Part shown: positions 1-64,000 of the stretch, in pieces
How the letters are laid out: each line of letters opens with the position of its first letter
Numbering within the stretch: the first letter of the stretch is position 1
Assembly (NCBI GenBank): GCA_905178155.1
Contig: CAJINV010000024.1
Location: 286,515-350,514, forward strand
Reading direction: 5' to 3'
Length of the DNA: 64,000 bases
From: Amoebophrya sp. A120
Taxonomy: Eukaryota; Protista; Dinoflagellata
The notes under the pieces: generated by a model
What the model was told of the DNA's origin: nothing
The model's database searches: none
The model's input: only the letters and a program-made list of their open reading frames with translations
Program-made: the position numbers and the translations under genes

Positions 1-3000
1 TTCTCGTATGCATAATTCACGACTTCTGCTTTTCGGGCTTCCGTGTTTGAGAGGATTGCTCCGGGCTTTCATGACATTTACTTGTCTAGTACCTTTTCGG
101 TTGTGACGTACCAACGCAAACTGGTGAAATTCGGTTCTACCATGTTTGTGTTTTTTCTAAAGTACTTGCTTGCTTTCAGTTGCAACTGAAATCCGTCGTT
201 ACCTAGGGGCGGTTTCGCCCGCTTCACAACGGGAACGCAGTTGAGGGTGCTTCGGCGGCCGAAGGTTTTTTGACATCGACATAAATGACTGTCGGTAGGT
301 TTTTGTTGCTTGCACAGGCTTAGGTCTTCATTGGCTACCTCGAGCGCGCGCAGTTTTTCAAGTAGAAAAAGTAGGTTAGAAGCAGCCGGGGTGCAAGTAG
401 AGGACAACAGCTAGAATTCGAGCGGGCTGAGTGCTTGCGCACTTCTAGGGTGTAACACCGGTAATATCAACCGTGCCCATGCTAGCGGGGCATAGACGAA
501 CGTGACGGGGAGCTGCGCAGTCGGATTTTGCAACCCCCCCTCTAGCTGCACGATGGGGTCCTCAAACGTGGGGCGGCGTGAATTTTTTTTTTCCATGTAA
601 AAAACAAGTCTGAAGTCCTGGCAAATTTGCAAAAATGACCGGAAAATAGGTTTCCGGCTTGGCTGCCCGTGGCTGCCTAAAGACCTAAACCCATTACACT
701 ACAGGCTGGCCTCGAACAGAAAGATAGTGGACTGGTTTCGCGAACAAACATATCAAGTTGAAAAATCCCCCCTCCCCCTATCAAAACGAAGGCTCTGATG
801 CTGGATTTGCGTGCACAAATCAAATTTCTATAGCTGGAGAGCACTACAGGGCAAATATCAAGCCAGAGCAGAGAGGTTTTGGGTTAGGCACTTAGCATGA
901 GAAACGTCTGTGCTCTAGCTCTAGGCCCAACAGCATCACAAACCGCCTGCATGGTGCGCCGGTGCCTGTGGGGTTGCCTGCTTGCAACATAGGCGGAATT
1001 TGTGGTCGCGAATCAGCAACACAAACTTTCGGAGACGTACCTTGTCAATATGGGGAGGGGGGATTTTTCCTCGCAAAAAAACCGCAGACCAACTAATGGA
1101 CTATGAGTCGAAATGTGTCTAAGTCTGGACTTGCCATTCGAAAGTTCAAGGACAAGAAGATAAGTAGAATCTGTGATGCGTGTATACAACGCGTGGCGGC
1201 CATTTTTATTTTTGTCGTCTTCGACGAGCACGAGGCCCGTTTCAGTTTGTCATGCGCTTACTTTACGAAAGATGCCGCAATAAGCCTCGCAAAACTTCTT
1301 CTTATGTATGCTCCTGTGCCGTCGTCCCGTACAAGCGGGGTAAGTACTCCACCGCGACGCAAGTATCAGCAATACAAATTTCTCGAGCCAGACATATTTG
1401 TATTTGATATCGATATGGTTTTCCGCAATTTGTGCCCGCACTTCTTTCCGGCTTTGGTTCGTTTCTTTAAAAGGTACGAAAACTCGCCTTTCTGTGTATA
1501 TTAAATCTGCTATCGTGCAGTAGTAGCTCTCGCCCCCACAGAGTAAGATTACTGATGGTGCATGTGCACTGTCGCGCCGTACGATCAATGTGCGAGAGTG
1601 GCAATTAGAGCTAGATTATGAATAGATATGAGCTCCTCGAGCAACAGTTCTTATCAAAAACCGGAACCAATCGTGCCAAAGCGGCTGGAAAATGCTGGTG
1701 CGGTTTCTCATAGTATAATCTAAGACGCGGCGTTACGATCCGCAGTACAGACATACCTTCAAAGCTGAGCAGCAGAGCAAGGCCTGGCCTCGTAGCAAGC
1801 CTTAGGCGGAGTGCTGGCTTCATGTAGATATCGCGCTGAGGCTGATAAGCTGCAGTTTTGGCTGCATGTTTTTAATTGGCACATTCACAGGCGCAGCCAT
1901 AGCCTGATACTCGAAAGCCATGTTTTAGAAGGCAGGCAGCCCTATTAGCTGCGTTTGTACTAATAACATGATATCAGTTGTTTAATACTCACTTGCTGCT
2001 CGGCTCTGATTGTGTGTTGATTCATTCCAATATGCTGTATGGGGAACGCGAAAACAAGCGAAGTTCCGCATCGGATGCTATGCGGACGAGGATTAGTATC
2101 AAACCAAAATTCACGCAAGACGTAATCAGTCTTTTTCAAAAAGCGTGTAGCTTCCACGCTGCGAGCCAGAGTAAAACATATAATCAAAAGCGTAGAGTAC
2201 AGAACTTTAGCTCCGATGGTACGATGTGCGGCACCAGAAGCAATTTGTCATGCACAAATCAGAATGATTTACGTCTCTGCGGCGTTTCGTTCACATCTAT
2301 ACTCCCCGCAGCTTCAATACATTTGATCACCTGGACGTATGAAGTGTAATACAGAAGTCGCCTTTGTAGTTTTCGATGTCAGTTGCAATCTCACCGCCCG
2401 TATACAAATTATTTCAATTGGTAAGCCCGAGCACCCGCTCATGGTCAGGCCCAGTGCTGTCTACAAGCTACAGTATTGCACTCCTTGGTCGTAATTGCAT
2501 GTAGTATCGCCTCCCTAGCCCAGTCCTGTCGTACCGCGCTAGTAGTATCGAAAATATTAAAGGCTGATATTTTTAGGTACTGCTTTATGCAAATCTGTAC
2601 AGTGAAAGAACAACAAAAAATCTTCGCTATACTGCTACAACTCCATTTCACTATACTCTACACATCTTCTTTTCCATAGTATCGAATACTGCGTGTGATC
2701 CTGCGTTTTCCATAATTGATCCTGCGTGTGATCCTGCGTTTGTTTGAGAACGGATACTACCCCTTTCCAAATCAAAACATTTTAGGACCCGGGGGGACAG
2801 GAAGAGCCCCCCGGTAGCGCTAGTCTCACATGGGTGCACACATAAGGACGTTGACGAAGAAACACACACACACACGGCGGTCAAAAAACACAAACAATAT
2901 GCGTCCAGCACAAACTGCCCTGACTCGCTCACCGGATGGATGCGCCGCCGAGGTCCGTCGCTGCAGTAGCTTAAATAATAATAGCTATAATAGAAAGAAA

Positions 3001-3972
3001 AATATAGAAATAGTAGCGGCAAAGCTATCTGTAGCGCTTTCCTGGTAGAACAGCCGCGCCACGCCGCTGAGCGGGAGACGGCCTGTCCAGTGAGTGAGTG
3101 CCCCGTCAACTGCTCGCCGGGGCGCTGCGTGGAAGAGCAGCGTCGCCGCATGTCGAGCCGGGGAACTAGTTTGCTTTCGATTGCCTTTTTATTTTTTTTT
3201 TTTTAAGTTCCCCGTCATCTCAATTCCCCCTTAACTTGCCGCCTTACTCTTCACGGACATGGGGGATGACATCAGCGCGTAGAACGGTTTGAATCAGACT
3301 CGGGCTACAAGGCCACAGGTAAACTATCCCAGTGTCTTCCGGCCGGCCTTGACGCAATCTGACTACTAAAAACCTCGCGGTAGCTGGGGGGCGTTCTAGT
3401 CTTCGGTCTAGTTCGTCGCCCTCTACCAGGCCTGTACTACCTGAAAGCAGAACTTCGGCTAGGGCAACAAGATCACATCAAGCAGCATCCGCGAGCAGCA
3501 TCCGACCCGAGAGTAGTCAGCCGGGCCATTTCTGAAGGCGCTGCGAGGTGGGCGGAGAGGCATCACGCTAGCAGTTGGACGGGAGCAAGGCCAGCGTTCT
3601 TCTGTGTGATGTTCGTCGTATACTGTCCTGCCTAGTTCAACTATGTAGGTTATCTCTCTCTCTCTCTTGGTCGTAATTGCATGATGCTGAAATTGTTTGA
3701 CATAATAGTGGCCCCGCGCAGGAACGTCCTGTGCCTGCAGGTGCAGGAGCACACTGAAAATTTGTATTTCTTCCAGGCCACACGACCAGACCACGAAGCT
3801 TTTTCGTATATATGGATTCTCCAACATCGGTCGTTTTGGTGGAGTTGCTCTGACAGTGAAGTTTTTGGTCGTTCTAAAAATTACATTTTCATATTCCCTG
3901 TCCGATGAGATATCGACCTTCAGCGAGCCAGCCAGTCAAGCACCGGACGCGGCGCCGTATCGAAGAAGAATT

Positions 3973-4300
3973 GTAGTTCCCCCCTGCTCCCAGAAAGAGC
4001 AGAAGGCCGCTTTTGTATTGCGAGCACCATTCTCATGGGCATCCCCCCTGTAGTTCCCCCCTGTATCCCAGAAAGGGCGGCCGTTTTTGTATTGCGAACA
4101 CCATTCTCATGGGCATCCCCCCTGTAGTTCCCCCCTGTACCCCAGAAAGGGAAGGCCGTTTTTGTATTGCGTGCACCATTTTCATGGGCATCCCCCCTGT
4201 ATTGCGAACAAGAACTGCAGGCCCCCTCTGCTCCCAGAAAAAGAAGTCCATTTTTGTATTGCGAGCACCATTCTCATGGGAACAAACATGAGCATCCCCC
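3973..4300. repeat. Minisatellite, ~74-75 bp unit, ~4 degenerate copies
   Basis: Core TTTTGTATTGCGA.CACCATTCTCATGGGCATCCCCCCTGTA recurs; GTATTGCG at 4015, 4089, 4164, 4198, 4256. Confidence 0.85.
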
Positions 4301-4517
4301 TCTTGCCCAAGAAGTAGGCAAGCAACATAAATGCTTCAGGTGGAAAAGATTCGCCGCGAAGTATATCTCTGCTGGAAAAAAAGGCCGAGCACGAGAGCCC
4401 ACTGCAATGCTTGCCATGTAAAGAAGGCGAAGGTGCAGCAACCTACGCCGAAGCTCTGGACACGTCGCCCTTTCGTGTAAGAAGACAAGAGCTTTTACAT
4501 TTAGAAAGTAGGCATGA

Positions 4518-7500
4518 GAATTAGAGACTTTCCCCAGTTATGATAGATACCGGGGGTGGGGCGCCGCTTATCATCCTGATACCACGAAAAGGAGCTTCCT
4601 GCACAACCAGCTGCGGTTCCGGCCGCCGAATAAGATTATGAGTTGCAAAAGTATCGGCTACTAGTATAGATTGCAATACAAAAAATTGGGTCACGCAGCG
4701 TTGTAGATTAAATTTGTAATGCGGATTTCCCTGAACAACTAGATTTGTAATGCATAAGGCCTGAACAACTAGACTTCTCATGCTCGGGAAATTTGTAATG
4801 CGTTTGTACGAGTACGATACTTCTGCAATGCATAGGAAGTCCAGCAAGTCCATGAAACTGTCAAAGTAGGCACCATTTTCATTTTCGCTATATTCTTCAG
4901 AATCGGCAAAATCAGAGTCAGAACTGCCGCTGCTGAAGTCCTCTAAGTAATCGTGTATTTCCCCATCTCGTACCTCTACCTGTTCTGGCGCCCCCTTCGC
5001 GTCGTGGTTCCCGTCAGTGTCAACACCAGCTTTGGGCTCTCCAGCGTCGTCACCAGCACGACCTTTCTCTTCCTCATTCGCCGCAGGAGCTACAGTGGCT
5101 TCCTTCATAATATCCTTCGCAGCCTTCTTCTCCGCATCCTTTTTCGCCTTTCTCTCAGCGGTTCTAGCCTTTTTAGCCGCATTTTTTTTCTCTTCCATTT
5201 CCCGCTCCAGGAGGTCCTCTGCCGCTGCTTCTTGCAATTTCTTGTCTTTGAAATCCAAAAACTCTTCGAAATGAAGCTTCAACTGTTTCATTTTCGGAAT
5301 CTTCTCGGCTTCGAACTCTTCCCTCTGTTCCATCAATTGCTTCAAACCGTCGAGCGATAGAGGTTTGATCCTTTGGAACTGCTTATCGGTAACCTTGTTC
5401 TTCAGCATGACATGAAGCGCTAGTTTCTGCGGAGGCGGCTTGCGTAGCAAAGCGAAAAGTCGCTTCTTCTCCTGCTCGACTTGTTTTCTCTTCTCTTCTT
5501 TCTCGCTTCGTAACGCGATCTGACTGGCGGTTTTTTCTTTGTCTGAGGAATCTTCACCTTCGGACGAGCGACCATTTTCATCATCATCTCCATCGCGGTT
5601 GTCCCTCTTGCGGGCGACTTTGGAGCCGATTTCTAGTAGTTCTTGTTCCACGCTCTGTGGTTTATTTTGTCCTTCATCTCCGTGGTCTTCATCTTCTTTT
5701 TCGTCTTCGCTGCTTCCTGGCTGGACTCGCTCTTGCTCGATTTTTGAAGTCGTGGCCCTCTGGCAGCTCCCGGAGGTGGTCGTCGTGGTCACCCCGACCT
5801 GGTCCTCTATTTGCCACCAATTCTTCTCGTAATTCCATTTCCACTCCACGCCGTCTGGTAAAAGCGCATTGTCTTCTCCGACATTTTTCCCAGTACCTGC
5901 GTGTTCCTGAAACTCCGAGGACCGCCACGCCGCATGGTTTTCGGAAACGACGAGTTCCTCCGTTGGCCTTGGCTGTTTGTGTAGTTTTTCCACTCTCGCG
6001 GAGCGGTTCTTGTCAGCGGATCGTCGTCATCCGAGTCGCAATCAGAGACGAAAAAGTCGTGACCGCGTGAAGGGTGGCGGTTGTTGACAACGGGCGGATC
6101 AACATTCAGGTTGTTCGCCTGCTCGTCCATCTTCGACGCTAGATTGTGCTGCTCCACAGAGTCGCCAGCCATGGTGGCGCCAAGACTTAAATTCAATTTG
6201 AATTTGATATCAATGGATCAGGAACTCGTTTTTGAAATTCAAATCTGTGATGGGATGAATCGCGATGTCCAATGAGAATGACCACGCTGTGCTTTTTACA
6301 ACATCTTTACCTAATCCTAGCACATAGACATCATACGATAGCTGCGGAAGCTGCCCTCATATAATCTTTTCTTCTTTTGTAGTTGTTTGTCCATTACTAC
6401 TACATCTTCATCCGCTAGGCTAAAAAGAAGGAGAAAATGTAATGCGGATTTCCCTGAACAACTAGATTTGTAATGCATAACTGCAAATTTAGTACGAGTT
6501 GTCGATCCTTTTGCACTGCATAAAGATCCGCTGGTTTCCCGGACTAGTCGGGTTCAGATCTACAACTGGGTCGCCTGCGTCTCCCGTGCAGCAGCACATG
6601 CGAGGCTGTAGTACTACGTCTCGTCCTGCGGGCAGAACCGCCGAGGGAGATGAGCCTGCTCGTCGTGAGGCAAGCTCACGAAGAGCTATGAGTGTGCCTT
6701 CTGGTGGTCTTCCCGGAGATAGTGGTACAACGAGAACGAGGAGTCGGAGGAGCTCCCCCAGAGGCAAAAAACCATCTTCGGGCTGCGGCACCGTGCTGAC
6801 GCTGCTGTCGACGGCGCGGAGACTGAAATCGGCGGCGGAAGTGGAAGAGGAAAGTTCTGAGAAGGCACACAGAACTTCTACACATGCAACTGCTGTGGCC
6901 ACCAAAGCAGGAAAGAGCCACGCAGAAGTGCTGCCACCCAAGATGAACGGGCACCAAAGCAGTGACCGGTATGAGTACGGTCTGCTGATTCGGCGGTTAT
7001 GCAATGCAAAAGCATCGCACTAGTATAAATTGCAGTACAAATTAGCCCAGCCTACAAATTGAATTTGTAATGCTGGTTTACCTTGAGACAGAGATCGCCG
7101 CAAGGTCGCAGCGCGGGGACTCTGTCCCCGCGCCATGACCTTGTTTGTGATGCATAAACGCGATTGCTACGAGTGCGATACTTTTGCACAGGATAGCGGT
7201 GGAGGCTGGACGAGGGTGACGAGAAGAGCAAATCCTTCCCCTCCGGGTATGCCCTGGAAGAGTATCTGCAGGAGGAGCCGCGCCGAAGATCATCGGAAAC
7301 ATCCGAGCGGAGCGTAAGTGGACAATGTGACACGACGCAGGAGGCAGCAGATGACGTCACGGGCCTCCTGCCCGAGAAGCATGGTCACAGTAGAAGCCAC
7401 GACGATGATCATATCGTCGCAGGCAGCGGTAAAATAACGCAACGAAACACGGAAGAAGGCGAAGATCACGCCTCCCTAGCGGAGATCACGATAGCCAGAA

Positions 7501-10500
7501 ATGATCCGCCGTACAGGGCCACGAGCGCGAAGATGACAGGAGGTCGGGGAAAGCCAAAACCAAAACGCCACGAAGTACCAGAGATCGATGCTGGTCGTGC
7601 AAGACCAATCGACAGGGAAGAGGACGCTGCCACACTGCTCGACGCGGAGGAGGAACAGCGCTTCCTCGAGGGAGAGGAGGACGAGCATGGTTCGGAGACC
7701 GAGCGTGATCATGCGCAAAACCAGAAGTATATGTCACAAATGGAAATATATCAGGCGCGCCTTTATAAAGAAAATCGAAATGGCCCGTCAAATTCACCCA
7801 CAAATGGCAATGCAAATAGCGCACAGATGAGCTACAGCAGAACACCACAAGCCAGAGATAACCGAGCAGACGGAGGTGCAGAAAAAAGTGGGCGCTCGGA
7901 GTCAGGTGGCCATGGCCAGGCTGCGGCTGGAACGACGAACAGATGCGAATCTACTTCGCAGAACGACGAGGAGGAGGAGGAGACCATGCTACAACGCAGT
8001 AGCCAGTCGGTGGCCTTCATCCCGTTCGGAGCGCGACTACAAGAACGAGGACAGCATCAACGACAGACACAGATAACCGAAGATGCTGCGGTCGTCGATA
8101 CAAAAACCGAAGCTGCAGCTGCTGCTTCTGAAAAAACCGCATCTGTCGAGGAAGTCGCGATCCCCATGGCGCGGGTCGGGTTTGCGGCGGACGTGGCGAC
8201 GAAAATCGCAAGGCTAATCGCCAAACACGCAGGTGAGCGGGAAAAGGACGGGGTGCTCAACTGGATCGGGAATGAAAGCCGCGACCAGGCAAATCCCCCG
8301 ACAACTGGAGATCATGGTCGGAGAGGTGCGGAAAAATATAGTCGTGGTGCGAAGGACGACAAGAGTTCGAAGAACGCGGAACACGAAGATCCGGAGGCGG
8401 GTGAGGCTGCGACCGGAGGTGCAGCTTTGCCTCGTGGTAGGAAGAACGACCCGATCGGGCAGGAGGACAACGCCTTTGGTACACCGGAGCAAGAAAATGA
8501 CCGCCGGGAGCACCACCACGGCGACGTAGTAGACCCCGAAAAATCATACTCTTCGTCCTTCCACTGCCTCAAAGGCCCGAACTGCCTGTTCCGTAATGTC
8601 TGCCTGAAGGGATTCACCTACGACTCTAGCATATACATTGCAAAAGTACTATGACTACCGTGCAACTTCGTGCGTGAATTGCAATACAAATTTCATTTCC
8701 AAATAAAAAGAAGAAACGCAAATTGTGATGCTGAGTCGCATCGGGCTACCAATCTGTCATGCATGATTGCAATTACTACGTAGGCGGTACTAGGAGTACT
8801 TTTGCACTGGATACACCAACCCACTCGACGATTTCCGATCCAGAATACGGGAGGTGCATTTCGAGTACTTTTTGCCCGAAGATGACACGACTTCCGCTGA
8901 AGTGGACGATGTATCCTGTGCAAAAGTATCGCACTCGTATAAATGCAATACAAATTTCCTCAGCATGAGAAATAAAATTTGTAATGCAGATTTTCGTTGG
9001 AAACAAGATTTGTAATGCAAGACTTGCATTTGTACGAGTACGATACTTTTGCAAAGGATACGATGACCACTCCCACGACGATTGGGAGACCCACAGCGAT
9101 GCGGATACACGGTACATTTTTCAAAATCTGTATCTGATGCCAAATTATCCAAACATCATTCCCAATCTCCGCCACCTGGTGGCGAAAGCGCGGTTTCACC
9201 GGGCGCGTGGTGCTCCCGGGAAGCGGCGGCTCCAAGAACGGGGCAAGAGGGCGCTAGGTTCAGGACGACATCCAGATGAAGTTGTGCATCCTCGCGGTGC
9301 TCTCGCCGATTCCTCGAAAAGCACTCCCAAAACCGCCGTCTTCGTGCAGCGTGCCGGCGGGTTCACACACAACGTCGGCCACGTGATTCTTGACGAGATT
9401 CTGACGGTGTTTCAGGCCATGCTGAAGCACGATAGAATCGGAAGCGACGATCGGGAGATCCAGATATCAAATGCAAAAATGTCTGGATGTCTAGCAACTT
9501 GTGTTGCTGATACTTGAATTGCAAACTTGCTGCTTGTACTGCATAACAGCATGAGAAATTTCGCGGGGCTTATTCCAAATTCATTCGTATTTAGCATGAC
9601 AAAGTACCATATTCCGCACGACAAAAAAACTGGCCAATGGTATTCATGCATTACAGATCTTTTTGTCCTTGAAGTCCTGCATCACAAATCCAGGTCCAGA
9701 CATATTTGCAGTGCATACCAGATTCTACTGCACGAAAAGCAGTCCATGAACATCAATGCGTTCGCGCAGCTGCTCGCGACCACGCCCGGTATTGTGAGGA
9801 AAAATGTCCCCACCCCAGAGTTGTCATGCAAGCCTGCATGCGAAAAACGTTTCTCATGCGGAGCCCCATGAGAAGCATTTTCTATTCGTCATTGGGAATT
9901 TGTGATGCTAGAATCATCATAGTATTGTGGATCTGTGATGCTTCTCCTGAATCAGCTAAACAGGATTACACTACGGAGACAAACTTGTCATGCGAAATAA
10001 CCAAATCTGGTGGATTTGTCTACGCTGATTTCGCATCTTGACTCTGGTGTGGGGACGTTTTTACTCAGGATACCCGGGAAGACTACTTCATCTACACCCG
10101 CAGGTGGTTTTACCGGCGCTTCTACCGCTGCTGGTGGAACTTCCAACGTTTTCGACTGGACGGACATCGATTTGACCACCGAAGTGGATTTTTCTGCACC
10201 CGCTTTGAAATCGTCGGAAATAAAAGTTCACCGTTGCTTTCCGGAGCTCATCCTCGGTTGGGCCCGGTTCCAGGGCTACTGGCACTTAGGGTTTGCCGAG
10301 CTGCAGCAGTACTTTCTGCTTCCAAGACACAGCATCATATGACAGTGCACAACTTCCCATCGTCCCCCTCATTTGTATAGCATGAACGCCAATACAAGCA
10401 TTAGCAAGAGTGCCGGCTTTGCATGACAACGTTTGCACTGGAGTGTAGTCCTATTTTGGCGGCTACCAGCAGAACTTGTCATGCATAAGAGTGCCAAGAG

Positions 10501-13328
10501 GAAAAGAGTGGATTGAGTATTTTGCATGAGAAATGAGGGGGAACGGGAGTTCTTGTGCACTGTCACACATCACCGCGGGCATCCAGAAGTACCAGGACCT
10601 GCTGAAATTCAAGGAGTACGTATCGTGAGGAAAAAACTGTGTAAGTGTAAATCTGTGATGCAGAACATGCAACAGAGTTACGCCTGTCATGCCAGACAGC
10701 CACGCAGTCCTCTTTTCATGTGTGTTTTCCCTAATCAACCACGCATGACAGGTTTTCTCTGTCATGTGGAGCAAATTTGTGATGCTGTCAGCCAAAGAAA
10801 GTTACACTAACACAGTTTTTTTCTTGGATATTACGTGTGGCGGAGGTTTGGGATTGCGAAGAGGGAGAACATATCCTGAGTAAAAACGTCTCCTCTCGAT
10901 TCCTTTCTGAAAATTCGAAATTTCTCTGTGCTTTAAATTTGGTCTTTTCCAGTACATAAACACCCCAGAGTTGTCATGCAAATCTACATGCTGAAAATGT
11001 TTCTCATGCGGAGCTCCATGAGAAGCATTTTCTAGTCGTGTTTTTCAATTTGTCATGCTCCAATCAGCATGGTAAGCTAGATCTGTGATGCTGCTGAGCT
11101 AGCTCAAACAGCACTACACTACGAATCCAAATTTGTCATGCAAAACAGCCAAAACTTGCGGATTTGTCTAGCCGGTTCCCCATCCTGCCTCTGGTGTGAG
11201 TACGTTTTTACTCAGGATAGAACAAAGAACGGGATTATGCCGGCGCGGGCGGGGTACTGGTTCCTGGTGCAGCATCTTCGACAAGAGCTAGTGCGCCCCC
11301 TACTTCCGTGCTGTACAACATTACCATCGTGCTGAAAAACCGGCATTCCGCCGAAAACTGCTGCGTCATGACCAACGCAGACCAACTGAAACGGTATTTG
11401 CTGCGAAGGTTCTTCAGGAGTAAGAGTTCAGGAGCCACCAGCACCGCTGCAGGACCAACTACATTCCGCGAGGACACGGAAAGAATGAAAGATGTTGCAC
11501 CTGTTCCTACGTCGCATGGCTTTCAAGTTGAAGAATTGTCTGGGCTGCAACTACAGCGCGCAAGCATCGACCAAGTGCTGCTGCTCAACTGGTCGGATTT
11601 GAAGGGCAGCTGGCAGAAGCAAGTGGAGGTTATGGCGTACACGGATATTCTGCTATCCTTCCCCGGCGCGGACGTCTGCAGCTCGGTGTTTATGCCCACA
11701 GTGAGTGGCTTTATTCTCCCCGATCGACTGCTGGGCTGGGCGCCAGAGGAAAAAGACACGCTCGAGCTGGTGCGGCAAGACGTCAAGCAGGAGAAGCGGA
11801 AGCGAGGTCTGAGCGAACAGAGCCACGAGGTGCTGCAAGTGGACGCCTTTGGAAAAATCGTCGTGAGCAGTAGCGGCGGCGGCGAGAATTCGCAAGGTCG
11901 TCGTAGTGCTCTGCATCAGAAGCTCAATCTCGAACAGCAGGTGAAGCTGTTTTACCAGCGCCGGTTTCACCGCTTTTTGAAGGTGACCGCGACCTCCAGT
12001 GCAGTTGAAGAGGAACAATTTGGGGAGGATAGTGGGCAGTTTCCTGCGGGTAGTCCAGGCGAGAGCGCAGGATCCCCCACTTCCAGCGTCGTCGACTACA
12101 TGCGGCAGCATTTGCAGTATCAAATGCAAATATGTCTGGGTCTGGAAGATTGCAACTTGTCATGCTAAGTCTGAATCAGGCAAAAGACTGTGTTGCATGA
12201 TTGCCAAAAGCTGTGCACTTTTGACCTAATCGAGAGGCAGTTTCTCATGCAGGATAAGCATTGGAAAGGTAAAGGTTATTTCGCAGAATCTGTCATGCTA
12301 TGTCCTGCATACCACACTTCATGGGTTATGGAAAATCTGCATCACAAATCTAACAATCTTCCAGACCCAGACACTTTTGCAATCCATATGCAGCAGCACG
12401 AGGTGAATTCCCACGGAATCTCGGCCAAGGGTTGGGAGGGCCTTGGCTTCATCGACATGGTCTTCACGCACCGGCTACCAAATGTAAAAATGTCTGGGTC
12501 TGGAAGAATGCAACTTGTCATGCTAAATCTGAAGCATCCATAAATGTGTGTTGCATGATAGTACCAAAAGTCGTCCAGTTTTGACCAAGTCGGGAGGGTG
12601 TTTCTCATGCAGGATGGGCATGAGAGATATAATCGCCCGGAATCTGTCATGCTAGGTCCTGCATTCCAGACCTCATGGGTCATGGAAAAGCTGCATGACA
12701 AATCGCGAATTCTTCCAGACCCAGACATTTTTACATTTGATACCGGCCCTACCTCAACATCAAGCTGATGCCCCAGTACGTGGCGGGCGTCACGTATGAA
12801 AGTGCACAACATCCTGTCCCCCTCATTTGTCATGCAAATTGCCAAATCCAAGCTGTGCATTTTGGCAGTGTCTGCATGACAAGTCCTGGTACTTAGCCCA
12901 AACAGCACTGCAATCCAGTGTGAATTTGTCATGCAAAACCGGCACTCTTGCTGATGCTTGTCTTGCCGTTCATGCTATACAAATGAGGGGGAGGGGGAGT
13001 TGTGCACTGTCATATCACGAACACCAGCGTGGCGCGGCCGACGTTCGTTTTGTCGCCGCGAAAATCGGTCTTCGAGCAGGTGCCCTCGCCGCGGGACCGG
13101 CACAGTACTGCGGAGTTCGACAACGTCATGTACCGGAAAGCCAACCCGTCCGCGGTGATTCCCCCGGAGTTTCCGCACGAGGAATTTTTCCGCTACGAAT
13201 CGGTCATCAACGGCAGCATCTTCTGGCCGAAGAACACGGTGATCCGAAATGTCCATCAGGGCGGCTTCCAGAAAATCGGCGACCTCGTGGAGAGTCTGCT
13301 GGACTACTTTCAGCGGATCAAGGGCTGA
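4518..13328 (+). CDS. Glycosyltransferase family 61 (DUF563)-like protein, 5' end unresolved, 12 inverted-repeat introns
   Basis: Removing each element + 5 nt gives one open frame: ...RPPNK|IRWFPG...LIRR|WRLDE...CLFRNVCL...HNVGHVILDEILTVF...EIQ|ILLHEK...RCFPELILG...QVEVMAYTDILLSFPGADVCSSVFMP...QRIKG*. Motifs resemble GT61; family assignment is by eye. Confidence 0.75.
4637..6522. mobile_element. Composite introner family C (1886 nt) carrying a captured antisense gene fragment
   Basis: Left TIR TATGAGTTGCAAAAGTATCGGCTACTAGTA, right TIR TACGAGTTGTCGATCCTTTTGCACTGCATA, perfect flanking DR AAGAT; extra internal right TIR ending 4834; 43-nt duplication 4715-4757 = 6438-6480. Confidence 0.8.
4835..6172 (-). 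pseudogene. Captured 5' fragment of an acidic/coiled-coil protein gene inside an intron
   Basis: GCCACCATGG start at 6172 (MAGDSVEQ...), frameshift near 5995-6025 into the E/K-rich ORF 4521..5993, truncated at an introner half at 4834. Confidence 0.65.
6998..7195. mobile_element. Introner family C
   Basis: TATGCAATGCAAAAGCATCGCAC...GTGCGATACTTTTGCACAGGATA; DR GCGGT. Confidence 0.9.
8632..8813. mobile_element. Introner family C (diverged)
   Basis: TATACATTGCAAAAGTACT...AGTACTTTTGCACTGGATA; flanks TAGCA/CACCA; +5 removal in frame. Confidence 0.85.
8912..9060. mobile_element. Introner family C
   Basis: TATCCTGTGCAAAAGTATCGCACTCGTA...TACGAGTACGATACTTTTGCAAAGGATA; DR CGATG. Confidence 0.92.
9465..9717. 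mobile_element. Introner family A
   Basis: TATCAAATGCAAAAATGTCTGGA...TCCAGACATATTTGCAGTGCATA; DR CCAGA. Confidence 0.92.
9790..10072. mobile_element. Introner family B
   Basis: TATTGTGAGGAAAAATGTCCCCACCCCAGAG...CTCTGGTGTGGGGACGTTTTTACTCAGGATA; DR CCCGG. Confidence 0.92.
10338..10567. mobile_element. Introner family D
   Basis: TATGACAGTGCACAAC...TTGTGCACTGTCACA; DR CATCA. Confidence 0.9.
10621..10830. mobile_element. Introner family B-like (diverged)
   Basis: TATCGTGAGGAAAAAACTGTGT...ACACAGTTTTTTTCTTGGATA; flanks GTACG/TTACG. Confidence 0.85.
10872..11219. mobile_element. Introner family B with ~70-nt insertion in left TIR
   Basis: TATCCTGAGTAAAAACGTC[insert]CACCCCAGAG...ACGTTTTTACTCAGGATA; DR GAACA. 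Confidence 0.9.
12118..12388. mobile_element. Introner family A
   Basis: TATCAAATGCAAATATGTCTGGGTCTGGAA...TTCCAGACCCAGACACTTTTGCAATCCATA; DR TGCAG. Confidence 0.92.
12476..12742. mobile_element. Introner family A
   Basis: TACCAAATGTAAAAATGTCTGGGTC...GACCCAGACATTTTTACATTTGATA; DR CCGGC. Confidence 0.92.
12795..13014. mobile_element. Introner family D (opposite orientation to 10338)
   Basis: TATGAAAGTGCACAAC...GTTGTGCACTGTCATA; DR TCACG. Confidence 0.92.
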
Positions 13329-14257
13329 GATTGGATGAAACACGTGTCGGGAAACAGCAACAGATGGCGCAGCGCTATGGCACTGAAAATTTGCGACCGC
13401 GAGGACCTGTAATGAGTATAATGAATTAAGCATCTAAAAAAAATGCTACTGAGTAAAAACAAAGCACAATCTAAAAAGACTCAGAGTCGCGAACAGATTA
13501 CAACAATCATCAAAGCATCGAAAAGTTACAATCATCAAAGCATCGAAAAGATTACAATTATTACGGCGTTTGTTGCCAAAGACGCGCAAGAGCAATACAA
13601 GATATCTGTATCTGATTTTATGACACTCTTCTTTTCTCGACTAAGTTCTGATGGCAGGAGTGTGCCGACGTCCGATGGTACCCCGGTAGTGTGCCGACGT
13701 CCGATTTGATCGGGCGTAAGAGTTCTTGCTGTAGTTCATGATCGAAAAGTAGATCACAAGTAATCGGCGGCTCAATCGGCAGTTCTTCGGCACACGAACT
13801 ATTGAACGAGATTTCTCTATCGTCGGACTCGTATTAAGCGTGCTCGTGTCTATAAGTTCGAACTCTTCGATGCTGTCGTGTTGGGGCTATCTCGTCGCTC
13901 GTGGACTTACTCGACAAAGTAAAGTCGTGTCGCTTGAGTAGATTTCGACCTTCGTTCGCAGAACCACAAACAACTTCAACCTCCTCGAGAGGGAGGTGAA
14001 AGTATCACTCTGGGTCGCTCGTAGAATTTCAGTTTCACGGATCGGAACCGTCAGTCGCGTGAAATTGCAAGGAAGGCTTGCGAGTGACGACTCATACACC
14101 TGAATTAGCGAGAACGCCATGATCTTCATGAAGTAGAAACGCAACGACGTTTCAACAATTACAAAAACCTAGAAAACCACGTCAACCGAGAGAGCGATCA
14201 TTTTTTTTTACAGTTTGATATTTCCAGCGGGAAAATAACTGCTTACGGAACACGAAG

Positions 14258-16928
14258 ATGGCAACACCAGGTTCTGCGGATCATGCGCAGTCCTCGAGGC
14301 CGTTGGAGGTTTCTCCTGCGTCCGAACGGCAGATGTTGATCGAAGCTCGCAAAAAATTGCAAAAGCAGGTCACAGACATGGAGCAGCACGCGGAAAATCA
14401 GCGGGGCCGCTTCAACGCGTACCAGCAACTGCACGCGAAACGCCTCGACTGGCTGATATCAACTGTAAAAGTGTCTGGGTCTGGAAACTTGTGATGCTGG
14501 GTGGCGCATGATTGAAGCGCTTCCAATGGCAGCCAAGCATGACAAGTTTTTGAGAGGCCTTCTGATGCCTAGCATGCATGACAAATTGCGTTTTTGCATG
14601 ACAAAGAAAGCTTCTCTTTTGCTGCTTATGCAAGACAGATTTTCCAGGAATGCATGACACGCATTACAAGTTCCACTTTTCCAGACCCAGACATTTTTAC
14701 ATTTGATAGCTGACGGCGTTTTTCAAGACCGACATGGTGCTGCTCGACATATGGCACAACTGGAACGCGCAGTTCGACAAGATTGTTGGATTAGTGGTAG
14801 CCCTCGACAAGTCGTCGGAAGAACAACCGCAAGAACAGGCGGAAGAAGTAGTAGTACCAGACGAAGATAGGGCGTATTTGAATCAGATGACTGCAGGATC
14901 TTCTTCATCTGCAACAATGCGAACAAACCCACACGCGGCCAGTTTGATGTTCCGGCGTGAAGGTGGATATAATAAGAAGAACGTCTGCGATTTATTGCGG
15001 GGTAAAATACTGACCACTCCCCGGAAGATTTTCGCGGAGTTGCGGATGGGAATGGAAGAGTCGTTGCACCAATCCACGACACAGCAAGAACTTGGCGCAT
15101 CTTCAACTGCGGTCACGACCAAGACAGTAGACCGACTCTACCCCGCCGACAACATTTGGCGGCTCGACAACTGGCTGACCGTCGACGCCCCGGAGGCTTC
15201 GTCGAAGTTGCATTCGGCGATACAAAAAACCACCGACATTTGGCTCAAGGAAAAAGGTCCCGTGTTCTGGGAAAAGTGGACTGCGTTCCAGAAGGCTGCT
15301 CAGGGCCTTCTGGGCAAGGCCCGGGAGTTGCAAACTGCGGAACGCGCTCTGCTGGACGTCGAAGTGCGGGGCCGCAAGTACGCTGAAATTCTACAACTTC
15401 CAGAAGATGATCCCTACGAAGTGCAGCGCGCGCTCGAGAAGGCGCTCGGAGAGAAATCGCGAGCGCTGCGGGACGCGCAGTGGAAAAGTGACAAGCACAT
15501 CATGTTGCTCGAGGAGTCTTTGCAGCGGCGCGGCAAAGAGGTGGAAAAGTACGCTTTGTTGGAGGTTAACATGCAGTACGAACTGCAGGCCGCCGCCGCC
15601 AAGGTTTCGGCGTACGAGCAAGAATTACGGACGCACAGACGCAACGCTGAAGCCGTGCGACAACGCGACCTGGACGTGGAGGAGTTCGAGGTGACGAAGC
15701 TCCGGAAGTCAGCCTTGGAAGACGACCTAGCCCGGGAGAATGACCGGAAAAATGTGCTCGTGGACAAGTTGCACGACTCGGAGCAGGAGAAGAAAATGCT
15801 GGAGCAGCGGGTCGCCGAGTTAACACGAAAATTGGAGCGAAAAGTATGAAGTACAAATATCGATCTGGGTCTGGAAGATGGATGCAATAAACCTGTCATG
15901 CAGAATTTTTATGCGCGACGATGTCTGGAATTATGCAGGACGAAGCATGACAGACTCCGCGAGGTCTCCGTCTCTATCATGCCTAGTATCCTGCATGAGA
16001 AACTCCCTCTCATGTTGGTCAAAAAAAGGCAACCTTTGGTGATCACGCAAGATGACAGATTTTTGTGTGACCCACTACAGGACGCATACCAAGTTCCATC
16101 CATCCAGACCGAGACATATTTGCGATGCATAAAAAGCCAAGCTCGACGACGTTGACGCGCATTTGGAAAGCATAGGCTTCGGTCAGTGCGAAATCTGCTG
16201 TGACGCGTACGTGGCACAAGGTATGACGGTGGCACGTGGTCCAAACAAGTTGTAGCCTGCTGCGGTCCAACGCAAACGGATTAGATGGCTTTGTTGCATG
16301 ATTTTTGTTTTTTATGCAGATCTTCAGCACAGAATGAACTTTCAGTGTCAGCAATAACCACCTGGCATGTTGAATGAATGTAGGTAGCCAAAATCCGTTC
16401 GCAAAAGGCACTACAGCTTGTCACGAGTAATTTTTCCTCGGCACGACGCACGTGAACCAACGGCCGATGTGCTTCTCCTGCGGCCACGGAGCGTGTGCGA
16501 GCTGCGTGGACCTTCTGCGGGGGTGCGGTCGGGATCTGTGCCCAAAGTGCCGCGAGCCGGGGGTACTGCAGGATGCAGTCGTGAATTACGGACTGGAGGC
16601 CGCGCTAGAAACCCTGGGGCGGTGCGCCGTCCCTGCACCTCCGTCGCGCAGTGCCGAGTTGGCGACGCCGACCTTGCCCATGGGGCGTGGCCAGCTGCTA
16701 CGAACCTTTGCTCGGAGATTGTGTTGCCGACAGACGCTGAATGTTCTCGCCCTGATAGTGGGTTGGGTGTGGGACCATGCCTGTGCCTTATGGTGTTGTT
16801 TCTGGCTCGCTGCTGTTTCTGGCTCGTCAGCGATGTGTTGTTTCTGGCTCTCGGTGTTGTTTCTGGCTTTCGCTGAATTGTTTGCTTTAAGTACCCTGAC
16901 TATAATTCTTGAAGCGGTCACGGTTTAA
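14258..16928 (+). CDS. Coiled-coil + C3HC4 RING finger protein with hydrophobic C-terminus (putative E3 ligase), 3 introns
   Basis: Spliced frame MATPG...DWL|TAFFK...LERK|AKLDD...CEICCDAYVAQ|GTTHVNQRPMCFSCGHGACASC...CPKCR; third intron ~16221-16440 is a hairpin GT...CG intron. Confidence 0.8.
14457..14708. mobile_element. Introner family A
   Basis: TATCAACTGTAAAAGTGTCTGGGTC...GACCCAGACATTTTTACATTTGATA; DR GCTGA. Confidence 0.92.
15845..16131. mobile_element. Introner family A (diverged)
   Basis: TATGAAGTACAAATATCGATCTGGGTCTGGA...TCCAGACCGAGACATATTTGCGATGCATA; DR AAAAG. Confidence 0.9.
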
Positions 16929-17893
16929 AAATAAATACCAAAATCTGTTAAAGCACTCGAAAGCAAAGCTTATTGAAGAAATTTTCATTGTCGATCATGA
17001 TTTGGACACCTACAAGTACAAGTACGTGTTGGTTTCTATTGAAGGCGAAAAACTATATAGTTATGGAGTATACCCTTGCAGCAGTTGTAAACATAGTGCT
17101 GCACTCGATTGTGTACGATAGGCCAGGACGGCTTTTGCAGTTGTTTCAAGTAGAATCACCGTGCCAAAAACCAAAATGAAGATGTGACTTTCAAGAGCTC
17201 CCTCGATACAGCTCAAGGAAAACTACCAACCAAGAAGAAGTTGCTCACTTCGTATGGAGGTAAGCCGAGGTGCCAAATCCAACGCTTTGAGCATCACTTT
17301 TTGCACATTCTTTTTCTTGCTGACGAGAAAGTTGTGATCTTGGGCTCACTGCCGAAGAGGAGATGTTTTTGAAAGGGAAAAACCGATACTGAACTGCCGA
17401 AAAAATGCGCTACCACGCATCTCATGTAACACCTGTGTGCCAGCACCTAGCATCCAATATTACGTCGCTAATCGGTTCGTTTTTCACTTCTTCATTGAGC
17501 GACGTTTTTGATGCGAGCGAGGAATACACACAAACCGTGTTGCTATTGTTAGGAGCGATCCGAACCGAGCGTCGAGAGTGACCGCTAATTCGACGAATTG
17601 ACGTCAATTTTTGCAATTCATCGGCCAAAAACTTCGCGTTGCACAATTCGTTGAATCGCGTTAGGTAGATTCCTTTCTTGGAGATGGTTTTGTGCTTTTG
17701 CGTTTTCAGGATAAAGTATTTATTGCGCTAGTCCAATAATTCTTGACTGCTTAGTACCTCTACCTACAAGAACTTTATTTTTTTTTTGGCGATTCCGTTT
17801 TCGTTTTCGAGCTCTAGCTCTACTTTTCTGCCAACAAACCCGAGCTGTTGTGTTTTTGCAGCAGGAAGGACACTAAGCCTCTTCTCATCCAAA

Positions 17894-19153
17894 ATGCCGA
17901 GCAACCCTAAGCTAGACTTCGGGGCCCTGGGAGCAATCCCCCTGGACGAGGAGTCCTGTGTGATTTCGCGCACGGCGTTGCAACAGCTGCAGGACGAGAA
18001 CAAGGAATTGCACGGGCTGCTCCGATGCTGGAATCCGCGGGCTGCTCCGAATGCTCGCTGCGAGCATGCTGAGAAGCAGAGGCTGGAGTTACTGAATACG
18101 CACCTCCAGGTGCGTATTCTGCAGAAATACATGCAGGAATACAAACGCGAGTCGGAGGTTCTGCAGATACGAGTGGTCGATGAGAGAAAGAAGTATAGCC
18201 TTCTTCTGCGGGAGAAGGAAACGGAAATGAAGAACCTCCGCGAACGTCACGATCGGCTGATCCAGAGTAATTACCAGGTCGTAGACACGTTGCGGAAAAC
18301 GGAACGAGCGCTGCGGGAGCTGTGCGAAGACGGAGTGCTCATCGCAACACGCCGGAAAGACGTACAGAGGCAGAAGACGAAGGCCCTCGAAAAGGAGATT
18401 GCGGCGTTAAAGCAAAAACTCGGGGAGCAAGAACAACAACGCACAACAACCCGGTGCAGCCGGAGGTGCAGGACACGAAATCCAGCCGCTTTGTCCAGTG
18501 GTGCGACACCCGAGATCGATGCGGACGAGCCGTACCCGAAACAAGCTGGCGGTGTCTACGAGGACTGCTGCGAGGACTACGAGGCTCGAGCCGTACCCGA
18601 AACAAGCTGGCGGTGGACCGCCAGGCTGGAGCACCAGCCTGGCGGTGTCTGCGCGTTGTGCTGCGAGGACTACGAGGCCCAGCGTATGCTCAAAACAAAC
18701 TTTTCTGGTCTGCTGGCATTGTAAAGTGGCGGATCGGTGGCGTGGAAGCGCATGAGCTAGCATTTACACAGGCACAAAAATTACTTGATACTTTTGATTA
18801 TGACTGCAACACTGCCGATGTTGTGACATGTTCCTCGATCGTTCTGTGGTGCTCGCGCTCCTGACCGTTCCCATTTCTACCGCAGCTGGCATGCCGAATC
18901 GCTCTTGTGTTTGTGCATAAAGAACGAAAGCAAGCGCCCGATGGTGTTTTGCTGCGGCCACGGGGCCGGCAAGGGGTGCGTCGATTACCTTTGCGACCTG
19001 AACCGATGGAACTGTCCGGTGTGCAGGAAACCTGATGCCCTACTGCATGCAGTTCCGTGCTTCGTCCTCGAGGAGGCTATGGGTTCTGATGTTCGAGTCC
19101 CTCCAGCCCTCCAGCACTCCCCGGACCCACCCCCCGTGATTCGAGGCCTTTAG
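17894..19153 (+). CDS. Coiled-coil + degenerate RING finger protein, paralog of 14258..16928
   Basis: MPSNPKLDFG...coiled coil...CALCCEDYEAQ|NESKRPMVFCCGHGAGKGC...CPVCRKP; one RING Cys replaced by Gly. Confidence 0.7.
18685..18919. mobile_element. Eroded inverted-repeat intron
   Basis: TATGCTCAAAACAA...TTGTGTTTGTGCATA; flanks CAGCG/AAGAA; +5 removal (240 nt) joins RING halves. Confidence 0.7.
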
Positions 19154-19899
19154 GCGGCGAAGGATGACCCAGTCTTATTTTTTGATGTTGATCCCAACGA
19201 AAACGAAGACGGACACCACAAGAACTCCTCCCACCCTTTCCTTTGTGGGAGTACCGACTAACTAACTGTAGTAACTTGACGACCATTGAACGAGCGCCCT
19301 AGCTAGTCGCAAGGATCTTGAATTTTTGGAGAAAACAAAGAGCATGCTCTTGAGCAGAAAGAAGTTTGCTATTTCAGGCAGCACCAGCGCTGGAATGTTT
19401 TGCTTTACCGCGACACGGCTTCTCGTAAACTTTTTCTGCAGCGACCAGCCACTGTGTGTTCCTATATGGACTTGATGACACTAAGGCTTAGAAAAAAAAG
19501 AACACAAGCGAATTTTTATTCAAACGAATACTCTTCGAACCAAAAATATATTTTTGATAAAAAATATTCGTTTGGTAACGCATTGAGTGGCGTCGCGAAC
19601 GACATTGGACACCGTACAGTGTGGATGCCACAGCGTTTGCGCCCTCCGGGCGATCGAGCACAGAGGAGTCGCGCCGCGAGCCCTTCTTCTTCTATCTTGA
19701 ACACATTCACAGAGCTTTACTTCAGTTGCCGTTCCTTTCTTCAGTTGCGCACTTGTTTCTCTTTCTGCTGTGAAATTTGCATTCGTTTCCGGGCCCCTTC
19801 GGGAAGAATGCGGCGGAATTGTCGCAAGTAGGGCGGTTTACTTTTTGCTAGTTGTGCACGCTGGGAAGATGCGTAGTGCTATGCGAGCCGGGCGGTCGG

Positions 19900-21880
19900 T
19901 GGCCGGTCGCGAAAATGTATTGCGCATGCAGTAGCGGCCGCTTCGGCTTTTTGCCTTGTTCGGAAGAGCGCGAGCGCCTTTTCGTGTTATGCCAGCCTTC
20001 GCTCGGGGTCGGGGCCAGGAAAAAGCCTTTTGCTTATTGTGCGCGCCTGTTTCGGCGCCATCATTGGTAGTGGTGATTGTGTGCGCGTCGTGTTTTGTGC
20101 TCTGAGGGCGGGGAAAAAAAATTGGCGCGCTGCGCGCTGCGAGCGCACAGGCGCCGCGGTTTTGGTAGTTGCTTGCGATGCCCCTGTCACGTTCGGCAAT
20201 CAGGGGCCGCGGCCGGCCGAGAAAAAAGATGCGGCGTGCTGCGCGCGCGCAGAAGCCCTGGCTTGCTTCGGGGATTGGGGGCTGGTCGAAAAATTTTCTT
20301 CGCGCGCTGCGCGCGCGCAGGCGCTCTGACCTGCTAGGGGCGCGACAAAAATTCTTTTTTCACGCTCAGCAGCCGGGGTCTGGCCGACGAAAAAGCTTGC
20401 GCGCGCTGAGTGTGCGCAGGCGCCTTGGCCTGGGAGCGCCCAAAATTTTTTGCAGCGCGCCCGGCAATCGGGGGCTAGCAGGAAAAGCAATTATCGCGCG
20501 CTGCGTGCGCAGACACCTAAGCACCGCACGCAGACATCTCCGTAGGCTCTTGCGTTGCCTGGGGGCGTTGACAGCTCTACTCGCGTCCGGTAGCCGGCGG
20601 CCTTCCGGGGAGTAAATGCCGCGTGCGCACAGACGCCTTGGACTGGGGGCACGGAAAGTTTTCGTCGTTTGTGAAAGCAGGGGGGTGCTGGAAAAAAATT
20701 TTTCGCGCGCTGCGCGCGCGCCGGCGCCTTGCCTAGGGGCGTCAAGCTCCCCTCGGGGGCTGGCCGGATTGATTGGCCAGCGGGCGCGGTTGCATGCAAA
20801 TTTTTTTCGCGCCCGGAGGTCGCAGCTTTGCCAGAAGACAACTTTGCGCGCGCGCCCCGGCCTGAGAACGCGGGCAGCAAGCTCTGCTCGTGTGCGACAG
20901 CCCGTCGGGGGATGCTCTGAAAAAAAATTTCGCGCGCTGCGCGCGCGTAGGTGTCGCGGCCACATAGGGCGGAGTTTTTTTTTGTGACCGGCGCGCGAGG
21001 GTCTGGCTGAAAAAAGTGGCCAGCCCGCGCGCCCGTTCGTTGTCGCCTTGGTCTTGGATCGCGGAAAATTTTTTCGCGCCCGGCAGTCGAAAGCTGGGGG
21101 GAAAAAACTTGCCGCGCGCGCGGGCGCGGGCGCCGTTGCCTGAGAGTGCGGCGAGCACGCAGCTCTATGCTCATTCGGCAGCCGGAGCTTGGCCGGAAAA
21201 AAATTTCCAGCGCACGCTGCGAACCCGCGCGCAGGCGCTTCGGTCTGGTAGCACGAAAAATTTTTTCGCAATCCACCGGTAAGCGGGGGCTTGTCTGAAA
21301 AAAATTTTCCTGCATCGCGCGCGCCCGCTGGCGGGCGCCTTGGCAGGAGAGCGCGCCCGCGCGGAAAATTTTTTCGCGCCCGGCGATCGGTTACTGGGAG
21401 GAGGAAACATCTTCGCGCGCGAGTCGGTAATTGGGAGGGGGAAACTTCCTCCCGCGCGAAGCAGGCGCGCGGAGTTGTTATCTCGCGTTCGGAAATAGTG
21501 GGCTGCCTTGGAAGAAAATTGCTGCTCGTTGCGCTGCGCGCGCGCAGGCGCCTTAGCCTGCAAGCGCCGCGCGCCTTTTCCTCGTCAGGCAGTTCGTGGG
21601 GGCTGGTCGGATAAGAAAGATCTTCGCTCGCTAGGCGCGCCCAGGGGCCCTTGCCTGAGAGTGTGCGTGGGGCGATGACTGAGGGCGCGGAGCGTTTTTC
21701 TCGTGTCCCCCGACCGGGTGCCGCCCGGGTTTTTTATGTTAATCTCACTGCGCGCACTGTCCGTGCCCAGAGATTCTCCGGTAAGTGTTGTAAACGAAAT
21801 GACCGGGCGCGGGCCGTGCAACTGCAACTCAGCGCAGCTAGGTTTTTTTGCTCCCCGCGCGCGCAGCGTGGCGGGCATGC
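19900..21880. repeat. Degenerate GC-rich satellite with alternating A/T tracts and (CG)n runs
   Basis: Many variants of GAAAAAATTTTTTCGCGCGCTGCGCGCGCGCAGGCGCCTTG. Confidence 0.85.
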
Positions 21881-22369
21881 CAGTCTAAAGGCCCCACGCA
21901 TGCCCGCCCTGTCTCGGTAAAAGTCGCTTCAACAAATAGCCCGCCAAAAAAGTAGGTCTGTGCCGGCCGTCTTTTTCTGAGAGTGAGAAGAACCGCTGCG
22001 CCTGTAGCTCGGTCCTCTCTCTGTTTCGCCCGCGCTTTTGCGCTTCGCGTGTGGGATCCACCTGGAAACCCGGAGAAGCCATGGGGAACACAGGGGCGGG
22101 AAGGAGATTAGGGAGCGGCGTAGGTAGCAACGTGAGTGGGGGGATCGGGAAGCAGAGAGGTTGTGGGGGTGCGCGTGGGTTTCGGGAATGTGGAGGCACG
22201 GACGCCCGCGGCTGTGGGTGCAGTGGTGCAGGCCGTCGCGGTCTGGCAATCGCTCGGGTCGCGCCTGGAAACACCGAGCTGCAGGTCAGAGTCATTGCTT
22301 CGCTCTTCTTGAAGAAGCAGCCTTCCAGGCCTCGTCTCGCCGAAGTGCCAGATGGATGCCAGCATATTG

Positions 22370-22630
22370 AGGCCTCCTCGGCCCTTCCGGGGTGGGCCGC
22401 CCTGGCCCTCCTTGGCCTTCTGAGGCCCCCGTGGCCCTTGTTGGCCTTCTGAGGCCAAGAAGGCAGGGTGTAGGGGGCAAGAAGGCAGGTTGTAGAGGGC
22501 CCTGCTCGGCCTTCTGAGGCAGCCGTGGCCCTTCTTGGCCTTCTGAGGCCAAGAAGGCAGGGTGTAGGGGGCCCTGTTTGGCCTTCTGAGGCCGCCGTGG
22601 CCCTTTTTGGTCTTCTGAGGCCAAGAAGGG
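22370..22630. repeat. Short tandem repeats with GGCCTTCTGAGGCC core
   Basis: About 6 copies of GGCCTTCTGAGGC(C) with spacers such as AAGAAGGCAGGGTGTAGGGGG. Confidence 0.85.
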
Positions 22631-22786
22631 TGCAGGGGTCCGACCAATCGGCCAAACGGATATATCTTTTCAAACGTATATTTTTTTCAAACGAATACTT
22701 TTGCGATATTTTCGCCAATTCCTTGCCTTTTTATGCTTTTGGTTTCTCTTTTTCTCTTTTTCTTTGGAAGTGCGGAGCCCGCGCGT

Positions 22787-22813
22787 TTTTGGCTCAAGTC
22801 ATTTTGGCTCAAG
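22787..22813 (+). other. Tandem relic dinoflagellate spliced leader (DinoSL) 3' ends
   Basis: TTTTGGCTCAAG-T-CATTTTGGCTCAAG matches the 3' 12 and 14 nt of DCCGTAGCCATTTTGGCTCAAG; pyrimidine tract + AG at 22743-22770 upstream. Confidence 0.75.
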
Positions 22814-23810
22814 TCTGCGGATCCCGCAAACTCGCAGGCGCCTTGTTTTTTCCGCCTAGCCAGCGGGGTTGTCAGGGTGGGGGGGCGGACGCGACAGCGC
22901 CGTGGAGGTGTCGCACTTGTTCATCAGCACCACTGCGGAGTTTTTGGCGCGGCCGTGCGGTGGTTCCGGCGAAGTGATTGCTCTACCCGGAAGGAAGAAA
23001 GAAAAGTAGTTCTAAAAATTTAGCTTATGCGATCAACAGGCTCGAGAACTTGTCTCCGGAAGTCAAATTCAGCACGCCTTCCATTAAGTCCCCTAGAGTC
23101 TGGTCTGCTAATCCAGGCGGTAGCATTCATCTCGTGCTTGGCTTCTAAACAGGTTTTCTTGCCTATTGACGGTAGTCCGTCTAATAGATAGTCCCCAGTT
23201 CTAGGTGGCGCCGCTTGTGGCTGTCACGAGGTGATTCGCACCTCCCCGGAGTGAGAGAAGGTTCGTTGCCGGGCTTCAGTACCTTTCGTCTGGCCTGGGC
23301 TCCTGGTGCTGCGTTCACCGTTAGGAGTATAAGAATTAAGAACATAAGCCTAGCTGCACTGGCAGCCGACCTTACGCGCACCATCAGAAGTGCGGAACTG
23401 GCCGGCCTTTGTGGTGTCTCACCATCAGAAGTGCGAACTACGAGGGCCGGGGCGTGCCGCCTAAAGTCCTAAAAAGTCCCATCGCGCGATAGATAGATAG
23501 ATCTTTTCTTTCTTTTTTCTTTTCTCTTCTTTTCCTTTGTATTTCTCCTTGTCTTTGTCATCTTCTCATCCTCTTCTATTCAAATGAATATTTTCAATCA
23601 AACGAATATTTTTCGTGTTCTTTCTCTCCGAGCTCATAGTGTGGACAGATATTGAAACAAAGCTCGTCAGCAGTAGCGTACCCTGTGAGAGAACGACAAC
23701 ATGTGTCCTTGTTTATGAAAGAGCCCCAGCTAGGGGCCTGTGCTCAAACAATAGAGAGCAACTTTTCCTCACCTACCTACGCGCGCCAAGAAGACAAAAA
23801 TATCACCAAG

Positions 23811-25952
23811 ATGCCGCGTGCGAAGCGTTGGGTCGTGAAGAAAAAAGACAGCGAGGGAAATACCGTTGACACCGAGTCTCGTTTGCAAAATGAGGAGCTC
23901 CAGCACGTGCAAAACGCGAAGCACTTGTCGGAGCCGGACGCCACGGAGGAAACGGGTGCCAACAGTAGCGCATGGAACAGCAGCACCTCTCTCGCGGGAC
24001 GAGCATCGGCAACCCCTGCGGCAGACAACAAAGACACTGCGCAGAGGTCCCGGCTTATTTCTTCCTCGACCGCGCAGCAAGAACACGCACCAACCCAGAA
24101 AACACCTCCAAGTACTAGCGTCTTCGTGCCGCCTCCAAGATCCCAGTACTGCGGCCGACCGCCGGAGGCACCCAATTTCTTCGATTGCGTGGAAGAGGAG
24201 ACCATCAGAAACGAGACGGGCAACGAACAGTACACGATCGTACGGAAGGTTGGCCGCGGCAGTTTCGGCGTCGTGGCACTTTGTAGTTCCGTAAGAACTA
24301 CGTCTACGTTTCCCCACATCGCTGCGTCTTCAGCTCAACAGGCTGGAGGTGGCACGTCCACAAAAATAGACCCAAATGGCGGAGGCGGAGTGCAGTCGCT
24401 TTATGCCGTGAAAATTCTCCGGCCGCTGCAGAAATACAACCAGTATGTGAACGATGCGGAAGTGGAAATCGCGAACCTGCGGTTATTTTCAACCAAACTC
24501 CACCCCGCCGACGATACAGTTAATCATGAAGAGCGACAACACTACGTGGTCACGCTGTTCTCTGATTTCACCTTCCAACACGGGTGCACCACAAACGGCA
24601 AATTGTACCACGCGCTGGTCTGCGAGGCGCTGGACTGCACGCTGCACGAATTTGTGGTTGAGAAAAATGGCGGATTTGGGCTCTGGCTGGAGGACATCCG
24701 GGTTTACGCCAAGCAGCTGTTCCAGACCGCCGCGTTTCTGCATGACAAACTGGGGGCCTGTCACACGGACTTCAAACACAAAAACATCATGTTGACGTTC
24801 CCACCTAGGGTTCTTGGCGGCGCAGGAGCATCATCTTCGGGCGCACCAACGGAGCGTTCCTGTTTTTCCGAAGACTCCTTGGACCACGACGCAAATCTTT
24901 ACCGTGTCGTGGACCTCACAGTAGCAGATGAAAAGAAGAACAAAGGATCCACTCCTGCTCTCGCGGCCAACCGTCAAGCCCTCGATCTGCTTCCTGCCCA
25001 CATTCGGGAAAAGTACGATAGAAAAGCGATTCCTAGTCGCGGCGGGAAGGCTACGCCAGCAAAAATTCTTCGCCCACGTACGCGGGAAATCCGTGTGATT
25101 GACTTCGGGAACATGACCCTGCGCCGAGATTTTGGGAAGGTGAAGCCGGTGAACACGAGACAGTTTCGGGCTCCGGAGATTCTGCTTATGAAGGAGAATT
25201 GGTGTGAGGCACTTGTGCTGTAGTTTCGCATGCCGCATCGACTTGCACTTAGTGAGGCAATGCAGTGTTTTGCATGTTATGCGTTTTCTTCTTGCGCCGG
25301 ATAAAGCTTAAAGATAAAGAACTTGATGTATCATTTTACGAAAGACAAAGAGCTCGATGCTGCGCGTGCTTGCAGTAAAGGTTTTAATAAACGGTCTCTA
25401 CTTTGTTCCTGTTGTTACAGCACCCCTATCTCTCGTTCCATAGGACTCGATTGCCAGCCTTGGGATGAGAAGTCGGACATCTGGTGCCTCGGCTGCGTGC
25501 TGCTGTTCCTGTACTTTGGGGAGCTGTGCTTCGACTCCCATGACGACCTTGAGCAGCTCCACATGATGCAGCGTCTCTTCGGTGACGAGCGAACCGGCGC
25601 AGGAAGCCGAAATGGAAAAACTACCGGCGCCGGCAACACTTTCGAGTTTGCACTCTGCTCTAGCGGTGGTGCGAATACTCCTAGTAGCAGCAACGCCACG
25701 TCAGCGAAAAAGGCCAAGCGACTGCTGGCTGCCAGCAGTTCTTTACCAGATACAGCAACCACTCCGGCTGTTCGCGTCCGGCCACTAAAGTGGGAGCTCG
25801 AGCACTGGAAGCTCCGGTCTGCGGAAGAGATTTTTGACAGCGAATTTCGTGATTTTCTACAGTTCTTGATGGTCTTTGACCCCGCGAAGAGACCGTCTGC
25901 TGCCGAAGTACTGCGGCATCCGTGGTTGGCGGAGACTAAAAGTGGCACGTAG
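23811..25952 (+). CDS. CMGC Ser/Thr kinase, CLK/LAMMER-like; one GT-AG intron ~25202-25420
   Basis: GRGSFGVV, YAVKIL, HTDFKHKNIML, VIDFGN, NTRQFRAPE, SDIWCLGC, EQLHMMQRLFG (LAMMER-like), DPAKRPSAAEVLRHPW. Confidence 0.85.
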
Positions 25953-27913
25953 CGGGCGCAAGGCAGGACATGGGTGATAAGAATAGTACTACGATGCACC
26001 GGACTACTAGGAACAAAACTACGGAGCAGTTTTGGGGAACGGTTTTTGCAATCACGGAGGAATTGCAACAAATACTTGTTTTTACTTGGACCATTTTCCC
26101 GGAACTGTTTGTCTGGTACTGATTTCCTAGAATGCTTGACGCTCTCCCGCCACGTGGCACTTTCGAATGGTGATGTGGGCTAGATGGATTTGGTGCTCTA
26201 GCTGCGCCAAAAGAATAAAGCTGAAACAGAAAGAACTAGTCGTTTTGATGCGGGTATGACCACGATGAGTCTACTGTATACGAGTTTGAACGTCGTGCTG
26301 CGTAGTAGGTCTTTCTGATGTTGTTCATCATCGAGGATGGTTTACGGCGAACCTCTGAAGGGGATGCGAGGATGCCATATGCATCCATTGAGCGTGACGA
26401 GCGCTGCAGTACCACGAAGTGGTGTCAGACCCCGAGCGAGGAAGCAGTAGTGATATAACGGAGTAGAGATGATGAAAGCACTGACGCTCGCTTACGAGCC
26501 AGATGCTCATGTTTTTAAGTAATTCGCGAGCCACAGACACAGTTGCGTATGGGTACTGGTACATCGTCCGTGCTTAGAATGAGGGAACTGCATCATAGTA
26601 GATGTGATACTACCATGGCCATGGCTGCTCCCTCCATTGGTGCTCTGCAAGGCGCCAGCAGCTCGAGCGCCCTCTGCTTTGCGTGGCCGAGTAGCGCGGT
26701 TTGCTGATGATTTCGACGCCCGCAGCGTCCAGCGGCCTCGCGTCGCCAATGATGCCCTGCTGCAACAAATGCAAGTGGGGCCTGTCACGGGTGTCGCGGT
26801 AAGGGCGGGCAGAAGCGTAGCGACAAACGAAGAACATGCGGGCGCCGTCCTGAGCGTTGAGCTGCACGCGCGACGCGTGTGGCAAATATCAGCAACAGAG
26901 GCCACCCGGCAAGACCGAAAGGCCCGGCGCCGCAGGCACTTGGCTTTGCGCCCGCCGCTGGCTGGCTGAATCGGCGGCGCGCGTTTTTCGGCGCAATCGC
27001 TCGCGTTCTTCGCCCCGGCCTTTTTAAGACGCCCCGGCCGACCTTTTTAAGACGCGGCCCCTGTGGTGCGCGCAGCCAGCGCTGGCCTCGGTGCCTGGCT
27101 GGCGCAGGTGGGCGGAGATAGATTGCTGCAGCCGGCGCCGTGCAAGTGGCCGCCCGTCTTTCCTATTTCGCTGGCCTGCGTGTCTCGGAAGGCCCGGCGG
27201 CCGGGCTCCAGACATCGCTACTTACAGATATTTGAATTTTAATTTCGTATGTAATGAGATGACAGTACCATGTTCCAAGCGGCTTGCTGACCATCAGATC
27301 ACCCGGCGCTGCCTGAAGAGAATGTTCCCGAGTGCAGCGCCGATGTGTGGACTCATTTAGCTGCGGCGGAGGAGAGGGAAATCTTTCGAGCTATACAAAC
27401 AAAGCACTAAACATGCTGGACTGCCAGCACTTGACGGAGGCGATCACGCATTTAGCTTCCGAGAGTGCGTAAGTATAGCAGTGCGATGAAGTGTCAGACA
27501 GACGACGAGGGAACGTGCAGAGGAGTAAAATGAGTGAGCGCACCAGTTTAAGTCACTGACCTTCATGCACGAACGCAACATGAGCGAGCGCCACAAGAAC
27601 ACGGGCGCGACGACTATTGTGAGTGTGCAAGTTTTGTTGGTTTTCCTGTAGTCAGTACGCGGCGGCCAAATCATATGAACGCTACCAAGATGACTCGGAG
27701 CCCCCCCCCGCACTGGGCGGCTCGCCCTTCGGCGCCGCGCCTGCGGGCCGGGAAACTTGAGTTGCGTTTCGTCTTTGAATCTGAATAAACAGCCACAAGG
27801 CTTTCCGCGCATAAAAGGGAAACGCGGCTACAGGTGATAGACGAACCGCAGCGCTCCTGCGTGCGCTATAAGCGCGAGAGAAAAGACCTCCAGTATCAAT
27901 CGGGATGCAGTTT

Positions 27914-28125
27914 CTTCCGCGCAAAAGCTAGAGCGGCGAGGGCATAAAAGAACAGGCAGGGCGCAGGGGGGCCAGCTTTAGAGTGGGCGCGCGTGCGCCG
28001 CGCCGCTTTTCCCTCTGGCCCAGCTGTGCCGGTTTGCGCAGCTTCTTCCGCGCAAAAGCTAGGACGGCGAAAGCATGGAAGAACAGGCAGGGCGCAAGGG
28101 GGCCAGCTTTGGAGTACGCGCGCAC
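27914..28125. repeat. Imperfect ~75-nt direct repeat in GC-rich non-coding block
   Basis: CTTCCGCGCAAAAGCTAG...AAGAACAGGCAGGGCGCA.GGGGCCAGCTTT at ~27914 and ~28045. Confidence 0.7.
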
Positions 28126-29013
28126 GCGGGGCGCCAGCTTTCCCCCCTGCGCACGCGCCGGCCCGACCTTCGGCGCCGCGCGTGCGCGACGCCGGGAAAC
28201 AACTTGAGGCGCCAGCCACCGCCGCTGCCCAACGATCTTGCCGGCTGGCCGGCAGAACGCCGGGCGGCGCAATGGGGCGCAGGCAGAAAAACGACTTCGT
28301 GCGGAGACGCTGCGAGCAAAGAAGAGGAGGACTAGTTTTCATTCAATCAACATTTCTCGCTTACGCTGTTTGTGTTGTCGCGGATTACTTCAGACGGTGC
28401 TCCAGTCAGCATAAAGCGCACTAAATTTTTGACAAGAGAATAAAGGTCTTCCTCATGTGCAACAGCAGATTATAGATTTTGTTTCGCGCAAGCTCGGGCG
28501 CGCGGTAGTCTGAATGATCTCTAGGCTTTGTTGAAGGTCATTTGTCTATGCAACGACAAGAACTACACACGGTCCATCTTATCAAGATTTGATCACACAA
28601 CCGCCTGCAACTCACCAGAAACACCACAACGGATCATCTTGTGCTATGGATCCTTAGCAGTACACGCCAGTCAACGTGAATTTTTACACACACTCCAGGC
28701 ACAGCTAGCTTGAAAGGTCGTATTTTTGAACTTTTACTCAACAAAATATATCGCGAACATCGACATAGATCATCATTTTCATTGAAGAATGAAAATCAAT
28801 TTTTTGTTGTAAAATTTTTGTTGTAAAATTATAAAAGTGGATCGTTTTTTTTCAACTTTTGTCGGACTACTACGAACACCTCCGATACGGTTTGCTATAC
28901 GAACTTGCGAACAAACGACTTTTGATGGTAGAAGGAAAAAGAGAAAGATAAAGGACTGCACCTCCACCACCCGCCACGCCTGACAATAACGCACACAGAA
29001 ACAAGTCTAAACC

Positions 29014-32000
29014 ATGACAACTCCGCGTTCGACGACTGAAATCTTCCGGTCAGCTCCCAGCGGAGCCTGCCAAGTGTTGGTCAGGACGCTATTTTGTCTT
29101 TCCGCTGCCGCGACGACTTCCTACAACTACTCCGGCGTTGAGCACAATGCTCCGGAGACAACCTTTTTCATCCCAGCCGCTTTTGCCTTGGCCCGAGCAG
29201 CCGCAGCGCCGACGTCCACCCAAGCAGGTCCTTTGGATGCAGCCGCTGGTGCAGGAGACGATGTCTCTGGCGCAGCCACCGAAACCGACTCCGCCCCACC
29301 TCCGCGCCATCTCCTTGTGGACCCCGCTGCGCCCGCCCGTCTCGTGGCTGCGGAAGGGATAAAACTTCCATCTCCCAGCAGAGGACGCAGTGGGAAGACC
29401 AAGGCATCCTCTCGCCGCGGCGGCCTTTTGCGCATCCCGAGTCCCCAGCGGAAGGAGATGGACACGGAGTTTTGGACGCGCGATCTCTCGCCAGTTTTTG
29501 GCGTTCGCGAAGGTTTGGAGCGCCGCGTTCCGGAGTTCATTTTAGTACACAGAAATGAGAAGCCAGATGACCGGTTGAGTGAAGCTGGTGCCCCTGTTAA
29601 TAGCCTGGCTTTGGAACAAGGGGATGATGGTGTTTTTGCGACAGGAGCGTCTGCATCAAATTCCGGATCATCCTCCTCGAGCGCTGCACCAATGGCATCA
29701 TCCTCGGGGTGGAGCAGCGGGGCTGTGGGGAGACAGGAATTTTTTCCCGACTTCGCGCTTGACAAGACCAGAAGCGATGACTCATCTTTAGCACAGCCTT
29801 CCTCCCCATTCTCGCTCGCGGCAGCGCTGGGTGCCGACCGTCCTAGTAGAAGTTCCTGGGACGAGCGGGCTTCTGCGTCGGGTCTGCAGCAGAACTTTTG
29901 GGAAGATGAACAGGGGGCAACAACAAAATCGGACGAAGCAGCGCTCTCCTTTCAGCAGAAGCAGAAGGGATTGCGCGATAGTAGATACGAGATACTGGTC
30001 CCTGATTCTGCGGAAAATAATGACAAGCAAAAGTCCATTGTATTGTCGTGAAAAAAACCGCTGCGTGCCAGTACGTGCAGAATACAACCCTGTTTGTGAT
30101 GCGTTACTTGCTATGTACAACTCGATCTTGAATGATTAATTCCATATTGTCACCAATTTCAGCACGAGGCATGATCTTCGATTGAGGCACACGGACCTGA
30201 CGCTCATGGTATTTTTGGGTACAACCACACGGCAGTAGAGGTTTTTTTCTCACCTGGATACACCGTGGAGGAGTTTTACGCAACTGTTGAGCAGACAGAG
30301 GACGCCCGGTCAAAGCTGCAGGAAAAAAAGCCGAAAATCTTCAAGGCGCCAAAGGATCCATCACAAGGAAGCAGCACATCATCTGCTTCTGCAGCCGCTG
30401 GCGCGCCCGTCGTCCCGCTGTCACCGCTGTCCGTGCAGGACCTTGCAGCCAGCGGTTTTCCGGTTATGCCACTGACCCCGAGCGCGGCATTGCAGACACC
30501 AGGTCGTGCAGCAGTGACCTCCGCTGGGCCTCCGGATCTTCCGCCACAGTCTGGGTCTAGTGCGTCCGGCAAGTTAAACCTCCCCCCGGGGACCTTCGTG
30601 GCGCAGCCAAAGCAGCTGTCTCGTCGCGAGCGTGCAGCGGCGGCGAGAAGGGACCAAACACTTTCACCTACTGTAGGCCCGACGGGGGCGGGGACGACGA
30701 CGCAAGCTTTTACAACTCCACCAGGTACTAGTTCTTACGCAATGTTGGCTTACCTGGCTGTGCCGTCTAACGCCTGCGCAGCTGGTGAACAGCAGAGCCG
30801 CTGCTCGGGTGCTGGTTTTTCTGCTCCGTGCACTATCCCACCGCAATTCATCTCCGGAGCCGCGCCACTCGCGTCTACTTCCGCTGGTCTACAACTCCCC
30901 GCAATCCGGATACAAACAGATCCGCATACGGGACAGCCGCAGTTACCGACCTATCACGAGCTCGGACTCGTAACGGCGGGCAGTCCGTTAGCGGGTGTGC
31001 CTGTGCGGGCAGTGCTGCTTCCGGCGGGGGGAAGCTGCAATCAAGCACCGATGTTCTTCGGTCGTGCAACTGCGGAAGCTCCGAATGGCGGTTTTTTTTA
31101 CCCCGGAAATCCTGTTGCATCTCGTCCGCAGGGCGAGGATCTTTTCGCTTCTCGCGCACAGGAAGCCTCGTCCCGTGCAGAAGAGGACGTAACAGGACTT
31201 GTTCCAGATGATGGTAAAAGCCGCCGAGAACTACGTGGTGACTCGGCAGACTCACCCACTCACAACAGTGGGTCGGCAGCCTCCTCTGCTTACCAATCAG
31301 CCTTGGACCAATCAGCTACGACAGGAGGAACTGCTGGCGACGAAGATACATCTTCCTACCTCGGAGTTCAACATCCTGCAAATCCTTTTCCCCCCCCGTT
31401 CCAGCACGGAAACTGCCCGTCCGTACCGCAGCCGCAGTGTTTTGCCGGCCTTATTTCACCGCAACCAGGGTCCTTGCCGGGTATGGTAGACGGGGACTTT
31501 TCCCCTGTATTCGCAGTAGGACAAAATCAGAGGCACGGAGAGCCATACGACAGTTCTGCGGCTTCAACCTCTCCGTCGGCCTTCGCGTCACCAATGTCTT
31601 TTTTTCCGCAGCAGGCGACAGACTGCTACCCACCCGGCTTCTTCCACCCTGTCTCGCCCGTCGCGGGAGGTAAGGGCAAAGGAGGAAAAGCAGGCATCGA
31701 ACCCGGCAAAGCGCATAACACAGCACGGAGCCTCCTGGCAAAAGGAGGTGGGAACAAGGGAAATAGTTTTGCGACTGGAGCAGGTGGGAAGGGAAGTGCC
31801 ATGGCGGATGGCGACCACAATGCCCGCCTTGGCGCTGCAGATCATTGCGTTTCAAATTCAGTTTCCTTCCCCGCCCACCCGCCTTGGCAGCTGATCCTGA
31901 AGCATTACTACCAGCAGACGACGAACCAACAGCAGGGGTCCTCGCCAGTTGGTTTCTATCATGACCCATCGCGCAAACACATCTACCCAGCGCAGTACCC

Positions 32001-33589
32001 GAAACGACTGACGAAAGAGTGGCGCCTTCCGGACGGCAGTTTCTTGGAATACGTTTTCTCGGGCGAGAAAATTTTTATCGGAGGCCTGCGAGACACCGTG
32101 GTGGCAAAACTGTCCGAGAAGCTGCTTCAGGAAGTGATTCTTGGAAGGAGTATTCGAAAGAAAGTACAGGGAGATCTTCAGACCGACTTCCAAGCCCCCG
32201 GCCACAACATGAAAGAACGACTGCGCCGGGCGCTCAGCATGCACGTTCACGGCGCAATTCGCGACCTGTGGCGACCCGCGTCTGCGCTCGCGTGGCAAAA
32301 ACCACGTGGGGCTGACCCGTTAAAAACGACAAGGCAGGGTGGTTTGTCGCCGGCGCTTTTGCAGGCGCTACAGCAGGCCGTGGTCAGTGCCGTCAAGGAG
32401 TACAACTTGGTCGAGGAAAAACGAGAGGGAGGGCATTTATTTCCAGTGCAAGACCTCCTTCTAGGCGCGAGCCTTGTCGACACCACCGCCACCACCGCAC
32501 TGGTAGAGCTCGCCAAGGAAATAGCCGGCCTGCTACACGACCACTTGATTGTGCACTTACCGGCCCACGTGGCAGAAAACGGTCTCTGGGTGAACACGGA
32601 AGCCTTCGCGCCGCAGCTGCTGTATCCTATGTAAAAACGTCCGCACCCCATATTTGCCATGCAGATTTGCAGTCACAGACGGATTTGTAATAGTAATACG
32701 CAACCCCATCATGAGATACATTTCCCATCGCAGTTTGGACATTGTAATGCTTTAAACAGGATGAGTAGACGGCTTCGTGATCCACGGCTGCACTTGCTAA
32801 ACCGCACTACAATACAGAGAGGAACTTGTCATGCGTGACTCCCAAAACTTCTCGACTTGTGTTGCGAGATCCCCATCTTGACTCTGGGGTGGGGACGTTT
32901 TTACATAGGATATTCTGCGGGGGTTCATTTACGCCGAAATCTACTTAGTACACCCTTGGTCGGTTTCTAAGTTGAAAGAAGTTTTTGCTTCTTCATCTTC
33001 ATTTCGCAGCGGGAGCAAGAAGACCTCGACGTCCGCGGGAGCTGGTGCAACTGGAGCAGAACTTGGAGCGTCCTCTTCTTCTTCCTCCCACGAGAGGCCG
33101 GGTAGTACTTCATCCGGAGCAAGTCCAGCTTGTCCTCCAACCCTTGACAGCCCCGAGGATCATCTTCACACGGAACGAGAAGAAACCGCTGCTGCGTTGG
33201 TGGAGCTCGCCAAGCGCGTGGAAACTTTCGGTAGCCGTCTAACCGCTGCGATGGAGCAACACTACCAGGAATTGGACAAGATGGAAGCTGGGTCTGCTGT
33301 GGACTACGACCGTCGCGATAGAAGCATTAACACAAGTAAAATATTACAGCACCGACACAAGTGCAACATCAGCCTTCCGTGTTTCACCGATGCGCGCGTC
33401 AAGGCCTGGAAACGGTGGGCGGAGGAGAAACTCAACGGCAAGTATTGGGATTCTATAACCAGTTGCGAAGCCACATTGAATTGGTATCGAAGTGTGGACT
33501 CCCTGGCCTTCTTGGTGCTGCGGTGGAAGGAAAAATACGGCTACGTGCCGGACTTTCGCGTGGTGAAAGATGATAACAACTGGAAGTGA
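29014..33589 (+). CDS. Large low-complexity protein with possible split RRM-like motifs; 2 introner introns
   Basis: ORFs 29014..30051, 30265..32634 and 32972..33589 join in frame after +5 removal; KIFIGGL (RNP2-like) and RGFIYAEI (RNP1-like). Confidence 0.75.
30041..30260. mobile_element. Introner family B-like (diverged)
   Basis: TATTGTCGTGAAAAAAACC...GGTTTTTTTCTCACCTGGATA; flanks CATTG/CACCG. Confidence 0.8.
32623..32912. mobile_element. Introner family B
   Basis: TATCCTATGTAAAAACGTCC...GGACGTTTTTACATAGGATA; flanks TGCTG/TTCTG. Confidence 0.9.
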
Positions 33590-35531
33590 AGATGATTTTT
33601 TTACCTCGGTTGCTAGAGCCTGTGGGCGAGGAGGGGCTAGCTCTAGCAACTGCTATAAAGTGATTGACTAATGGTAATGGTTGTATATTGCAAGCAAGCA
33701 ACCAGGACTGCGAGTGAATGACAGAATTAAGTATATGCAAAGCAAAAAAAGCCCTTATTACATCGTTAGAAACCTTCGTACTACAACCGGGAGTGCACCT
33801 CAGTGAGGACAGAGACAAGAATACAGGATTTAAACTTCGATCATTGGGAAACACAGGAAGGAAGAACTTGGATGAGCAAATAAATTTTGTGATTTCATCT
33901 GGGTACAAGTTGTCGCAAAAATGGCAAGATCATGACTGTATCGAAAATGCAAATTTGTTTTGTCTGGTGAAGACTTCTGAGCCAGGATTATTCTGGTGAT
34001 TTCTGAGCCAGATTCAAAAATTAAAATCTGCTTCAATCGGAGGCACACTGCGCTTCTACCCTAAAAGGGTCGCGGTGCAGCATTCAAACGATGTCGTTGA
34101 TGTCGTTTGTTACGTGTTCACAGTACTTCTGCAAAAAGTTGCTGCTCATTTTTGAGAGAGGGTCTACTTTTGTGTTGCGAGCTGTGTATTAACAAAAACG
34201 TGCGCTGAGGAGATGTTTATGAGTCGCAGGGAGCAGTGGCACTGCTTTTCCGATGACCGCCGTTGAGACGTACAGCCTTTTTGGTAGTATAACGAGGGAG
34301 CAAAAGGAGAAGCGCAACGCGTCCATGGAGCGCTGAGAGCGTCGTGGGAGCAGGGGAAAGTAAACAATATGAAGTAGAAGTGGTAATATCTAGCATGAAT
34401 TTTTGGAAATCAAGTCGGATAGATTCAGTTTCTTGCCCCGGCTTGCCGTTGTCGCAGGCTTTGATGCCAGAGGTCGCATCTCGCATTACGATGTGGTGGC
34501 GGGACGGAGCACCTCTTGCGACGCATCCCGCGTTCGGCGTGTCCAAGCGGTGCAGCAGGTGATCCAGAACTGGCGCCAGGGGTTCGCGCCGGAATTCCGT
34601 TTGCAGTACCATCGGCCTCTGCGAAGAGAGCCGGCTGTCGCAGGGGCGACGGGAGCTGCTCAAGTGCCTGCGGGAGATTGCTGCGTCTTAGTTCCCAGAG
34701 GGATTGGGCCGCCATGCGCGGCAGGTGGTGCACAACTGCCGCCGGGGGTGTGTGCGGAACGGGCGCCACGGGTGTGCCCAGGCTGCGAGAGGGCCGCGGC
34801 GCGGCTCGGCAGTTACCACGATGCCGGGTCGCGCTGCTCCGCGCGATTGCCCGGCGTGGGTGATGGATGCCCTCACCCCGCCCGCTCTGGAACCACGCGC
34901 CGGCCCGCATCGGGCTGGTGGGGGCATGCCCAGGTTTTCGCCGGCCAATCCGGCTTTCGGGATGCGGTTCTCCCCCGCGTCCAATCCGTCCCGCTGGCGG
35001 GGTGCTATGGCGGCCGCGGGGCATTGAGATTTTCACGGCGCCGCGCCCCCGTGCTGCCCTGCTGCTGTAGCGCCGTTCGTGTGTGCGTCTCGGTCCTCGG
35101 GCATTGCTCTGCTGCGAACCGGAAGACCTTTGTCCTGCGGCTGCGATTCCTTGTGCGGACGATAGTAACCGGACAGCAATTTTTCCGCCTTCTGCGACAA
35201 GACTGCCTTAGATGATTTCGTTTTCCCTGAGAGCGAGGCGCGAGTTCTTGTGTGCGAGGACTTCAAAAACGAGCGAGGAGCAGGCTTCATTGAGTTGCTG
35301 CTGAACGAGTGAAATTGCTTGCGAGCGTGAGATTGTTGGTGAGCGTGAGATTGCTGGTGAGCGTTTACTTACATGTTGCTGGGAACATGCAAAATGCAAA
35401 TGTGAATGATGAAAGGGAGGAATTTGAGCCCGCGGCGGGTGTGTTGCGCGGACAGTGTCTAATAAAACTGTACTAGCTGTTTTTGTCCTCGACCTCCTGC
35501 TCAACGATCCGCTCGCGTGCCAACATTCATC

Positions 35532-38500
35532 ATGTACCAGGCGCACACCATATTACAGTGAAAAGTGTCCCCCACCCCCAAAGTGGCAAAAATTTGTGAT
35601 GCGAAGTTTCCAAATGAAAACTTTTTGTCATGCATGAAAGGAATATGAATCTTTCTGATACAGATTCTAGTGGTGTTTTGCATCGCTTGCATGACAAGCA
35701 CCGCTCTTGCTGGGATCTTTTGCAATACAAATTTTTGCTATTCACGATCGGAAATCTGTGATGCTGATAGATGCAAGAGGGCGAGTGTTTCATTTGGAAA
35801 GGTTTGCAATACAAATGCTTTCAAGTTTGGGGGTGGGGACATTTTTCATTGTGAAGATACACCAACTTTTCGAATCGCTACTCCACGAGCATCGCCCGCC
35901 TGATGCAAGGTGATAGTATCGAATGCGAACATGTCTGGGTCTGGAAACTTGTGATGCTGGTTGGCGTATCATGAGGAGGCCACAAGTGCTCGCTCAGCAT
36001 GACAAGTTTCTGAGGTTCTAGGTGTTGCCTATTCTGCATGACAACCTGCGTTTCTGCATGACAGAAAAATGGCGCTCTGGAAGAATCCTGCTATCGAATG
36101 CGAACATGTCTGGGTCTGGAAGAATGTTGGAGACACTCTGCATGCATTTGGTTATACTCTTCAAGACGGTCACGGTGTTGTTGTCGGTCCGGAATGAAGA
36201 ACTACGAATGCTTCTCCATGCCAACCCTGCATGGGAAGTGCCCTCTTCTGGAGACAAGAAGTGTGCGTCTTTTGCTAACTATAATGCAACAGAGATTTAT
36301 TTTGATCTTGCCTCCTGCTCCAGACTTATCCGCATCACAAGTTTCCTCGTATTTTTTCCAGACCCAGACACATTTGCAAGCCATAGACAGACTCGACGAG
36401 CAGCGCGGTTACAGCGAGAAGCGCGTTGCGAGGTCGGAGAAGGAGTTCCACGAGAGGATGCGGGCCAAGCACGGCGGTGCCACAAACTCCTACCCGGGGG
36501 CACCAGGAAACGAGATGTTGGACCCGGTGTATGCGGACACAGACCTGATTCCGCCGAAAATTTTCCATCTCCCCGCGGTATCAACTGTAAAAATGTCTGG
36601 GTCTGGAAGAATTCATGTTTGTCATGCTTGTCTGGCATGACTCTTAAATCTGTCATGCACGTTACCCAAGAGCTCCGCTTTTCTATGATGCAGAAGCGCA
36701 GTTTGTCATGCAGAATAGGCAACACCTAGGAGCTCAGAAGCTTGTCATGCTGCGCCAGCATTTGTAGCCTCATCATGAGACGCCACCCAGCATCACAAGT
36801 TCCCAGACCCAGAGACTTTTACTTTTGATACGCGGGTCCCGTCGACTGGGCCGATCTGGTAGTACAACAGGGGTGTGATTATTACAAGCGCCGACAGATC
36901 ATGGACGAGGGAGGAGCAGGAGACAATAGTTTGCACGACCTGGGGCTGCAAAATATCAAAGTACAACCAGCGGTGGAACAAGTGCAGGAAGCTGCTGCAT
37001 CATCTACTTCATCAACTTCGTCTACTACGCACTTAGGCATCAAGATCAATACGTCCGAGCAAGAAAAATCGACCGGTCAAGAAGGGCCACGGGGGAAGCA
37101 GATGGAGGACAGTCGCGAGGCAGCCGGTCCTGCGTTTCGTGTGGACGGCGAATTTTCATTGGATGCGGAGTTGGAAGAGCGCGTGCTGAGTGGGTATCAA
37201 ATGCAAATATGTTGTCTGGGTCCGGAAAGGTGAAACTTGTCATGCTGCTCTTGGATTCCAAAAATATCTGTATTGCCTGAGCAGCAAGAGGAATCTACCT
37301 TTTGTTATGTCAGCAGGGTATTTCTCAAGCGGGATCGGCATCAAAGAGCACTCAGAACATCTGTGATGCTAGCGAATACATCACAGACGTCACGGGTGGT
37401 CATGTAAAATCTGCATGACAAGTTGTAGCCTTCCAGACCCAGACATATTTGCACCGGATAGTGGGAAAGCCGACATGAGTCGGGAACTTTTCCAGCGCGG
37501 TCCGGTCGGGGAACGTTTCGCGCAAGAGCTGCCGGTATGCATTGCAAAAATGTCAGGAGTTTGTCATGCAGATTTTGCATGACCGCCCATGAGGTCTGTG
37601 ATGCATGCCCTCGCATCAGAGATTTTGCGAGGGCTTTCTGATGCTCATTCCGCATGAGAAATGATCTCTCCGCGTAGCACAAATTTTTACACCTCTTTTG
37701 TTGTTCATGCAATACAGATTTTATGCAGAGTCCAAAGGTAGCATCACAAGTTCCAACCTTCCAGACCAAGACATATTTGCAATGCATATCCGGAAGACGC
37801 TTTTGACGGACTGGTGGTGGGATTCCAGAACGGTCGGCCGGTGCATCGACGTCGTGTACTTCAGCGGGCAGCTATCAAAAGGAAAAATCCACCCTCCCAA
37901 GATCGAAAACGAAACTTGTAATGCTGTATTAATTTGAGTACACCAATCGACTTGTATTCCTAGAAGGCCAAGGGCCGCAGTTGTGGCCTCGTTTGCAAGC
38001 AATTTGTCATGCTGGTTGTCGCTTCCAGCTGTCTCCTGTCATGCTGAAGATGCAAGGCTTTGTTCCCACGCAGCCCAGTACTACAGTCCGCATCTTTAAT
38101 ATTCCCCTTCTGGCAGGACCAAGCGGATTTGTGGCCGCAAATCTGCATCACAGATTTGCGTTTTGATATGGGGACGAAGGGGCATTTTTCATAGTAACAG
38201 CATCCAGGTTTGGAAACCACCAGTACCAGGTATCATATGGAAAAACGTCCCCACCCCAGAGTTGTCACGCAGAATTGCATTGACGAGGACATTTGTGATG
38301 CGCACACCCACGGTAGCCATTTCCAGTCGTGTTTTGGAATTTGTGATGCTGTGAACAGGATAAGCATATGGATCTGGTGTGATGCGGCTGCACTTGCTAA
38401 CCTGCACTACACTACGGAATGCAATTTGTCATGCGTGACGTCCAAGGCTCCTAGGTTTGTGTTGCAAAATACCCATCTTGACTCTGGTGTGGGGACGTTT

Positions 38501-41500
38501 TTACTCAGGATACCAGGCCGCACTCGTGGGTATGTGTGGCAAAAGCATATCGCACCATTTGAAATCATTCGTCCATCTCATTTTTGCAAATTTGTCCTGC
38601 ACGACAGATGCAATTTTTTATAACGCTGCCTTCATTTTTTTAGTCCAGGGCTAGGAAAGAGATTTTTGTTTTTCATGTTGGAGCACTGGGATTTATGCGA
38701 CTGCGATCATGCTTTTGCATTGCATTGTAAACGCGTTCCAGAGATCGGGGGCGGACCGCGTTGTTTTTCCACCGGACGGTGTAGTTGACCGTGCAACACT
38801 CATCGCAAACAGCATCACAAACAGCCCCAGAAGTGGCACGACGACGACCACAGGAACGACGGCAGATGGTGAGACCAGGAAGAGCATGAATGCAAGAAGC
38901 CCAGGACGTAGTGGTTCTACACACCACGACGGCCCCCGTGAAAAGCAGCAGTTCCAACCGGCGGCGCGGAGTTGCACACAGGGTCGTCGTGCAGTGGATG
39001 TGAATGTTGATGGAGATAAGCAAGAACCAGTTCCACAGATCATGATGGACCACAGCAAAACATCAAACAAATCACCCGCTCAACTTCCTCCTCCACTCTC
39101 CAGCACCGTATGGAAATCCGCTTACTTCGCGGAGCAGACCGCGCGAACGGAAAAAATTACCGCGTCGTTCCGGAAACCCTACCCTATCAACTGCAAAAAT
39201 GTCTGGGTCTGGAAGAATTCAAGACTTGTCATGCAGGTTTTCCATGACGCGTGAGGTCTGTCATACATGACCCAGCATGACAGATTCTCCTCGAGCTCTA
39301 TCATGCCTCTTCTGCATGAGAAACTCCCTCTCAGCTTGGTCAAAAGTGGACAGCTTTTGGTAATCATGCAACACAGATCCTTGCACTATCCAGAATTAGC
39401 ATGACAAGTTGGATTCTTCCAGACCCAGACATATTTGCAATGCATATACCCACCGAACCACCCACGGCCGCCGGGTGTGACGCCCGAGGTTTTCAGAACT
39501 TTCTGCGACTTGGGGAGGATACGAGTAGAATTTAAAGACGCGATTTTTCCACGATATACCGGTTATTCACCGACGCGCACTCTCTTACAAGAGGTGATGC
39601 GGGGAGAAGAACACAAAAATGAGCCAGACAAGACCTCTATCAAATGCAAAAATGTCTGGGTCTGGAAGGGTGCAACTTGTGATGCTGCGTTTGGATTCCA
39701 AAAAAATCTGTATTGCATGAGCAGCAAGGGTATGAGTGTCTTTTTTCTACGGGAAGAGGACATTTGTCATGCGGAATAGGCATCCGCATCCAGAAGCCCT
39801 CAAAAAATCTCTGATGCTAGGGCATGCATCACAGACCACATGGCTCATGCAAAACTTGCATGACAACTCTCAGAATCTTCCAGACCCAAACATTTTCGCA
39901 CTTGATAACCTCTCCCGCAGCGGTCTTCCCGCCCGTGTGGAACAACGGCCGCTACACAACGGATGTGGCCGCGATAGGTGCAAAGAGGATGATCGGCGGT
40001 AATAAAACCACGACACATGATCAACATCAATTAGAACCGGGCGGAGCAACCAGCAGAAGTGTACGACAGGCCTCCACTTGTTCTTCTCAATCCAGGTTCA
40101 AGTGGCCAACCGGTATCGTCAGTCCGGAAAATGCGCAGGAACTTTACCGGGGACTCTTTCTTCAAGAGCCTGAATCTTCAGCAGGAGGCGTAGCAGGTTC
40201 TCCCGGAGGAGGTACAGCGCCAGCTATAATTGGCGATCTGGCTACTTCTCCCCGACGGTCCTCTTGGGCGGCAGTGCAACTCTCTGATGATGAGGAGGAG
40301 GAGGATACCAGCCCTGAGTCTTCATCTGCAGCTCGACGGCAATTCATTCCGGCGGAAACAAAGAATGCAATTGCAAGCCCATCAGCGACCCGCACCGACA
40401 GAGCCCCACTTCATATCTCAACGGAGAGCAAGAATCCCAAAACCTTGACGTGCCACATCACCGGCTCTTTCGGATTTTCCGGGAAAGAGTTCCAGTTAAA
40501 ATACCCGGGATTGCGTCTGGATGGAAGGAAAGGCCTCTCTATCCTGTGTAAAAACGTCCCAACCCTATAGTCAAGATTGGGATTTTGCAACACAAACCTC
40601 GGAGTTTTGGAAGTCGCGCATGACAAGTTGCACTCCGTAGTGTAGTGCAGGTTAGCAAGTGCAGCCGCATCACAGATCCATCTGCTGATCCTGTTCTCAG
40701 CATCACAAATTCCAAAACACGACTGGAAATCATGTCTACCATGGGCATGCGCATCACAAATGCCTTTGTCATTGCAAATCTGCATGGTAACTCTGGAGTG
40801 GGGACGTTTTTCCTCAGGATACTCTCGCTGCGGCGCATCAAGCGGGACATTGCGGTCCAGTTGTGTGGGCGTCCAGGGTACGCAGTGCAGAAGTGTCGTA
40901 CTCGTAAGGGGAAATCGCATTACAAATGAGCTCAGCAGGATGACAAATGGAATTTGTAATGCTGATTTAGCTCAAGAGTATGGTCTGCACCCGTCATGCA
41001 AAATTCCGCAATAATTAGAATTAGGATTAGTTACGAGTACGATATTTTTGCAACGCATACAGACGTCTTTTCGCATCTGCAAATTCTCGACATGAAAATC
41101 TACGACCCTGTTGCATCCTCGCCACCGTCGTCGCCGCCCCTTTCTCCAGCTGCCGGCGACTCGTTGGCGCCGGAGTTTTTGCTGATAAGACGGCAAGATG
41201 AAGCTGCAATGGAGTTGACAGAAAATACTTCTTCCCCAGGAGCCACGACCGATGGTGATGGGCTCGCGGACCACGACAAGACGAGATTAATAGAAACACC
41301 GGCTGCGAAGATGAAGCCAGTAGTTTTGCAAGCTTTTTTGTCCTCCGGGGCGGCAGTTAATCCTGGTTTCAGCCCACCGTTTCAGTTTCCAGTGCCGGAC
41401 GTGCGGGAAGTACAGGATAGTGGTGGCGACGAGGAGGATAGTTTGTCCGATCCTGCTGAAAGAGTTGTGCATCATGATGATCGTGAAACTAAGAACTCGT

Positions 41501-42856
41501 CCGGGGGGCCAGCAACTGCCCCCCACCAACCGCGAAGTAGAACACCGGCAGAGCTGCGACCCACCGTGGCTGCGCCCGCACCTTCCTCCGCGAAGCCAAA
41601 AGACGCTTGCGTCACGACCTTCGAAAAGGCGCTGGAAGCGAAGCAGGCACGACTGACGTTCTCCGTGAAGAAAGATGGGAGTGAACAAAAGAGTACTTCT
41701 GCTGGAGAGGGAGGACCAGAGCAAGCGCTTCCCCCGGATGAACACGAAATGCTACAAACAGTACCACGAAAGGAAGTAGAAGACCCCGCGCAAGAAAACG
41801 AAGACCTTCTGCTCCCGAGACGAGAGATCCACCTGCAACTGCAAGTCATCACGACTCAACGGCTGGAATTAACGCTGTTTGGCCGACGGGTTCCGGACCT
41901 GATCACCGTGTGTCTTGGCCTGGCTTCGGACTTTGGAATAGACCATGATTGTAATCTATGGATTGCAAAAGTGTCTGGGTCTGGAAGATAGCGAGATTTG
42001 TCATGCTAGTCTCGCATGACCAAAAAGTTTGTGATGCGTGTCCAAGAAGAGACCCTTTTGCCTGTCATGCAAAAACGCAGTTTGTCATGCGAAAAACGCA
42101 ACACAATGAAGCGCAGACGTTTCTCAACATGCTTGGCTGTGCATCACAGAGCATTTACTATTCCCAGCGCAGCATTACAAGTTTCAAGACCCAGACATAT
42201 TTGCATTTGATATAATCCGGGAAAGAAGATCAGGATGAAGAAGCCACAAGCACTGCGGCTGGAAGAGACGCGGGCAGCGCCGGCGGGAGGGGAAGAACAG
42301 AAACGAACGGAAGCAGAAGAAGCAGAAAACACGCGTGGTGGTCAACAGCATCTTGAACAACCACCACCACCGCCGCGGATACCACCACCGCAGCGCATTC
42401 GGAAAACCACCACCGCCGCGGATATTCTGGCGGCCTCCGGGAAGAAAGGGTTGTCCCCGCCTACAAGTAAAACAATTAGCGAGTTGCCGGCGGGGGTGAA
42501 GTATCCTGTGCAAAAGTATCGCACTCGTAAAAATGCAAGTCTTGCATTACAACTCTTCTTCTTAAGGTAAACCCGCATTACAAATTTTATTTCTCATGCT
42601 GAGGAAATTTGTAATGCATTTATACGAGTACGATACTTTTGCAGTTCATATCAAGGGGAAGAACTTCTACTGTGTTGAAGTGGACGAGGTGATGTGGTGC
42701 GAAATTCCACTGAATGGCGAATTTGCGGACCAGAGGTTCAGCAGTGCGGACGGGAGTAGCATCAACACGCGTTATGGGGTGCCGTTAGTTTTCGATGGGT
42801 TGACAGACCATCCGGGAGCGCGGAGTACGGAGAAGAAGAAGAAGATTCTGGCTTGA
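35532..42856 (+). CDS. Hypothetical protein interrupted by 14 introners (5' end uncertain)
   Basis: Continuous frame after +5 removal at all 14 sites: MYQAHT|NFS...QGD|RLDEQ...LPA|GPVDW...LSG|KADM...LP|EDAF...RA|ARFGNHQYQ|AAL|VNAF...YP|PNH...KTS|PAA...GLS|LRR...RP|DVF...CN|PGKK...GVK|GKNFY...KILA*. Confidence 0.8.
35551..35859. mobile_element. Introner family B (diverged)
   Basis: TATTACAGTGAAAAGTGTCCCCCACCCCC...GGGGGTGGGGACATTTTTCATTGTGAAGATA; DR CACCA. Confidence 0.88.
35917..36385. mobile_element. Introner family A with duplicated left TIR (35917 and 36092)
   Basis: TATCGAATGCGAACATGTCTGGGTCTGGAA twice, one right TIR ...GACACATTTGCAAGCCATA; outer flanks GATAG/GACAG. Confidence 0.85.
36579..36830. 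mobile_element. Introner family A
   Basis: TATCAACTGTAAAAATGTCTGGGTC...GACCCAGAGACTTTTACTTTTGATA; DR CGCGG. Confidence 0.92.
37195..37460. mobile_element. Introner family A
   Basis: TATCAAATGCAAATATG...CATATTTGCACCGGATA; DR GTGGG. Confidence 0.92.
37536..37788. mobile_element. Introner family A (opposite orientation to 37195)
   Basis: TATGCATTGCAAAAATGTC...GACATATTTGCAATGCATA; flanks GCCGG/TCCGG. Confidence 0.9.
37873..38199. mobile_element. Eroded introner, family B-like
   Basis: TATCAAAAGGAAAAATCC...GGCATTTTTCATAGTAACA; flanks GCAGC/GCATC. Confidence 0.75.
38231..38512. mobile_element. Introner family B
   Basis: TATCATATGGAAAAACGTCCCCACCCCAGAG...GGGGACGTTTTTACTCAGGATA; DR CCAGG. Confidence 0.92.
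38531..38726. mobile_element. Eroded introner, family C-like
   Basis: TATGTGTGGCAAAAGCATATCGCA...TGCGATCATGCTTTTGCATTGCATT; flanks GTGGG/GTAAA. Confidence 0.75.
39185..39446. mobile_element. Introner family A
   Basis: TATCAACTGCAAAAATGTCTGGGTC...GACCCAGACATATTTGCAATGCATA; DR TACCC. Confidence 0.92.
39638..39907. mobile_element. Introner family A
   Basis: TATCAAATGCAAAAATGTCTGGG...CCCAAACATTTTCGCACTTGATA; DR ACCTC. Confidence 0.92.
40540..40821. mobile_element. Introner family B (opposite orientation to 38231)
   Basis: TATCCTGTGTAAAAACGTCCC...GGGACGTTTTTCCTCAGGATA; DR CTCTC. Confidence 0.92.
40879..41059. mobile_element. Introner family C (diverged)
   Basis: TACGCAGTGCAGAAGTGTCGTACTCGTAA...TTACGAGTACGATATTTTTGCAACGCATA; flanks CAGGG/CAGAC. 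Confidence 0.85.
41957..42212. mobile_element. Introner family A
   Basis: TATGGATTGCAAAAGTGTCTGGGTC...GACCCAGACATATTTGCATTTGATA; DR TAATC. Confidence 0.92.
42502..42650. mobile_element. Introner family C (opposite orientation to 8912)
   Basis: TATCCTGTGCAAAAGTATCGCACTCGTA...TACGAGTACGATACTTTTGCAGTTCATA; flanks TGAAG/TCAAG. Confidence 0.92.
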
Positions 42857-43888
42857 TGGATTCAATTGGCATGACAAACTGCCATAGTTTCAACCTGATC
42901 GGATTAATGATGATGTTTTTGACGTTCATTGGGATCCAGATTTACGCATGACAAACCAGCACCCGTCTGGGTACGCTTTTGCATTCTGATTGCACTTTTT
43001 CTTTTTCTATTCGTGCGTCTAATTGCAACTGCATGACAATAAACTTGGACGACAGCCAGAATTTTTCTACTTGATACAAGAAGCTTCTCTGGAGGAGCAC
43101 GACGCAGTTATCATGTGAAAGGAAGGGCGACGCACAACACGGTTGTCATGCGGAAACGAGATTGTCAGTTATACGAAATAATCTCGGTGATGTGTCTCCG
43201 CATGACAAATCTTATGTGCTATTGCTGCTTTGTTTCGACTTCATAATGGTCGTGGTGCACACGGACGGTACGGAGTCGCATATCAAAAACAAAAATAACT
43301 GGGTCCTGATCGAAGTCGCAATGTTGTCATGCTAGGTCAAGGTGAAAACAGAAAGTTGTCGTGCATGGACACCGAATGTTCTTCATTTTTCTAATGCATA
43401 ATCCGTATTCATCAAAATCAGACTCAGAGGCTGAGCGTGCATGCCAAACCACCTTACTGGTCGCGCAGAAGGCGCTGCGTCAAAAACATGCGTCTTCCCC
43501 CCAGAAGGATCCAGACCAGTTCTCACTGCATATCACGAGTGGTGGTGCAGCTCATGAGGGTGAGGCGGGATGCGTTCAGCCGGACTACGCAGGTCGGCGC
43601 GTTTTAGAAGAACTTTTTCTTCCGACACAACAGTGTCCAAGCTGCAATGGCTTTACACCAGTGAACAAAACTACCTTTTCGAACCTAGCGAAGGTGTAGA
43701 AGGAGAACGCAATTGAGTCCAAGCTGTCCATGATCTCGAGAGCCAACTCATGAAATCATCTTTTGAAAAATTGAAGTACGTCCTCGCAACCGGCGGAAAC
43801 TTTGTGACGAAGAGACCAGGTGGGGCACGCAACCGTGCTTCTACGCATATAGACTTCTGCGTCATTGTGAGTACGTACGTGGTGCTGA

Positions 43889-46415
43889 GTGCGCTTATTT
43901 TTTCACAGAGAGTTGTTGTCACAGCTACTGCAATGTTGACAGAGGGGTTATATTGATGCACCACAACTACAGGAGCGTCAAGGAAACGTCTTATCTTCCT
44001 TGTCGAGCGAAGGAAGAGAGGTGTTGGAGGTGTTATCGGAGGGTTTGGAGAAACTGCTAAATATGGAAGACAAAATTTATCATGGATTTGCGAACTTCAT
44101 CTAGCAAAACCTGATGACCGGTGCGGACATCGACATTCAGCCCGACGGTCGCGCGCCCGTCTTTCGACTCCGAGCCGGCCGGAGTGGAATCGTATGCACT
44201 GCCGCGTCTTGCTGCGCGTTTGCGGGTTCCCCTTCCCAACGACTTACGTGGGAACAATCCCTGTGCCGCCCGTTGGTCCAGATGTGCTTGGGGATGGTGG
44301 TTCAGGCTCCGGAAAAGCCGGCTCGGACGCTGCGAGGTCAGAAGACATTGCGGGGCCTCGGTTGTTCTCCCACCGCCGAAGTGCAGTGCGTGCAGGATCT
44401 GGCGCTGCGGTCCTGCCACGTTTTCAACGGCATCCACCTGTCGGAGGGGGGGCACACGCTCCGCAAGGCTGTGCGGGATTTGCCGCCGGGGTTTCCCAGT
44501 TTTGAAAAGCTGGCGCAGCGGGCTGAGACGTTCGAAGCGGACAACACGCGCAAGCGATGCAGACCGCTTTGCGTAACAAAGCCGCAAGGCAGGCACCGGA
44601 AGAGGAGGGCGCGGCCTTGTCCGCCCGGCGCGCCCGCGTTCGAAGCGGAGGGGGGCCAGCCGCGGGAATCCAGCGGCGCGAGGGACAGCGCGCGCGCGAG
44701 CGCCCCGCGGTTCTCACATGCCCGGGGCGCCGAGACAGGCACGGGGGCCCACTTGCAGGCCAGGCCGGCCCATCTGAAGCAGGCCCGCCACCCCCTGCGG
44801 GCACTCAGGGGCCGCGGGCCCCGTCGAAGCATTTGTACTGCGGCCCATGATCCGCTTAGCCGTAGCACGTGCGGCATGCGCGTTCAGGCGCAGGGCGTTT
44901 TTGCCACCCTCGCCGCTGCCGCAGGCTAGCATGTTGCCCGCCGGCCTGTCGTTGTCATTGCGCGCTCTTTTCTTGGCGTTTAGGCGTCACGGCTTGAATC
45001 ATTTTTCCGTACCTGCTGCGCGTCGCTGCTGTGCACTTCTCACAGTCACACCTGGCAGCGCACAGAATGGGCGACGAGATTTTTCTCTCGGACGGTATGG
45101 GCGTTTCTGTACATCTACTTCGAGCGATGGCCAAACAATCAGTGTGGAGGTGTAGACGAGATCCCACTTTCAGTGCGACCGAGGGAAGAAAGATGAGTGG
45201 GCGGAAAAAGGAAGAGCTGGCTGTTGATGTTACAAAAAGCTGTGAGTTGATGAATGTGTTGGACTGTGCTTATTCTCTCACAGAGAGCTGTCACAGGAGC
45301 TACTGCAATGACAGAGGGATTATATTGATGCACCACAATTACACGAGCGTCAAGGAAACGTCTTATCTATAATCTTCCTTGTCGAGCGAAGGAAGAGAGG
45401 TGTTGGAGGTGTTACTAGAGGGCTTGGAGAAAATGCTAAATATGGAAGACAAAATTTATCATGGATTTGCGAACTTTTAGCAGAACCCAATGTCGGCGGA
45501 CATCGACACTCAACTCGACGATGGTGCGCCCGTCTTTCTACTCCGAGCCGGCTGGAGTGACACCGCATGCGCTGCCGTGTCTTGCTGCGCGTTTGCGCAG
45601 GTTGATGCGGGTTCCCTTCCGTGACTCGAGTCCGAACTTGCCACCCTGAGCAGAGGCGCAAATCGGTTCGCCGCAAGGCAGGCCCATGCGCGTGAACACC
45701 AGGCACGCCTCTCTGCCGCAAGGCAAACCAAAGCGCGGCGCCATCGCTGAGCATTTGGCGAAAATGCGGCGAGCCGGTCGCAAGGGTAACCCCGCAAGGT
45801 CACCGCGGTAATCCAACAAGGCGAGGGAGGGAGGGCGCGCGCGCTAGCGCCCCGTGGTTCTCAGATGCCCGGGGCGCCGAGACAGGCACGGGGGCCCATT
45901 TGCAGGCCAGGCCGGCACATCTGAAGCAGGCCCGCCACTCATTGCGGGCACTAAGGGGCCGCGGGCCCTGGGAAAGTATTTGTATTGCGGCCCATGATCC
46001 GCTTGGCCGTAGCACGTGCGGCATGCGCGTTCCGGCGCAGGGCGCTTTTGCCCCCCTCGCCGCTGCCGCAGGCTAGCATGCTGCCCGCCGGCCTGTCGTT
46101 GTCATTGCGCGGTCTATTTTTCGTGGCGTTTGAGTGGCACGGGTTGAGTCATTTTGTCGCACCTGCTGGCCGCTGCTGTGCACTCACAGTCAGTCACACC
46201 TGACAACGCTCAGAACGGGCGACGAGATTTCTCTCTCGCAACTGTGCAAGCGTTTCTGTGCATCTACTTCGAGCGATGGCCAAACAATCATTGTGGAGGT
46301 GTAGGCGAGATCCCACTCTCAGTGCGACCGAGGGAAGAAAGATGAGTGGGCGGAAAATAGAAGAGCTGGCACTTGAAGATGTTACAAAAAGCTGTGAGTT
46401 GATCATGTGTTGGAC
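43889..46415. repeat. Tandem duplication (~43889-45265 vs ~45266-46415) of decayed sequence
   Basis: Shared blocks, e.g. TATATTGATGCACCACAA, CTTCCTTGTCGAGCGAAGGAAGAGAGGTGTTGGAGGTGTTA, CCGTAGCACGTGCGGCATGCGCGTTC, GTTACAAAAAGCTGTGAGTTGAT. Confidence 0.85.
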
Positions 46416-46849
46416 CGAGGACGAGAAGAGAGCTACAGATAAACACTGCGGCAGCGACCAAAAGCGGAAGGGATCGCTCATCATTACCTCATCCTGATAT
46501 CAGCATTGCGGAACTTCTGCAAACGGCTCTTCCGCCACTCTTGGGCCCTGAGGTCGCGGCGGGAAAGAGGACATCTTTCAAGAAGCTGCAAGTTTGTGAC
46601 GCGGAAGCGGATCGACGAGCCACAGCCAGAGTATTTTTCTCTTTGGGAAGAACAAGACGAGCTTCATGTGTGGCGCGGTACTCCGGCACGCCCCCCCCCG
46701 CAGGTGAGACTCGGGTCTGTTTGTGCGCAGCAAGTTTTTCCCGTCCCGTTCCGGGCGTGAGACTGAATCTGCGCGCTTGGTGCCCGGTGCTTCCGCCTTA
46801 ATGTCGAAAGAAAGCGCCGCAGCCTCAGCGTCGCTTTTTGCCCTGCTGC

Positions 46850-49710
46850 TGCCCCCCGTCGAGGAGCGGGCGAGGCCTGTCTTAATTACGTCCCCCGGCT
46901 GCCGCCGTGGCGCACGGCAGGCTTGCCGGGGTCGAGCATCTGCAGCGGGGCCCCCGAGCCGTCATTGGCCGCAACAGGGCAGCGGCAACTTGCGCCCGTC
47001 GTTATTCGGATGCGGCGTCTGGCGCTCCGTGTGCCGCTGCAGCGGCGCGCATTCATGGCATTGATTTTATTATGCGTGGCGGGGGTGGGCCTTTAGCTTT
47101 ACCTTTCCAACTGCGCCCGTCGCCCGCCGCCCGCCGAAGACGCGCGTTGCCACATGGCCGCGCGCCCGTTCTATGGCGCCGCCGCCTACCGAAGCCTCTG
47201 TCTTCAAAAATTCTCAACTGCATTTAACGAACAAGAAGCCGTCAAGGCTCGTCGGTTCTTTCTTTGTGGCAGAAAGCCTTTTATTTTGGCAGTGGCAGTG
47301 CCAGTTGTATTCGTTTGCTCGAATCAACGAGAGATGTCCTGGTGGAGAGTTTGTTTGTGGTGCAGAGTGATGTTGTGTTTCCGTTGCGCGCCCCGTCCGC
47401 AGCTCCTTGCTGATTTTCGCGACGCATTGTTCAAAGTTCTTGGAGCGGAGTGTCAGTTGAAGAAAATCCTGAGTGTAGCTGCTGAGGAACTGTGTAGAGG
47501 CACAGCGTTCATCCTGTTAGTGGGCTAGGGCTGCTTTCCAGACACTGCTGCCTTCATCTTGACAGAGCCGATGTTAAAGAGAAGAGGGACATCACGCAGC
47601 GCTGAGGCCGTTTTCAATTTGAGTGATGAGTAACCAACTTTCATAAAGTACTTGGGAGTGAGAAAAGAAGGTCAGGGGCCTTGACGTTAGAAAAGTCCTC
47701 CTACTTGAAGAGAGTTGCACACCTGGAAGAGAGCGATACGGCGAGGCCATATTCCGGAACCATGTGTATATTCGATGCAATCCTTGGACTCGATGATGAA
47801 AAAAAAAAAATCTAGGGCAGTTTATTCATCGATGGCCGCAGACCGAAGTCTCTGCCGTTTCGGCCAGCAGGCGACTCTACTCTTACCGCCGCGCCATCGC
47901 GTTGACGCCCGGCCGCGGGGTCGGCCAGTTTCGGCGGGGCGGTGACCACGGTGGTAAGTGCGGCGGCGACGCAGGTGGTGGCTACGAATGCCGACGACCG
48001 GCGGCCGCCCCCCGGGGAGAAACGGACGGCGCCGGTGTTAAGCCGCCGGCAGGTTGGCTGGGGTCGAGCACCTGGACCGGGCTGCGGGGCCGCGCCGGTG
48101 TCCCGGAGCCGGCACTGGAGGCCGTGCAGCAGCCCGTTCTGCAGCGCGTGACGGCTGTCACGTCCATCGCCAAGGCCTTTGTGGAGGACAGCTTGGGGAG
48201 CGGTGGGCCAAGTCTTGAGCGGAGTGCGCTGCAGTTGGTGCGAGACTTCCCGGACCTGCAGAGGGCGATCGGCGGGGCGGCCGGTTGCCGCCCCCCGTCG
48301 AGGAGCGGGCGGCGCCTGTGTTAATTTTGTCACCCGGCTGCTGCCGTGGCGCGCGGCAGGGTTGCCGGGGTCGAGCACCTGCGGCGGGGCCCCCGAGCCG
48401 GCATCGGCCACGACAGGGAAGCGGCGTCGTGCGCCCGTCGTTATCCGGATGCGGCGTCTGGTGCTCCGTGTGCCGCTGCAGCGGCGCGCATTCATGGCAT
48501 TGGTTTTATTAAGCGCGGCGGGTCGAAGTGTCGCCTGCCGCCCCGCCGACGACGCGCGTTGCCACATGGATGTCGCTCGGGGCACCATGTCTGATATGGC
48601 CGCGGGCCCCTTCTCTGGCGCCGCCGCCTACCGAAGACTCTGTCCTCAAAAATTCTCGACTGCATGTAACCAACAAGAAGCCGTCAAGGCTCGTCGGTTC
48701 TTTCTTTGTGGCAGAAAGACTTTTATTTTGGCAGTGCCCGCATTCGTTTGTTCGAATCAACGAGAGATGCCTTGGTGGAGAGTTTGTTTTTGGTCCAGAG
48801 TCGTGATGTTGTGTTTCCGTTGCGCGCTTCGTCCGCAGCTCCGAGTCCGAGTTGACCGAGAGACCTAAAGAGCTTCCGCTCTGCCGAGATGCACAGTGGA
48901 ATGCTATAATGCGGCATCAAGAGGAACAGTAGCAGCACCAGCAGCAGCAACCTGAGGCTCAGGTTGAGACTCGGTTGCACTCGAGAGCGCCGATGATCGC
49001 GGGCTCAAAAACAACTGCGCGGTTTGCAAGCCGTGTCAAGCTGACAGAAGCCACGGGACGCAAGCGGCGCATGTACCGGAAACGGCGCGAGAGCTGCGGC
49101 TCGGCTTCAGGGGCTGAATTCCTTCTCAGAAACCACCAGGCCGCGCACCGGCCCGGGAAGCCGGCGCGCTGCTCGGGCGCCGCGAAGCGAGAGGCCCCGG
49201 CAGAGAATGGCAGGTCGCGCGGCGCGGGGCTTGTATTCGAAGCGGCAGCGCCCTGGCGCAGCGCAGCCTCGTGGAGGTGGGGGGCCTCACGCGTTGCGCA
49301 CGTATCAGAAGTCGCCTCGTGCCGTGTTGCTGAATGGCGCCGCTTTCCGGCGGCTTTATCACGGGCGCGGGTCTGTACCTGTCTCACCTGCTGGCGCGTC
49401 CAAGACGCCCGTGCGCTACCGTGCGCCACCCGGGGCGAGTAGTCTACGGCCCGCTGGCCTGCCTAGCCCCTCCACCTACCGAGGTCCGCGCATTCATCTT
49501 TACGGCATTTACCAAGCAAAAAGCCATCAAGAGGGCTCGTCGGTTATATTTCTTTCTGGCAGAGAGGCTTTTCGTCAGTCGCGGTACTTGTTTGTTCGAA
49601 TTAATGACCGAAGTCGTGCTCCTTTTTTGTTGTTGCGAGCCGCACGAGAGAGTTGTGTTTTATTACCAGTGTGTTATCCGCAGCTCCGCCTTCGAGTCCG
49701 AGTTGATCGA
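46850..49710. repeat. Three dispersed copies of a ~0.45-0.55 kb GC-rich repeat (~46850-47410, ~48290-48870, ~49290-49710)
   Basis: Shared CCCCCGTCGAGGAGCGGGCG, CAAGAAGCCGTCAAGGCTCGTCGGTTCTTTCTTTGTGGCAGAAAG; third copy more diverged. Confidence 0.8.
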
Positions 49711-50336
49711 GAGGAAGGTTTTGAGCTGTTCGAGGATTGCTGTGATGAGTGATCAAAAGCGGTGAAATAAACCTGAGAAAAAATGTGACCCCCCAATGTT
49801 AAACCGTCTGAACAAAGGCAGGAAGGCCGCACCATCATCGATTCGTTTCTTCGTCAGAAAGAACGAACTCGTGCATGTGCAAGCAATTTTAGTATTTTCC
49901 CGTCAAAAAACCGCAGATTGAGATTTCGAGTTGGATTTCAATTTCAATTCCCTTTCATTTTTCCAAACTAGAACCACCTACCACACAGGGTCGAATAGAT
50001 GATATAAAGAAGTCGTCATTTGCCAAAGCTACTAACGACTTTTATTTCCGCGGACAGTCGAACTGTAGAATTACATCTGTTCGCAGAGCAACTTGTTGTG
50101 GAAGATAGCTCTGGCCGCACACGACGTCAGCGTATCCCGGATCTAGCGTGACCGGGTGGACGAATCTATTGGACAGCTTCTTAAATCAGGGTTGCCGGAA
50201 ATCCTGTACGTCGTACCCTTCGAACAAAGCCGAGCCCCGTGTCCTACTTCTACTGCAGGGCGGTGCGCGCATCCAGCCCCTCAACATCTTCTCCTGAACA
50301 ACTTCGGAACTTTTCGTGTCCTCCACGCCGGGCGAA

Positions 50337-52302
50337 ATGGCGGAGCGGCCTCCCAACGGGGAAGAACAGCACAGTTCTGGACGCGAGTTGTCCGGCTCCG
50401 CGGCAGCCCGACTGTTTCTGAAAGTCCACAAACGACAGCAACTCAAGGACGCGGAGACCGCGGCGCGGGCGAGTGGAACAGCAGCGGCGGATGGGGAATG
50501 CGTTGTCGCTGCAAGAAGTTGCTTTGGAACTGCATCGCCCGACATCAATCCACTGGGCAAGTCGCATGAGGAGCAAGACCAGTCCGTCATGTTTCACCAG
50601 CAAGAACAGTTGCAAACGGAACTGCAGTACAACCCGCCGTTGCGGCGGGAAAACGCTTCGTCGAAGACCAGCTCGTCCGGGAGCCGCGGCGATACCCTGA
50701 GCACAGGAACAGCGCAAGAGAATACCGGCCCGTCCAACAGTAAGGAAAACAGTACCTCCGAAGATACTGCTGGCGGGACTGATGCTCTTGTCCTCGACGA
50801 AGGCCATTTTCAAGTGGCAAACGTTCCGAGAAACGACCAGACGGCGCCCTTGCTACGGTTGCACGCTGCTGGAGCTCCTGCTGGATCCGAGCGGGTTCGC
50901 TCCGAGCTCCTGCTGGACCACAAGTTTACTCCCTCCTCCTCATCTTCCTCTTCATCGAGCGGTGTTCGCGGAGGCGGCGTGGAGGTATCATGTGTCGCTG
51001 GCTGCGAAGTATCAAATGCAAATATGACTGGGTCTGGAAACTTGTAATGCTGGGTTGGGAATAGCAATAGAAATAGTGAATGCTAGCTCTGTAATGCACA
51101 GCCAAGCGTGAGAAATATGAATACATGCGCTGCTTAGTGTTGCGTTTTTCGCAAGACAAGCTGTGTTTTTGCATGACAAGCACAAGGGTCTCTTCTTGGA
51201 CACGCATCACAAACTGTTCAGTCATGCCAAACAAGCACGACAAACCTTGGAGCCTTCCAGATCCAGACGTATTTGCATTTGATACGAAGTCGTTCCGGAG
51301 GGGGATCCTGGTCTACTCCCGGTTAGCAACGAGCTGCCACCAATACGGGTCGTGGAGAAGCGGCACTCGCAACAGCCGGCAAGCGGCAGCAAATCCGCAA
51401 TGCAGCAGGATTATGGCGATGATAAGGCGGCCGCGGCTTCGGGCGGGTTTTTTCCAGCACAACTCGCGGAAGGCAACAAGTTTTGGCAGCAAAATTCGTC
51501 CACGCCGAGATTTTCGGCGCTTGCGGGAAAGCCGTCTACGGACGCACAGAACGATCCCCAGGTCATGGGCATACGCGAGTTTATCGGCGAAGTCGACAAC
51601 GATAGCGAGGGGGGAAAGGATGGTATAGCGTTACTGGGTTTTTTTGATGATAACAATCACTGTTGTTGTAAAAGTTCGATGCTTGTGGAAGTGAAGATGC
51701 CGAGACCTCTTGTCTTCACTCACCATCGCAAGCTGAAGTGGCGCTTCGCGTTTGGTCATGCGGAATTCGTTCTGTGCGCTGAGTGCCCAGTTTGTAATGC
51801 TGATAGTTAGCGACTCAAAAATGAGTCTATCTGGACTCGTTTTTGCAGTGTCCGCATTATGTGCAGTTTGTAATGCTGACACGGACTCAAAAAAACGAAT
51901 TCGAGTCGCGTTGGACTCGTGTCTGCGTAGGTTGGAAGTTGTGTCGCACTCACTTTTGACTTGCTGTACCAATGGAGCGAGTTGAAGGGGCAACATGATC
52001 TCGCACTTGATCACATATCACAATCATGGTTCTCAGGTTCCGCTGTAGTTGCCCTTGCTCAGGAACACCAGCGGCCGGCTTTGCCCCCAAGCGGTCCAGA
52101 GTGCTACCCGCCGCAAAATGCGCTGCAGCATAACGGAATCGACGAACAGCAGAGCAGTGGCAGCAGTAGCATACCGACGCTATCGCGTCGCCCCGCTTCG
52201 GTACCTCGTCAAAACATGCCAACTCCCTGCAGCGCCATGCGTACTGTATTTGAGCTAGAGCTTCGCTGTGTGATGAGAAATCTACTTCGAGCGCCGGCAT
52301 GA
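50337..52302 (+). CDS. Hypothetical low-complexity protein; one introner plus a probable second intron ~51624-51930
   Basis: MAERPP...GCE|VVPEGD...GKDG|SCVALTFDLLYQW...; second junction inferred from GATGG/GTTGG flanks. Confidence 0.6.
51010..51284. mobile_element. Introner family A (opposite orientation to 41957)
   Basis: TATCAAATGCAAATATGACTGGG...CCAGACGTATTTGCATTTGATA; DR CGAAG. Confidence 0.92.
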
Positions 52303-52425
52303 TGATTTTGTCTCGTTGCGCGGGCGCCCGTTCTCGCATCACTAGTTAGCTTCACTATGGGACGACATCAATGTTCAGACTTTAGTTATGGTGTATGGGG
52401 GAGGAATGACGATTTTTTTTTCTGA

Positions 52426-55400
52426 TGCGCCGACTCGTCGTCGCGGCAGGACCACAATAATCCCCAGGGACACGGCGACGACGACCCCATTTTTCCTCCA
52501 GGCTTGGGTTGGACGCAACGCAAAAATCTTGTGGCTCTGCAGGTGAGATGAACTGTTTGGCTTTAACTTTATTTATCAGTACAACAGAATAAATGATTGC
52601 GATGAAGCGAGATGTAAATGTCTTTGTCTCCTTTTGTACTTGTATGATCATGGGTGCAGGTGCAGCCTGGATGACAACACCAAAACCAAAAGTTGCCGGT
52701 GAAGATGCGCGTTTCAGAATTACTTGTCGATCCAAAATAAATTGAGGTGAACAACGGTCTTCGAGCTCCTGAGGTGCCTTTGCCGAACGTGCCGGCCGTT
52801 GTTGCTAATGCTGCTCTACTGCCTGAGCCTGTCGCCGCCGGGGCCGCACCGGCACCTGCGCCGGCCATGCCAGATCGGAACGTGCGTCCCGTACCGCCCC
52901 AGGATTCATTTGCTCGTCCCCTGAACTACCAGCTGCCTAGCAACCACCCGCTGCGGCAGAACCACCAGTGTCCACCGCCGGGGGCCCACCAGCCGATGCC
53001 GATGGTCGGAGACGGTGGGACGTTGAACAACGCGGGTGGAGTTGTTCCCGCAGTCGTCGTCCAGGAGAACAACGGGCAGAACGGTATGAACTGCATAATA
53101 TCTTCCCTGGATGTCTGGAAGATTGCAAGTTTTGTCATGCTAGTCTGGCATGACTCTGAACTCTGTATTGCATGCCGGCGAACTAATAGAAGTCTCTTGT
53201 CTGTCATGCAAAAACGCGGTTCTTATTGTGATGCGGAGTACGCAACTCTTAGCCACGGAAAAACTTGTCATGCTGGGGAGCGCATTACGGTGTGCTCACT
53301 ATTCCCTTTTTTGCATCAGAAGTTTCTAGACATCCAGGGATATTTGCAATGCATAAACGTGGTGGAAGATCATGAACAGGTACAGCATGAAGGACTTCCT
53401 CCCGGTCCTGTGCAGCCAAACCTCCCATCCCGTCCGTTTGACAAGATCCGCGCTTTGCTCCACGATGATGCTGCGCCGCGGAACCACGGGGGGCTCGACG
53501 GGGTTCTTGATGCAAATCGTGCACCTGCTGCAGCGGCTCCTATCCCCAATGCCATCGCGCCGGCTGCCGGCCGCGACCACAGAGTATCAAATGCAAATAT
53601 GTCTCGGTCTGGATGTATCCATGGATTTTTCATGCTAGATTGGTATGACACGAAGCTTTGTATTGCGTGGCTACGAAGTACAGCTCCTCTGGTCGCCTTT
53701 TTCATGCGGAATACGGAACACAGAACCACGGAGAAATCTGTCATGCTTGGTGCAGCATTCCTCCAGGGAGCTTACGACTCACTGACCTGCATCACAAATG
53801 TCCAGACCCAGCAGACATATTTGCATTTGATACAGAGTGCTGTGGGAGGACGATGACGACGCCGCGGACAACTACCCGCGTCCGGATCGATACGACGACC
53901 TAGAAGACGACAGCATCCTGCTCCCCGACTACGGACCCGCTGACATCCGCGTGGGGGCAGTGCTGGCCCGCGGAGGCTTCGGCGTGGTGTACGAGGGGGA
54001 GCTTCTGGTGGGTAGTCCGGATGGTTTACAGCGGCTCTCGCACCTGGAAGGCCAGGAACGCGGCGTAAAGCAGCTCGCGTTGAAGCAGCACGCGGACGAC
54101 AAGCGGGGCGTAGGACGCTGGTTTCGCGACGAACTGGAGATCGCGCAGGAGATCAACCGACTCGGCGGTAATGCGGCGATTCTGCGCGCCCACGGAAAGT
54201 TTGTCGACGCAGAGGAGAACGCGTACATTGTGCTGGACCAGTTTCCCACCGGGAACCTCGCGGAACTCATCGCCACGAAAAGCACCGACGTGTCGATGGA
54301 GCGGCGGATCTCCATTTTGCTCCAAATTGCAGACGCGGTGATCTTATGCATTGCAAAAGGATCGTACGAGTTAGTATGAATTGCATTACAAATTCATAAT
54401 TTCGGAGGAACAAAAATGCTTTTTGTCATGCTATTTTAGGTAGGAAATTGAATTTGTCATGCATATTGGCAATGATAACGAGTGCGATATTTTTGCAGAG
54501 GATAAGCATTCCTGCACACGCACAGCATAGTGCACCGCGACATCAAGCCGGAGAACATTTTGATGACGAACGAGTGGTCTTTATTCTGAGCAAAAACGTC
54601 CCCACCCCAGAGTCAAGATGGGAAATCTGCTAGGCAAATCAACCATCTTGGTCTGTTTCGCATGACAAGTTTGTCCTCGTATTGCTTTTTTTAATAATCC
54701 TGTTTATTTTGATAGCTAGCCCAGCAGCATCAGGTTCAGGCATGCATATTTGCATGACAACTCTGGTCGTGTGGGAATATTTTTACTCAGGATAGTCCCC
54801 GCTGCTCGGCGACCTCGGACTGGCGTGCAAGGTGGACGGGACGAACCACCAATTCGACGAGGGATTCTGCGGTACGCTCGGCTGGTCATACGCGGACTAC
54901 GGCGGTTGGCAACTATGATGGTAAAAATAAAAAAGTCGTGTTTAGTGTGACGCTGTGATGCAGAGCTGTGTACTCGAACAATTTTACGATTTGTTATGCC
55001 AGACACGCATGAAGTGCTCTTCCTTTTGCTTTTCATCGTATATTTTCTTTCTATTCTACTAGCTGTGCATAACGGAGACTGTCATGCGGAGGAAGTTTGT
55101 CATGCTGGGACTCGACGAAGACAACCACAACTACACTATACACAACTTTGTTTCCCTTGCATAGAAGCCCCCCAGGAGCTACTACCTCGACGAATATTCC
55201 GTCGCGATGCTGGCGGGGTGGCTCGTAAGTGAAGAAAAACCGCGGGGGAAGCCGCAAACACCGATTGCGGGATTCTTGAAGAGGATCAAACCGGTGGTGG
55301 CCTGGGACCCGCTGTTTGCGTCGTTCCTGCTCCGCTCGGCAGAACTCCTCGTCAAGGACCGGCTGACGCTGACGGAGCTGCAGCCGGACCTCGCGCTCCT

Positions 55401-55665
55401 GAGAGACGGAATCAACCCCGACGAAGTACACGTCTACCGGCTGCTGCAGAATGCGGGGCTGCCATCGGATACTGTTGAGGACCACCATCAGAGGGTGAGG
55501 TTTTTCAACCAGGTGCTCAACCGCGGCAACAAGCGACAACACGGGGACAACGCCGCAGGGAAGATCAAGCCGGCGAACGTGAGGAACTATGCAAGAAAAA
55601 TCATGCGGCGACTGCGGCCCGACGAAGACCGCGAACCGCTGGAGAATGACGCGCAGGCAGAGTAA
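52426..55665 (+). CDS. Atypical protein kinase (TKL-like) with Pro/Ala-rich N-terminus; 5 IR introns plus a probable GT-AG intron 52543-52746; start unresolved
   Basis: LARGGFGVVYEG, LALKQ, IADAVI|FLHTHSIVHRDIKPENILM, W|SPLLGDLGLA, GFCGTLGW, DEYSVAMLAGWLVSEEKP; assembled only after intron removal. Confidence 0.85.
53085..53355. mobile_element. Introner family A-like (stop-free in frame)
   Basis: TATGAACTGCATAATATC...CCCTGGATGTCT / AGACATCCAGGGATATTTGCAATGCATA; flanks AACGG/AACGT. Confidence 0.85.
53585..53832. mobile_element. Introner family A
   Basis: TATCAAATGCAAATATGTCT...AGACATATTTGCATTTGATA; DR CAGAG. Confidence 0.92.
54345..54504. mobile_element. Introner family C with eroded DR
   Basis: TATGCATTGCAAAAGGATCGTAC...GTGCGATATTTTTGCAGAGGATA; flanks GATCT/AGCAT, yet +5 removal restores FLH-HRD. 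Confidence 0.85.
54582..54794. mobile_element. Introner family B
   Basis: TATTCTGAGCAAAAACGTCCCCACCCCAGAG...ATATTTTTACTCAGGATA; flanks GTCTT/GTCCC. Confidence 0.88.
54914..55163. mobile_element. Eroded inverted-repeat intron
   Basis: TATGATGG...AAAGTCGTGTTTAGTGT / ACACTATACACAACTTT...TTGCATA; flanks GCAAC/GAAGC; +5 in frame. Confidence 0.75.
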
Positions 55666-58149
55666 TGTGGTGGCGGAGGGGGAAGGTGCAGTAGGTCTGC
55701 ACTAGCGGCGGGATGGCGGGGGTAATGTCGTGAGTGGGCAGGAGAGTGAAGAACGGCTTCCTGTTGTGTATGATAAGGTTGCTGTGTATGATCGATATTT
55801 TATCCTATTCAGTTTGAAGATGATAAACCATAAATTGATGACAAGTCGTGTTTAAAAGCGTGATTGGCTGAAGATCAATTTTCAAAAGGATGAATTTCTA
55901 GACGAGAATCATGTAATGAATTTTGTAACTCAAAAACAAACACAAAATAAACCGATAATGAATGTAGTTTATTGCTGATGAATAGCCGTCCAGGTAGAAG
56001 TAGAACTACTTACCAAAAAGAAAACCAAAATTCACACTTTGCTTGTAATTTGTACCCTTCTGCGCAAAAGGAGCAATCTTCCACTGCTGCGGAGGAGATT
56101 CAAAATGGTGCCGCAGTTGCATTTGCGCATCATTTCTACCTACAAGAGAACTATTACCAGCACCCGGTTCGATTTACCCTAAATTTTCCTCGGAATGGAA
56201 CAAACACTGCTGACATCACAGCAAGCGGATTTGCACAGAGCAATCGAAATTTTCCCCACATTATTTTAGAACCATTTTTCTGATCGTGTTATTTTTGAAA
56301 CCTAGCGATTTACATTTACTGGAGTCCTATGGGATTGAGATTCCCCGTGCGACGGTGACGTTCGAAGAGGATCAATTTTTCTACCTGACCAATTTTGTCG
56401 AAGATTTTCTATGCAGTTGCAGCTAAGCATATGACGTTTTCCATATTTTATTGAACGCACCACTACCGTGCCAACTGGATCGGAATACACCACCAGTTTA
56501 CACCAGTTTCAAGAAGTGAACAGAGAATATAGCAGCGATTTTGAGATACAAACCAGATTTCAAGAACGTCACATGCAGGATGGGAAAGTTTGGGGATATA
56601 CGGCCTGTCAGACACTACGCCTTGTCCCAGAAGCTTTTCTGCATCTCGCACAGATTAATAAAATGTTTTTTTGCACAAAAAATTGTGACTGAGAAATAAA
56701 AAATATGTTGTTTCTGAGGCACCGGCGGGCACTGATCGCCTGGCTTGTTGATACTGCTCGATTGTTTATGGTGTTCGTCTTCGTCTCGCATTTGATTTTT
56801 ATGGGTTTCGTCTTCGTCTCACACGATTTGATTGTGAACCCTTTTCAAAAGAAGTAACGATAAAGCCATGTTGTATCAAGGTCAATGTAAACCGCGCCTG
56901 ATGCTAGTGATCTTTTGCACGTCACGTAAATGCACAGTATCGTATGCCGTAACTCGTGAAATTTTCTTACGCGTTCGTTCTAGTACCACAGTGAGTAGCG
57001 ATTGGCGAAATTATTGGCAGCGTACGACGCTTGTGCCAGGGAGTCATGCTGATTCGTACCAATGGCTTGATGGCGCTGCAAAAGCCACAAGAAGGATAGA
57101 AGTAGTCGTAGCGGATAATCGCAAGTCGTTGTTGATGTCGTGCACAGCAGAACAGTTCGTGGCACGTAAAAAATGCAACATCGTGCTATCTGCATGTTAT
57201 TCGTTCGTACGTGAAGGTTGCAGCAAGATTCCAACTTGACGTTCTTCCGAAACAGAACTTGTGCCAGAATAAGTAGTCTCATACATAGTCGTCGTCATGT
57301 CCAAATTCAAGGATGTCTTTTTCTTCATGCTATGTTGTCTAATACCGTTCGCGCCCATAATCGCCATCTGAAATTTATTTCTCAAACCAGGTAGTTTTTC
57401 TTTTTGTTTTTTTGGTTCCCCCAAGAGTCGGCACTTCGCATACTAGACGCCTCCGCTCCGTAGGAAGAAGTCGTAGTTGCCATTTGATGAAAGAGTCACT
57501 CATTCTCCTTAAGCAACAGCATGGTTTTGATGTGCACGCGAAACGTCCAGCGGCGACCAGTTTGGTTGAAAGAATCCTGTGCTGAAACGAACATGCGAGC
57601 TTGCAACCCCGTACCAGTGTTTCGCCTCGTCGAGAATGGCATCTCCGGAACAGCAATGCCAGCGAGTGATATCATCAGCGTTCACCGCAACAGCAAGCAG
57701 GTAGAGGCGTAGATGTAAAGGCGTAGTTGATACATAAGTACTTACGCCAAAACGAGGACACCGTGCTTCCCCCTCACTGTCCATCGGAGCCGAAAGGGAG
57801 CCAATGGTGCCGTTGAGGCTGACGCAGACGATCCTGACCCTGTAATAAGAAAAATCGGAAAATAAAGCGAAAACCGGAAGAATGAGCATCGGGAGCGCTG
57901 GCTTTGTAAGATGCCACATTTTCGAGAGCCGACAGAGCAGCCACGAGGACCAAGTGCTTACATCAACTTCTAGTCGCATTTAATCCAAAGTGCAGCACCC
58001 ACCTCCTCCAAGAAACAGGTGTGTCGACGGAATTTGCGGTATCTTGTACCTGGACATAGAAGTAGAGTAAAACCATTCTCTGGACGAGGCTGTGTTGTTG
58101 GGAGCGCGACGTCAGTTGCTCGCCTCATTTGCTGGCTGCAGTTGCCGTC

Positions 58150-60400
58150 TTCTGAATTTTTCGGAGCAGTAGCAACACGAAAGGCGTATTTTGCGGAAAA
58201 AAAACAACCTGTTGCAATTGCAGGTGTGACGAGAAAACGCATAGAGCGGTATTCCATCGTGATCTTCGTCCACGCCGCTAATGTCGACCGTGACTGCACA
58301 GCATTCTCGTACGCGGCATCGGGGCCACCTCGCGAACATAGCCAGGTTTTCGAGATACAGACGAACACAGAGGCTGCTGGTAATTTGCCGACGCGTGTGT
58401 TGATGACGTAAGGAGTTCGGCGACGAATCTCAACCGGCACAAGAGAAGAATGTTGGTGGACCACCCCCGCCTGCGGAGAGTTGAAGTTGTATCTTCTTGA
58501 TGTTTCTTCGGGCGGCAAAAGGCTACGGGGTTTCAAGCGCAGCCACTGTGCCAAACTCGACCACCTTGATCGAGGACTTGCTCTTCCAGCGGCCAGTACA
58601 GAAGCCTAGAAAGCAGGACTTCCGCATTTTGCACGATAGTACTGGCGCATCAGCAATCTCGACGTTGCAGGCTGTCATGAAAGGAGTAAATACGGTGACG
58701 CAAAAGTTGACGGCTCTCCACCCTTCTGAGTTTCGTCGCCGCTGGAGTACGAAAACAGAAACGAATGGCTCTTCAAGGACAGGAGCATTGATTGCGGTCG
58801 GGAACGCACGCATGTCAGAAGCGTCGCGATGCTCACAACATCTTCGCAGGACGTGTCTTCACCTCCGACTGTCACTAATCTCACGTTTTCATCACCGCGA
58901 ATAGGAAGCTTGTACTCCCCCGGCGTTGCCGTTTGTCAGTTAGAACGACACCGGTTGACCAATTCGGATCCAGAGGCGTAGCGGCTGTAGTAGCATACCG
59001 GCACTTGAGTAATGCAGCGCTCGTGGGGTCTGACAGACGGGACGCGGTGCCGCAAATCCGATAGGCACACAGACATACCGCCAGCAGCAGCTTCTGCGAC
59101 GGTGCCACAGTTCAGTAGGCAGCTTCCGCGCGCCCGCACAAACGAGGCGAAAGTAGTTCTGCAGCAGATCAATCGGCGCACTTGCCCTGGTCCGTGTTTC
59201 CGGTCCTCTCCCGAGCTGGCACCCTAGCGCACGAGGTCTACGTCCGAAAACGATGTGCCAGTGAAGAACAGGACGTCGTGCAAAATGACCGGCCCCTACC
59301 AACGGCTTCTTGTTTTCGAAAACCTTTTACAACAACGAACAAAAGCATGCTGCCCTGTCGATTTTCAGAAGACCCAGATCCTACGAGCAGCAGCCGGGAG
59401 TAGCGGCGTCAGCACAAATATCGGCGGCTGCGACAATAGGAGCTTGTAGGGCTGCCTTGACCGGGGGCGACAAAAATAAGAAAAGCTGTTTTTATGCAGA
59501 AAAAGAAAAGTGCAAAGAGGCGGTTTCTACGCGGGTCCTGTCCAGGGAGACCCAATCGGCCTCGTGCATCGTTTTGTTGTAGAGCCGCGGCGCTAGCACC
59601 ACGTCTGGCTCCCCATCTGCCGCGAAGCGGATGTATTCAGAAGAACGAGCGCTGTGCACTCTCAGAACGAAGAAGAAAGAACCATCATCCCGCCTGTTGC
59701 AGGATCGATGAATGATAGGAGGAGGAAATCGCAATCCGCCTGGAGTAGATTGCTTTGGAAGCAACACGAACCATCATCCCGCCTGTTGCAGGATCGATGA
59801 ATGATAGGAGGAGGAAACCGCGATCCGCCTGGAGCAGATTGCTTTGGAAGCAGCAAGAACCATCATCCCGCCTGTTGCAGGATAGATACTTGGAGGAGGA
59901 GACCGCAATCCGCCTGAAGCAGATTGCTTTGGAAGCAGCAAGAACCATCATCCCGCCTGTTGCAGGATAGATACTTGGAGGAGGAAACCGCAATCCGCCT
60001 GAAGCAGATTGCTTTGGAAGCAGCAAGAACCATCATCCCGCCTGTTGCAGGATAGATAAGTACTTGGAGGAGGGGACCGCAATCTGCCTGAAGCAGATTG
60101 CTCGGAAGCAGTGAAAGTAGCCGCCAAGCGATCCCGCCTACCGCAGGGTCGATGATACGAGGAGGCAACCGCAATCCGCCTGGAGTAGATTGCTCGGGAG
60201 CAGTAAGAATAGCCGCGAAAACGTTGTACCCCGGCGCGCGGCCAATTGATGACAAGCAGCTTCAAAAGCTAGCAGAGGAAAGAAAAGTCGGCTACTGATG
60301 ATTATGGTTGACTGCAGCGCAGCATCGTGGTCAAAACTACCTCCAGTAAATACCAAGAGCAATGCAGCAGTAGCCCAGCACGGTGTTCGTCTCCCGAGCC
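58150..60400 (+). pseudogene. Decayed coding sequence, paralogous to 62390-64000
   Basis: RYSIVIFVHAANVDRDCTAFSYAASG...QVFEIQTN vs KYDILILGAAHFDGGCTALWYAAAG...QVFEIERT; many stops and frameshifts. Confidence 0.5.
59680..60200. repeat. Minisatellite, 85-89 bp unit, ~6 copies
   Basis: CCATCATCCCGCCTGTTGCAGGAT at 59682, 59771, 59860, 59945, 60030. Confidence 0.92.
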
Positions 60401-62389
60401 CAGTATCGCAGCTGAGGTGTAGGTCTTTGCTGCTGCCAGCAAAATTGAAGAAGAGTGGAGGTTGCTATGTGCTTTTTTTCAAGAACGAGTCGAATCCTGG
60501 AAGACCCTATCTTCGACCTCGTGCAGCGTTTCGGAATCAAATCGACGAGTACTTGTGGCTGCATTTGCACTCCAAATTAATGACGCAACAACCGCACGTA
60601 CAGGCAGCAACAAGCCACAACAGCAAATCGCCATCCAAAGGAGCGTCGCACCCCGACGCTGAGCCTGCAGGGGCAATTAACGAGCAAAAACTGAAAGAGG
60701 AAGCAAAAAAAGAAAAGAAAACAAGCAGGGTAAAAAAAATGTAAATAAAAAGCAAAAGAAACAGAAGTGGCAGCTGATTGGATCATGCCAAGAAGAGACA
60801 TCGTAACTTCGGCAACATTTATGTGTGTTCTTTTCGTGCGAAGCTTCAATAAATTTGCATGAAGTAGGTGGGGGTGAAGAAATACTCGGTGCGTGGTCTA
60901 CCGCAAATCACGGCATTCATGTTGGGAAAGCAAGAAGTGCATGTACGTCAAAGCACGTCACAGCAGCCGCACTCGCACATAAGAGCTCTCTGCATAACTA
61001 AATCGTGTTGATGCAGCAACGTCTCGTCTACAAATTATCGTTCTTTTGGTGCAGACACGTATCGTCCAATTCAAATCGTTCATCCGAAAGTTGTCATACA
61101 ACGGCTTTGTCGTTGTAAAAATTCGTTATTACTTCTTCTCGTTTGGGGCCGAGCTCGAGCATAGAAAGTCAGAGTTTATCGCCCGAGATTCTTCTACGAG
61201 AAATTTCCGTCACCATCTTTCGTCTCCGTAAAGGCTTCTAAACTACGTAAAAATCAAACAGGTGCGCTCTTTTTTTTTCAGGCCGGACTTTCTCTGACCC
61301 AATTTGGTTCCCCGACGATCGTTCGTTTTGTGTTTTCACCAAATCACTACTTAATTCGAAACGAGTTTTTGGTCTGTTGCCGAAGCAAAAACATAATGAA
61401 CACTGTATGGTGAGCGCCGCCCCCGCCGCGGATCTGCGAGGCCTCTAGAAGGAGCAATACCAGGGGCTAGTACTTACTTGTACCGGCGGTACGCCGTCCT
61501 AGGGCAAGCAACGATAATGAGTGGAGCGTCCACACCAGGGAGCCACAAAGAGTCTTCAGGCGCCGACATCAATCGGTACAAGCTAGTCGAATGGTGTGAG
61601 AAAAGTGGCGATGAGGCGGACGCAGGCCGAAATGCGACATGAGCGGAGAAGATCCGCAATTTGATTTTCATTTAGCTGCGACGGTCGAACATGGACATGC
61701 CGGAAACCAACATCTTATGTTCCTTCTTCCGCCGGTATTGCCAAGGACAAGAACCGTGACCCGCATGACAGCAAGGGACACCAAACAGTCGCGAAGGTTT
61801 GGCATGTTGAACAGCGTCGTACGCACAAGCCGCGTGTCTTTGCCGGTCCAAACTTGCGTTGCAGAAAAACTGTACCACAGCACCAGCAGCCCGGAGGTGT
61901 GATTCTTTCAGCAAGGAAAAAATTCAAAGGCGCGGTGAGAACCCAGCAGGAGACCAGGAATCCCGGCTGTAGCAGGATCTTGAGTTTTGCTGACGCACAA
62001 GCAACACACAAGCAGCAGCGGAAAGAATGGTGACGCAGCTTTTCAAGGTGTCTGCACACCACCTCCACAACGGCAGCAGCGGCGGCCGTCAAAGAATCCG
62101 GTAGCAGCAGGATTTTGATGGCCCAGCGCCGGAAAGAATGGTGATGCAGCTTTTCATGGTGTCTGCAGCTGCACACCACCTCCACTACGACGGCAACGGC
62201 GGCTGTCAAAGAGTCCGGCAGCAATGGGATTTTGATGGCCCAGCAGACCGGCAACATAAATGGTGGCAGTTGCGTGTGAACTGGACCTCCCGCGCGACTA
62301 CTAGTCTGAGTTCTTGCCTCGGTCGCAAGGAAGAGCAGAAAGAGATAGGAGCTTCATATGTTCCACCCGGCAACGGTCGCATTTTTGCG

Positions 62390-63600
62390 TAAATTTTTTG
62401 GAGCAGTAGCAACACGACAGGGAGCATATTTTGTGGAAAAAAGCAGCCTGCTACTATTCCGGGTGCAACGAAATGCGTATAGACAAGTACGATATCCTGA
62501 TCCTCGGCGCCGCTCATTTCGACGGTGGTTGTACAGCACTCTGGTACGCGGCGGCGGGGCATCGCGACCTTGACCAGGTTTTCGAGATAGAACGAACAAG
62601 TCCCCGTCACATGCGCTGGGCGAGACCACAGAGTCTGCTGGTGTTGCGCCGATGCGTCGTGTGTTGACGTAAAAAATTTGGCGACACTTCTCAACCGGCA
62701 CGAGGGAATAATGTCCAAGGAGCATCTTTTCCGTCTGTGAAGAGGTCGAGTTACATCATCTTTATGTTTCTCCGTGAGCCAATCGGCTACGGAGTTTCAA
62801 GCGCAGCCACTGTGCCAAACGCGACACCCTGATGGAGGACTGGCTCGTCGAGCGGTGGAATAGCGGCAATCGCAGAAGCCTAGAAAGCAGGACTTCCGCT
62901 TTTTGCACGATACTGGCGCATCAGTAATCCCGACATTGCTGGCTGCGATGAGACTGAGAGGAGGAAGTACGGTGACGCAAAAATTGACGGCCTCCACCCT
63001 TCTAAGTCTCGTTGCCGCTAGAGTCGTCTTTCGGGCAAAGTAACTTGTCGAGGAGTAAGTACGAAAACAGAAGCGAATGGCTCTTCAAGTACAGGAGCAT
63101 TGATTGCGGTCGGGAGCTTCGCAGGACGTGTCTTCACCTCCAACTGTCACCAGTCCCAGGTTTCCATCAACACCGCGACTAAGGAACTTGTACTTTCTCC
63201 TCGGCGTTGCCGTGTGTCAGTTAGAGTGACACCATACAACCTGTTGACCAATTCGGATCCAGGGGCGTAGCGGCTGTGGCAGCATGATGGTACGTCAGTA
63301 ATGCAGCGCTCGTGGGGTCTGCGTCTGACAGAAGGGACGCGGTGCCGCAAATCTCATAGACATATTCCGCCAGTAGCTTGAGCTTCTACGCCGGTGCCAT
63401 AATAGTTCAGCAGGCAGCTTCTGCGTGGCAGGACAAACGAGGTAAAAGTAGTTCTGCAAGAACAGGTCCAGCAACCGAGTAGTGCCTACTGCAGCACAGC
63501 ATCGTCAAAACCTCCAGAAAATACCATGAGCAGTGCCGGAGTAGCCCCGCACGGTGTTCGTGTTCCGAGCTCGGAGCCGCTGGGTTTGCAGCTCGAAGAA
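62390..63600 (+). pseudogene. Second decayed copy of 58150-60400
   Basis: Identical anchors GGAGCAGTAGCAACACGA, GTTTCAAGCGCAGCCACTGTGCCAAAC, AGAAGCCTAGAAAGCAGGACTTCCGC. Confidence 0.5.
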
Positions 63601-63646
63601 TAGCAATAGCCGGTTGAGTTCACAAGCGCGAAGAATAGCAGTGCGT

Positions 63647-64000
63647 CAACCCGCCTCCAGCAGGGTTGACCAACTGGGAGGAAGTAGCGCTGGCATCCGC
63701 CTTCAGCAGATCCAGCAACAATAGAAAAAGAAACTCGGCTCAATCCCGCCTCCAGCAGGGTTGACCAACTGGGAGGAAGTAGCGCTGGCATCCGCCTTCA
63801 GCAGATCCAGCAACAATAGAAGAAGAAACTTGGCTCAATCCCGCCTCCGGCAGGGTTGACCAACTGGGAGGAAGTAGCGCTGGCATCCGCCTTCAGCAGA
63901 TCCAGCAACAATAGAAGAAGAAACTTGGCTCAATCCCGCCTCCAGCAGGGTTGACCAACTGGGAGGAAGTAGCGCTGGCATCCGCCTTCAGCAGATCCAG
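63647..64000. repeat. Minisatellite, 95 bp unit, >=3.7 copies, runs off window
   Basis: CCGCCTCC.GCAGGGTTGACCAACTGGGAGGAAGTAGCGCTGGCATCC at 63651, 63746, 63841, 63936. Confidence 0.95.

Follow-up and report, generated by a model that had tools for sequence, protein, structure and literature searches.

Introners of Amoebophrya sp. A120 are lost as element plus 5 nt, in a 1 + 4 register at eroded repeats

Host genes and inserted elements

The window, that is, the whole 64,000-nucleotide stretch analysed, belongs to Amoebophrya sp. A120, and its exons are 99-100% identical to proteins so named. Its host genes are interrupted by elements of the TAT...ATA type, 36 of which are listed between 4637 and 55163: 31 run from TAT to ATA, two from TAT to ACA, two from TAC to ATA and one from TAT to ATT, in agreement with the few TAC, ACA and ATT ends mentioned in the initial annotation. 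Annotated proteins revealed three further decayed copies (42826-43076, 43109-43245 and 52202-52427), and the initial count of 37 elements was therefore about right or slightly low. In the following list the 5-nt flanking direct repeat is given as two copies where these differ, and register 4 stands for an intron of 1 nt, the element and 4 nt.

4510..13328, +, host gene 1, a 1417-codon open frame once 12 elements are removed, start not fixed
4637..6522, +, long element (1886 nt), repeat AAGAT perfect; predicted intron 4636-6526, basis frame only
4845..6172, -, frameshifted ORF, two overlapping frames, within the long element
6998..7195, +, element, GCGGT perfect; predicted intron 6997-7199
8632..8813, +, element, TAGCA/CACCA
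8912..9060, +, element, CGATG perfect
9465..9717, +, element, CCAGA perfect
9790..10072, +, element, CCCGG perfect
10338..10567, +, element, ACA end, CATCA perfect
10621..10830, +, element, GTACG/TTACG
10872..11219, +, element, GAACA perfect
12118..12388, +, element, TGCAG perfect
12476..12742, +, element, TAC start, CCGGC perfect
12795..13014, +, element, TCACG perfect
14258..16900, +, host gene 2, coiled coil and RING-like Cys/His pattern, 3' end approximate
14457..14708, +, element, GCTGA perfect
15845..16131, +, element, AAAAG perfect
16222..16445, +, probable decayed element lying in the RING motif; its 3' triplet is ACG and it lacks a direct repeat
30175..33589, +, host gene 3, which on element removal has 1039 open codons from stop to stop
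32623..32912, +, element, TGCTG/TTCTG
35532..43607, +, host gene 4, encoding P0002 of the A120 annotation, 1199 aa, 17 introns
35551..35859, +, element, 3-nt insertion in right end, CACCA perfect
35917..36385, +, element, second internal left end at 36092, GATAG/GACAG
36579..36830, +, element, CGCGG perfect
37195..37460, +, element, GTGGG perfect; missing from the RNA-like contig
37536..37788, +, element, GCCGG/TCCGG; missing from the RNA-like contig
37873..38199, +, element, ACA end, GCAGC/GCATC; register 4 or 5 by protein
38231..38512, +, element, CCAGG; the only one of 36 to read GT..AG in the fixed register
38531..38726, +, element, ATT end, GTGGG/GTAAA; intron 38530-38730, register 4 uniquely
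39185..39446, +, element, TACCC perfect
39638..39907, +, element, ACCTC perfect
40540..40821, +, element, CTCTC perfect
40879..41059, +, element, TAC start, CAGGG/CAGAC; intron 40878-41063 (GT..GA), register 4 uniquely
41957..42212, +, element, TAATC perfect
42502..42650, +, element, TGAAG/TCAAG
42826..43076, +, decayed element; annotated intron 42825-43080, position unique, 1 + 4 register, GT..AG
43109..43245, +, decayed element; the annotation has an intron of 142 nt here, for which 43108-43249 would fit
43281..43532, +, decayed element, TCGCA/TCACG
50337..55665, +, host gene 5, encoding the protein kinase P0001 of the A120 annotation (1010 aa); two of its 9 introns are plain GT-AG
51010..51284, +, element, CGAAG perfect
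52202..52427, +, strongly decayed element that retains its T-run but has no predicted stem; the annotation has an intron of 231 nt here, for which 52201-52431 (GT..CC) would fit
53085..53355, +, element, AACGG/AACGT; register 4 or less by protein
53585..53832, +, element, CAGAG perfect
54345..54504, +, element, GATCT/AGCAT; register 4 or 5, RNA contig end at 54343
54582..54794, +, element, GTCTT/GTCCC; register 4 or less by protein
54914..55163, +, decayed element, GCAAC/GAAGC; register 2 or more by protein

Removal of the elements had been said to rebuild kinase HRD, RING and GT61-like motifs. This stands for host gene 5, whose kinase domain lies above the cut-off of PF07714 and whose HRD comes after the 54345 junction. 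The GT61-like stretch of host gene 1 scores poorly (E 0.036; 14.8 bits, where the cut-off is 27), and the RING motif needs a further non-AG intron, probably 16221-16449 (GT..GC) as predicted from the sequence around 16222..16445, where 13 in-frame 3' ends all lack AG and TTT at -17..-15 occurs only at the predicted end.

The long element contains a second right end at 4834 and the frameshifted minus-strand ORF, for which relatives were sought and none found, a transposase included; it is not recognisable as one. A first element of 4637-4834 was rejected, as there is no direct repeat at those borders and removal leads to an early stop. The 22 perfect repeats of the initial annotation were reproduced (22 of 36), a count that holds only when the first element is taken as 4637-6522 (AAGAT/AAGAT). 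With 4637-4834 in the list, perfect repeats of k = 5 occur 21 times, of k = 2 four times, of k = 3 once, and of k = 4 and 6-9 never, while cross-pairing the flanks of different elements, as a chance control, gave 3 matches in 1260. An independent set of 314 elements from another assembly, picked on positions 4-22 of the terminal inverted repeat (TIR) only and blind to the direct repeat, gave a perfect repeat of k = 5 in 214, of k = 2 in 35, and of k = 3, 4, 6, 7, 8 and 9 in 3, 1, 0, 1, 1 and 0, respectively. TAT stands at 565 of the 628 element ends of this set, and element lengths run from 145 to 326 nt (5th-95th percentile); in the window they span 149-469 nt, the long copy excepted. Grouping 35 right ends by motif yielded families of 17, 8, 7, 2 and 1, so that the earlier split of 15/10/8/2/2 was not recovered. 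Elements are found in both orientations (splits of 59:69, 10:10 and 6:6).

Being short, bounded by TIRs, present in many copies, inserted in either orientation and flanked by a duplication of constant length, these elements resemble MITEs. Their reading as MITE-like DNA transposons with a 5-bp target duplication is supported by the blind set, and is also in print for family fam38 (Gozashti et al., 2025). A search for an orthologous locus, as an empty site with one 5-mer, found none among 147 loci.

Length and register of the loss

The proposal that exactly the element plus 5 nt is lost is borne out by an RNA-like contig (record 9 of X3, the one contig set of this kind, whose origin from an RNA run is a guess), which matches with 0 mismatches and skips 1349, 542 and 473 nt, the exact sums of element + 5 over 5, 2 and 2 elements (nine in all). 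X3 depth is nil over 47352-49343, a region that X1 covers about 25-45x, and the elements stand unbroken in contigs of X1 (53806-54611). Annotated proteins, which may rest on the same RNA, fit element + 5 at 20 of 21 sites. The exception, which tempers the "strict" rule of the initial annotation and bears the CACCA repeat cited there as an example, is 35551-35859, where 35550-35860 is annotated (element + 2, also in frame) and the rule predicts 35550-35863. Among removals of +0, +3, +4, +5, +6 and +7, the longest ORF came from +5 at 28 of 34 sites; the other six fall close to the borders of the regions tested. Reading frames alone settle the length only modulo 3.

It could be argued that the host genes are pseudogenes, or that the elements leave through nearby cryptic GT-AG sites, given that no annotated protein was retrieved for gene 1 (weak evidence), that no RNA was seen for it, and that in the other assembly 6 of the 42 frame calls made with confidence disagree with +5. 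This is very improbable in view of the exact RNA sums for nine elements, the scarcity of elements that read GT-AG in any register (1 of 36) and the AG beside the end of the 40878 intron, which goes unused; for genes 4 and 5 it is largely refuted.

The eroded repeats served, as had been suggested, to fix the junction. Pieces of the RNA contig begin at 38731 and 41064, starts that only register 4 gives, and these two sites (38531 and 40879) are the ones at which RNA makes the register unique; a further piece, ending at 54343, allows register 4 or 5. The protein fit restricts the register at 8 of 21 sites, and 4 is the sole value common to all. At eroded repeats, then, the intron takes in the element together with 1 nt ahead of it and 4 nt behind it. 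In the intron 40878-41063 an AG lying 1 nt earlier is passed over, and 38531 and 37873, with their ATT and ACA ends, are still removed exactly.

Strong hairpins with flanking repeats are the usual setting of the template-switch artefact, and the RNA evidence consists of cDNA-derived contigs. A reverse transcriptase that switched across the hairpin between short direct repeats would, however, land within the matching repeat (registers 0-2 at 38531 and 0-3 at 40879), whereas register 4 is seen; moreover, the weakly folding 38531 is removed too, and the long open frames need the removal. Such an artefact is hardly credible as an alternative to splicing. The anatomy, the 5-bp duplication, the two orientations, the loss of element + 5 from RNA and the 1 + 4 register at eroded repeats are regarded as shown.

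Signals at the cuts and a proposed mechanism

Repeats such as TACCC, ACCTC, CTCTC and CACCA allow no GT/GC donor or AG acceptor in any register, as the initial annotation held. The GT/GC..AG ends of a canonical U2 spliceosomal intron are likewise rare, with GT-AG in any register at 1 of 36 window elements and GT/GC..AG in register 4 at 5 of 191 oriented elements. The 5' ends of the latter are AT (61), GT (60), CT (38) and TT (32), and all 16 dinucleotides are seen at their 3' ends; G at +1 occurs 45 times, against 48 for its mirror, of 153; the exon base is free and an exon purine rule is absent. These unbiased ends support removal that reads neither G+1 nor a terminal AG, and they show that base +1 and the last two bases are freely chosen.

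Among 26 annotated introns, T at +2 is present in 26, a figure partly built in, since the NTA position was chosen where the protein allows sliding; NTA is present in 25, TTT at -17..-15 is kept in 22, ATA at -7..-5 in 20, and GT-AG is found in four. The U at +2 and the U-tract before the 3' end are the traits shared with canonical U2 introns. Only U at +2 is invariant, and all four first bases occur. T at +2 is also present in all nine predominant motifs of A120 and all nine of A25, which may reflect aligner preference (Farhat et al., 2021; PMC7789003, Table S4). Conservation does not differ significantly between the 5' and 3' ends (non-TA in 1 versus 6 of 191, p = 0.125) and may reflect the youth of the transposons rather than splicing. 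A candidate branch-point motif, GCAT[GCT]ACA, lies a median of 49 nt upstream of the 3' cut.

The initial annotation had the cut measured from the TAT/ATA stem, and a related possibility, which we regard as real but rather doubtful, is that the terminal-repeat hairpin is recognised by a non-spliceosomal nuclease and ligase, or by a structure-reading factor of the kind proposed for Euglena, which would cut 1 nt ahead of its 5' strand and 4 nt beyond its 3' strand. Young copies do fold with in-register pairing of their ends (over 93 elements the pair probability at positions 11-13 averages 0.86-0.89), and the fold of 35540-35870 has a z of -8.3. The unbiased terminal dinucleotides and the use of both orientations agree with such a factor, measurement from the inner stem would also fit the 35550 exception, and the accessible part of a Euglena study provides a precedent in a fixed offset from an inverted repeat (PMC12501133). 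U1 was not detected in A120, which also suits such a factor, whereas the presence of U2, U4, U5, U6 and most spliceosomal proteins speaks for a spliceosome (PMC7789003). Measurement from the stem is nevertheless not supported as stated: ATA can be lost (38531, 37873); the sense strand shows no preference for G·U pairs over A·C mismatches (133 versus 126 in the blind set, 35:45 in the window, in a test of low power); the annotated introns 52201, 42825 and 43280, decayed copies that hold to the register, have a predicted in-register pairing of about zero, and 37872, removed in an RNA sum, of at most 0.2; the fold of 38520-38740 is no better than shuffles (z -0.96); and complementarity at terminal-repeat positions 4-7 is only 42-77%. 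The kept U+2, A+3 and U-tract resemble spliceosomal signals instead, and UUU at -17..-15 survives no less often than the terminal ATA (22 versus 20 of 26).

The insert's own ends, rather than GT-AG letters, likely tell the splicing machinery where to cut, and it seems slightly on the probable side that a relaxed U2-type spliceosome reads linear signals in the symmetric terminal repeat of the element. In this proposal a transposase would make a 5-bp staggered cut without sequence preference. The 5' cut would be set by U+2 A+3 U+4, supplied by TAT, as what remains of a donor once G+1 goes unread, and the 3' cut would be set 14 nt past UUU, the complement of the AAA of the terminal repeat, a ruler that leans mainly on one annotated site, 35550-35860 (AT..AC, possibly an aligner artefact). 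Against this ruler, a 1-nt deletion in the 3' end of L017:1125-1273 leaves the frame unshifted. The long hairpin would help to unite the ends in young copies and does not look required. With both signals on both ends, any insertion, in either direction, would at once be a frame-neutral intron. A spliceosome that, of all four terminal bases, heeds only U+2 would depart widely from the pairing of G+1 with G-1 in the second step. Its role, a lariat and a branch point are putative. A precedent is Fritillaria, whose U2 spliceosome removes transposon-derived introns that are not GT-AG, and the reading as a whole is held with modest confidence.

Comparison with known systems

Ginger transposons, in the accessible part of their description, have TGTNR termini, a 4-bp target duplication (5 bp in TDD-4/5) and a Gypsy-integrase-like transposase (PMC2836005). 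The TAT termini found here differ from TGTNR, and the unbiased 5-bp duplication fits only the TDD-4/5 exception; such a transposase was not found in the long copy, whereas one is reported for fam38 in the portion of PMC12130899 available.

The nonconventional introns of Euglena, as far as the accessible text describes them (PMC12501133), are cut at a constant distance from a short inverted repeat by machinery that is unknown; direct repeats make their junctions slidable, and the rule is shown by non-slidable introns. Their signature, N3CDG..CH'GN5-6|R, has offsets of 3 and 5-6, as against 1 and 4 in the N-TAT..ATA-N4 of A120, in which there is neither an exon purine rule nor a sign of selection for pairing. 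Fritillaria borealis has MITE-derived introns with a TIR and a target duplication and an altered U2 spliceosome; in the accessible parts of these reports AG-AC and AG-AT are the prevailing ends, and a duplication of U2AF is described (PMC11282704, PMC13326754), whereas the ends are unbiased here and A120 has one U2AF65 and one U2AF35 (PMC7789003, Table S6).

The elements of the window belong to the already published A120 introner class and are not a new one. In the Gozashti dataset (PMC12130899, file 8), A120 introner families are mostly classed as TIR DNA transposons, with fam38 noted as "Ginger, 5-bp TSD, TA/TA Termini", and the available text mentions integrase-like ORFs between TIRs; among the 38 of 58 family rows listed, automated target duplications range from 2 to 6, calls on splice-site origin disagree between families, and no fixed register is given. 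A fixed 1 + 4 cut register of A120 introners was not found in the literature searched. Farhat et al. (2021; PMC7789003) described the TAT-starting introners, or non-canonical introns, of A120 with 5-bp repeats, an inverted repeat of TAT + 7 nt + AAA and direct repeats of 3-5 nt (5 bp in the example of Fig. S19), discussed their resemblance to MITEs and argued against mobilisation by a transposase in A120. The host, this inverted repeat, the border repeat, the families and the removal from RNA are all matched here. Their Fig. 3 legend describes a variable position of the splice sites with respect to the hairpin and an unknown border, and the legend of Fig. S23 gives 1-5 nt, whereas in the present analysis the repeat has a constant length of 5 bp and the register a fixed value of 1 + 4.

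Elements in the window and in an independent assembly

Two scans of the window, an unbiased search for inverted arms and a nearest-neighbour search of ends, located 36 elements (short TAT...ATA inverted-repeat inserts, or introners, that interrupt genes) spanning 4637 to 55163. Their ends read TAT..ATA in 31 cases, TAT..ACA in 2, TAC..ATA in 2 and TAT..ATT in 1, and they are flanked by a direct repeat, specific to a length of 5 nt, which is perfect in 22 of the 36. The initial annotation had counted 37; to the 36 found here are added three decayed copies revealed by annotated A120 proteins, which two window exons match at 99% and 100% (P0001, a 1010-aa kinase from host gene 5, 50337..55665, and P0002, 1199 aa, from host gene 4, 35532..43607). 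A search of the window against Rfam gave 0 matches. Other features were seen along the stretch:

751-1078, an extra element outside the range first annotated, with an eroded right end and the repeat AAACA/AAACC
1102-1409, a second such element, without a clear repeat
3980-4290, short tandem repeat arrays (units of about 65 nt near 4000)
19900-22200 and 44000-49300, GC-rich and non-coding-looking, in which GCGCGC and A/T-run inverted repeats are numerous
22400-22630, a short tandem array with CCTTCTTGGCCT-type inverted units near 22400
35917-36385, an element with tandem left ends (35917, 36092) and a single common right end, whose annotated cut lies at the outer left end, the one bearing the repeat
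38513-38529, where two elements flank a micro-exon of about 13 nt that both the RNA contig sum and the annotated protein retain
44700-50000, where the RNA-like run has little or no depth
51623-52036, a plain GT-AG intron holding element-end remnants and the subterminal motif (51793, 51869, 52012)

Metagenome contigs were scanned with a 30-letter end pattern in 20 of the 64 parts of the collection, which returned at least 148 loci; all 80 listed loci come from assembly JACKZZ01, and 147 loci (418 kb) were analysed, none of which has a host gene in common with the window. Their elements are about 70-95% identical to the best-matching window elements. Since the ends of this blind set of 314 elements were chosen on positions 4-22 only, with a library of 33 of the 36 window elements, the terminal triplet and the repeat played no part in selection. 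TAT is read at 565 of the 628 ends, and a perfect repeat occurs at k=5 in 214 of the 314 elements, at k=2 in 35 and at each of k=3, 4 and 6-9 in 0-3. The elements first described in the window are real. The TIR pattern had 0 matches in viral contigs.

The proposal that these are MITE-like DNA transposons proved right: they have terminal repeats and a subterminal motif, occur in both orientations, and are flanked by a 5-bp duplication of constant length that shows no base preference. Both the A120 elements and their transposon nature are already published: the available sections of one study describe families with TAT + 7 + AAA and repeats of 3-5 nt, including one 5-bp example (Farhat 2021; PMC7789003), and among 38 of the 58 A120 rows of a later file, fam38 is annotated as "5-bp TSD, TA/TA Termini" (Gozashti 2025, file 8; PMC12130899). 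The same sections of the former report that U1 was not detected in A120 and give intron borders as variable or unknown (Farhat 2021). How A120 locates the ends of its elements, whose borders are left undefined in that part of the literature (PMC7789003), is the question addressed here.

The subterminal motif, GCAT[GCT]ACA, occurs in both directions with a mean of 3.1 copies per element (114 of its 132 window hits lie within listed elements), and its last sense copy lies at a median of 49 nt upstream of the 3' cut; it is a candidate transposase site or a candidate branch point. The limits 4637-6522 (1886 nt) suit the first element best, giving a perfect repeat and a frame that continues; 4637-4834 as a separate intron was rejected, as it has no repeat and gives an early stop. 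The long element has a single left end but a pair of right ends, at 4834 and 6522, which have a 44-nt segment in common, and it encloses a frameshifted minus-strand ORF without relatives, whose identification as a transposase was rejected (no match in Pfam, 0 among 1.84 billion representatives, none usable in Atlas). It is composite-like and suggests a capture event involving alternative right ends rather than an autonomous element; gene capture by the element is possible.

Removal of the element plus five nucleotides

Record 9 of X3, a sequencing run that is RNA by guess, aligns to the window as four pieces without mismatch, and its gaps of 1349, 542 and 473 nt are the exact sums of element+5 (the element plus one 5-nt repeat copy) for 5, 2 and 2 elements, the RNA-read joints lying within 35.4-42.4 kb. 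In this RNA-like contig the predicted loss of element+5 is exact as a sum. X3 has no depth over 47352-49343, where a second run, X1, has about 25-45x, and the elements are unbroken in the X1 contigs. The raw-read runs X9 and X11 cover short TIR pieces only, with exons uncovered.

The annotated proteins agree with element+5 at 20 of 21 elements. The rule, first stated as strict, has one annotated exception, 35551-35859, annotated as element+2. In the right end of this element a 3-nt insertion separates the T-run from ATA, with the annotated cut still 14 nt past TTT. AT..AC introns are favoured by aligners; the annotated intron reads AT..AC, so that the element+2 annotation may be an artefact.

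Removal of element+5 leaves open frames of 1417, 494, 597, 1188, 406 and 421 codons in the window, and at 28 of 34 sites no other removal length does better than +5 (the remaining 6 are near region ends), although open frames determine this length only as 5 modulo 3. An annotated protein for host gene 1 (4510..13328) was looked for and none was retrieved. In JACKZZ01, a codon model scoring both flanks separately, calibrated on the window (10 of 10 confident calls right among 17), was applied to 151 elements: 36 of 42 confident calls and 51 of 109 weak ones are consistent with +5. The six that do not fit, all with perfect repeats (L012:2780-3030, L017:4221-4548, L049:4462-4723, L056:433-651, L091:301-564 and L117:301-548), may be UTR insertions, intronic insertions or wrong calls. 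A +4 removal at L046:3166 and L060:4515, suggested by a longest-open-frame test, was rejected because hand reading shows a continuous frame with +5; that test is therefore fallible.

Register of the cuts

As perfect repeats show, the alignment tool sets joints leftmost, and the decayed repeats are those able to tell where the cuts fall. At the GTGGG/GTAAA and CAGGG/CAGAC sites RNA pieces begin at 38731 and 41064, so only four left-copy bases and one right-copy base fit; at GATCT/AGCAT the RNA piece ends at 54343, which corresponds to register 4 or 5, where register 4 (1+4) means that the intron starts 1 nt before the element and ends 4 nt after it. The annotated protein limits the register at 8 of 21 sites (4-5, 4, 4-5, 0-4, 0-4, 3-5, 0-4 and 2-5), and 4 is the sole value common to all eight. 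A further decayed copy has a unique intron position, 42825-43080, again 1+4. Taken together, these observations give an intron of 1 nt + element + 4 nt at the sites able to tell, from proteins and RNA of possibly the same source, since the annotated proteins may derive from the RNA of X3 and are then not fully independent of it. That the elements are missing through reverse-transcriptase switching is unlikely, because the junctions do not fall where the two repeat copies match. In this register the intron at 40878 reads GT..GA, despite an AG one base earlier.

The gene strand, called by a codon model that was correct at 35 of 35 window junctions (leave-one-gene-out), oriented 213 of the 314 blind-set elements, and 191 were kept once the 22 whose repeat copies differ at more than two positions had been dropped. 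Read in register 4, these have the 5' ends AT 61, GT 60, CT 38 and TT 32, all 16 dinucleotides are present at the 3' end (5-19 each), and GT-AG occurs in 5. In 47 of the 191, no register offers a GT/GC donor or an AG. Three apparent biases were rejected: G+1 enrichment (18 of 36 in the window) was noise, not replicated in the blind set (45 of 153, with 48 for its mirror position); a shift of the intron copy to G where repeats are eroded came to 7 vs 3 (p=0.34); and better keeping of the 5' end reached no significance at any of 24 positions, nor in the count of non-TA ends (1 vs 6, p=0.125).

Linear signals, hairpins and known systems

Relative to the gene, related cores are found in either direction (59:69, 10:10, 6:6, 2:9 and 2:2, with no inconsistent edge), so that any signal being read has to be in the symmetric ends of the elements. 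In 26 annotated introns, T+2 is present in 26, NTA in 25, TTT at -17..-15 in 22, ATA at -7..-5 in 20 and GT-AG in 4, the first two counts being partly built in because the NTA position was chosen where sliding was possible. In the RING gene, AG is found at 0 of 13 in-frame 3' ends and TTT at -17..-15 only for 16449, which by its sequence would be a 3' intron end. Indels before the 3' A-run (35551 +3, L017:1833 +3, L073:3728 +6) fit the idea that only multiples of three are tolerated there. This is a weak lead: one -1 case is no clear fit, and four insertions on the far side of the A-run are +3 as well.

The initial annotation had the cut measured from the TAT/ATA stem, and young copies do pair in register, with a probability of 0.86-0.89 for positions 11-13, falling to 0.61-0.66 for the terminal triplet (93 folded elements). 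Because flipping an element converts G·U to A·C, an RNA stem under selection would be expected to show more G·U in the sense strand; the ratios are 133:126 in the blind set, 35:45 in the window and 44:36 in conserved columns, and no such selection is seen, in a test that is weak for young families. Predicted end pairing is absent in introns 52201, 42825 and 43280 and at most 0.2 in 37872, and 38520-38740 folds no differently from its own shuffles; 37872 and 38530 fall within the exact RNA sum. These results speak against a stem-measuring enzyme, which we regard as possible but doubtful. They are evidence that the cuts are placed by short linear end signals more than by the hairpin. The reading we favour, with modest confidence, is that a putative relaxed U2 spliceosome would set the cuts from linear signals in the symmetric ends, even though conservation of the 5' end does not significantly exceed that of the 3' end and one 3'-end deletion in an element does not shift the frame. 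It is rather unlikely that tens of thousands of A120 introns are cut without any reading of terminal dinucleotides, by a non-spliceosomal, possibly transposon-derived nuclease/ligase recognising the symmetric TAT-N7-AAA end with a fixed 1/4 stagger; if so, insertion at any 5-mer, in either direction, would yield a perfect intron from birth.

While the element system was already known, the fixed register is a new, testable detail; no paper stating it was found in the literature searched, which included few subscription papers and not Figs. 3 and S19-S25 of Farhat 2021, where a preferred offset might be shown. With U+2 fixed and UUU at -17..-15, an intron of 1 nt + element + 4 nt makes exact predictions of the lariat branch nucleotide, the circle closure point and the bases to mutate, and the published share of "canonical" introns with repeats would come from duplications that by chance end in AGG. 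If true genome-wide, each element would be a self-contained cassette, spliced in either direction and leaving the exon unchanged at any insertion site, which would account for the extent of the invasion and illustrate how much relaxation a spliceosome can bear.

The yeast donor is GUAUGU, which N-UAUG resembles. On the transposon side, the termini of Ginger elements, TGTNR (PMC2836005), differ from those of the A120 elements. Table S4 of Farhat 2021 (PMC7789003) gives T+2 in 9 of 9 predominant A120 motifs, as the register would lead one to expect, and the table and section 11 of that paper give an A25 repeat beginning TTA and predominant TT donors; U+2 A+3 may therefore be kept in both strains, A120 and A25, though their elements differ.

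Follow-up and report, generated by a model that had tools for sequence, protein, structure and literature searches.

The 64,000-nt stretch of Amoebophrya sp. A120 DNA analysed here (the window; contig CAJINV010000024.1, positions 286,515 to 350,514) contains a left inverted repeat at 4637 that is followed by two right repeats, one ending at 4834 and the other at 6522. This raises the question of which of the two is the true partner of the left end, and of how the DNA between them came to reside in an intron. We found that 4637–6522 is a 163-nt TAT…ATA introner of the Amoebophrya A120 type that is interrupted by 1,723 nt and flanked on both sides by AAGAT, giving the loaded element a total length of 1,886 nt. 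The insert consists of a 16-nt filler, approximately 60 nt of an oppositely oriented second family member, 1,603 nt of non-element cargo and 43 nt repeated from the element:

4632–4636, plus strand: left 5-nt direct repeat AAGAT (sequence)
4637–4757, plus strand: left 121 nt of the resident introner, with the left inverted repeat at 4637–4666 (aligns to natural members; unbranched DNA contig 4330–4744)
4715–4757, plus strand: first copy of the 43-nt duplication, internal to the element (exact match)
4758–4773, plus strand: junction filler, GG plus a copy of 4730–4743 (likely templated)
4774–4834, minus strand: end of a second family member, approximately 60 nt, source of the inner repeat that has no matching flank (93% over 59 nt)
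4835–6437, no strand assigned: cargo, 1,603 nt of non-element DNA, likely with a second genomic copy (approximately double depth, allele bubbles, DNA contigs ending at 6437)
6438–6480, plus strand: second copy of the 43-nt duplication, blunt to the cargo (bridged by contigs of runs X3, X4 and X6)
6481–6522, plus strand: rightmost 42 nt of the resident introner, including the outer inverted repeat (unbranched DNA contig 6451–6955)
6523–6527, plus strand: right 5-nt direct repeat AAGAT (sequence)

The left inverted repeat is preceded by AAGAT, while the inner right repeat is followed by GGAAG (a 1/5 match) and the outer right repeat by AAGAT (5/5). The pentamer has a frequency of 0.0011 in the window and none of the 420 non-cognate flank pairs there match, which bears out the proposal of the first-pass annotation that the outer repeat at 6522 is the true partner of 4637. 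The longer spacer that it described at both outer ends was likewise found, at 2 nt more than in other family members. The end motif of TAT, seven bases and AAA is present at both 4637 and 6522, and the inverted repeat joining the intron ends is complementary at 16/20 positions (77% over the 31-nt arms). Taken without the insert, the 163 nt align end to end with a natural member, L093, at 81%. Since positions 1–121 and 139–198 of the inner 198 nt match one and the same member in opposite orientations, this stretch is a chimera, and 4774–4834 is the end of a second, oppositely facing element; it is 93% identical over 59 nt to natural members and lies on the same member in the orientation opposite to 4637–4757. 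The earlier view that the cargo ends in a half-introner of its own was thus correct, the half coming from a different family member, and an end facing this way would fit an intron of a minus-strand gene.

The 43-nt duplication (4715–4757 and 6438–6480) is exact, as first reported. Exact sharing of 39–41 nt was found in 3 of 210 element pairs in the window, so the match is not unique by its length; what is distinctive is the abrupt start of the second copy after non-element DNA at a blunt junction (6437/6438), and five family members share only 11–14 nt with it. The filler is GG followed by an exact copy of 4730–4743, a 14-mer that occurs three times in the window (4730, 4760 and 6453), always inside the element. 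A search of 148 family loci from a related assembly did not find it; the members there have a different sequence at that place. The filler loosely resembles native sequence, and 4 of 141 members have internal exact repeats of at least 14 nt. Judged from the letters, it was likely copied from 4730–4743 as template.

Pairing over this distance is exceptional within the family. A window scan for elements with 5-nt direct repeats returned 31 entries, of which the 12 without the TAT…ATA motif were set aside; 18 of the remaining 19 are 149–348 nt long and the other is 4637–6522. A motif scan of the second, related assembly yielded at least 149 family stretches (L001–L149), 80 of them with long flanks. 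A right end lies downstream of 160 family left ends, and for 141 of these a nearby mate with a 4–5/5 repeat was found at 123–313 nt (median 150). In a census of the window and 148 related-assembly loci we counted 236 short cognate pairs; long pairs that included an already mated end never carried a 5/5 repeat (0/188), whereas long pairs of unmated ends did so in 2 of 29 cases, one being 4637–6522. Where 2 kb of room was available (137 family ends), 115 had a short mate, 21 had no mate and one had a distant perfect mate (L079:202-2660).

The element lies in a host gene on the plus strand, the relevant parts of which are as follows:

2048–2077, plus strand: terminal part of an alternative exon upstream, with a direct joint to 6527; C and the TAT-type end at 2079 come next (X4 record, depth 6.1)
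3956–4584, plus strand: upstream host intron, the TAT…ATA element 3958–4581 plus 5 nt, containing a 74-nt tandem array (X5 contig)
4585–4635, plus strand: host exon before the element (X5 contig 4585–4631, depth 30.2; open frame)
6527–6996, plus strand: host exon after the element (X3 and X5 contigs)

A 6,336-nt contig of X5, a probable RNA run, joins 4585–4631 to 6523–6992 at a depth of 30.2 and skips 1,891 nt, the length that had been predicted for the intron. The joint (4631 to 6523) has a 5-nt ambiguity and 47 nt on its short side, and the same contig also skips the next introner. This splice evidence is one contig of one sample, X5 being RNA by the guess of a tool and none of the eleven listed runs, of which seven were compared, being recorded as such; the joint is absent from X2, X4 and X6. 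The DNA contigs of X1 and X2 are unbroken across both sides (4330–4744 and 6451–6955), which speaks against an intron-free DNA copy as the source of the joint. Before 4585 the loose end of the X5 contig equals 3926–3955, giving a joint from 3955 to 4585, and the spliced path corrected in this way is open from 3709 to beyond 7400. The claim that removal of the 1,891 nt leaves the host frame open therefore stands, although the upstream frame quoted for it up to 4584 is mostly intron 3956–4584. A stop within six codons had been predicted for use of the inner repeat; this holds for removal of the inner element plus 5 nt, which gives a stop at the sixth codon, but removal of only the 198 nt gives a stop only after 41 codons.

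The outer and inner stems have nearly equal energies (−25.0 and −23.6 kcal/mol), so pairing alone does not account for use of the outer end. The outer end could be preferred by the machinery, or the inner-spliced product, with its stop at the sixth codon, could be destroyed by decay. No inner joint at 4834–4839 was found among the joints listed (2 joints at a 15% share), and the inner piece has a single end. In X4 the cargo is present unspliced at a depth of 4–8 that rises toward the exon; in this sample, shared by X3, X4 and X6, intron retention or a transcript start inside the cargo is possible. The locus constitutes a natural experiment: a single left end has two right ends with which it could pair at similar strength, one close and one distant, and the distant one is used across 1.9 kb.

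Two further joints bear on where the cuts fall. A 60-nt record of X4 (depth 6.1; one run only) joins 2077 to 6527 in frame and with zero ambiguity, the cuts falling 1 nt ahead of the TAT end at 2079 and 4 nt beyond the outer right end; as a joint between unrelated ends, it lifts the cut-site ambiguity that the direct repeat normally causes. Approximately 4.4 kb (2078–6526) is skipped between these two ends. They can form a 7-pair stem, and the data suggest that ends of different elements are able to pair. The upstream intron 3956–4584 corresponds to element 3958–4581 plus 5 nt, with a repeat match of 3/5 and cuts 0–2 nt before the left end. One shared register, 1 nt before and 4 nt after the element, fits both this intron and the 2077/6527 joint, and we treat it as a lead from two single-run joints. 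A wider generalisation, which we regard as tentative and on balance doubtful, is that splicing is set by the element ends alone at this fixed register, whatever lies between them and even across different elements. Introners would then be places where kilobase gene duplications can land safely, exon skipping and new 5′ ends would arise from them, any loaded element whose ends are intact could move on, and hundreds of cases might exist genome-wide.

Several minor observations concern the host gene. Element 3958–4581 is a degenerate 624-nt TAT…ATA intron with a four-copy 74-nt tandem array, and it is still removed with exactly 5 extra nt. A GT-AG host intron near 4477–4526 was also considered; the X5 contig does not use it. 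Positions 4330–4615 have no cover in X3, X4 and X6 and were not counted as evidence. Downstream, with more introners in between, the gene extends to a region near 11.6 kb that weakly resembles glycosyltransferase 61 (Pfam PF04577, E 0.037, which does not reach the cut-off). The 6998–7195 introner is missing from one X1 DNA contig, which joins 6992 to 7196 at a depth of 42.6 and has 3 additional letters at 6961, and X1 depth is raised to about 8050 (6926–8050); this contig likely represents a paralog of the host gene that lacks this intron.

We then considered the content of the cargo, in which three features stand out:

4836–6026, minus strand: acidic, lysine-rich frame of 397 codons without a stop as far as the inner repeat (0/500 resamples reach that length)
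5807–6175, minus strand: overlapping upstream frame from the ATG at 6175, of which the long frame is the −1 frame (differences at 6016 and 6062 silent in this frame)
6317–6437, minus strand: 16/16 pyrimidine tract, AG at 6421–6420 and a short open frame ending at 6317 (sequence only)

Resampled frames had a median length of 140 and a maximum of 346 codons (n = 500). The stretch 6317–6437, with its acceptor-like tract at 6437–6420, likely comprises an intron end and a small exon. Intron-like sequence is therefore found at both cargo ends, as expected of genomic DNA. The cargo had been described as the frameshifted 5′ part of a gene. The frame change between 6175–5807 and 6026–4836 is indeed present in reads, but the cargo runs past the ATG at 6175 to the acceptor-like tract and may not be just a 5′ part. 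For the frame change we found no convincing GT-AG intron or slippery site, the 124 formal candidates including none with strong signals. Between the two cargo copies described below, 6 of 12 changed codons are silent, a count in which several of the window's A's may be assembly errors; together with the frame length, this weakly suggests that the cargo may be a gene. No homolog of the 397-codon protein was found in Pfam or among 7,994 and 4,476 candidates, and no relative among 1.84 billion representatives; none of 595 pattern matches was confirmed, and there was no usable Atlas match. On the minus strand the cargo frame stays free of stops through the inner 198 nt and for 39 further codons antisense to the host, up to a stop at 4521 (4521–6026). 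This readthrough is probably due to chance, but an antisense transcript left unspliced would encode a chimeric end. We rejected the reading that an intact minus-strand gene uses the inner 198 nt as an intron, as the 198 nt are a chimera without matching flanks and the plus-strand joint is present. The cargo would be a passenger, with no sign of onward movement or of a protein product.

The contigs suggest that the cargo also exists elsewhere in the genome. X1 DNA depth by bin is 52–90 over the cargo versus 42–52 on the unique flanks, X1 alleles split at 4892, 5355, 5361 and 5370, DNA contigs of both X1 and X2 end at 6437, and the DNA contigs differ from the exon-linked X3 contig at 6016, 6062 and 6309. 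A second genomic copy, approximately 1–2% different and leaving the shared sequence at 6438, is likely, contig depth being a rough guide rather than a copy number. No match to the cargo that could be the donor was found within the window or in the 148 family loci of the related assembly. At 4949, 5848 and 6309 the window has A where every contig compared has another letter, and these A's are likely assembly errors or filled ambiguities in the duplicated part.

As to origin, we consider it probable that 1,723 nt from another locus were captured in place during break repair, and that the whole 1,891 nt is now spliced at the outer inverted repeats. An empty 163-nt element would first have inserted into the host exon, creating the AAGAT repeat seen in the anatomy. 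A break or stalled fork inside the element would have followed, with repair synthesis slipping back 14 nt. Synthesis may then have jumped to a comparable motif in another family member at a different place, copying its last 60 nt and 1.6 kb of neighbouring gene region, before rejoining the first element 43 nt upstream of the break and so leaving the duplication that we observe. The surviving original ends would still direct cutting, with likely cut sites 1 nt ahead of the left end and 4 nt beyond the right end (the register of the two other joints), and the host frame would be restored as in the X5 contig. Repair synthesis within the element, with changes of template, would account for the filler, the end that faces the other way, the unspliced state of the cargo and the duplicated 43 nt. 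The first-pass proposals of recombination or template switching between related introners, and of an intact donor gene that would carry an introner at the corresponding place, are plausible. The blunt and duplicated right junction counts against in-place gap filling, where microhomology and a small gap are usual.

One alternative is a mobile Pack-type introner that acquired its cargo at another locus and came to this site whole, by transposition. Both ends and a perfect 5-nt repeat are intact and the cargo copies differ by only approximately 1–2%, as this reading would have it. However, under in-place capture it was insertion of the empty element that produced the 5-nt repeat, which is therefore no evidence that the loaded element moved. 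The DNA contigs holding the two ends of the loaded element are unbranched and of single depth, and at 6438 the second cargo copy departs without entering the 43-nt repeat or continuing into the element. No second loaded copy was seen in the DNA contigs, among which diverged copies would be missed. We therefore regard transposition as a unit as improbable, and the suggestion that these elements mobilise host sequence found no support at this locus.

A comparably poor prospect is that the cargo is part of a low-copy mobile element, or that such an element inserted into the introner. Two overlapping frames in a −1 relation and the lack of a host homolog would be in keeping with this, and introner families bearing open reading frames are reported in Amoebophrya A120 (in the part of PMC12130899 drawn on here). 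Against it, the cargo has no Pfam, HMMER or Atlas match to mobile-element proteins, is present in only about two copies, has no terminal repeats of its own and carries an acceptor-like tract at its right end. We give still less credence to integration, through one crossover, of a circle or tandem copy from a donor locus that also held the 43 nt. A single crossover does duplicate the stretch in common, and exact sharing of approximately 40 nt occurs between family members, but natural members do not have the 43 nt beside the 60-nt end in such an arrangement, 4728–4834 is at single depth, and the 16-nt filler requires a further event. Reverse transcription is very unlikely as the source of the insert; here a nick in the element would have primed copying of an unspliced minus-strand transcript, and the 43 nt would be the target duplication. 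The orientation is consistent with copying of a minus-strand RNA, and a blunt far junction with filler at the primed junction resembles nick-primed reverse-transcribed insertions; however, there is no poly(A), and both cargo ends lie in intron-like sequence rather than at transcript ends.

The first-pass annotation had proposed long reads to exclude misassembly at the 43-nt repeat. The right junction is real: it is bridged from cargo through the 43 nt and the right end to the exon by RNA-type contigs of X3 (5537–6992, then spliced), X4 (6230–6556) and X6 (6131–6990), all of one sample. X4 has no cover of 4728–4757. In X2 DNA the flanks have depths of 21 and 29.5, 4728–4834 has 19.4 and 6017–6437 has 41.2, the arms at the 43-nt repeat thus being at 21, 19.4 and 29.5. 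Because the right junction is real and every arm is at single depth, the left junction is real as well, an argument from graph flow in which no single read crosses it. Misassembly is accordingly unlikely. The 4631 to 6523 joint alone cannot exclude it, as a short intron would look identical. That the locus is an ordinary 163-nt introner misassembled at the 43-nt repeat, at which DNA contigs break and cannot phase it, is highly improbable given contigs of three runs (one sample) that bridge cargo to exon, no other exit in X4 and the single depth of each repeat arm.

The locus was compared with several known systems. Amoebophrya A120 introners are described as having TAT, seven variable bases and AAA, an 8–20-nt inverted repeat, a 3–5-nt direct repeat and non-GT-AG borders (Farhat et al. 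2021, PMC7789003). The present element resembles them in its end motif, inverted repeat, 5-nt direct repeat, non-canonical borders and repeated family, the loaded form itself being single. Unlike them, it holds foreign DNA and a second member's end, and it measures 1,886 nt versus 149–348 nt in the window. Because only introns of 40–1,000 nt were kept in that study, loaded introners of this size fell outside its analysis. Long introners with an internal frame between inverted repeats are described among the A120 families bearing open reading frames, family 38 being one example (Gozashti et al. 2025, PMC12130899); such families comprise several nearly identical copies and are homologous to known elements, whereas ours is single and its frame is without such homology. 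No account of introners capturing genes was found in the literature searched, including the portions of PMC12130899 and PMC11282704 consulted.

Most single-copy Pack-TIRs, according to the part of Tan et al. 2021 (PMC8277862) used here, arise by gap filling without transposition. The locus is like them in having non-element DNA between the halves of one inverted-repeat element, internal breakpoints, filler and a single copy, with transposition not needed. It differs in that splicing removes the carrier, an intron, at the carrier's own ends, 43 nt are present twice instead of being lost, and the cargo is large against a Pack-TIR median of 224 bp. The pipeline of that study required a parental copy of at least 90% identity with no element closer than 100 bp. 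To judge by the 60-nt element end in the insert, the donor would likely not pass the second of these filters; such captures form a class that the pipeline excluded, and the evidence for a parental copy here is indirect. Pack-MULEs and multicopy Pack-TIRs such as Ssk-FB4 (PMC8277862; see also PMC6379663 and PMC8903248) also carry a gene fragment within inverted repeats and a target duplication, but here no second loaded copy was seen, the repeats are short at approximately 30 nt, the duplication is 5 nt rather than 9–10 nt and there is no known transposase. The element is best described as an introner that is also a single-copy Pack-type element, the capture route itself being already known from animals and plants. 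The locus, a single case, ties introners to gene-fragment duplication, and introners are likely able to absorb gene pieces without breaking the host gene. It is an open question how Amoebophrya removes introns that lack GT-AG signals when no U1 RNA can be detected (PMC7789003).

The census also yielded observations on other family members. The distant pair L079:202-2660 of the related assembly is a second candidate loaded introner by its sequence, a 2,459-nt element with a perfect 5-nt repeat that is split 22 nt inside its left end by approximately 2.2 kb of unique DNA with a 415-codon frame; this frame has no Pfam match and matched only itself. L052:1359-2506 is a 1,148-nt element of the 283-nt family with a 4/5 repeat, and no clear long frame was found in its approximately 860 extra nt. 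Two family members in the window (40879–41059 and 54345–54504) have no matching flank and are possibly rearranged or aged copies. Introner families are common to the window and the second assembly (L001–L149), with up to 94% identity, whereas the part of PMC7789003 used here describes families as specific to each of two Amoebophrya strains.

What the first reader, a model, noticed from the sequence alone, without database searches (positions are those of the whole stretch)
8912..51284. The same introners are excisable in either orientation: structure-based splicing or DNA-level excision?
Seen: reverse-complement pairs lie inside + strand genes: 8912-9060 vs 42502-42650 (both 149 nt), 38231-38512 vs 40540-40821 (both 282 nt), 10338 vs 12795, 37195 vs 37536, 41957 vs 51010. 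Both orientations follow the +5 rule. Established: spliceosomal and group I/II introns are strand-specific. Inference: removal relies on symmetric information (terminal stem plus mirrored motifs). Candidates are an endonuclease/ligase-type RNA reaction, a modified spliceosome, or precise DNA excision analogous to ciliate IES removal, which also leaves one pointer repeat.
Basis: partly seen in the sequence, partly recalled or inferred. Interest (0 to 1): 0.88.

Follow-up and report, generated by a model that had tools for sequence, protein, structure and literature searches.

The report
Two-way transposon introns with hidden code
In a marine parasite, small hairpin-shaped jumping elements sit inside genes in either direction, stay in the DNA and are missing from what look like its transcripts at one fixed cut position that needs no GT or AG, most likely because a relaxed spliceosome reads a U near the start and branches from an A seven bases before the end, a testable rule for introns whose removal has been an open question.

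Summary
Observation confirmed. The window is Amoebophrya sp. A120, and the elements are its published introners (TAT-N7-AAA inverted ends, 5-bp target duplication). All five named pairs are whole-element inversions in + strand genes. RNA-like contigs (one sample) skip length+5 in both orientations (13 of 13 elements), while DNA-like contigs keep the elements; DNA excision is not supported. New here: (1) orientation is about 50:50 in 9 of 9 families (229 elements); (2) mismatched duplications fix the cut, so intron = N-TAT...ATA-NNNN, with no GT or AG enrichment; (3) the symmetric ends are read asymmetrically: intron +2 T never varies (0 of 298, mirror position 12) and the A at -7 almost never does (1, mirror position 8; 2x2 p=3.5e-5), against what pairing alone predicts. 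Best explanation (0.6): a U1-less spliceosome, hairpin-assisted, branching at -7 and counting seven bases to the 3' cut. Euglenid-type non-spliceosomal removal remains open (0.25). Two-way introners are known elsewhere but use GT/GC/GA-AG sites. No lariat data.

The parts
8912..9060 (.). introner, 149-nt family, orientation A; inferred intron 8911-9064 (GT..AT)
   Evidence: joint 8905|9060, skip 154, in 4 of 4 RNA-like runs
42502..42650 (.). introner, 149-nt family, opposite to 8912; duplication TGAAG/TCAAG
   Evidence: X3 piece ends at 42498 keeping left-copy position 2, 485 nt of the contig follow; joined in annotated protein P0007; the joint itself was not displayed
38231..38512 (.). introner, 282-nt family
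   Evidence: X3 contig skips 1349 = 271+258+332+287+201 (predicted and observed spliced length both 3043)
40540..40821 (.). introner, 282-nt family, opposite to 38231
   Evidence: X3 contig skips 473 = 287+186
10338..10567 (.). introner; 3' end reads ACA instead of ATA
   Evidence: joint 10332|10568, skip 235, 4 of 4 runs
12795..13014 (.). introner, opposite to 10338, same transcript contig
   Evidence: joint 12789|13015, skip 225, 4 of 4 runs
37195..37460 (.). introner, 263-nt family
   Evidence: within the 1349 skip; P0007
37536..37788 (.). introner, opposite to 37195
   Evidence: within the 1349 skip; P0007
41957..42212 (.). introner
   Evidence: X3 record positions 2941/2942 join 41951 to 42213, skip 261
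51010..51284 (.). introner, opposite to 41957
40879..41059 (.). introner with duplication CAGGG/CAGAC: fixes the cut after position 4
   Evidence: X3 piece starts at 41064
38531..38726 (.). introner with duplication GTGGG/GTAAA (2 of 5): fixes the cut after position 4; whole element inside one DNA contig
   Evidence: X3 piece starts at 38731; X1 contig 38487-39210; only k=4 fits P0007
8632..8813 (.). introner with duplication TAGCA/CACCA (cut at or after position 3)
   Evidence: joint 8629|8817
6998..7195 (.). introner, 149-nt family
   Evidence: joint, skip 203
9465..9717 (.). introner
   Evidence: joint, skip 258
9790..10072 (.). introner
   Evidence: joint, skip 288
10621..10830 (.). introner whose two ends are 1 nt out of pairing register
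   Evidence: joint, skip 215
10872..11219 (.). introner
   Evidence: joint, skip 353
12118..12388 (.). introner, 263-nt family
   Evidence: joint, skip 276
12476..12742 (.). introner, 5' end TAC; opposite to 39185
   Evidence: joint, skip 272
14457..14708 (.). introner
   Evidence: joint, skip 257, X5 and X6 only
15845..16131 (.). introner
   Evidence: joint, skip 292, X5 and X6 only
32623..32912 (.). introner, 282-nt family, opposite to 40540
   Evidence: X3 joins 32619 to 32915, skip 295
35551..35856 (.). introner; annotated 3' cut lies 3 nt before the perfect-looking duplication and keeps A at -7
   Evidence: annotation only
35917..36385 (.). introner with an internal second left end at 36092; opposite to 36579
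36579..36830 (.). introner
   Evidence: X3 piece starts at 36831
37873..38199 (.). introner; 3' end ACA
   Evidence: within the 1349 skip; k of 4 or more by P0007
39185..39446 (.). introner
   Evidence: X3 skip 542 = 267+275
39638..39907 (.). introner, opposite to 37536 and 39185
   Evidence: same skip
53085..55163 (+). five further elements in a kinase gene (53085-53355, 53585-53832, 54345-54504 with 1 of 5 duplication, 54582-54794, decayed 54914-55163)
   Evidence: all fit k=4 in P0006
6523..13652 (+). host gene A, 11 introners, 1379-codon ORF after removal
35532..43604 (+). host gene B = annotated A120 protein P0007 (1199 aa)
50337..55662 (+). host gene C = annotated A120 kinase P0006 (1010 aa)

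Best explanation
These are Amoebophrya A120 introners, small transposon-like elements with inverted ends and a 5-bp duplication that lie in genes in both directions, stay in DNA-like contigs and are absent at one fixed register from RNA-like contigs, and they are most likely removed from pre-mRNA by a relaxed spliceosome that is predicted to branch from the A seven bases before the 3' cut. SHOWN: both orientations are skipped at length+5; exon keeps positions 1-4 of the left duplication and position 5 of the right, so the intron reads N-TAT...ATA-NNNN; first base and last four bases are unconstrained; +2 T and -7 A are nearly invariant while their mirror positions vary. INFERRED: a DNA transposase (not found) inserts elements at random orientation; because each end reads TAT inwards and ATA outwards, either orientation offers N-U-A-U at the 5' site and A-U-A-N4 at the 3' site; the end-to-end hairpin brings the sites together, perhaps standing in for the U1 snRNA that was not found in this organism; U6/U5/Prp8 would read +2 U and +3 purine; the -7 A would attack to form a lariat; the 3' site would be counted off at 7 nt with no AG check.
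For: RNA-like joints for 13 of 13 elements, including the opposite pair 10338/12795 in one contig; sums and pieces for 10 more. Register: exact k=4 at 40879 and 38531; k>=3, >=2, >=2, >=1 at 8632, 32623, 42502, 10621; k=4 fits 19 of 20 elements in annotated proteins and the 20th once its end is set by end alignment. 40879 (k=4) and 42502 (k>=2) are opposite members of one family, so the register follows the transcript, not the element. Polarity in 298 oriented elements: T at +2 deviates 0 times vs 12 at its mirror (p=0.0005); A at -7 deviates once vs 8 (p=0.039); 2x2 p=3.5e-5; loci alone p=0.0012. Tolerated changes break pairs (A.C, C.A) while wobble-keeping A>G at +3 and -7 occur once each. 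No G.U excess over A.C in end positions 1-20 (162:164). All nine 'predominant' A120 motifs in Table S4 of PMC7789003 have T second. U2, U4, U5, U6 and nearly all spliceosomal proteins are present and U1 was not detected. Precedent: Giardia 5' site VTATGTT, invariant branch-to-3' distance, long-range pairing (PMC6679479); Fritillaria introners need the U2 spliceosome.
Against: No lariat, branch or knock-down data exist here. No AG (16 of 196 vs background 6.9%) or GT (63 of 196 vs 30%) enrichment, so the usual first/last-base contact cannot be conserved. Bases just upstream of -7 show little polarity that would suggest U2 pairing (positions 5-7 about equal at both ends; only position 4 differs, p=0.0016). 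One real exception has G at -7 (L061). Strong hairpins form in most elements (14 of 16 with z of -2.9 or lower), some decayed introns are still predicted to pair end to end, and positions 21-30 show a G.U excess (109:74, p=0.012, one of several tests), all of which suit a structure-led machine too. The RNA label of X3-X6 is a guess, they are one sample, and contigs give no strand. Strand of the 264 locus elements comes from my codon model, not from RNA. Annotated proteins are not independent of RNA data.
Confidence: 0.6

Rival explanations
1. A separate, non-spliceosomal RNA machine (nuclease plus ligase, or an unknown RNP, as proposed for euglenid nonconventional introns) docks on the end-to-end hairpin and cuts 1 nt outside it on the 5' side and 4 nt outside on the 3' side; +2 U and -7 A would be its recognition bases.
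For: Hairpins in both orientations; no GT or AG; fixed stagger; U1 not detected. Euglena has a similar offset code, N3-CDG...CHG-N5-6, and circular products are reported (PMC12501133; PMC11282704).
Against: The invariant bases (+2 U, +3 purine, an A at fixed distance from the 3' end) are those a spliceosome uses. No pairing signal in positions 1-20; positions 4-7 pair less than shuffled (275 vs 305; explained by left/right end types). 10621 is cut by its ATA although its stem is 1 nt out of register. Some GT-AG introns share the -7 A (2 of 3 seen).
Confidence: 0.25
2. Precise DNA excision in a transcribed stage, like ciliate IES removal, leaving one pointer copy.
For: Elements look like DNA transposons; element-less junctions could not be read off directly in the DNA run because only 15 of 1371 joints were shown; no stage-resolved DNA was tested.
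Against: X1 has flat depth 25-30 over intergenic bins and its contigs cross 10 exon/element borders with 31 or more bases on each side at depth 23.8-28.2, one holding a whole element. The element-less contigs behave as transcripts: zero depth on 13714-14050, ends at 13595-13652, the next gene present in X5/X6 but not X3/X4. Removal works with 2 of 5 (38531, RNA) and 1 of 5 (54345, annotation) pointer matches. Register and end constraints follow transcription direction. Without a separate germline nucleus (recalled for dinoflagellates) excised elements would be lost from progeny.
Confidence: 0.03
3. The two orientations are an illusion: host genes lie on different strands, or only the interior flips between fixed ends.
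For: Contigs give no strand; 8912 and 42502 share the same 5' 28-mer although their interiors are opposite.
Against: Opposite members share one + strand ORF and one contig. End variants track the element's own left/right end (p to 5e-13), not the host end. Same-locus, same-family pairs: 20 same, 29 opposite.
Confidence: 0.02
4. Ordinary GT-AG splicing that recruits sites from the duplication, as in Polarella or Aureococcus, or self-splicing as a group II-like RNA.
For: G at the first intron base in 18 of 33 window elements; a bulged A 7-8 nt from the 3' end is a group II feature (recalled).
Against: The G excess did not replicate (63 of 196); only 7 of 196 are GT-AG; no Rfam match; interiors are unrelated between families and work in both directions.
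Confidence: 0.05

Closest known systems
Amoebophrya A120 introner elements (Farhat et al. 2021, PMC7789003; also PMC12130899)
   Same: Same organism, inverted ends TAT + 7 nt + AAA, 3-5 nt direct repeats, hairpins, RNA-supported non-canonical introns.
   Different: In the text I read, border position is called variable or unknown with no clear signature; orientation, a fixed 4|1 register, +2 U / -7 A polarity and branch points are not mentioned. Its figures (Fig. 3, S19-S25 logos) were not visible to me and may show part of this.
Two-orientation introners of Polarella glacialis and Aureococcus anophagefferens (10.1101/2020.10.14.339549, passages; Huff 2016 not read)
   Same: DNA-transposon-derived introns made in either orientation, splice site inside the duplication.
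   Different: They recruit G[TCA] and AG sites, show orientation bias and several registers; here no GT/AG need, no significant bias, one register.
Fritillaria borealis non-canonical introners (10.1101/2025.08.15.670264 abstract and passages; Henriet 2019 not read)
   Same: MITE-derived, non-GT/AG, removed by the U2 spliceosome.
   Different: Preferred ends (AG-AC, AG-AT) and U1 retained; here the last four bases and first base are free.
Euglenid nonconventional introns (PMC12501133, PMC11282704)
   Same: Inverted ends, hairpin, cuts at a fixed offset outside the stem with the longer overhang on the 3' side, likely MITE origin.
   Different: CAG/CTG motif, 3 and 5-6 nt spacers, purine at exon start, circular non-lariat products; here TAT/ATA, 1 and 4 nt, no exon preference, product unknown.
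Giardia/Trichomonas spliceosomal introns (PMC6679479, passages)
   Same: 5' site VTATGTT with free first base, fixed branch-to-3' distance (branch A at -8 by my count of the quoted motif), long-range pairing.
   Different: Keep AG and a CTRAC branch box; few and ancient, not mobile.
Ciliate IES excision (recalled)
   Same: One copy of a short flanking repeat is left.
   Different: Acts on DNA in a somatic nucleus and depends on boundary or pointer repeats; here DNA keeps the elements and mismatched repeats work.

Membership tests
Amoebophrya A120 introners | organism is A120 | tested here: met
   99-100% to three proteins named Amoebophrya sp. A120
Amoebophrya A120 introners | inverted ends TAT-N7-AAA | tested here: met
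   vs section 11 of PMC7789003
Amoebophrya A120 introners | short direct repeat at the border; repeated families; absent from transcripts | tested here: met
MITE / TIR DNA transposon | TIR, constant-length TSD, high copy, random orientation | tested here: met
   229 of 313 perfect 5-bp; 97 same vs 96 opposite nearest neighbours; summed depth to 2.5e5 vs about 27 unique
MITE / TIR DNA transposon | cognate transposase | tested here: inconclusive
   none among three long candidates; no Pfam or Atlas hit for the 1.9-kb element's ORF; whole genome not held
U2 spliceosomal intron | GT/GC 5' and AG 3' dinucleotides | tested here: not met
   7 of 196 GT-AG; neither enriched
U2 spliceosomal intron | invariant +2 U, purine at +3 | tested here: met
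   0 and 1 (A>G) deviations in 298
U2 spliceosomal intron | branch adenosine | tested here: inconclusive
   A at -7 in 297 of 298 by sequence; no U2-type box; function untested
U2 spliceosomal intron | lariat product and snRNP dependence | not testable with these tools
   raw RNA runs X9 and X10 laid only 7 and 4 reads
Euglenid nonconventional intron | N3-CDG...CHG-N5-6|R signature | tested here: not met
   ends are N-TAT...ATA-N4 with no purine preference at exon start
Euglenid nonconventional intron | end-to-end hairpin | tested here: met
   (prediction)
Euglenid nonconventional intron | circular, non-lariat product | not testable with these tools
   no suitable reads
Ciliate-type IES | element-less form in DNA | tested here: inconclusive
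   DNA-like contigs keep elements at single-copy depth; rare or stage-specific forms not excluded, joint table swamped
Ciliate-type IES | removal depends on matching pointer repeats | tested here: not met
   38531 (2 of 5) skipped in X3; 54345 (1 of 5) joined in P0006
Group I/II intron | conserved ribozyme fold | tested here: not met
   0 Rfam matches at gathering score; interiors invertible

The most novel reading that the evidence does not exclude
Amoebophrya runs a second, non-spliceosomal splicing machine that excises any hairpin bounded by N-UA and A-N6, in either orientation and scarlessly, converging on the euglenid system: a universal RNA-level antidote to a transposon invasion.
Probability: 0.2. 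Interest if true: 0.9.

Novelty: new variant of a known kind. Interest (0 to 1): 0.62.

Why it matters
How Amoebophrya removes tens of thousands of non-GT-AG introns without a detectable U1 snRNA was left open in 2021. A one-line rule (N|UA...A-N6|, either orientation) names the base to look at in lariat sequencing, lets annotators place borders that aligners scramble within the duplication, and explains why this transposon can fill genes at little cost: every insertion, in either direction and at any target, becomes a scarless intron. If spliceosomal, it shows exon ligation with no AG and no first/last-base contact at genome scale; if not, it is a second splicing machine.

Tried and rejected
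Whole genome not held. The DNA joint table was swamped (15 of 1371 shown), so absence of element-less DNA junctions was not read directly. G enrichment at the first intron base (18 of 33 in the window) did not replicate (63 of 196) and was dropped. A 'fixed ends, flipped interior' idea was rejected. G.U test gave no signal at positions 1-20. Strand-biased mutation as cause of the polarity was considered: sense A>G occurs 8, 1 and 1 times at -5, -7 and +3 and sense T>C 0, 6 and 4 times at +2, +4 and -6, so it does not fit. Rows dropped: 46 nested of 359, 107 of 313 without a confident strand, 10 of 206 with duplication under 3 of 5, 80 of 345 unoriented and one false call in L030; the second caller made 4 calls in 408 kb of reversed control sequence. 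No match in viral contigs. No transposase found. First frame test for 35551 was out of frame and was redone. The protein-to-genome walk stopped at a short exon of P0007 (15 of 16 introns fit; chance of a fit per intron is roughly 20-30% given 3-10 allowed registers). No snRNA sequence text in the supplement. One earlier scan note (GT-AT mobile introns, another genome) did not bear on this.
Full report
Identity. Three window exons match proteins named Amoebophrya sp. A120 at 99-100%. The elements have 5-bp duplications and inverted ends whose profile is TAT, seven looser bases, AAA, the A120 introner signature in section 11 of PMC7789003. So the elements are known. That paper (read: passages, sections 10, 11, 16, supplement part 3 and legends; figures not visible) reports no U1 snRNA, leaves the mechanism open and calls the border position unknown. 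'Lariat' and 'excision' have 0 occurrences in its main text, and 'orientation' and 'branch' appear only in other contexts in the passages shown.

Observation. All five pairs align far better as reverse complements, and with ends trimmed score 109-290 against a shuffled maximum of 25. Removing length+5 opens ORFs of 1379, 495, 1039 and 1188 codons on +; other offsets and the - strand do not. An exact-match scan of metagenome contigs returned 145 distinct loci (770 kb) with the same families and no exon overlap with the window among the longest hits. There 229 of 313 un-nested elements have a perfect 5-bp duplication. With host strand called by a codon model trained on window ORFs (206 of 313 confident; 41 of 42 multi-call loci unanimous), 9 of 9 families with four or more members hold both orientations, none significantly biased; nearest neighbours are 97 same, 96 opposite (229 elements). 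End variants follow the element's own left or right end, so whole elements are inverted.

RNA or DNA. On 6300-16400, four RNA-like runs (one sample, label a guess) give 14 joint rows: 13 skip exactly length+5 for the 13 elements there (11 in all four runs, 2 in X5 and X6 only) and 1 is a repeat artefact; record coordinates leave no letters between. The opposite pair 10338/12795 is removed from one contig. These contigs end at 13595-13652, leave 13714-14050 at zero depth, and the next gene appears in two runs only, as transcripts would. On 32000-43500, X3 pieces give skips of 295, 1349, 542, 473 and 261, each the sum of length+5 terms (3043 predicted and observed). In the same call X1 is flat at 25-30 over intergenic DNA and its contigs cross 10 exon/element borders with 31 or more bases each side. 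Its joint table was swamped (15 of 1371 shown), so a rare element-less DNA form is not excluded directly. Of the ten named elements, 8912, 10338, 12795 and 41957 have direct joints, 37195, 37536, 38231 and 40540 are shown by sums, 42502 by a piece end plus annotation, and 51010 by ORF and annotation only.

Register. Where the two duplication copies differ, the product shows the cut. 40879 (CAGGG/CAGAC) and 38531 (GTGGG/GTAAA) both put it exactly after position 4; four other RNA cases are compatible. In annotated proteins P0006 and P0007, k=4 fits 19 of 20 elements and is the only value that fits all; 35551 fits once its right end is placed by end alignment. The intron is therefore N-TAT...ATA-NNNN. 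40879 and 42502 are opposite members of one family, and 42502 keeps left position 2, so the register is not mirrored with the element. Under this register GT is 63 of 196 (background 0.30) and AG 16 of 196 (0.069): no enrichment. Table S4 of PMC7789003 lists nine predominant A120 motifs, all with T second.

Polarity. Using callers blind to the terminal three bases, deviations from TAT split by host end: in 298 elements, position 1 deviates 0 times at the 5' end and 12 at the 3' end, position 2 once (A>G) and 5 times, position 3 eight times and once (2x2 p=3.5e-5; loci alone p=0.0012). In intron terms +2 U, +3 purine and -7 A are held, and +4, -5 and -6 are freer. Pair-breaking changes are tolerated and wobble-keeping ones at the held positions are rare; G.U vs A.C is 162:164 over positions 1-20. 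Both exceptions were checked and are real. Against a pure sequence reading: most elements fold into strong hairpins in either direction, decayed introns at 25186, 54913 and 42825 are still predicted to pair end to end, and positions 21-30 show a modest G.U excess. Structure and base identity probably both count.

Mechanism. Shown: two-way insertion, removal from RNA-like contigs, fixed register, free terminal bases, polar constraint. Inferred: transposase-driven insertion (no transposase found); hairpin-assisted pairing of the sites; spliceosomal catalysis with the -7 A as branch and a counted 3' site. The held bases are those a spliceosome uses (established knowledge), the organism keeps U2, U4, U5, U6 and nearly all proteins, and Giardia offers a precedent for a free first base, TAT at +2 to +4, a fixed branch distance and long-range pairing, though with AG (PMC6679479 passages). 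I put this at 0.6, a euglenid-like separate machine at 0.25, DNA excision at 0.03.

Comparison and novelty. Two-orientation introners are reported for Polarella and Aureococcus but with recruited G[TCA]/AG sites (10.1101/2020.10.14.339549 passages). Fritillaria shows a U2 spliceosome handling non-canonical introners (10.1101/2025.08.15.670264 abstract and passages; its supplements not seen). Euglena has an offset hairpin code with unknown machinery (PMC12501133 abstract and passages; PMC11282704 section 6). PMC12130899 and PMC9860276 (passages) list A120 introners or handle opposite orientation in methods, without this rule in the passages seen. Eight full-text searches found no paper stating orientation independence, the 4|1 register or a -7 A for Amoebophrya; subscription papers are not covered and the 2021 logos could show part of it. 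Huff 2016, Henriet 2019 and Guminska 2021 were seen only as cited; IES and group II features are recalled. Verdict: known elements, a newly inferred and directly testable splicing code.

Noticed in passing
window 4637-6522: A 1886-nt composite element with a perfect AAGAT duplication: a full 149-nt-family copy (4637-4834) at the left, a right half (about 6419-6522) at the right, and a K/E-rich - strand ORF of about 460 codons between. RNA-like contigs join 6523 to something upstream, so it is probably spliced whole. No Pfam or Atlas hit.
   Followed up: partly
window 35551-35859: A 3-nt shift at the right end gives two in-frame candidate 3' sites; the annotation uses the upstream one, which keeps the T-run at -15 to -17 and A at -7, not the perfect-looking duplication.
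   Followed up: partly
window 25186-25446, 52201-52431, 42825-43080, 43280-43536: Decayed or non-repeated introns in annotated proteins also fit N-TAY...ATR-N4, hinting that the rule is general for A120 non-canonical introns.
   Followed up: partly
inside most elements: A 9-nt motif (TTGTSATGC and its complement) occurs about twice per element, pointing inwards near each end (131 vs 4 and 1 vs 120 in outer fifths): likely transposase binding sites.
   Followed up: partly
window 35917-36385: A second identical left end at 36092 inside the element: internal duplication or nested insertion.
   Followed up: no
window 751-1078, 1101-1409: Elements or remnants upstream of any called gene; splicing status unknown.
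   Followed up: no
window 20100-22650, 44680-48740, 59618-60199, 63650-64000, 4005-4319: GC-rich dispersed repeats, duplicated 140-295 nt segments and tandem arrays of 74-95 nt period.
   Followed up: no
window 16388-16600 and 18930-19050: Short RING-like cysteine motifs downstream of two coiled-coil genes, seen by eye; possibly their last exons.
   Followed up: no
runs X9, X10 on window 36579, 42572: A few raw RNA reads carry introner ends joined to other flanks, with none on exons: a related strain, or low parasite share.
   Followed up: no
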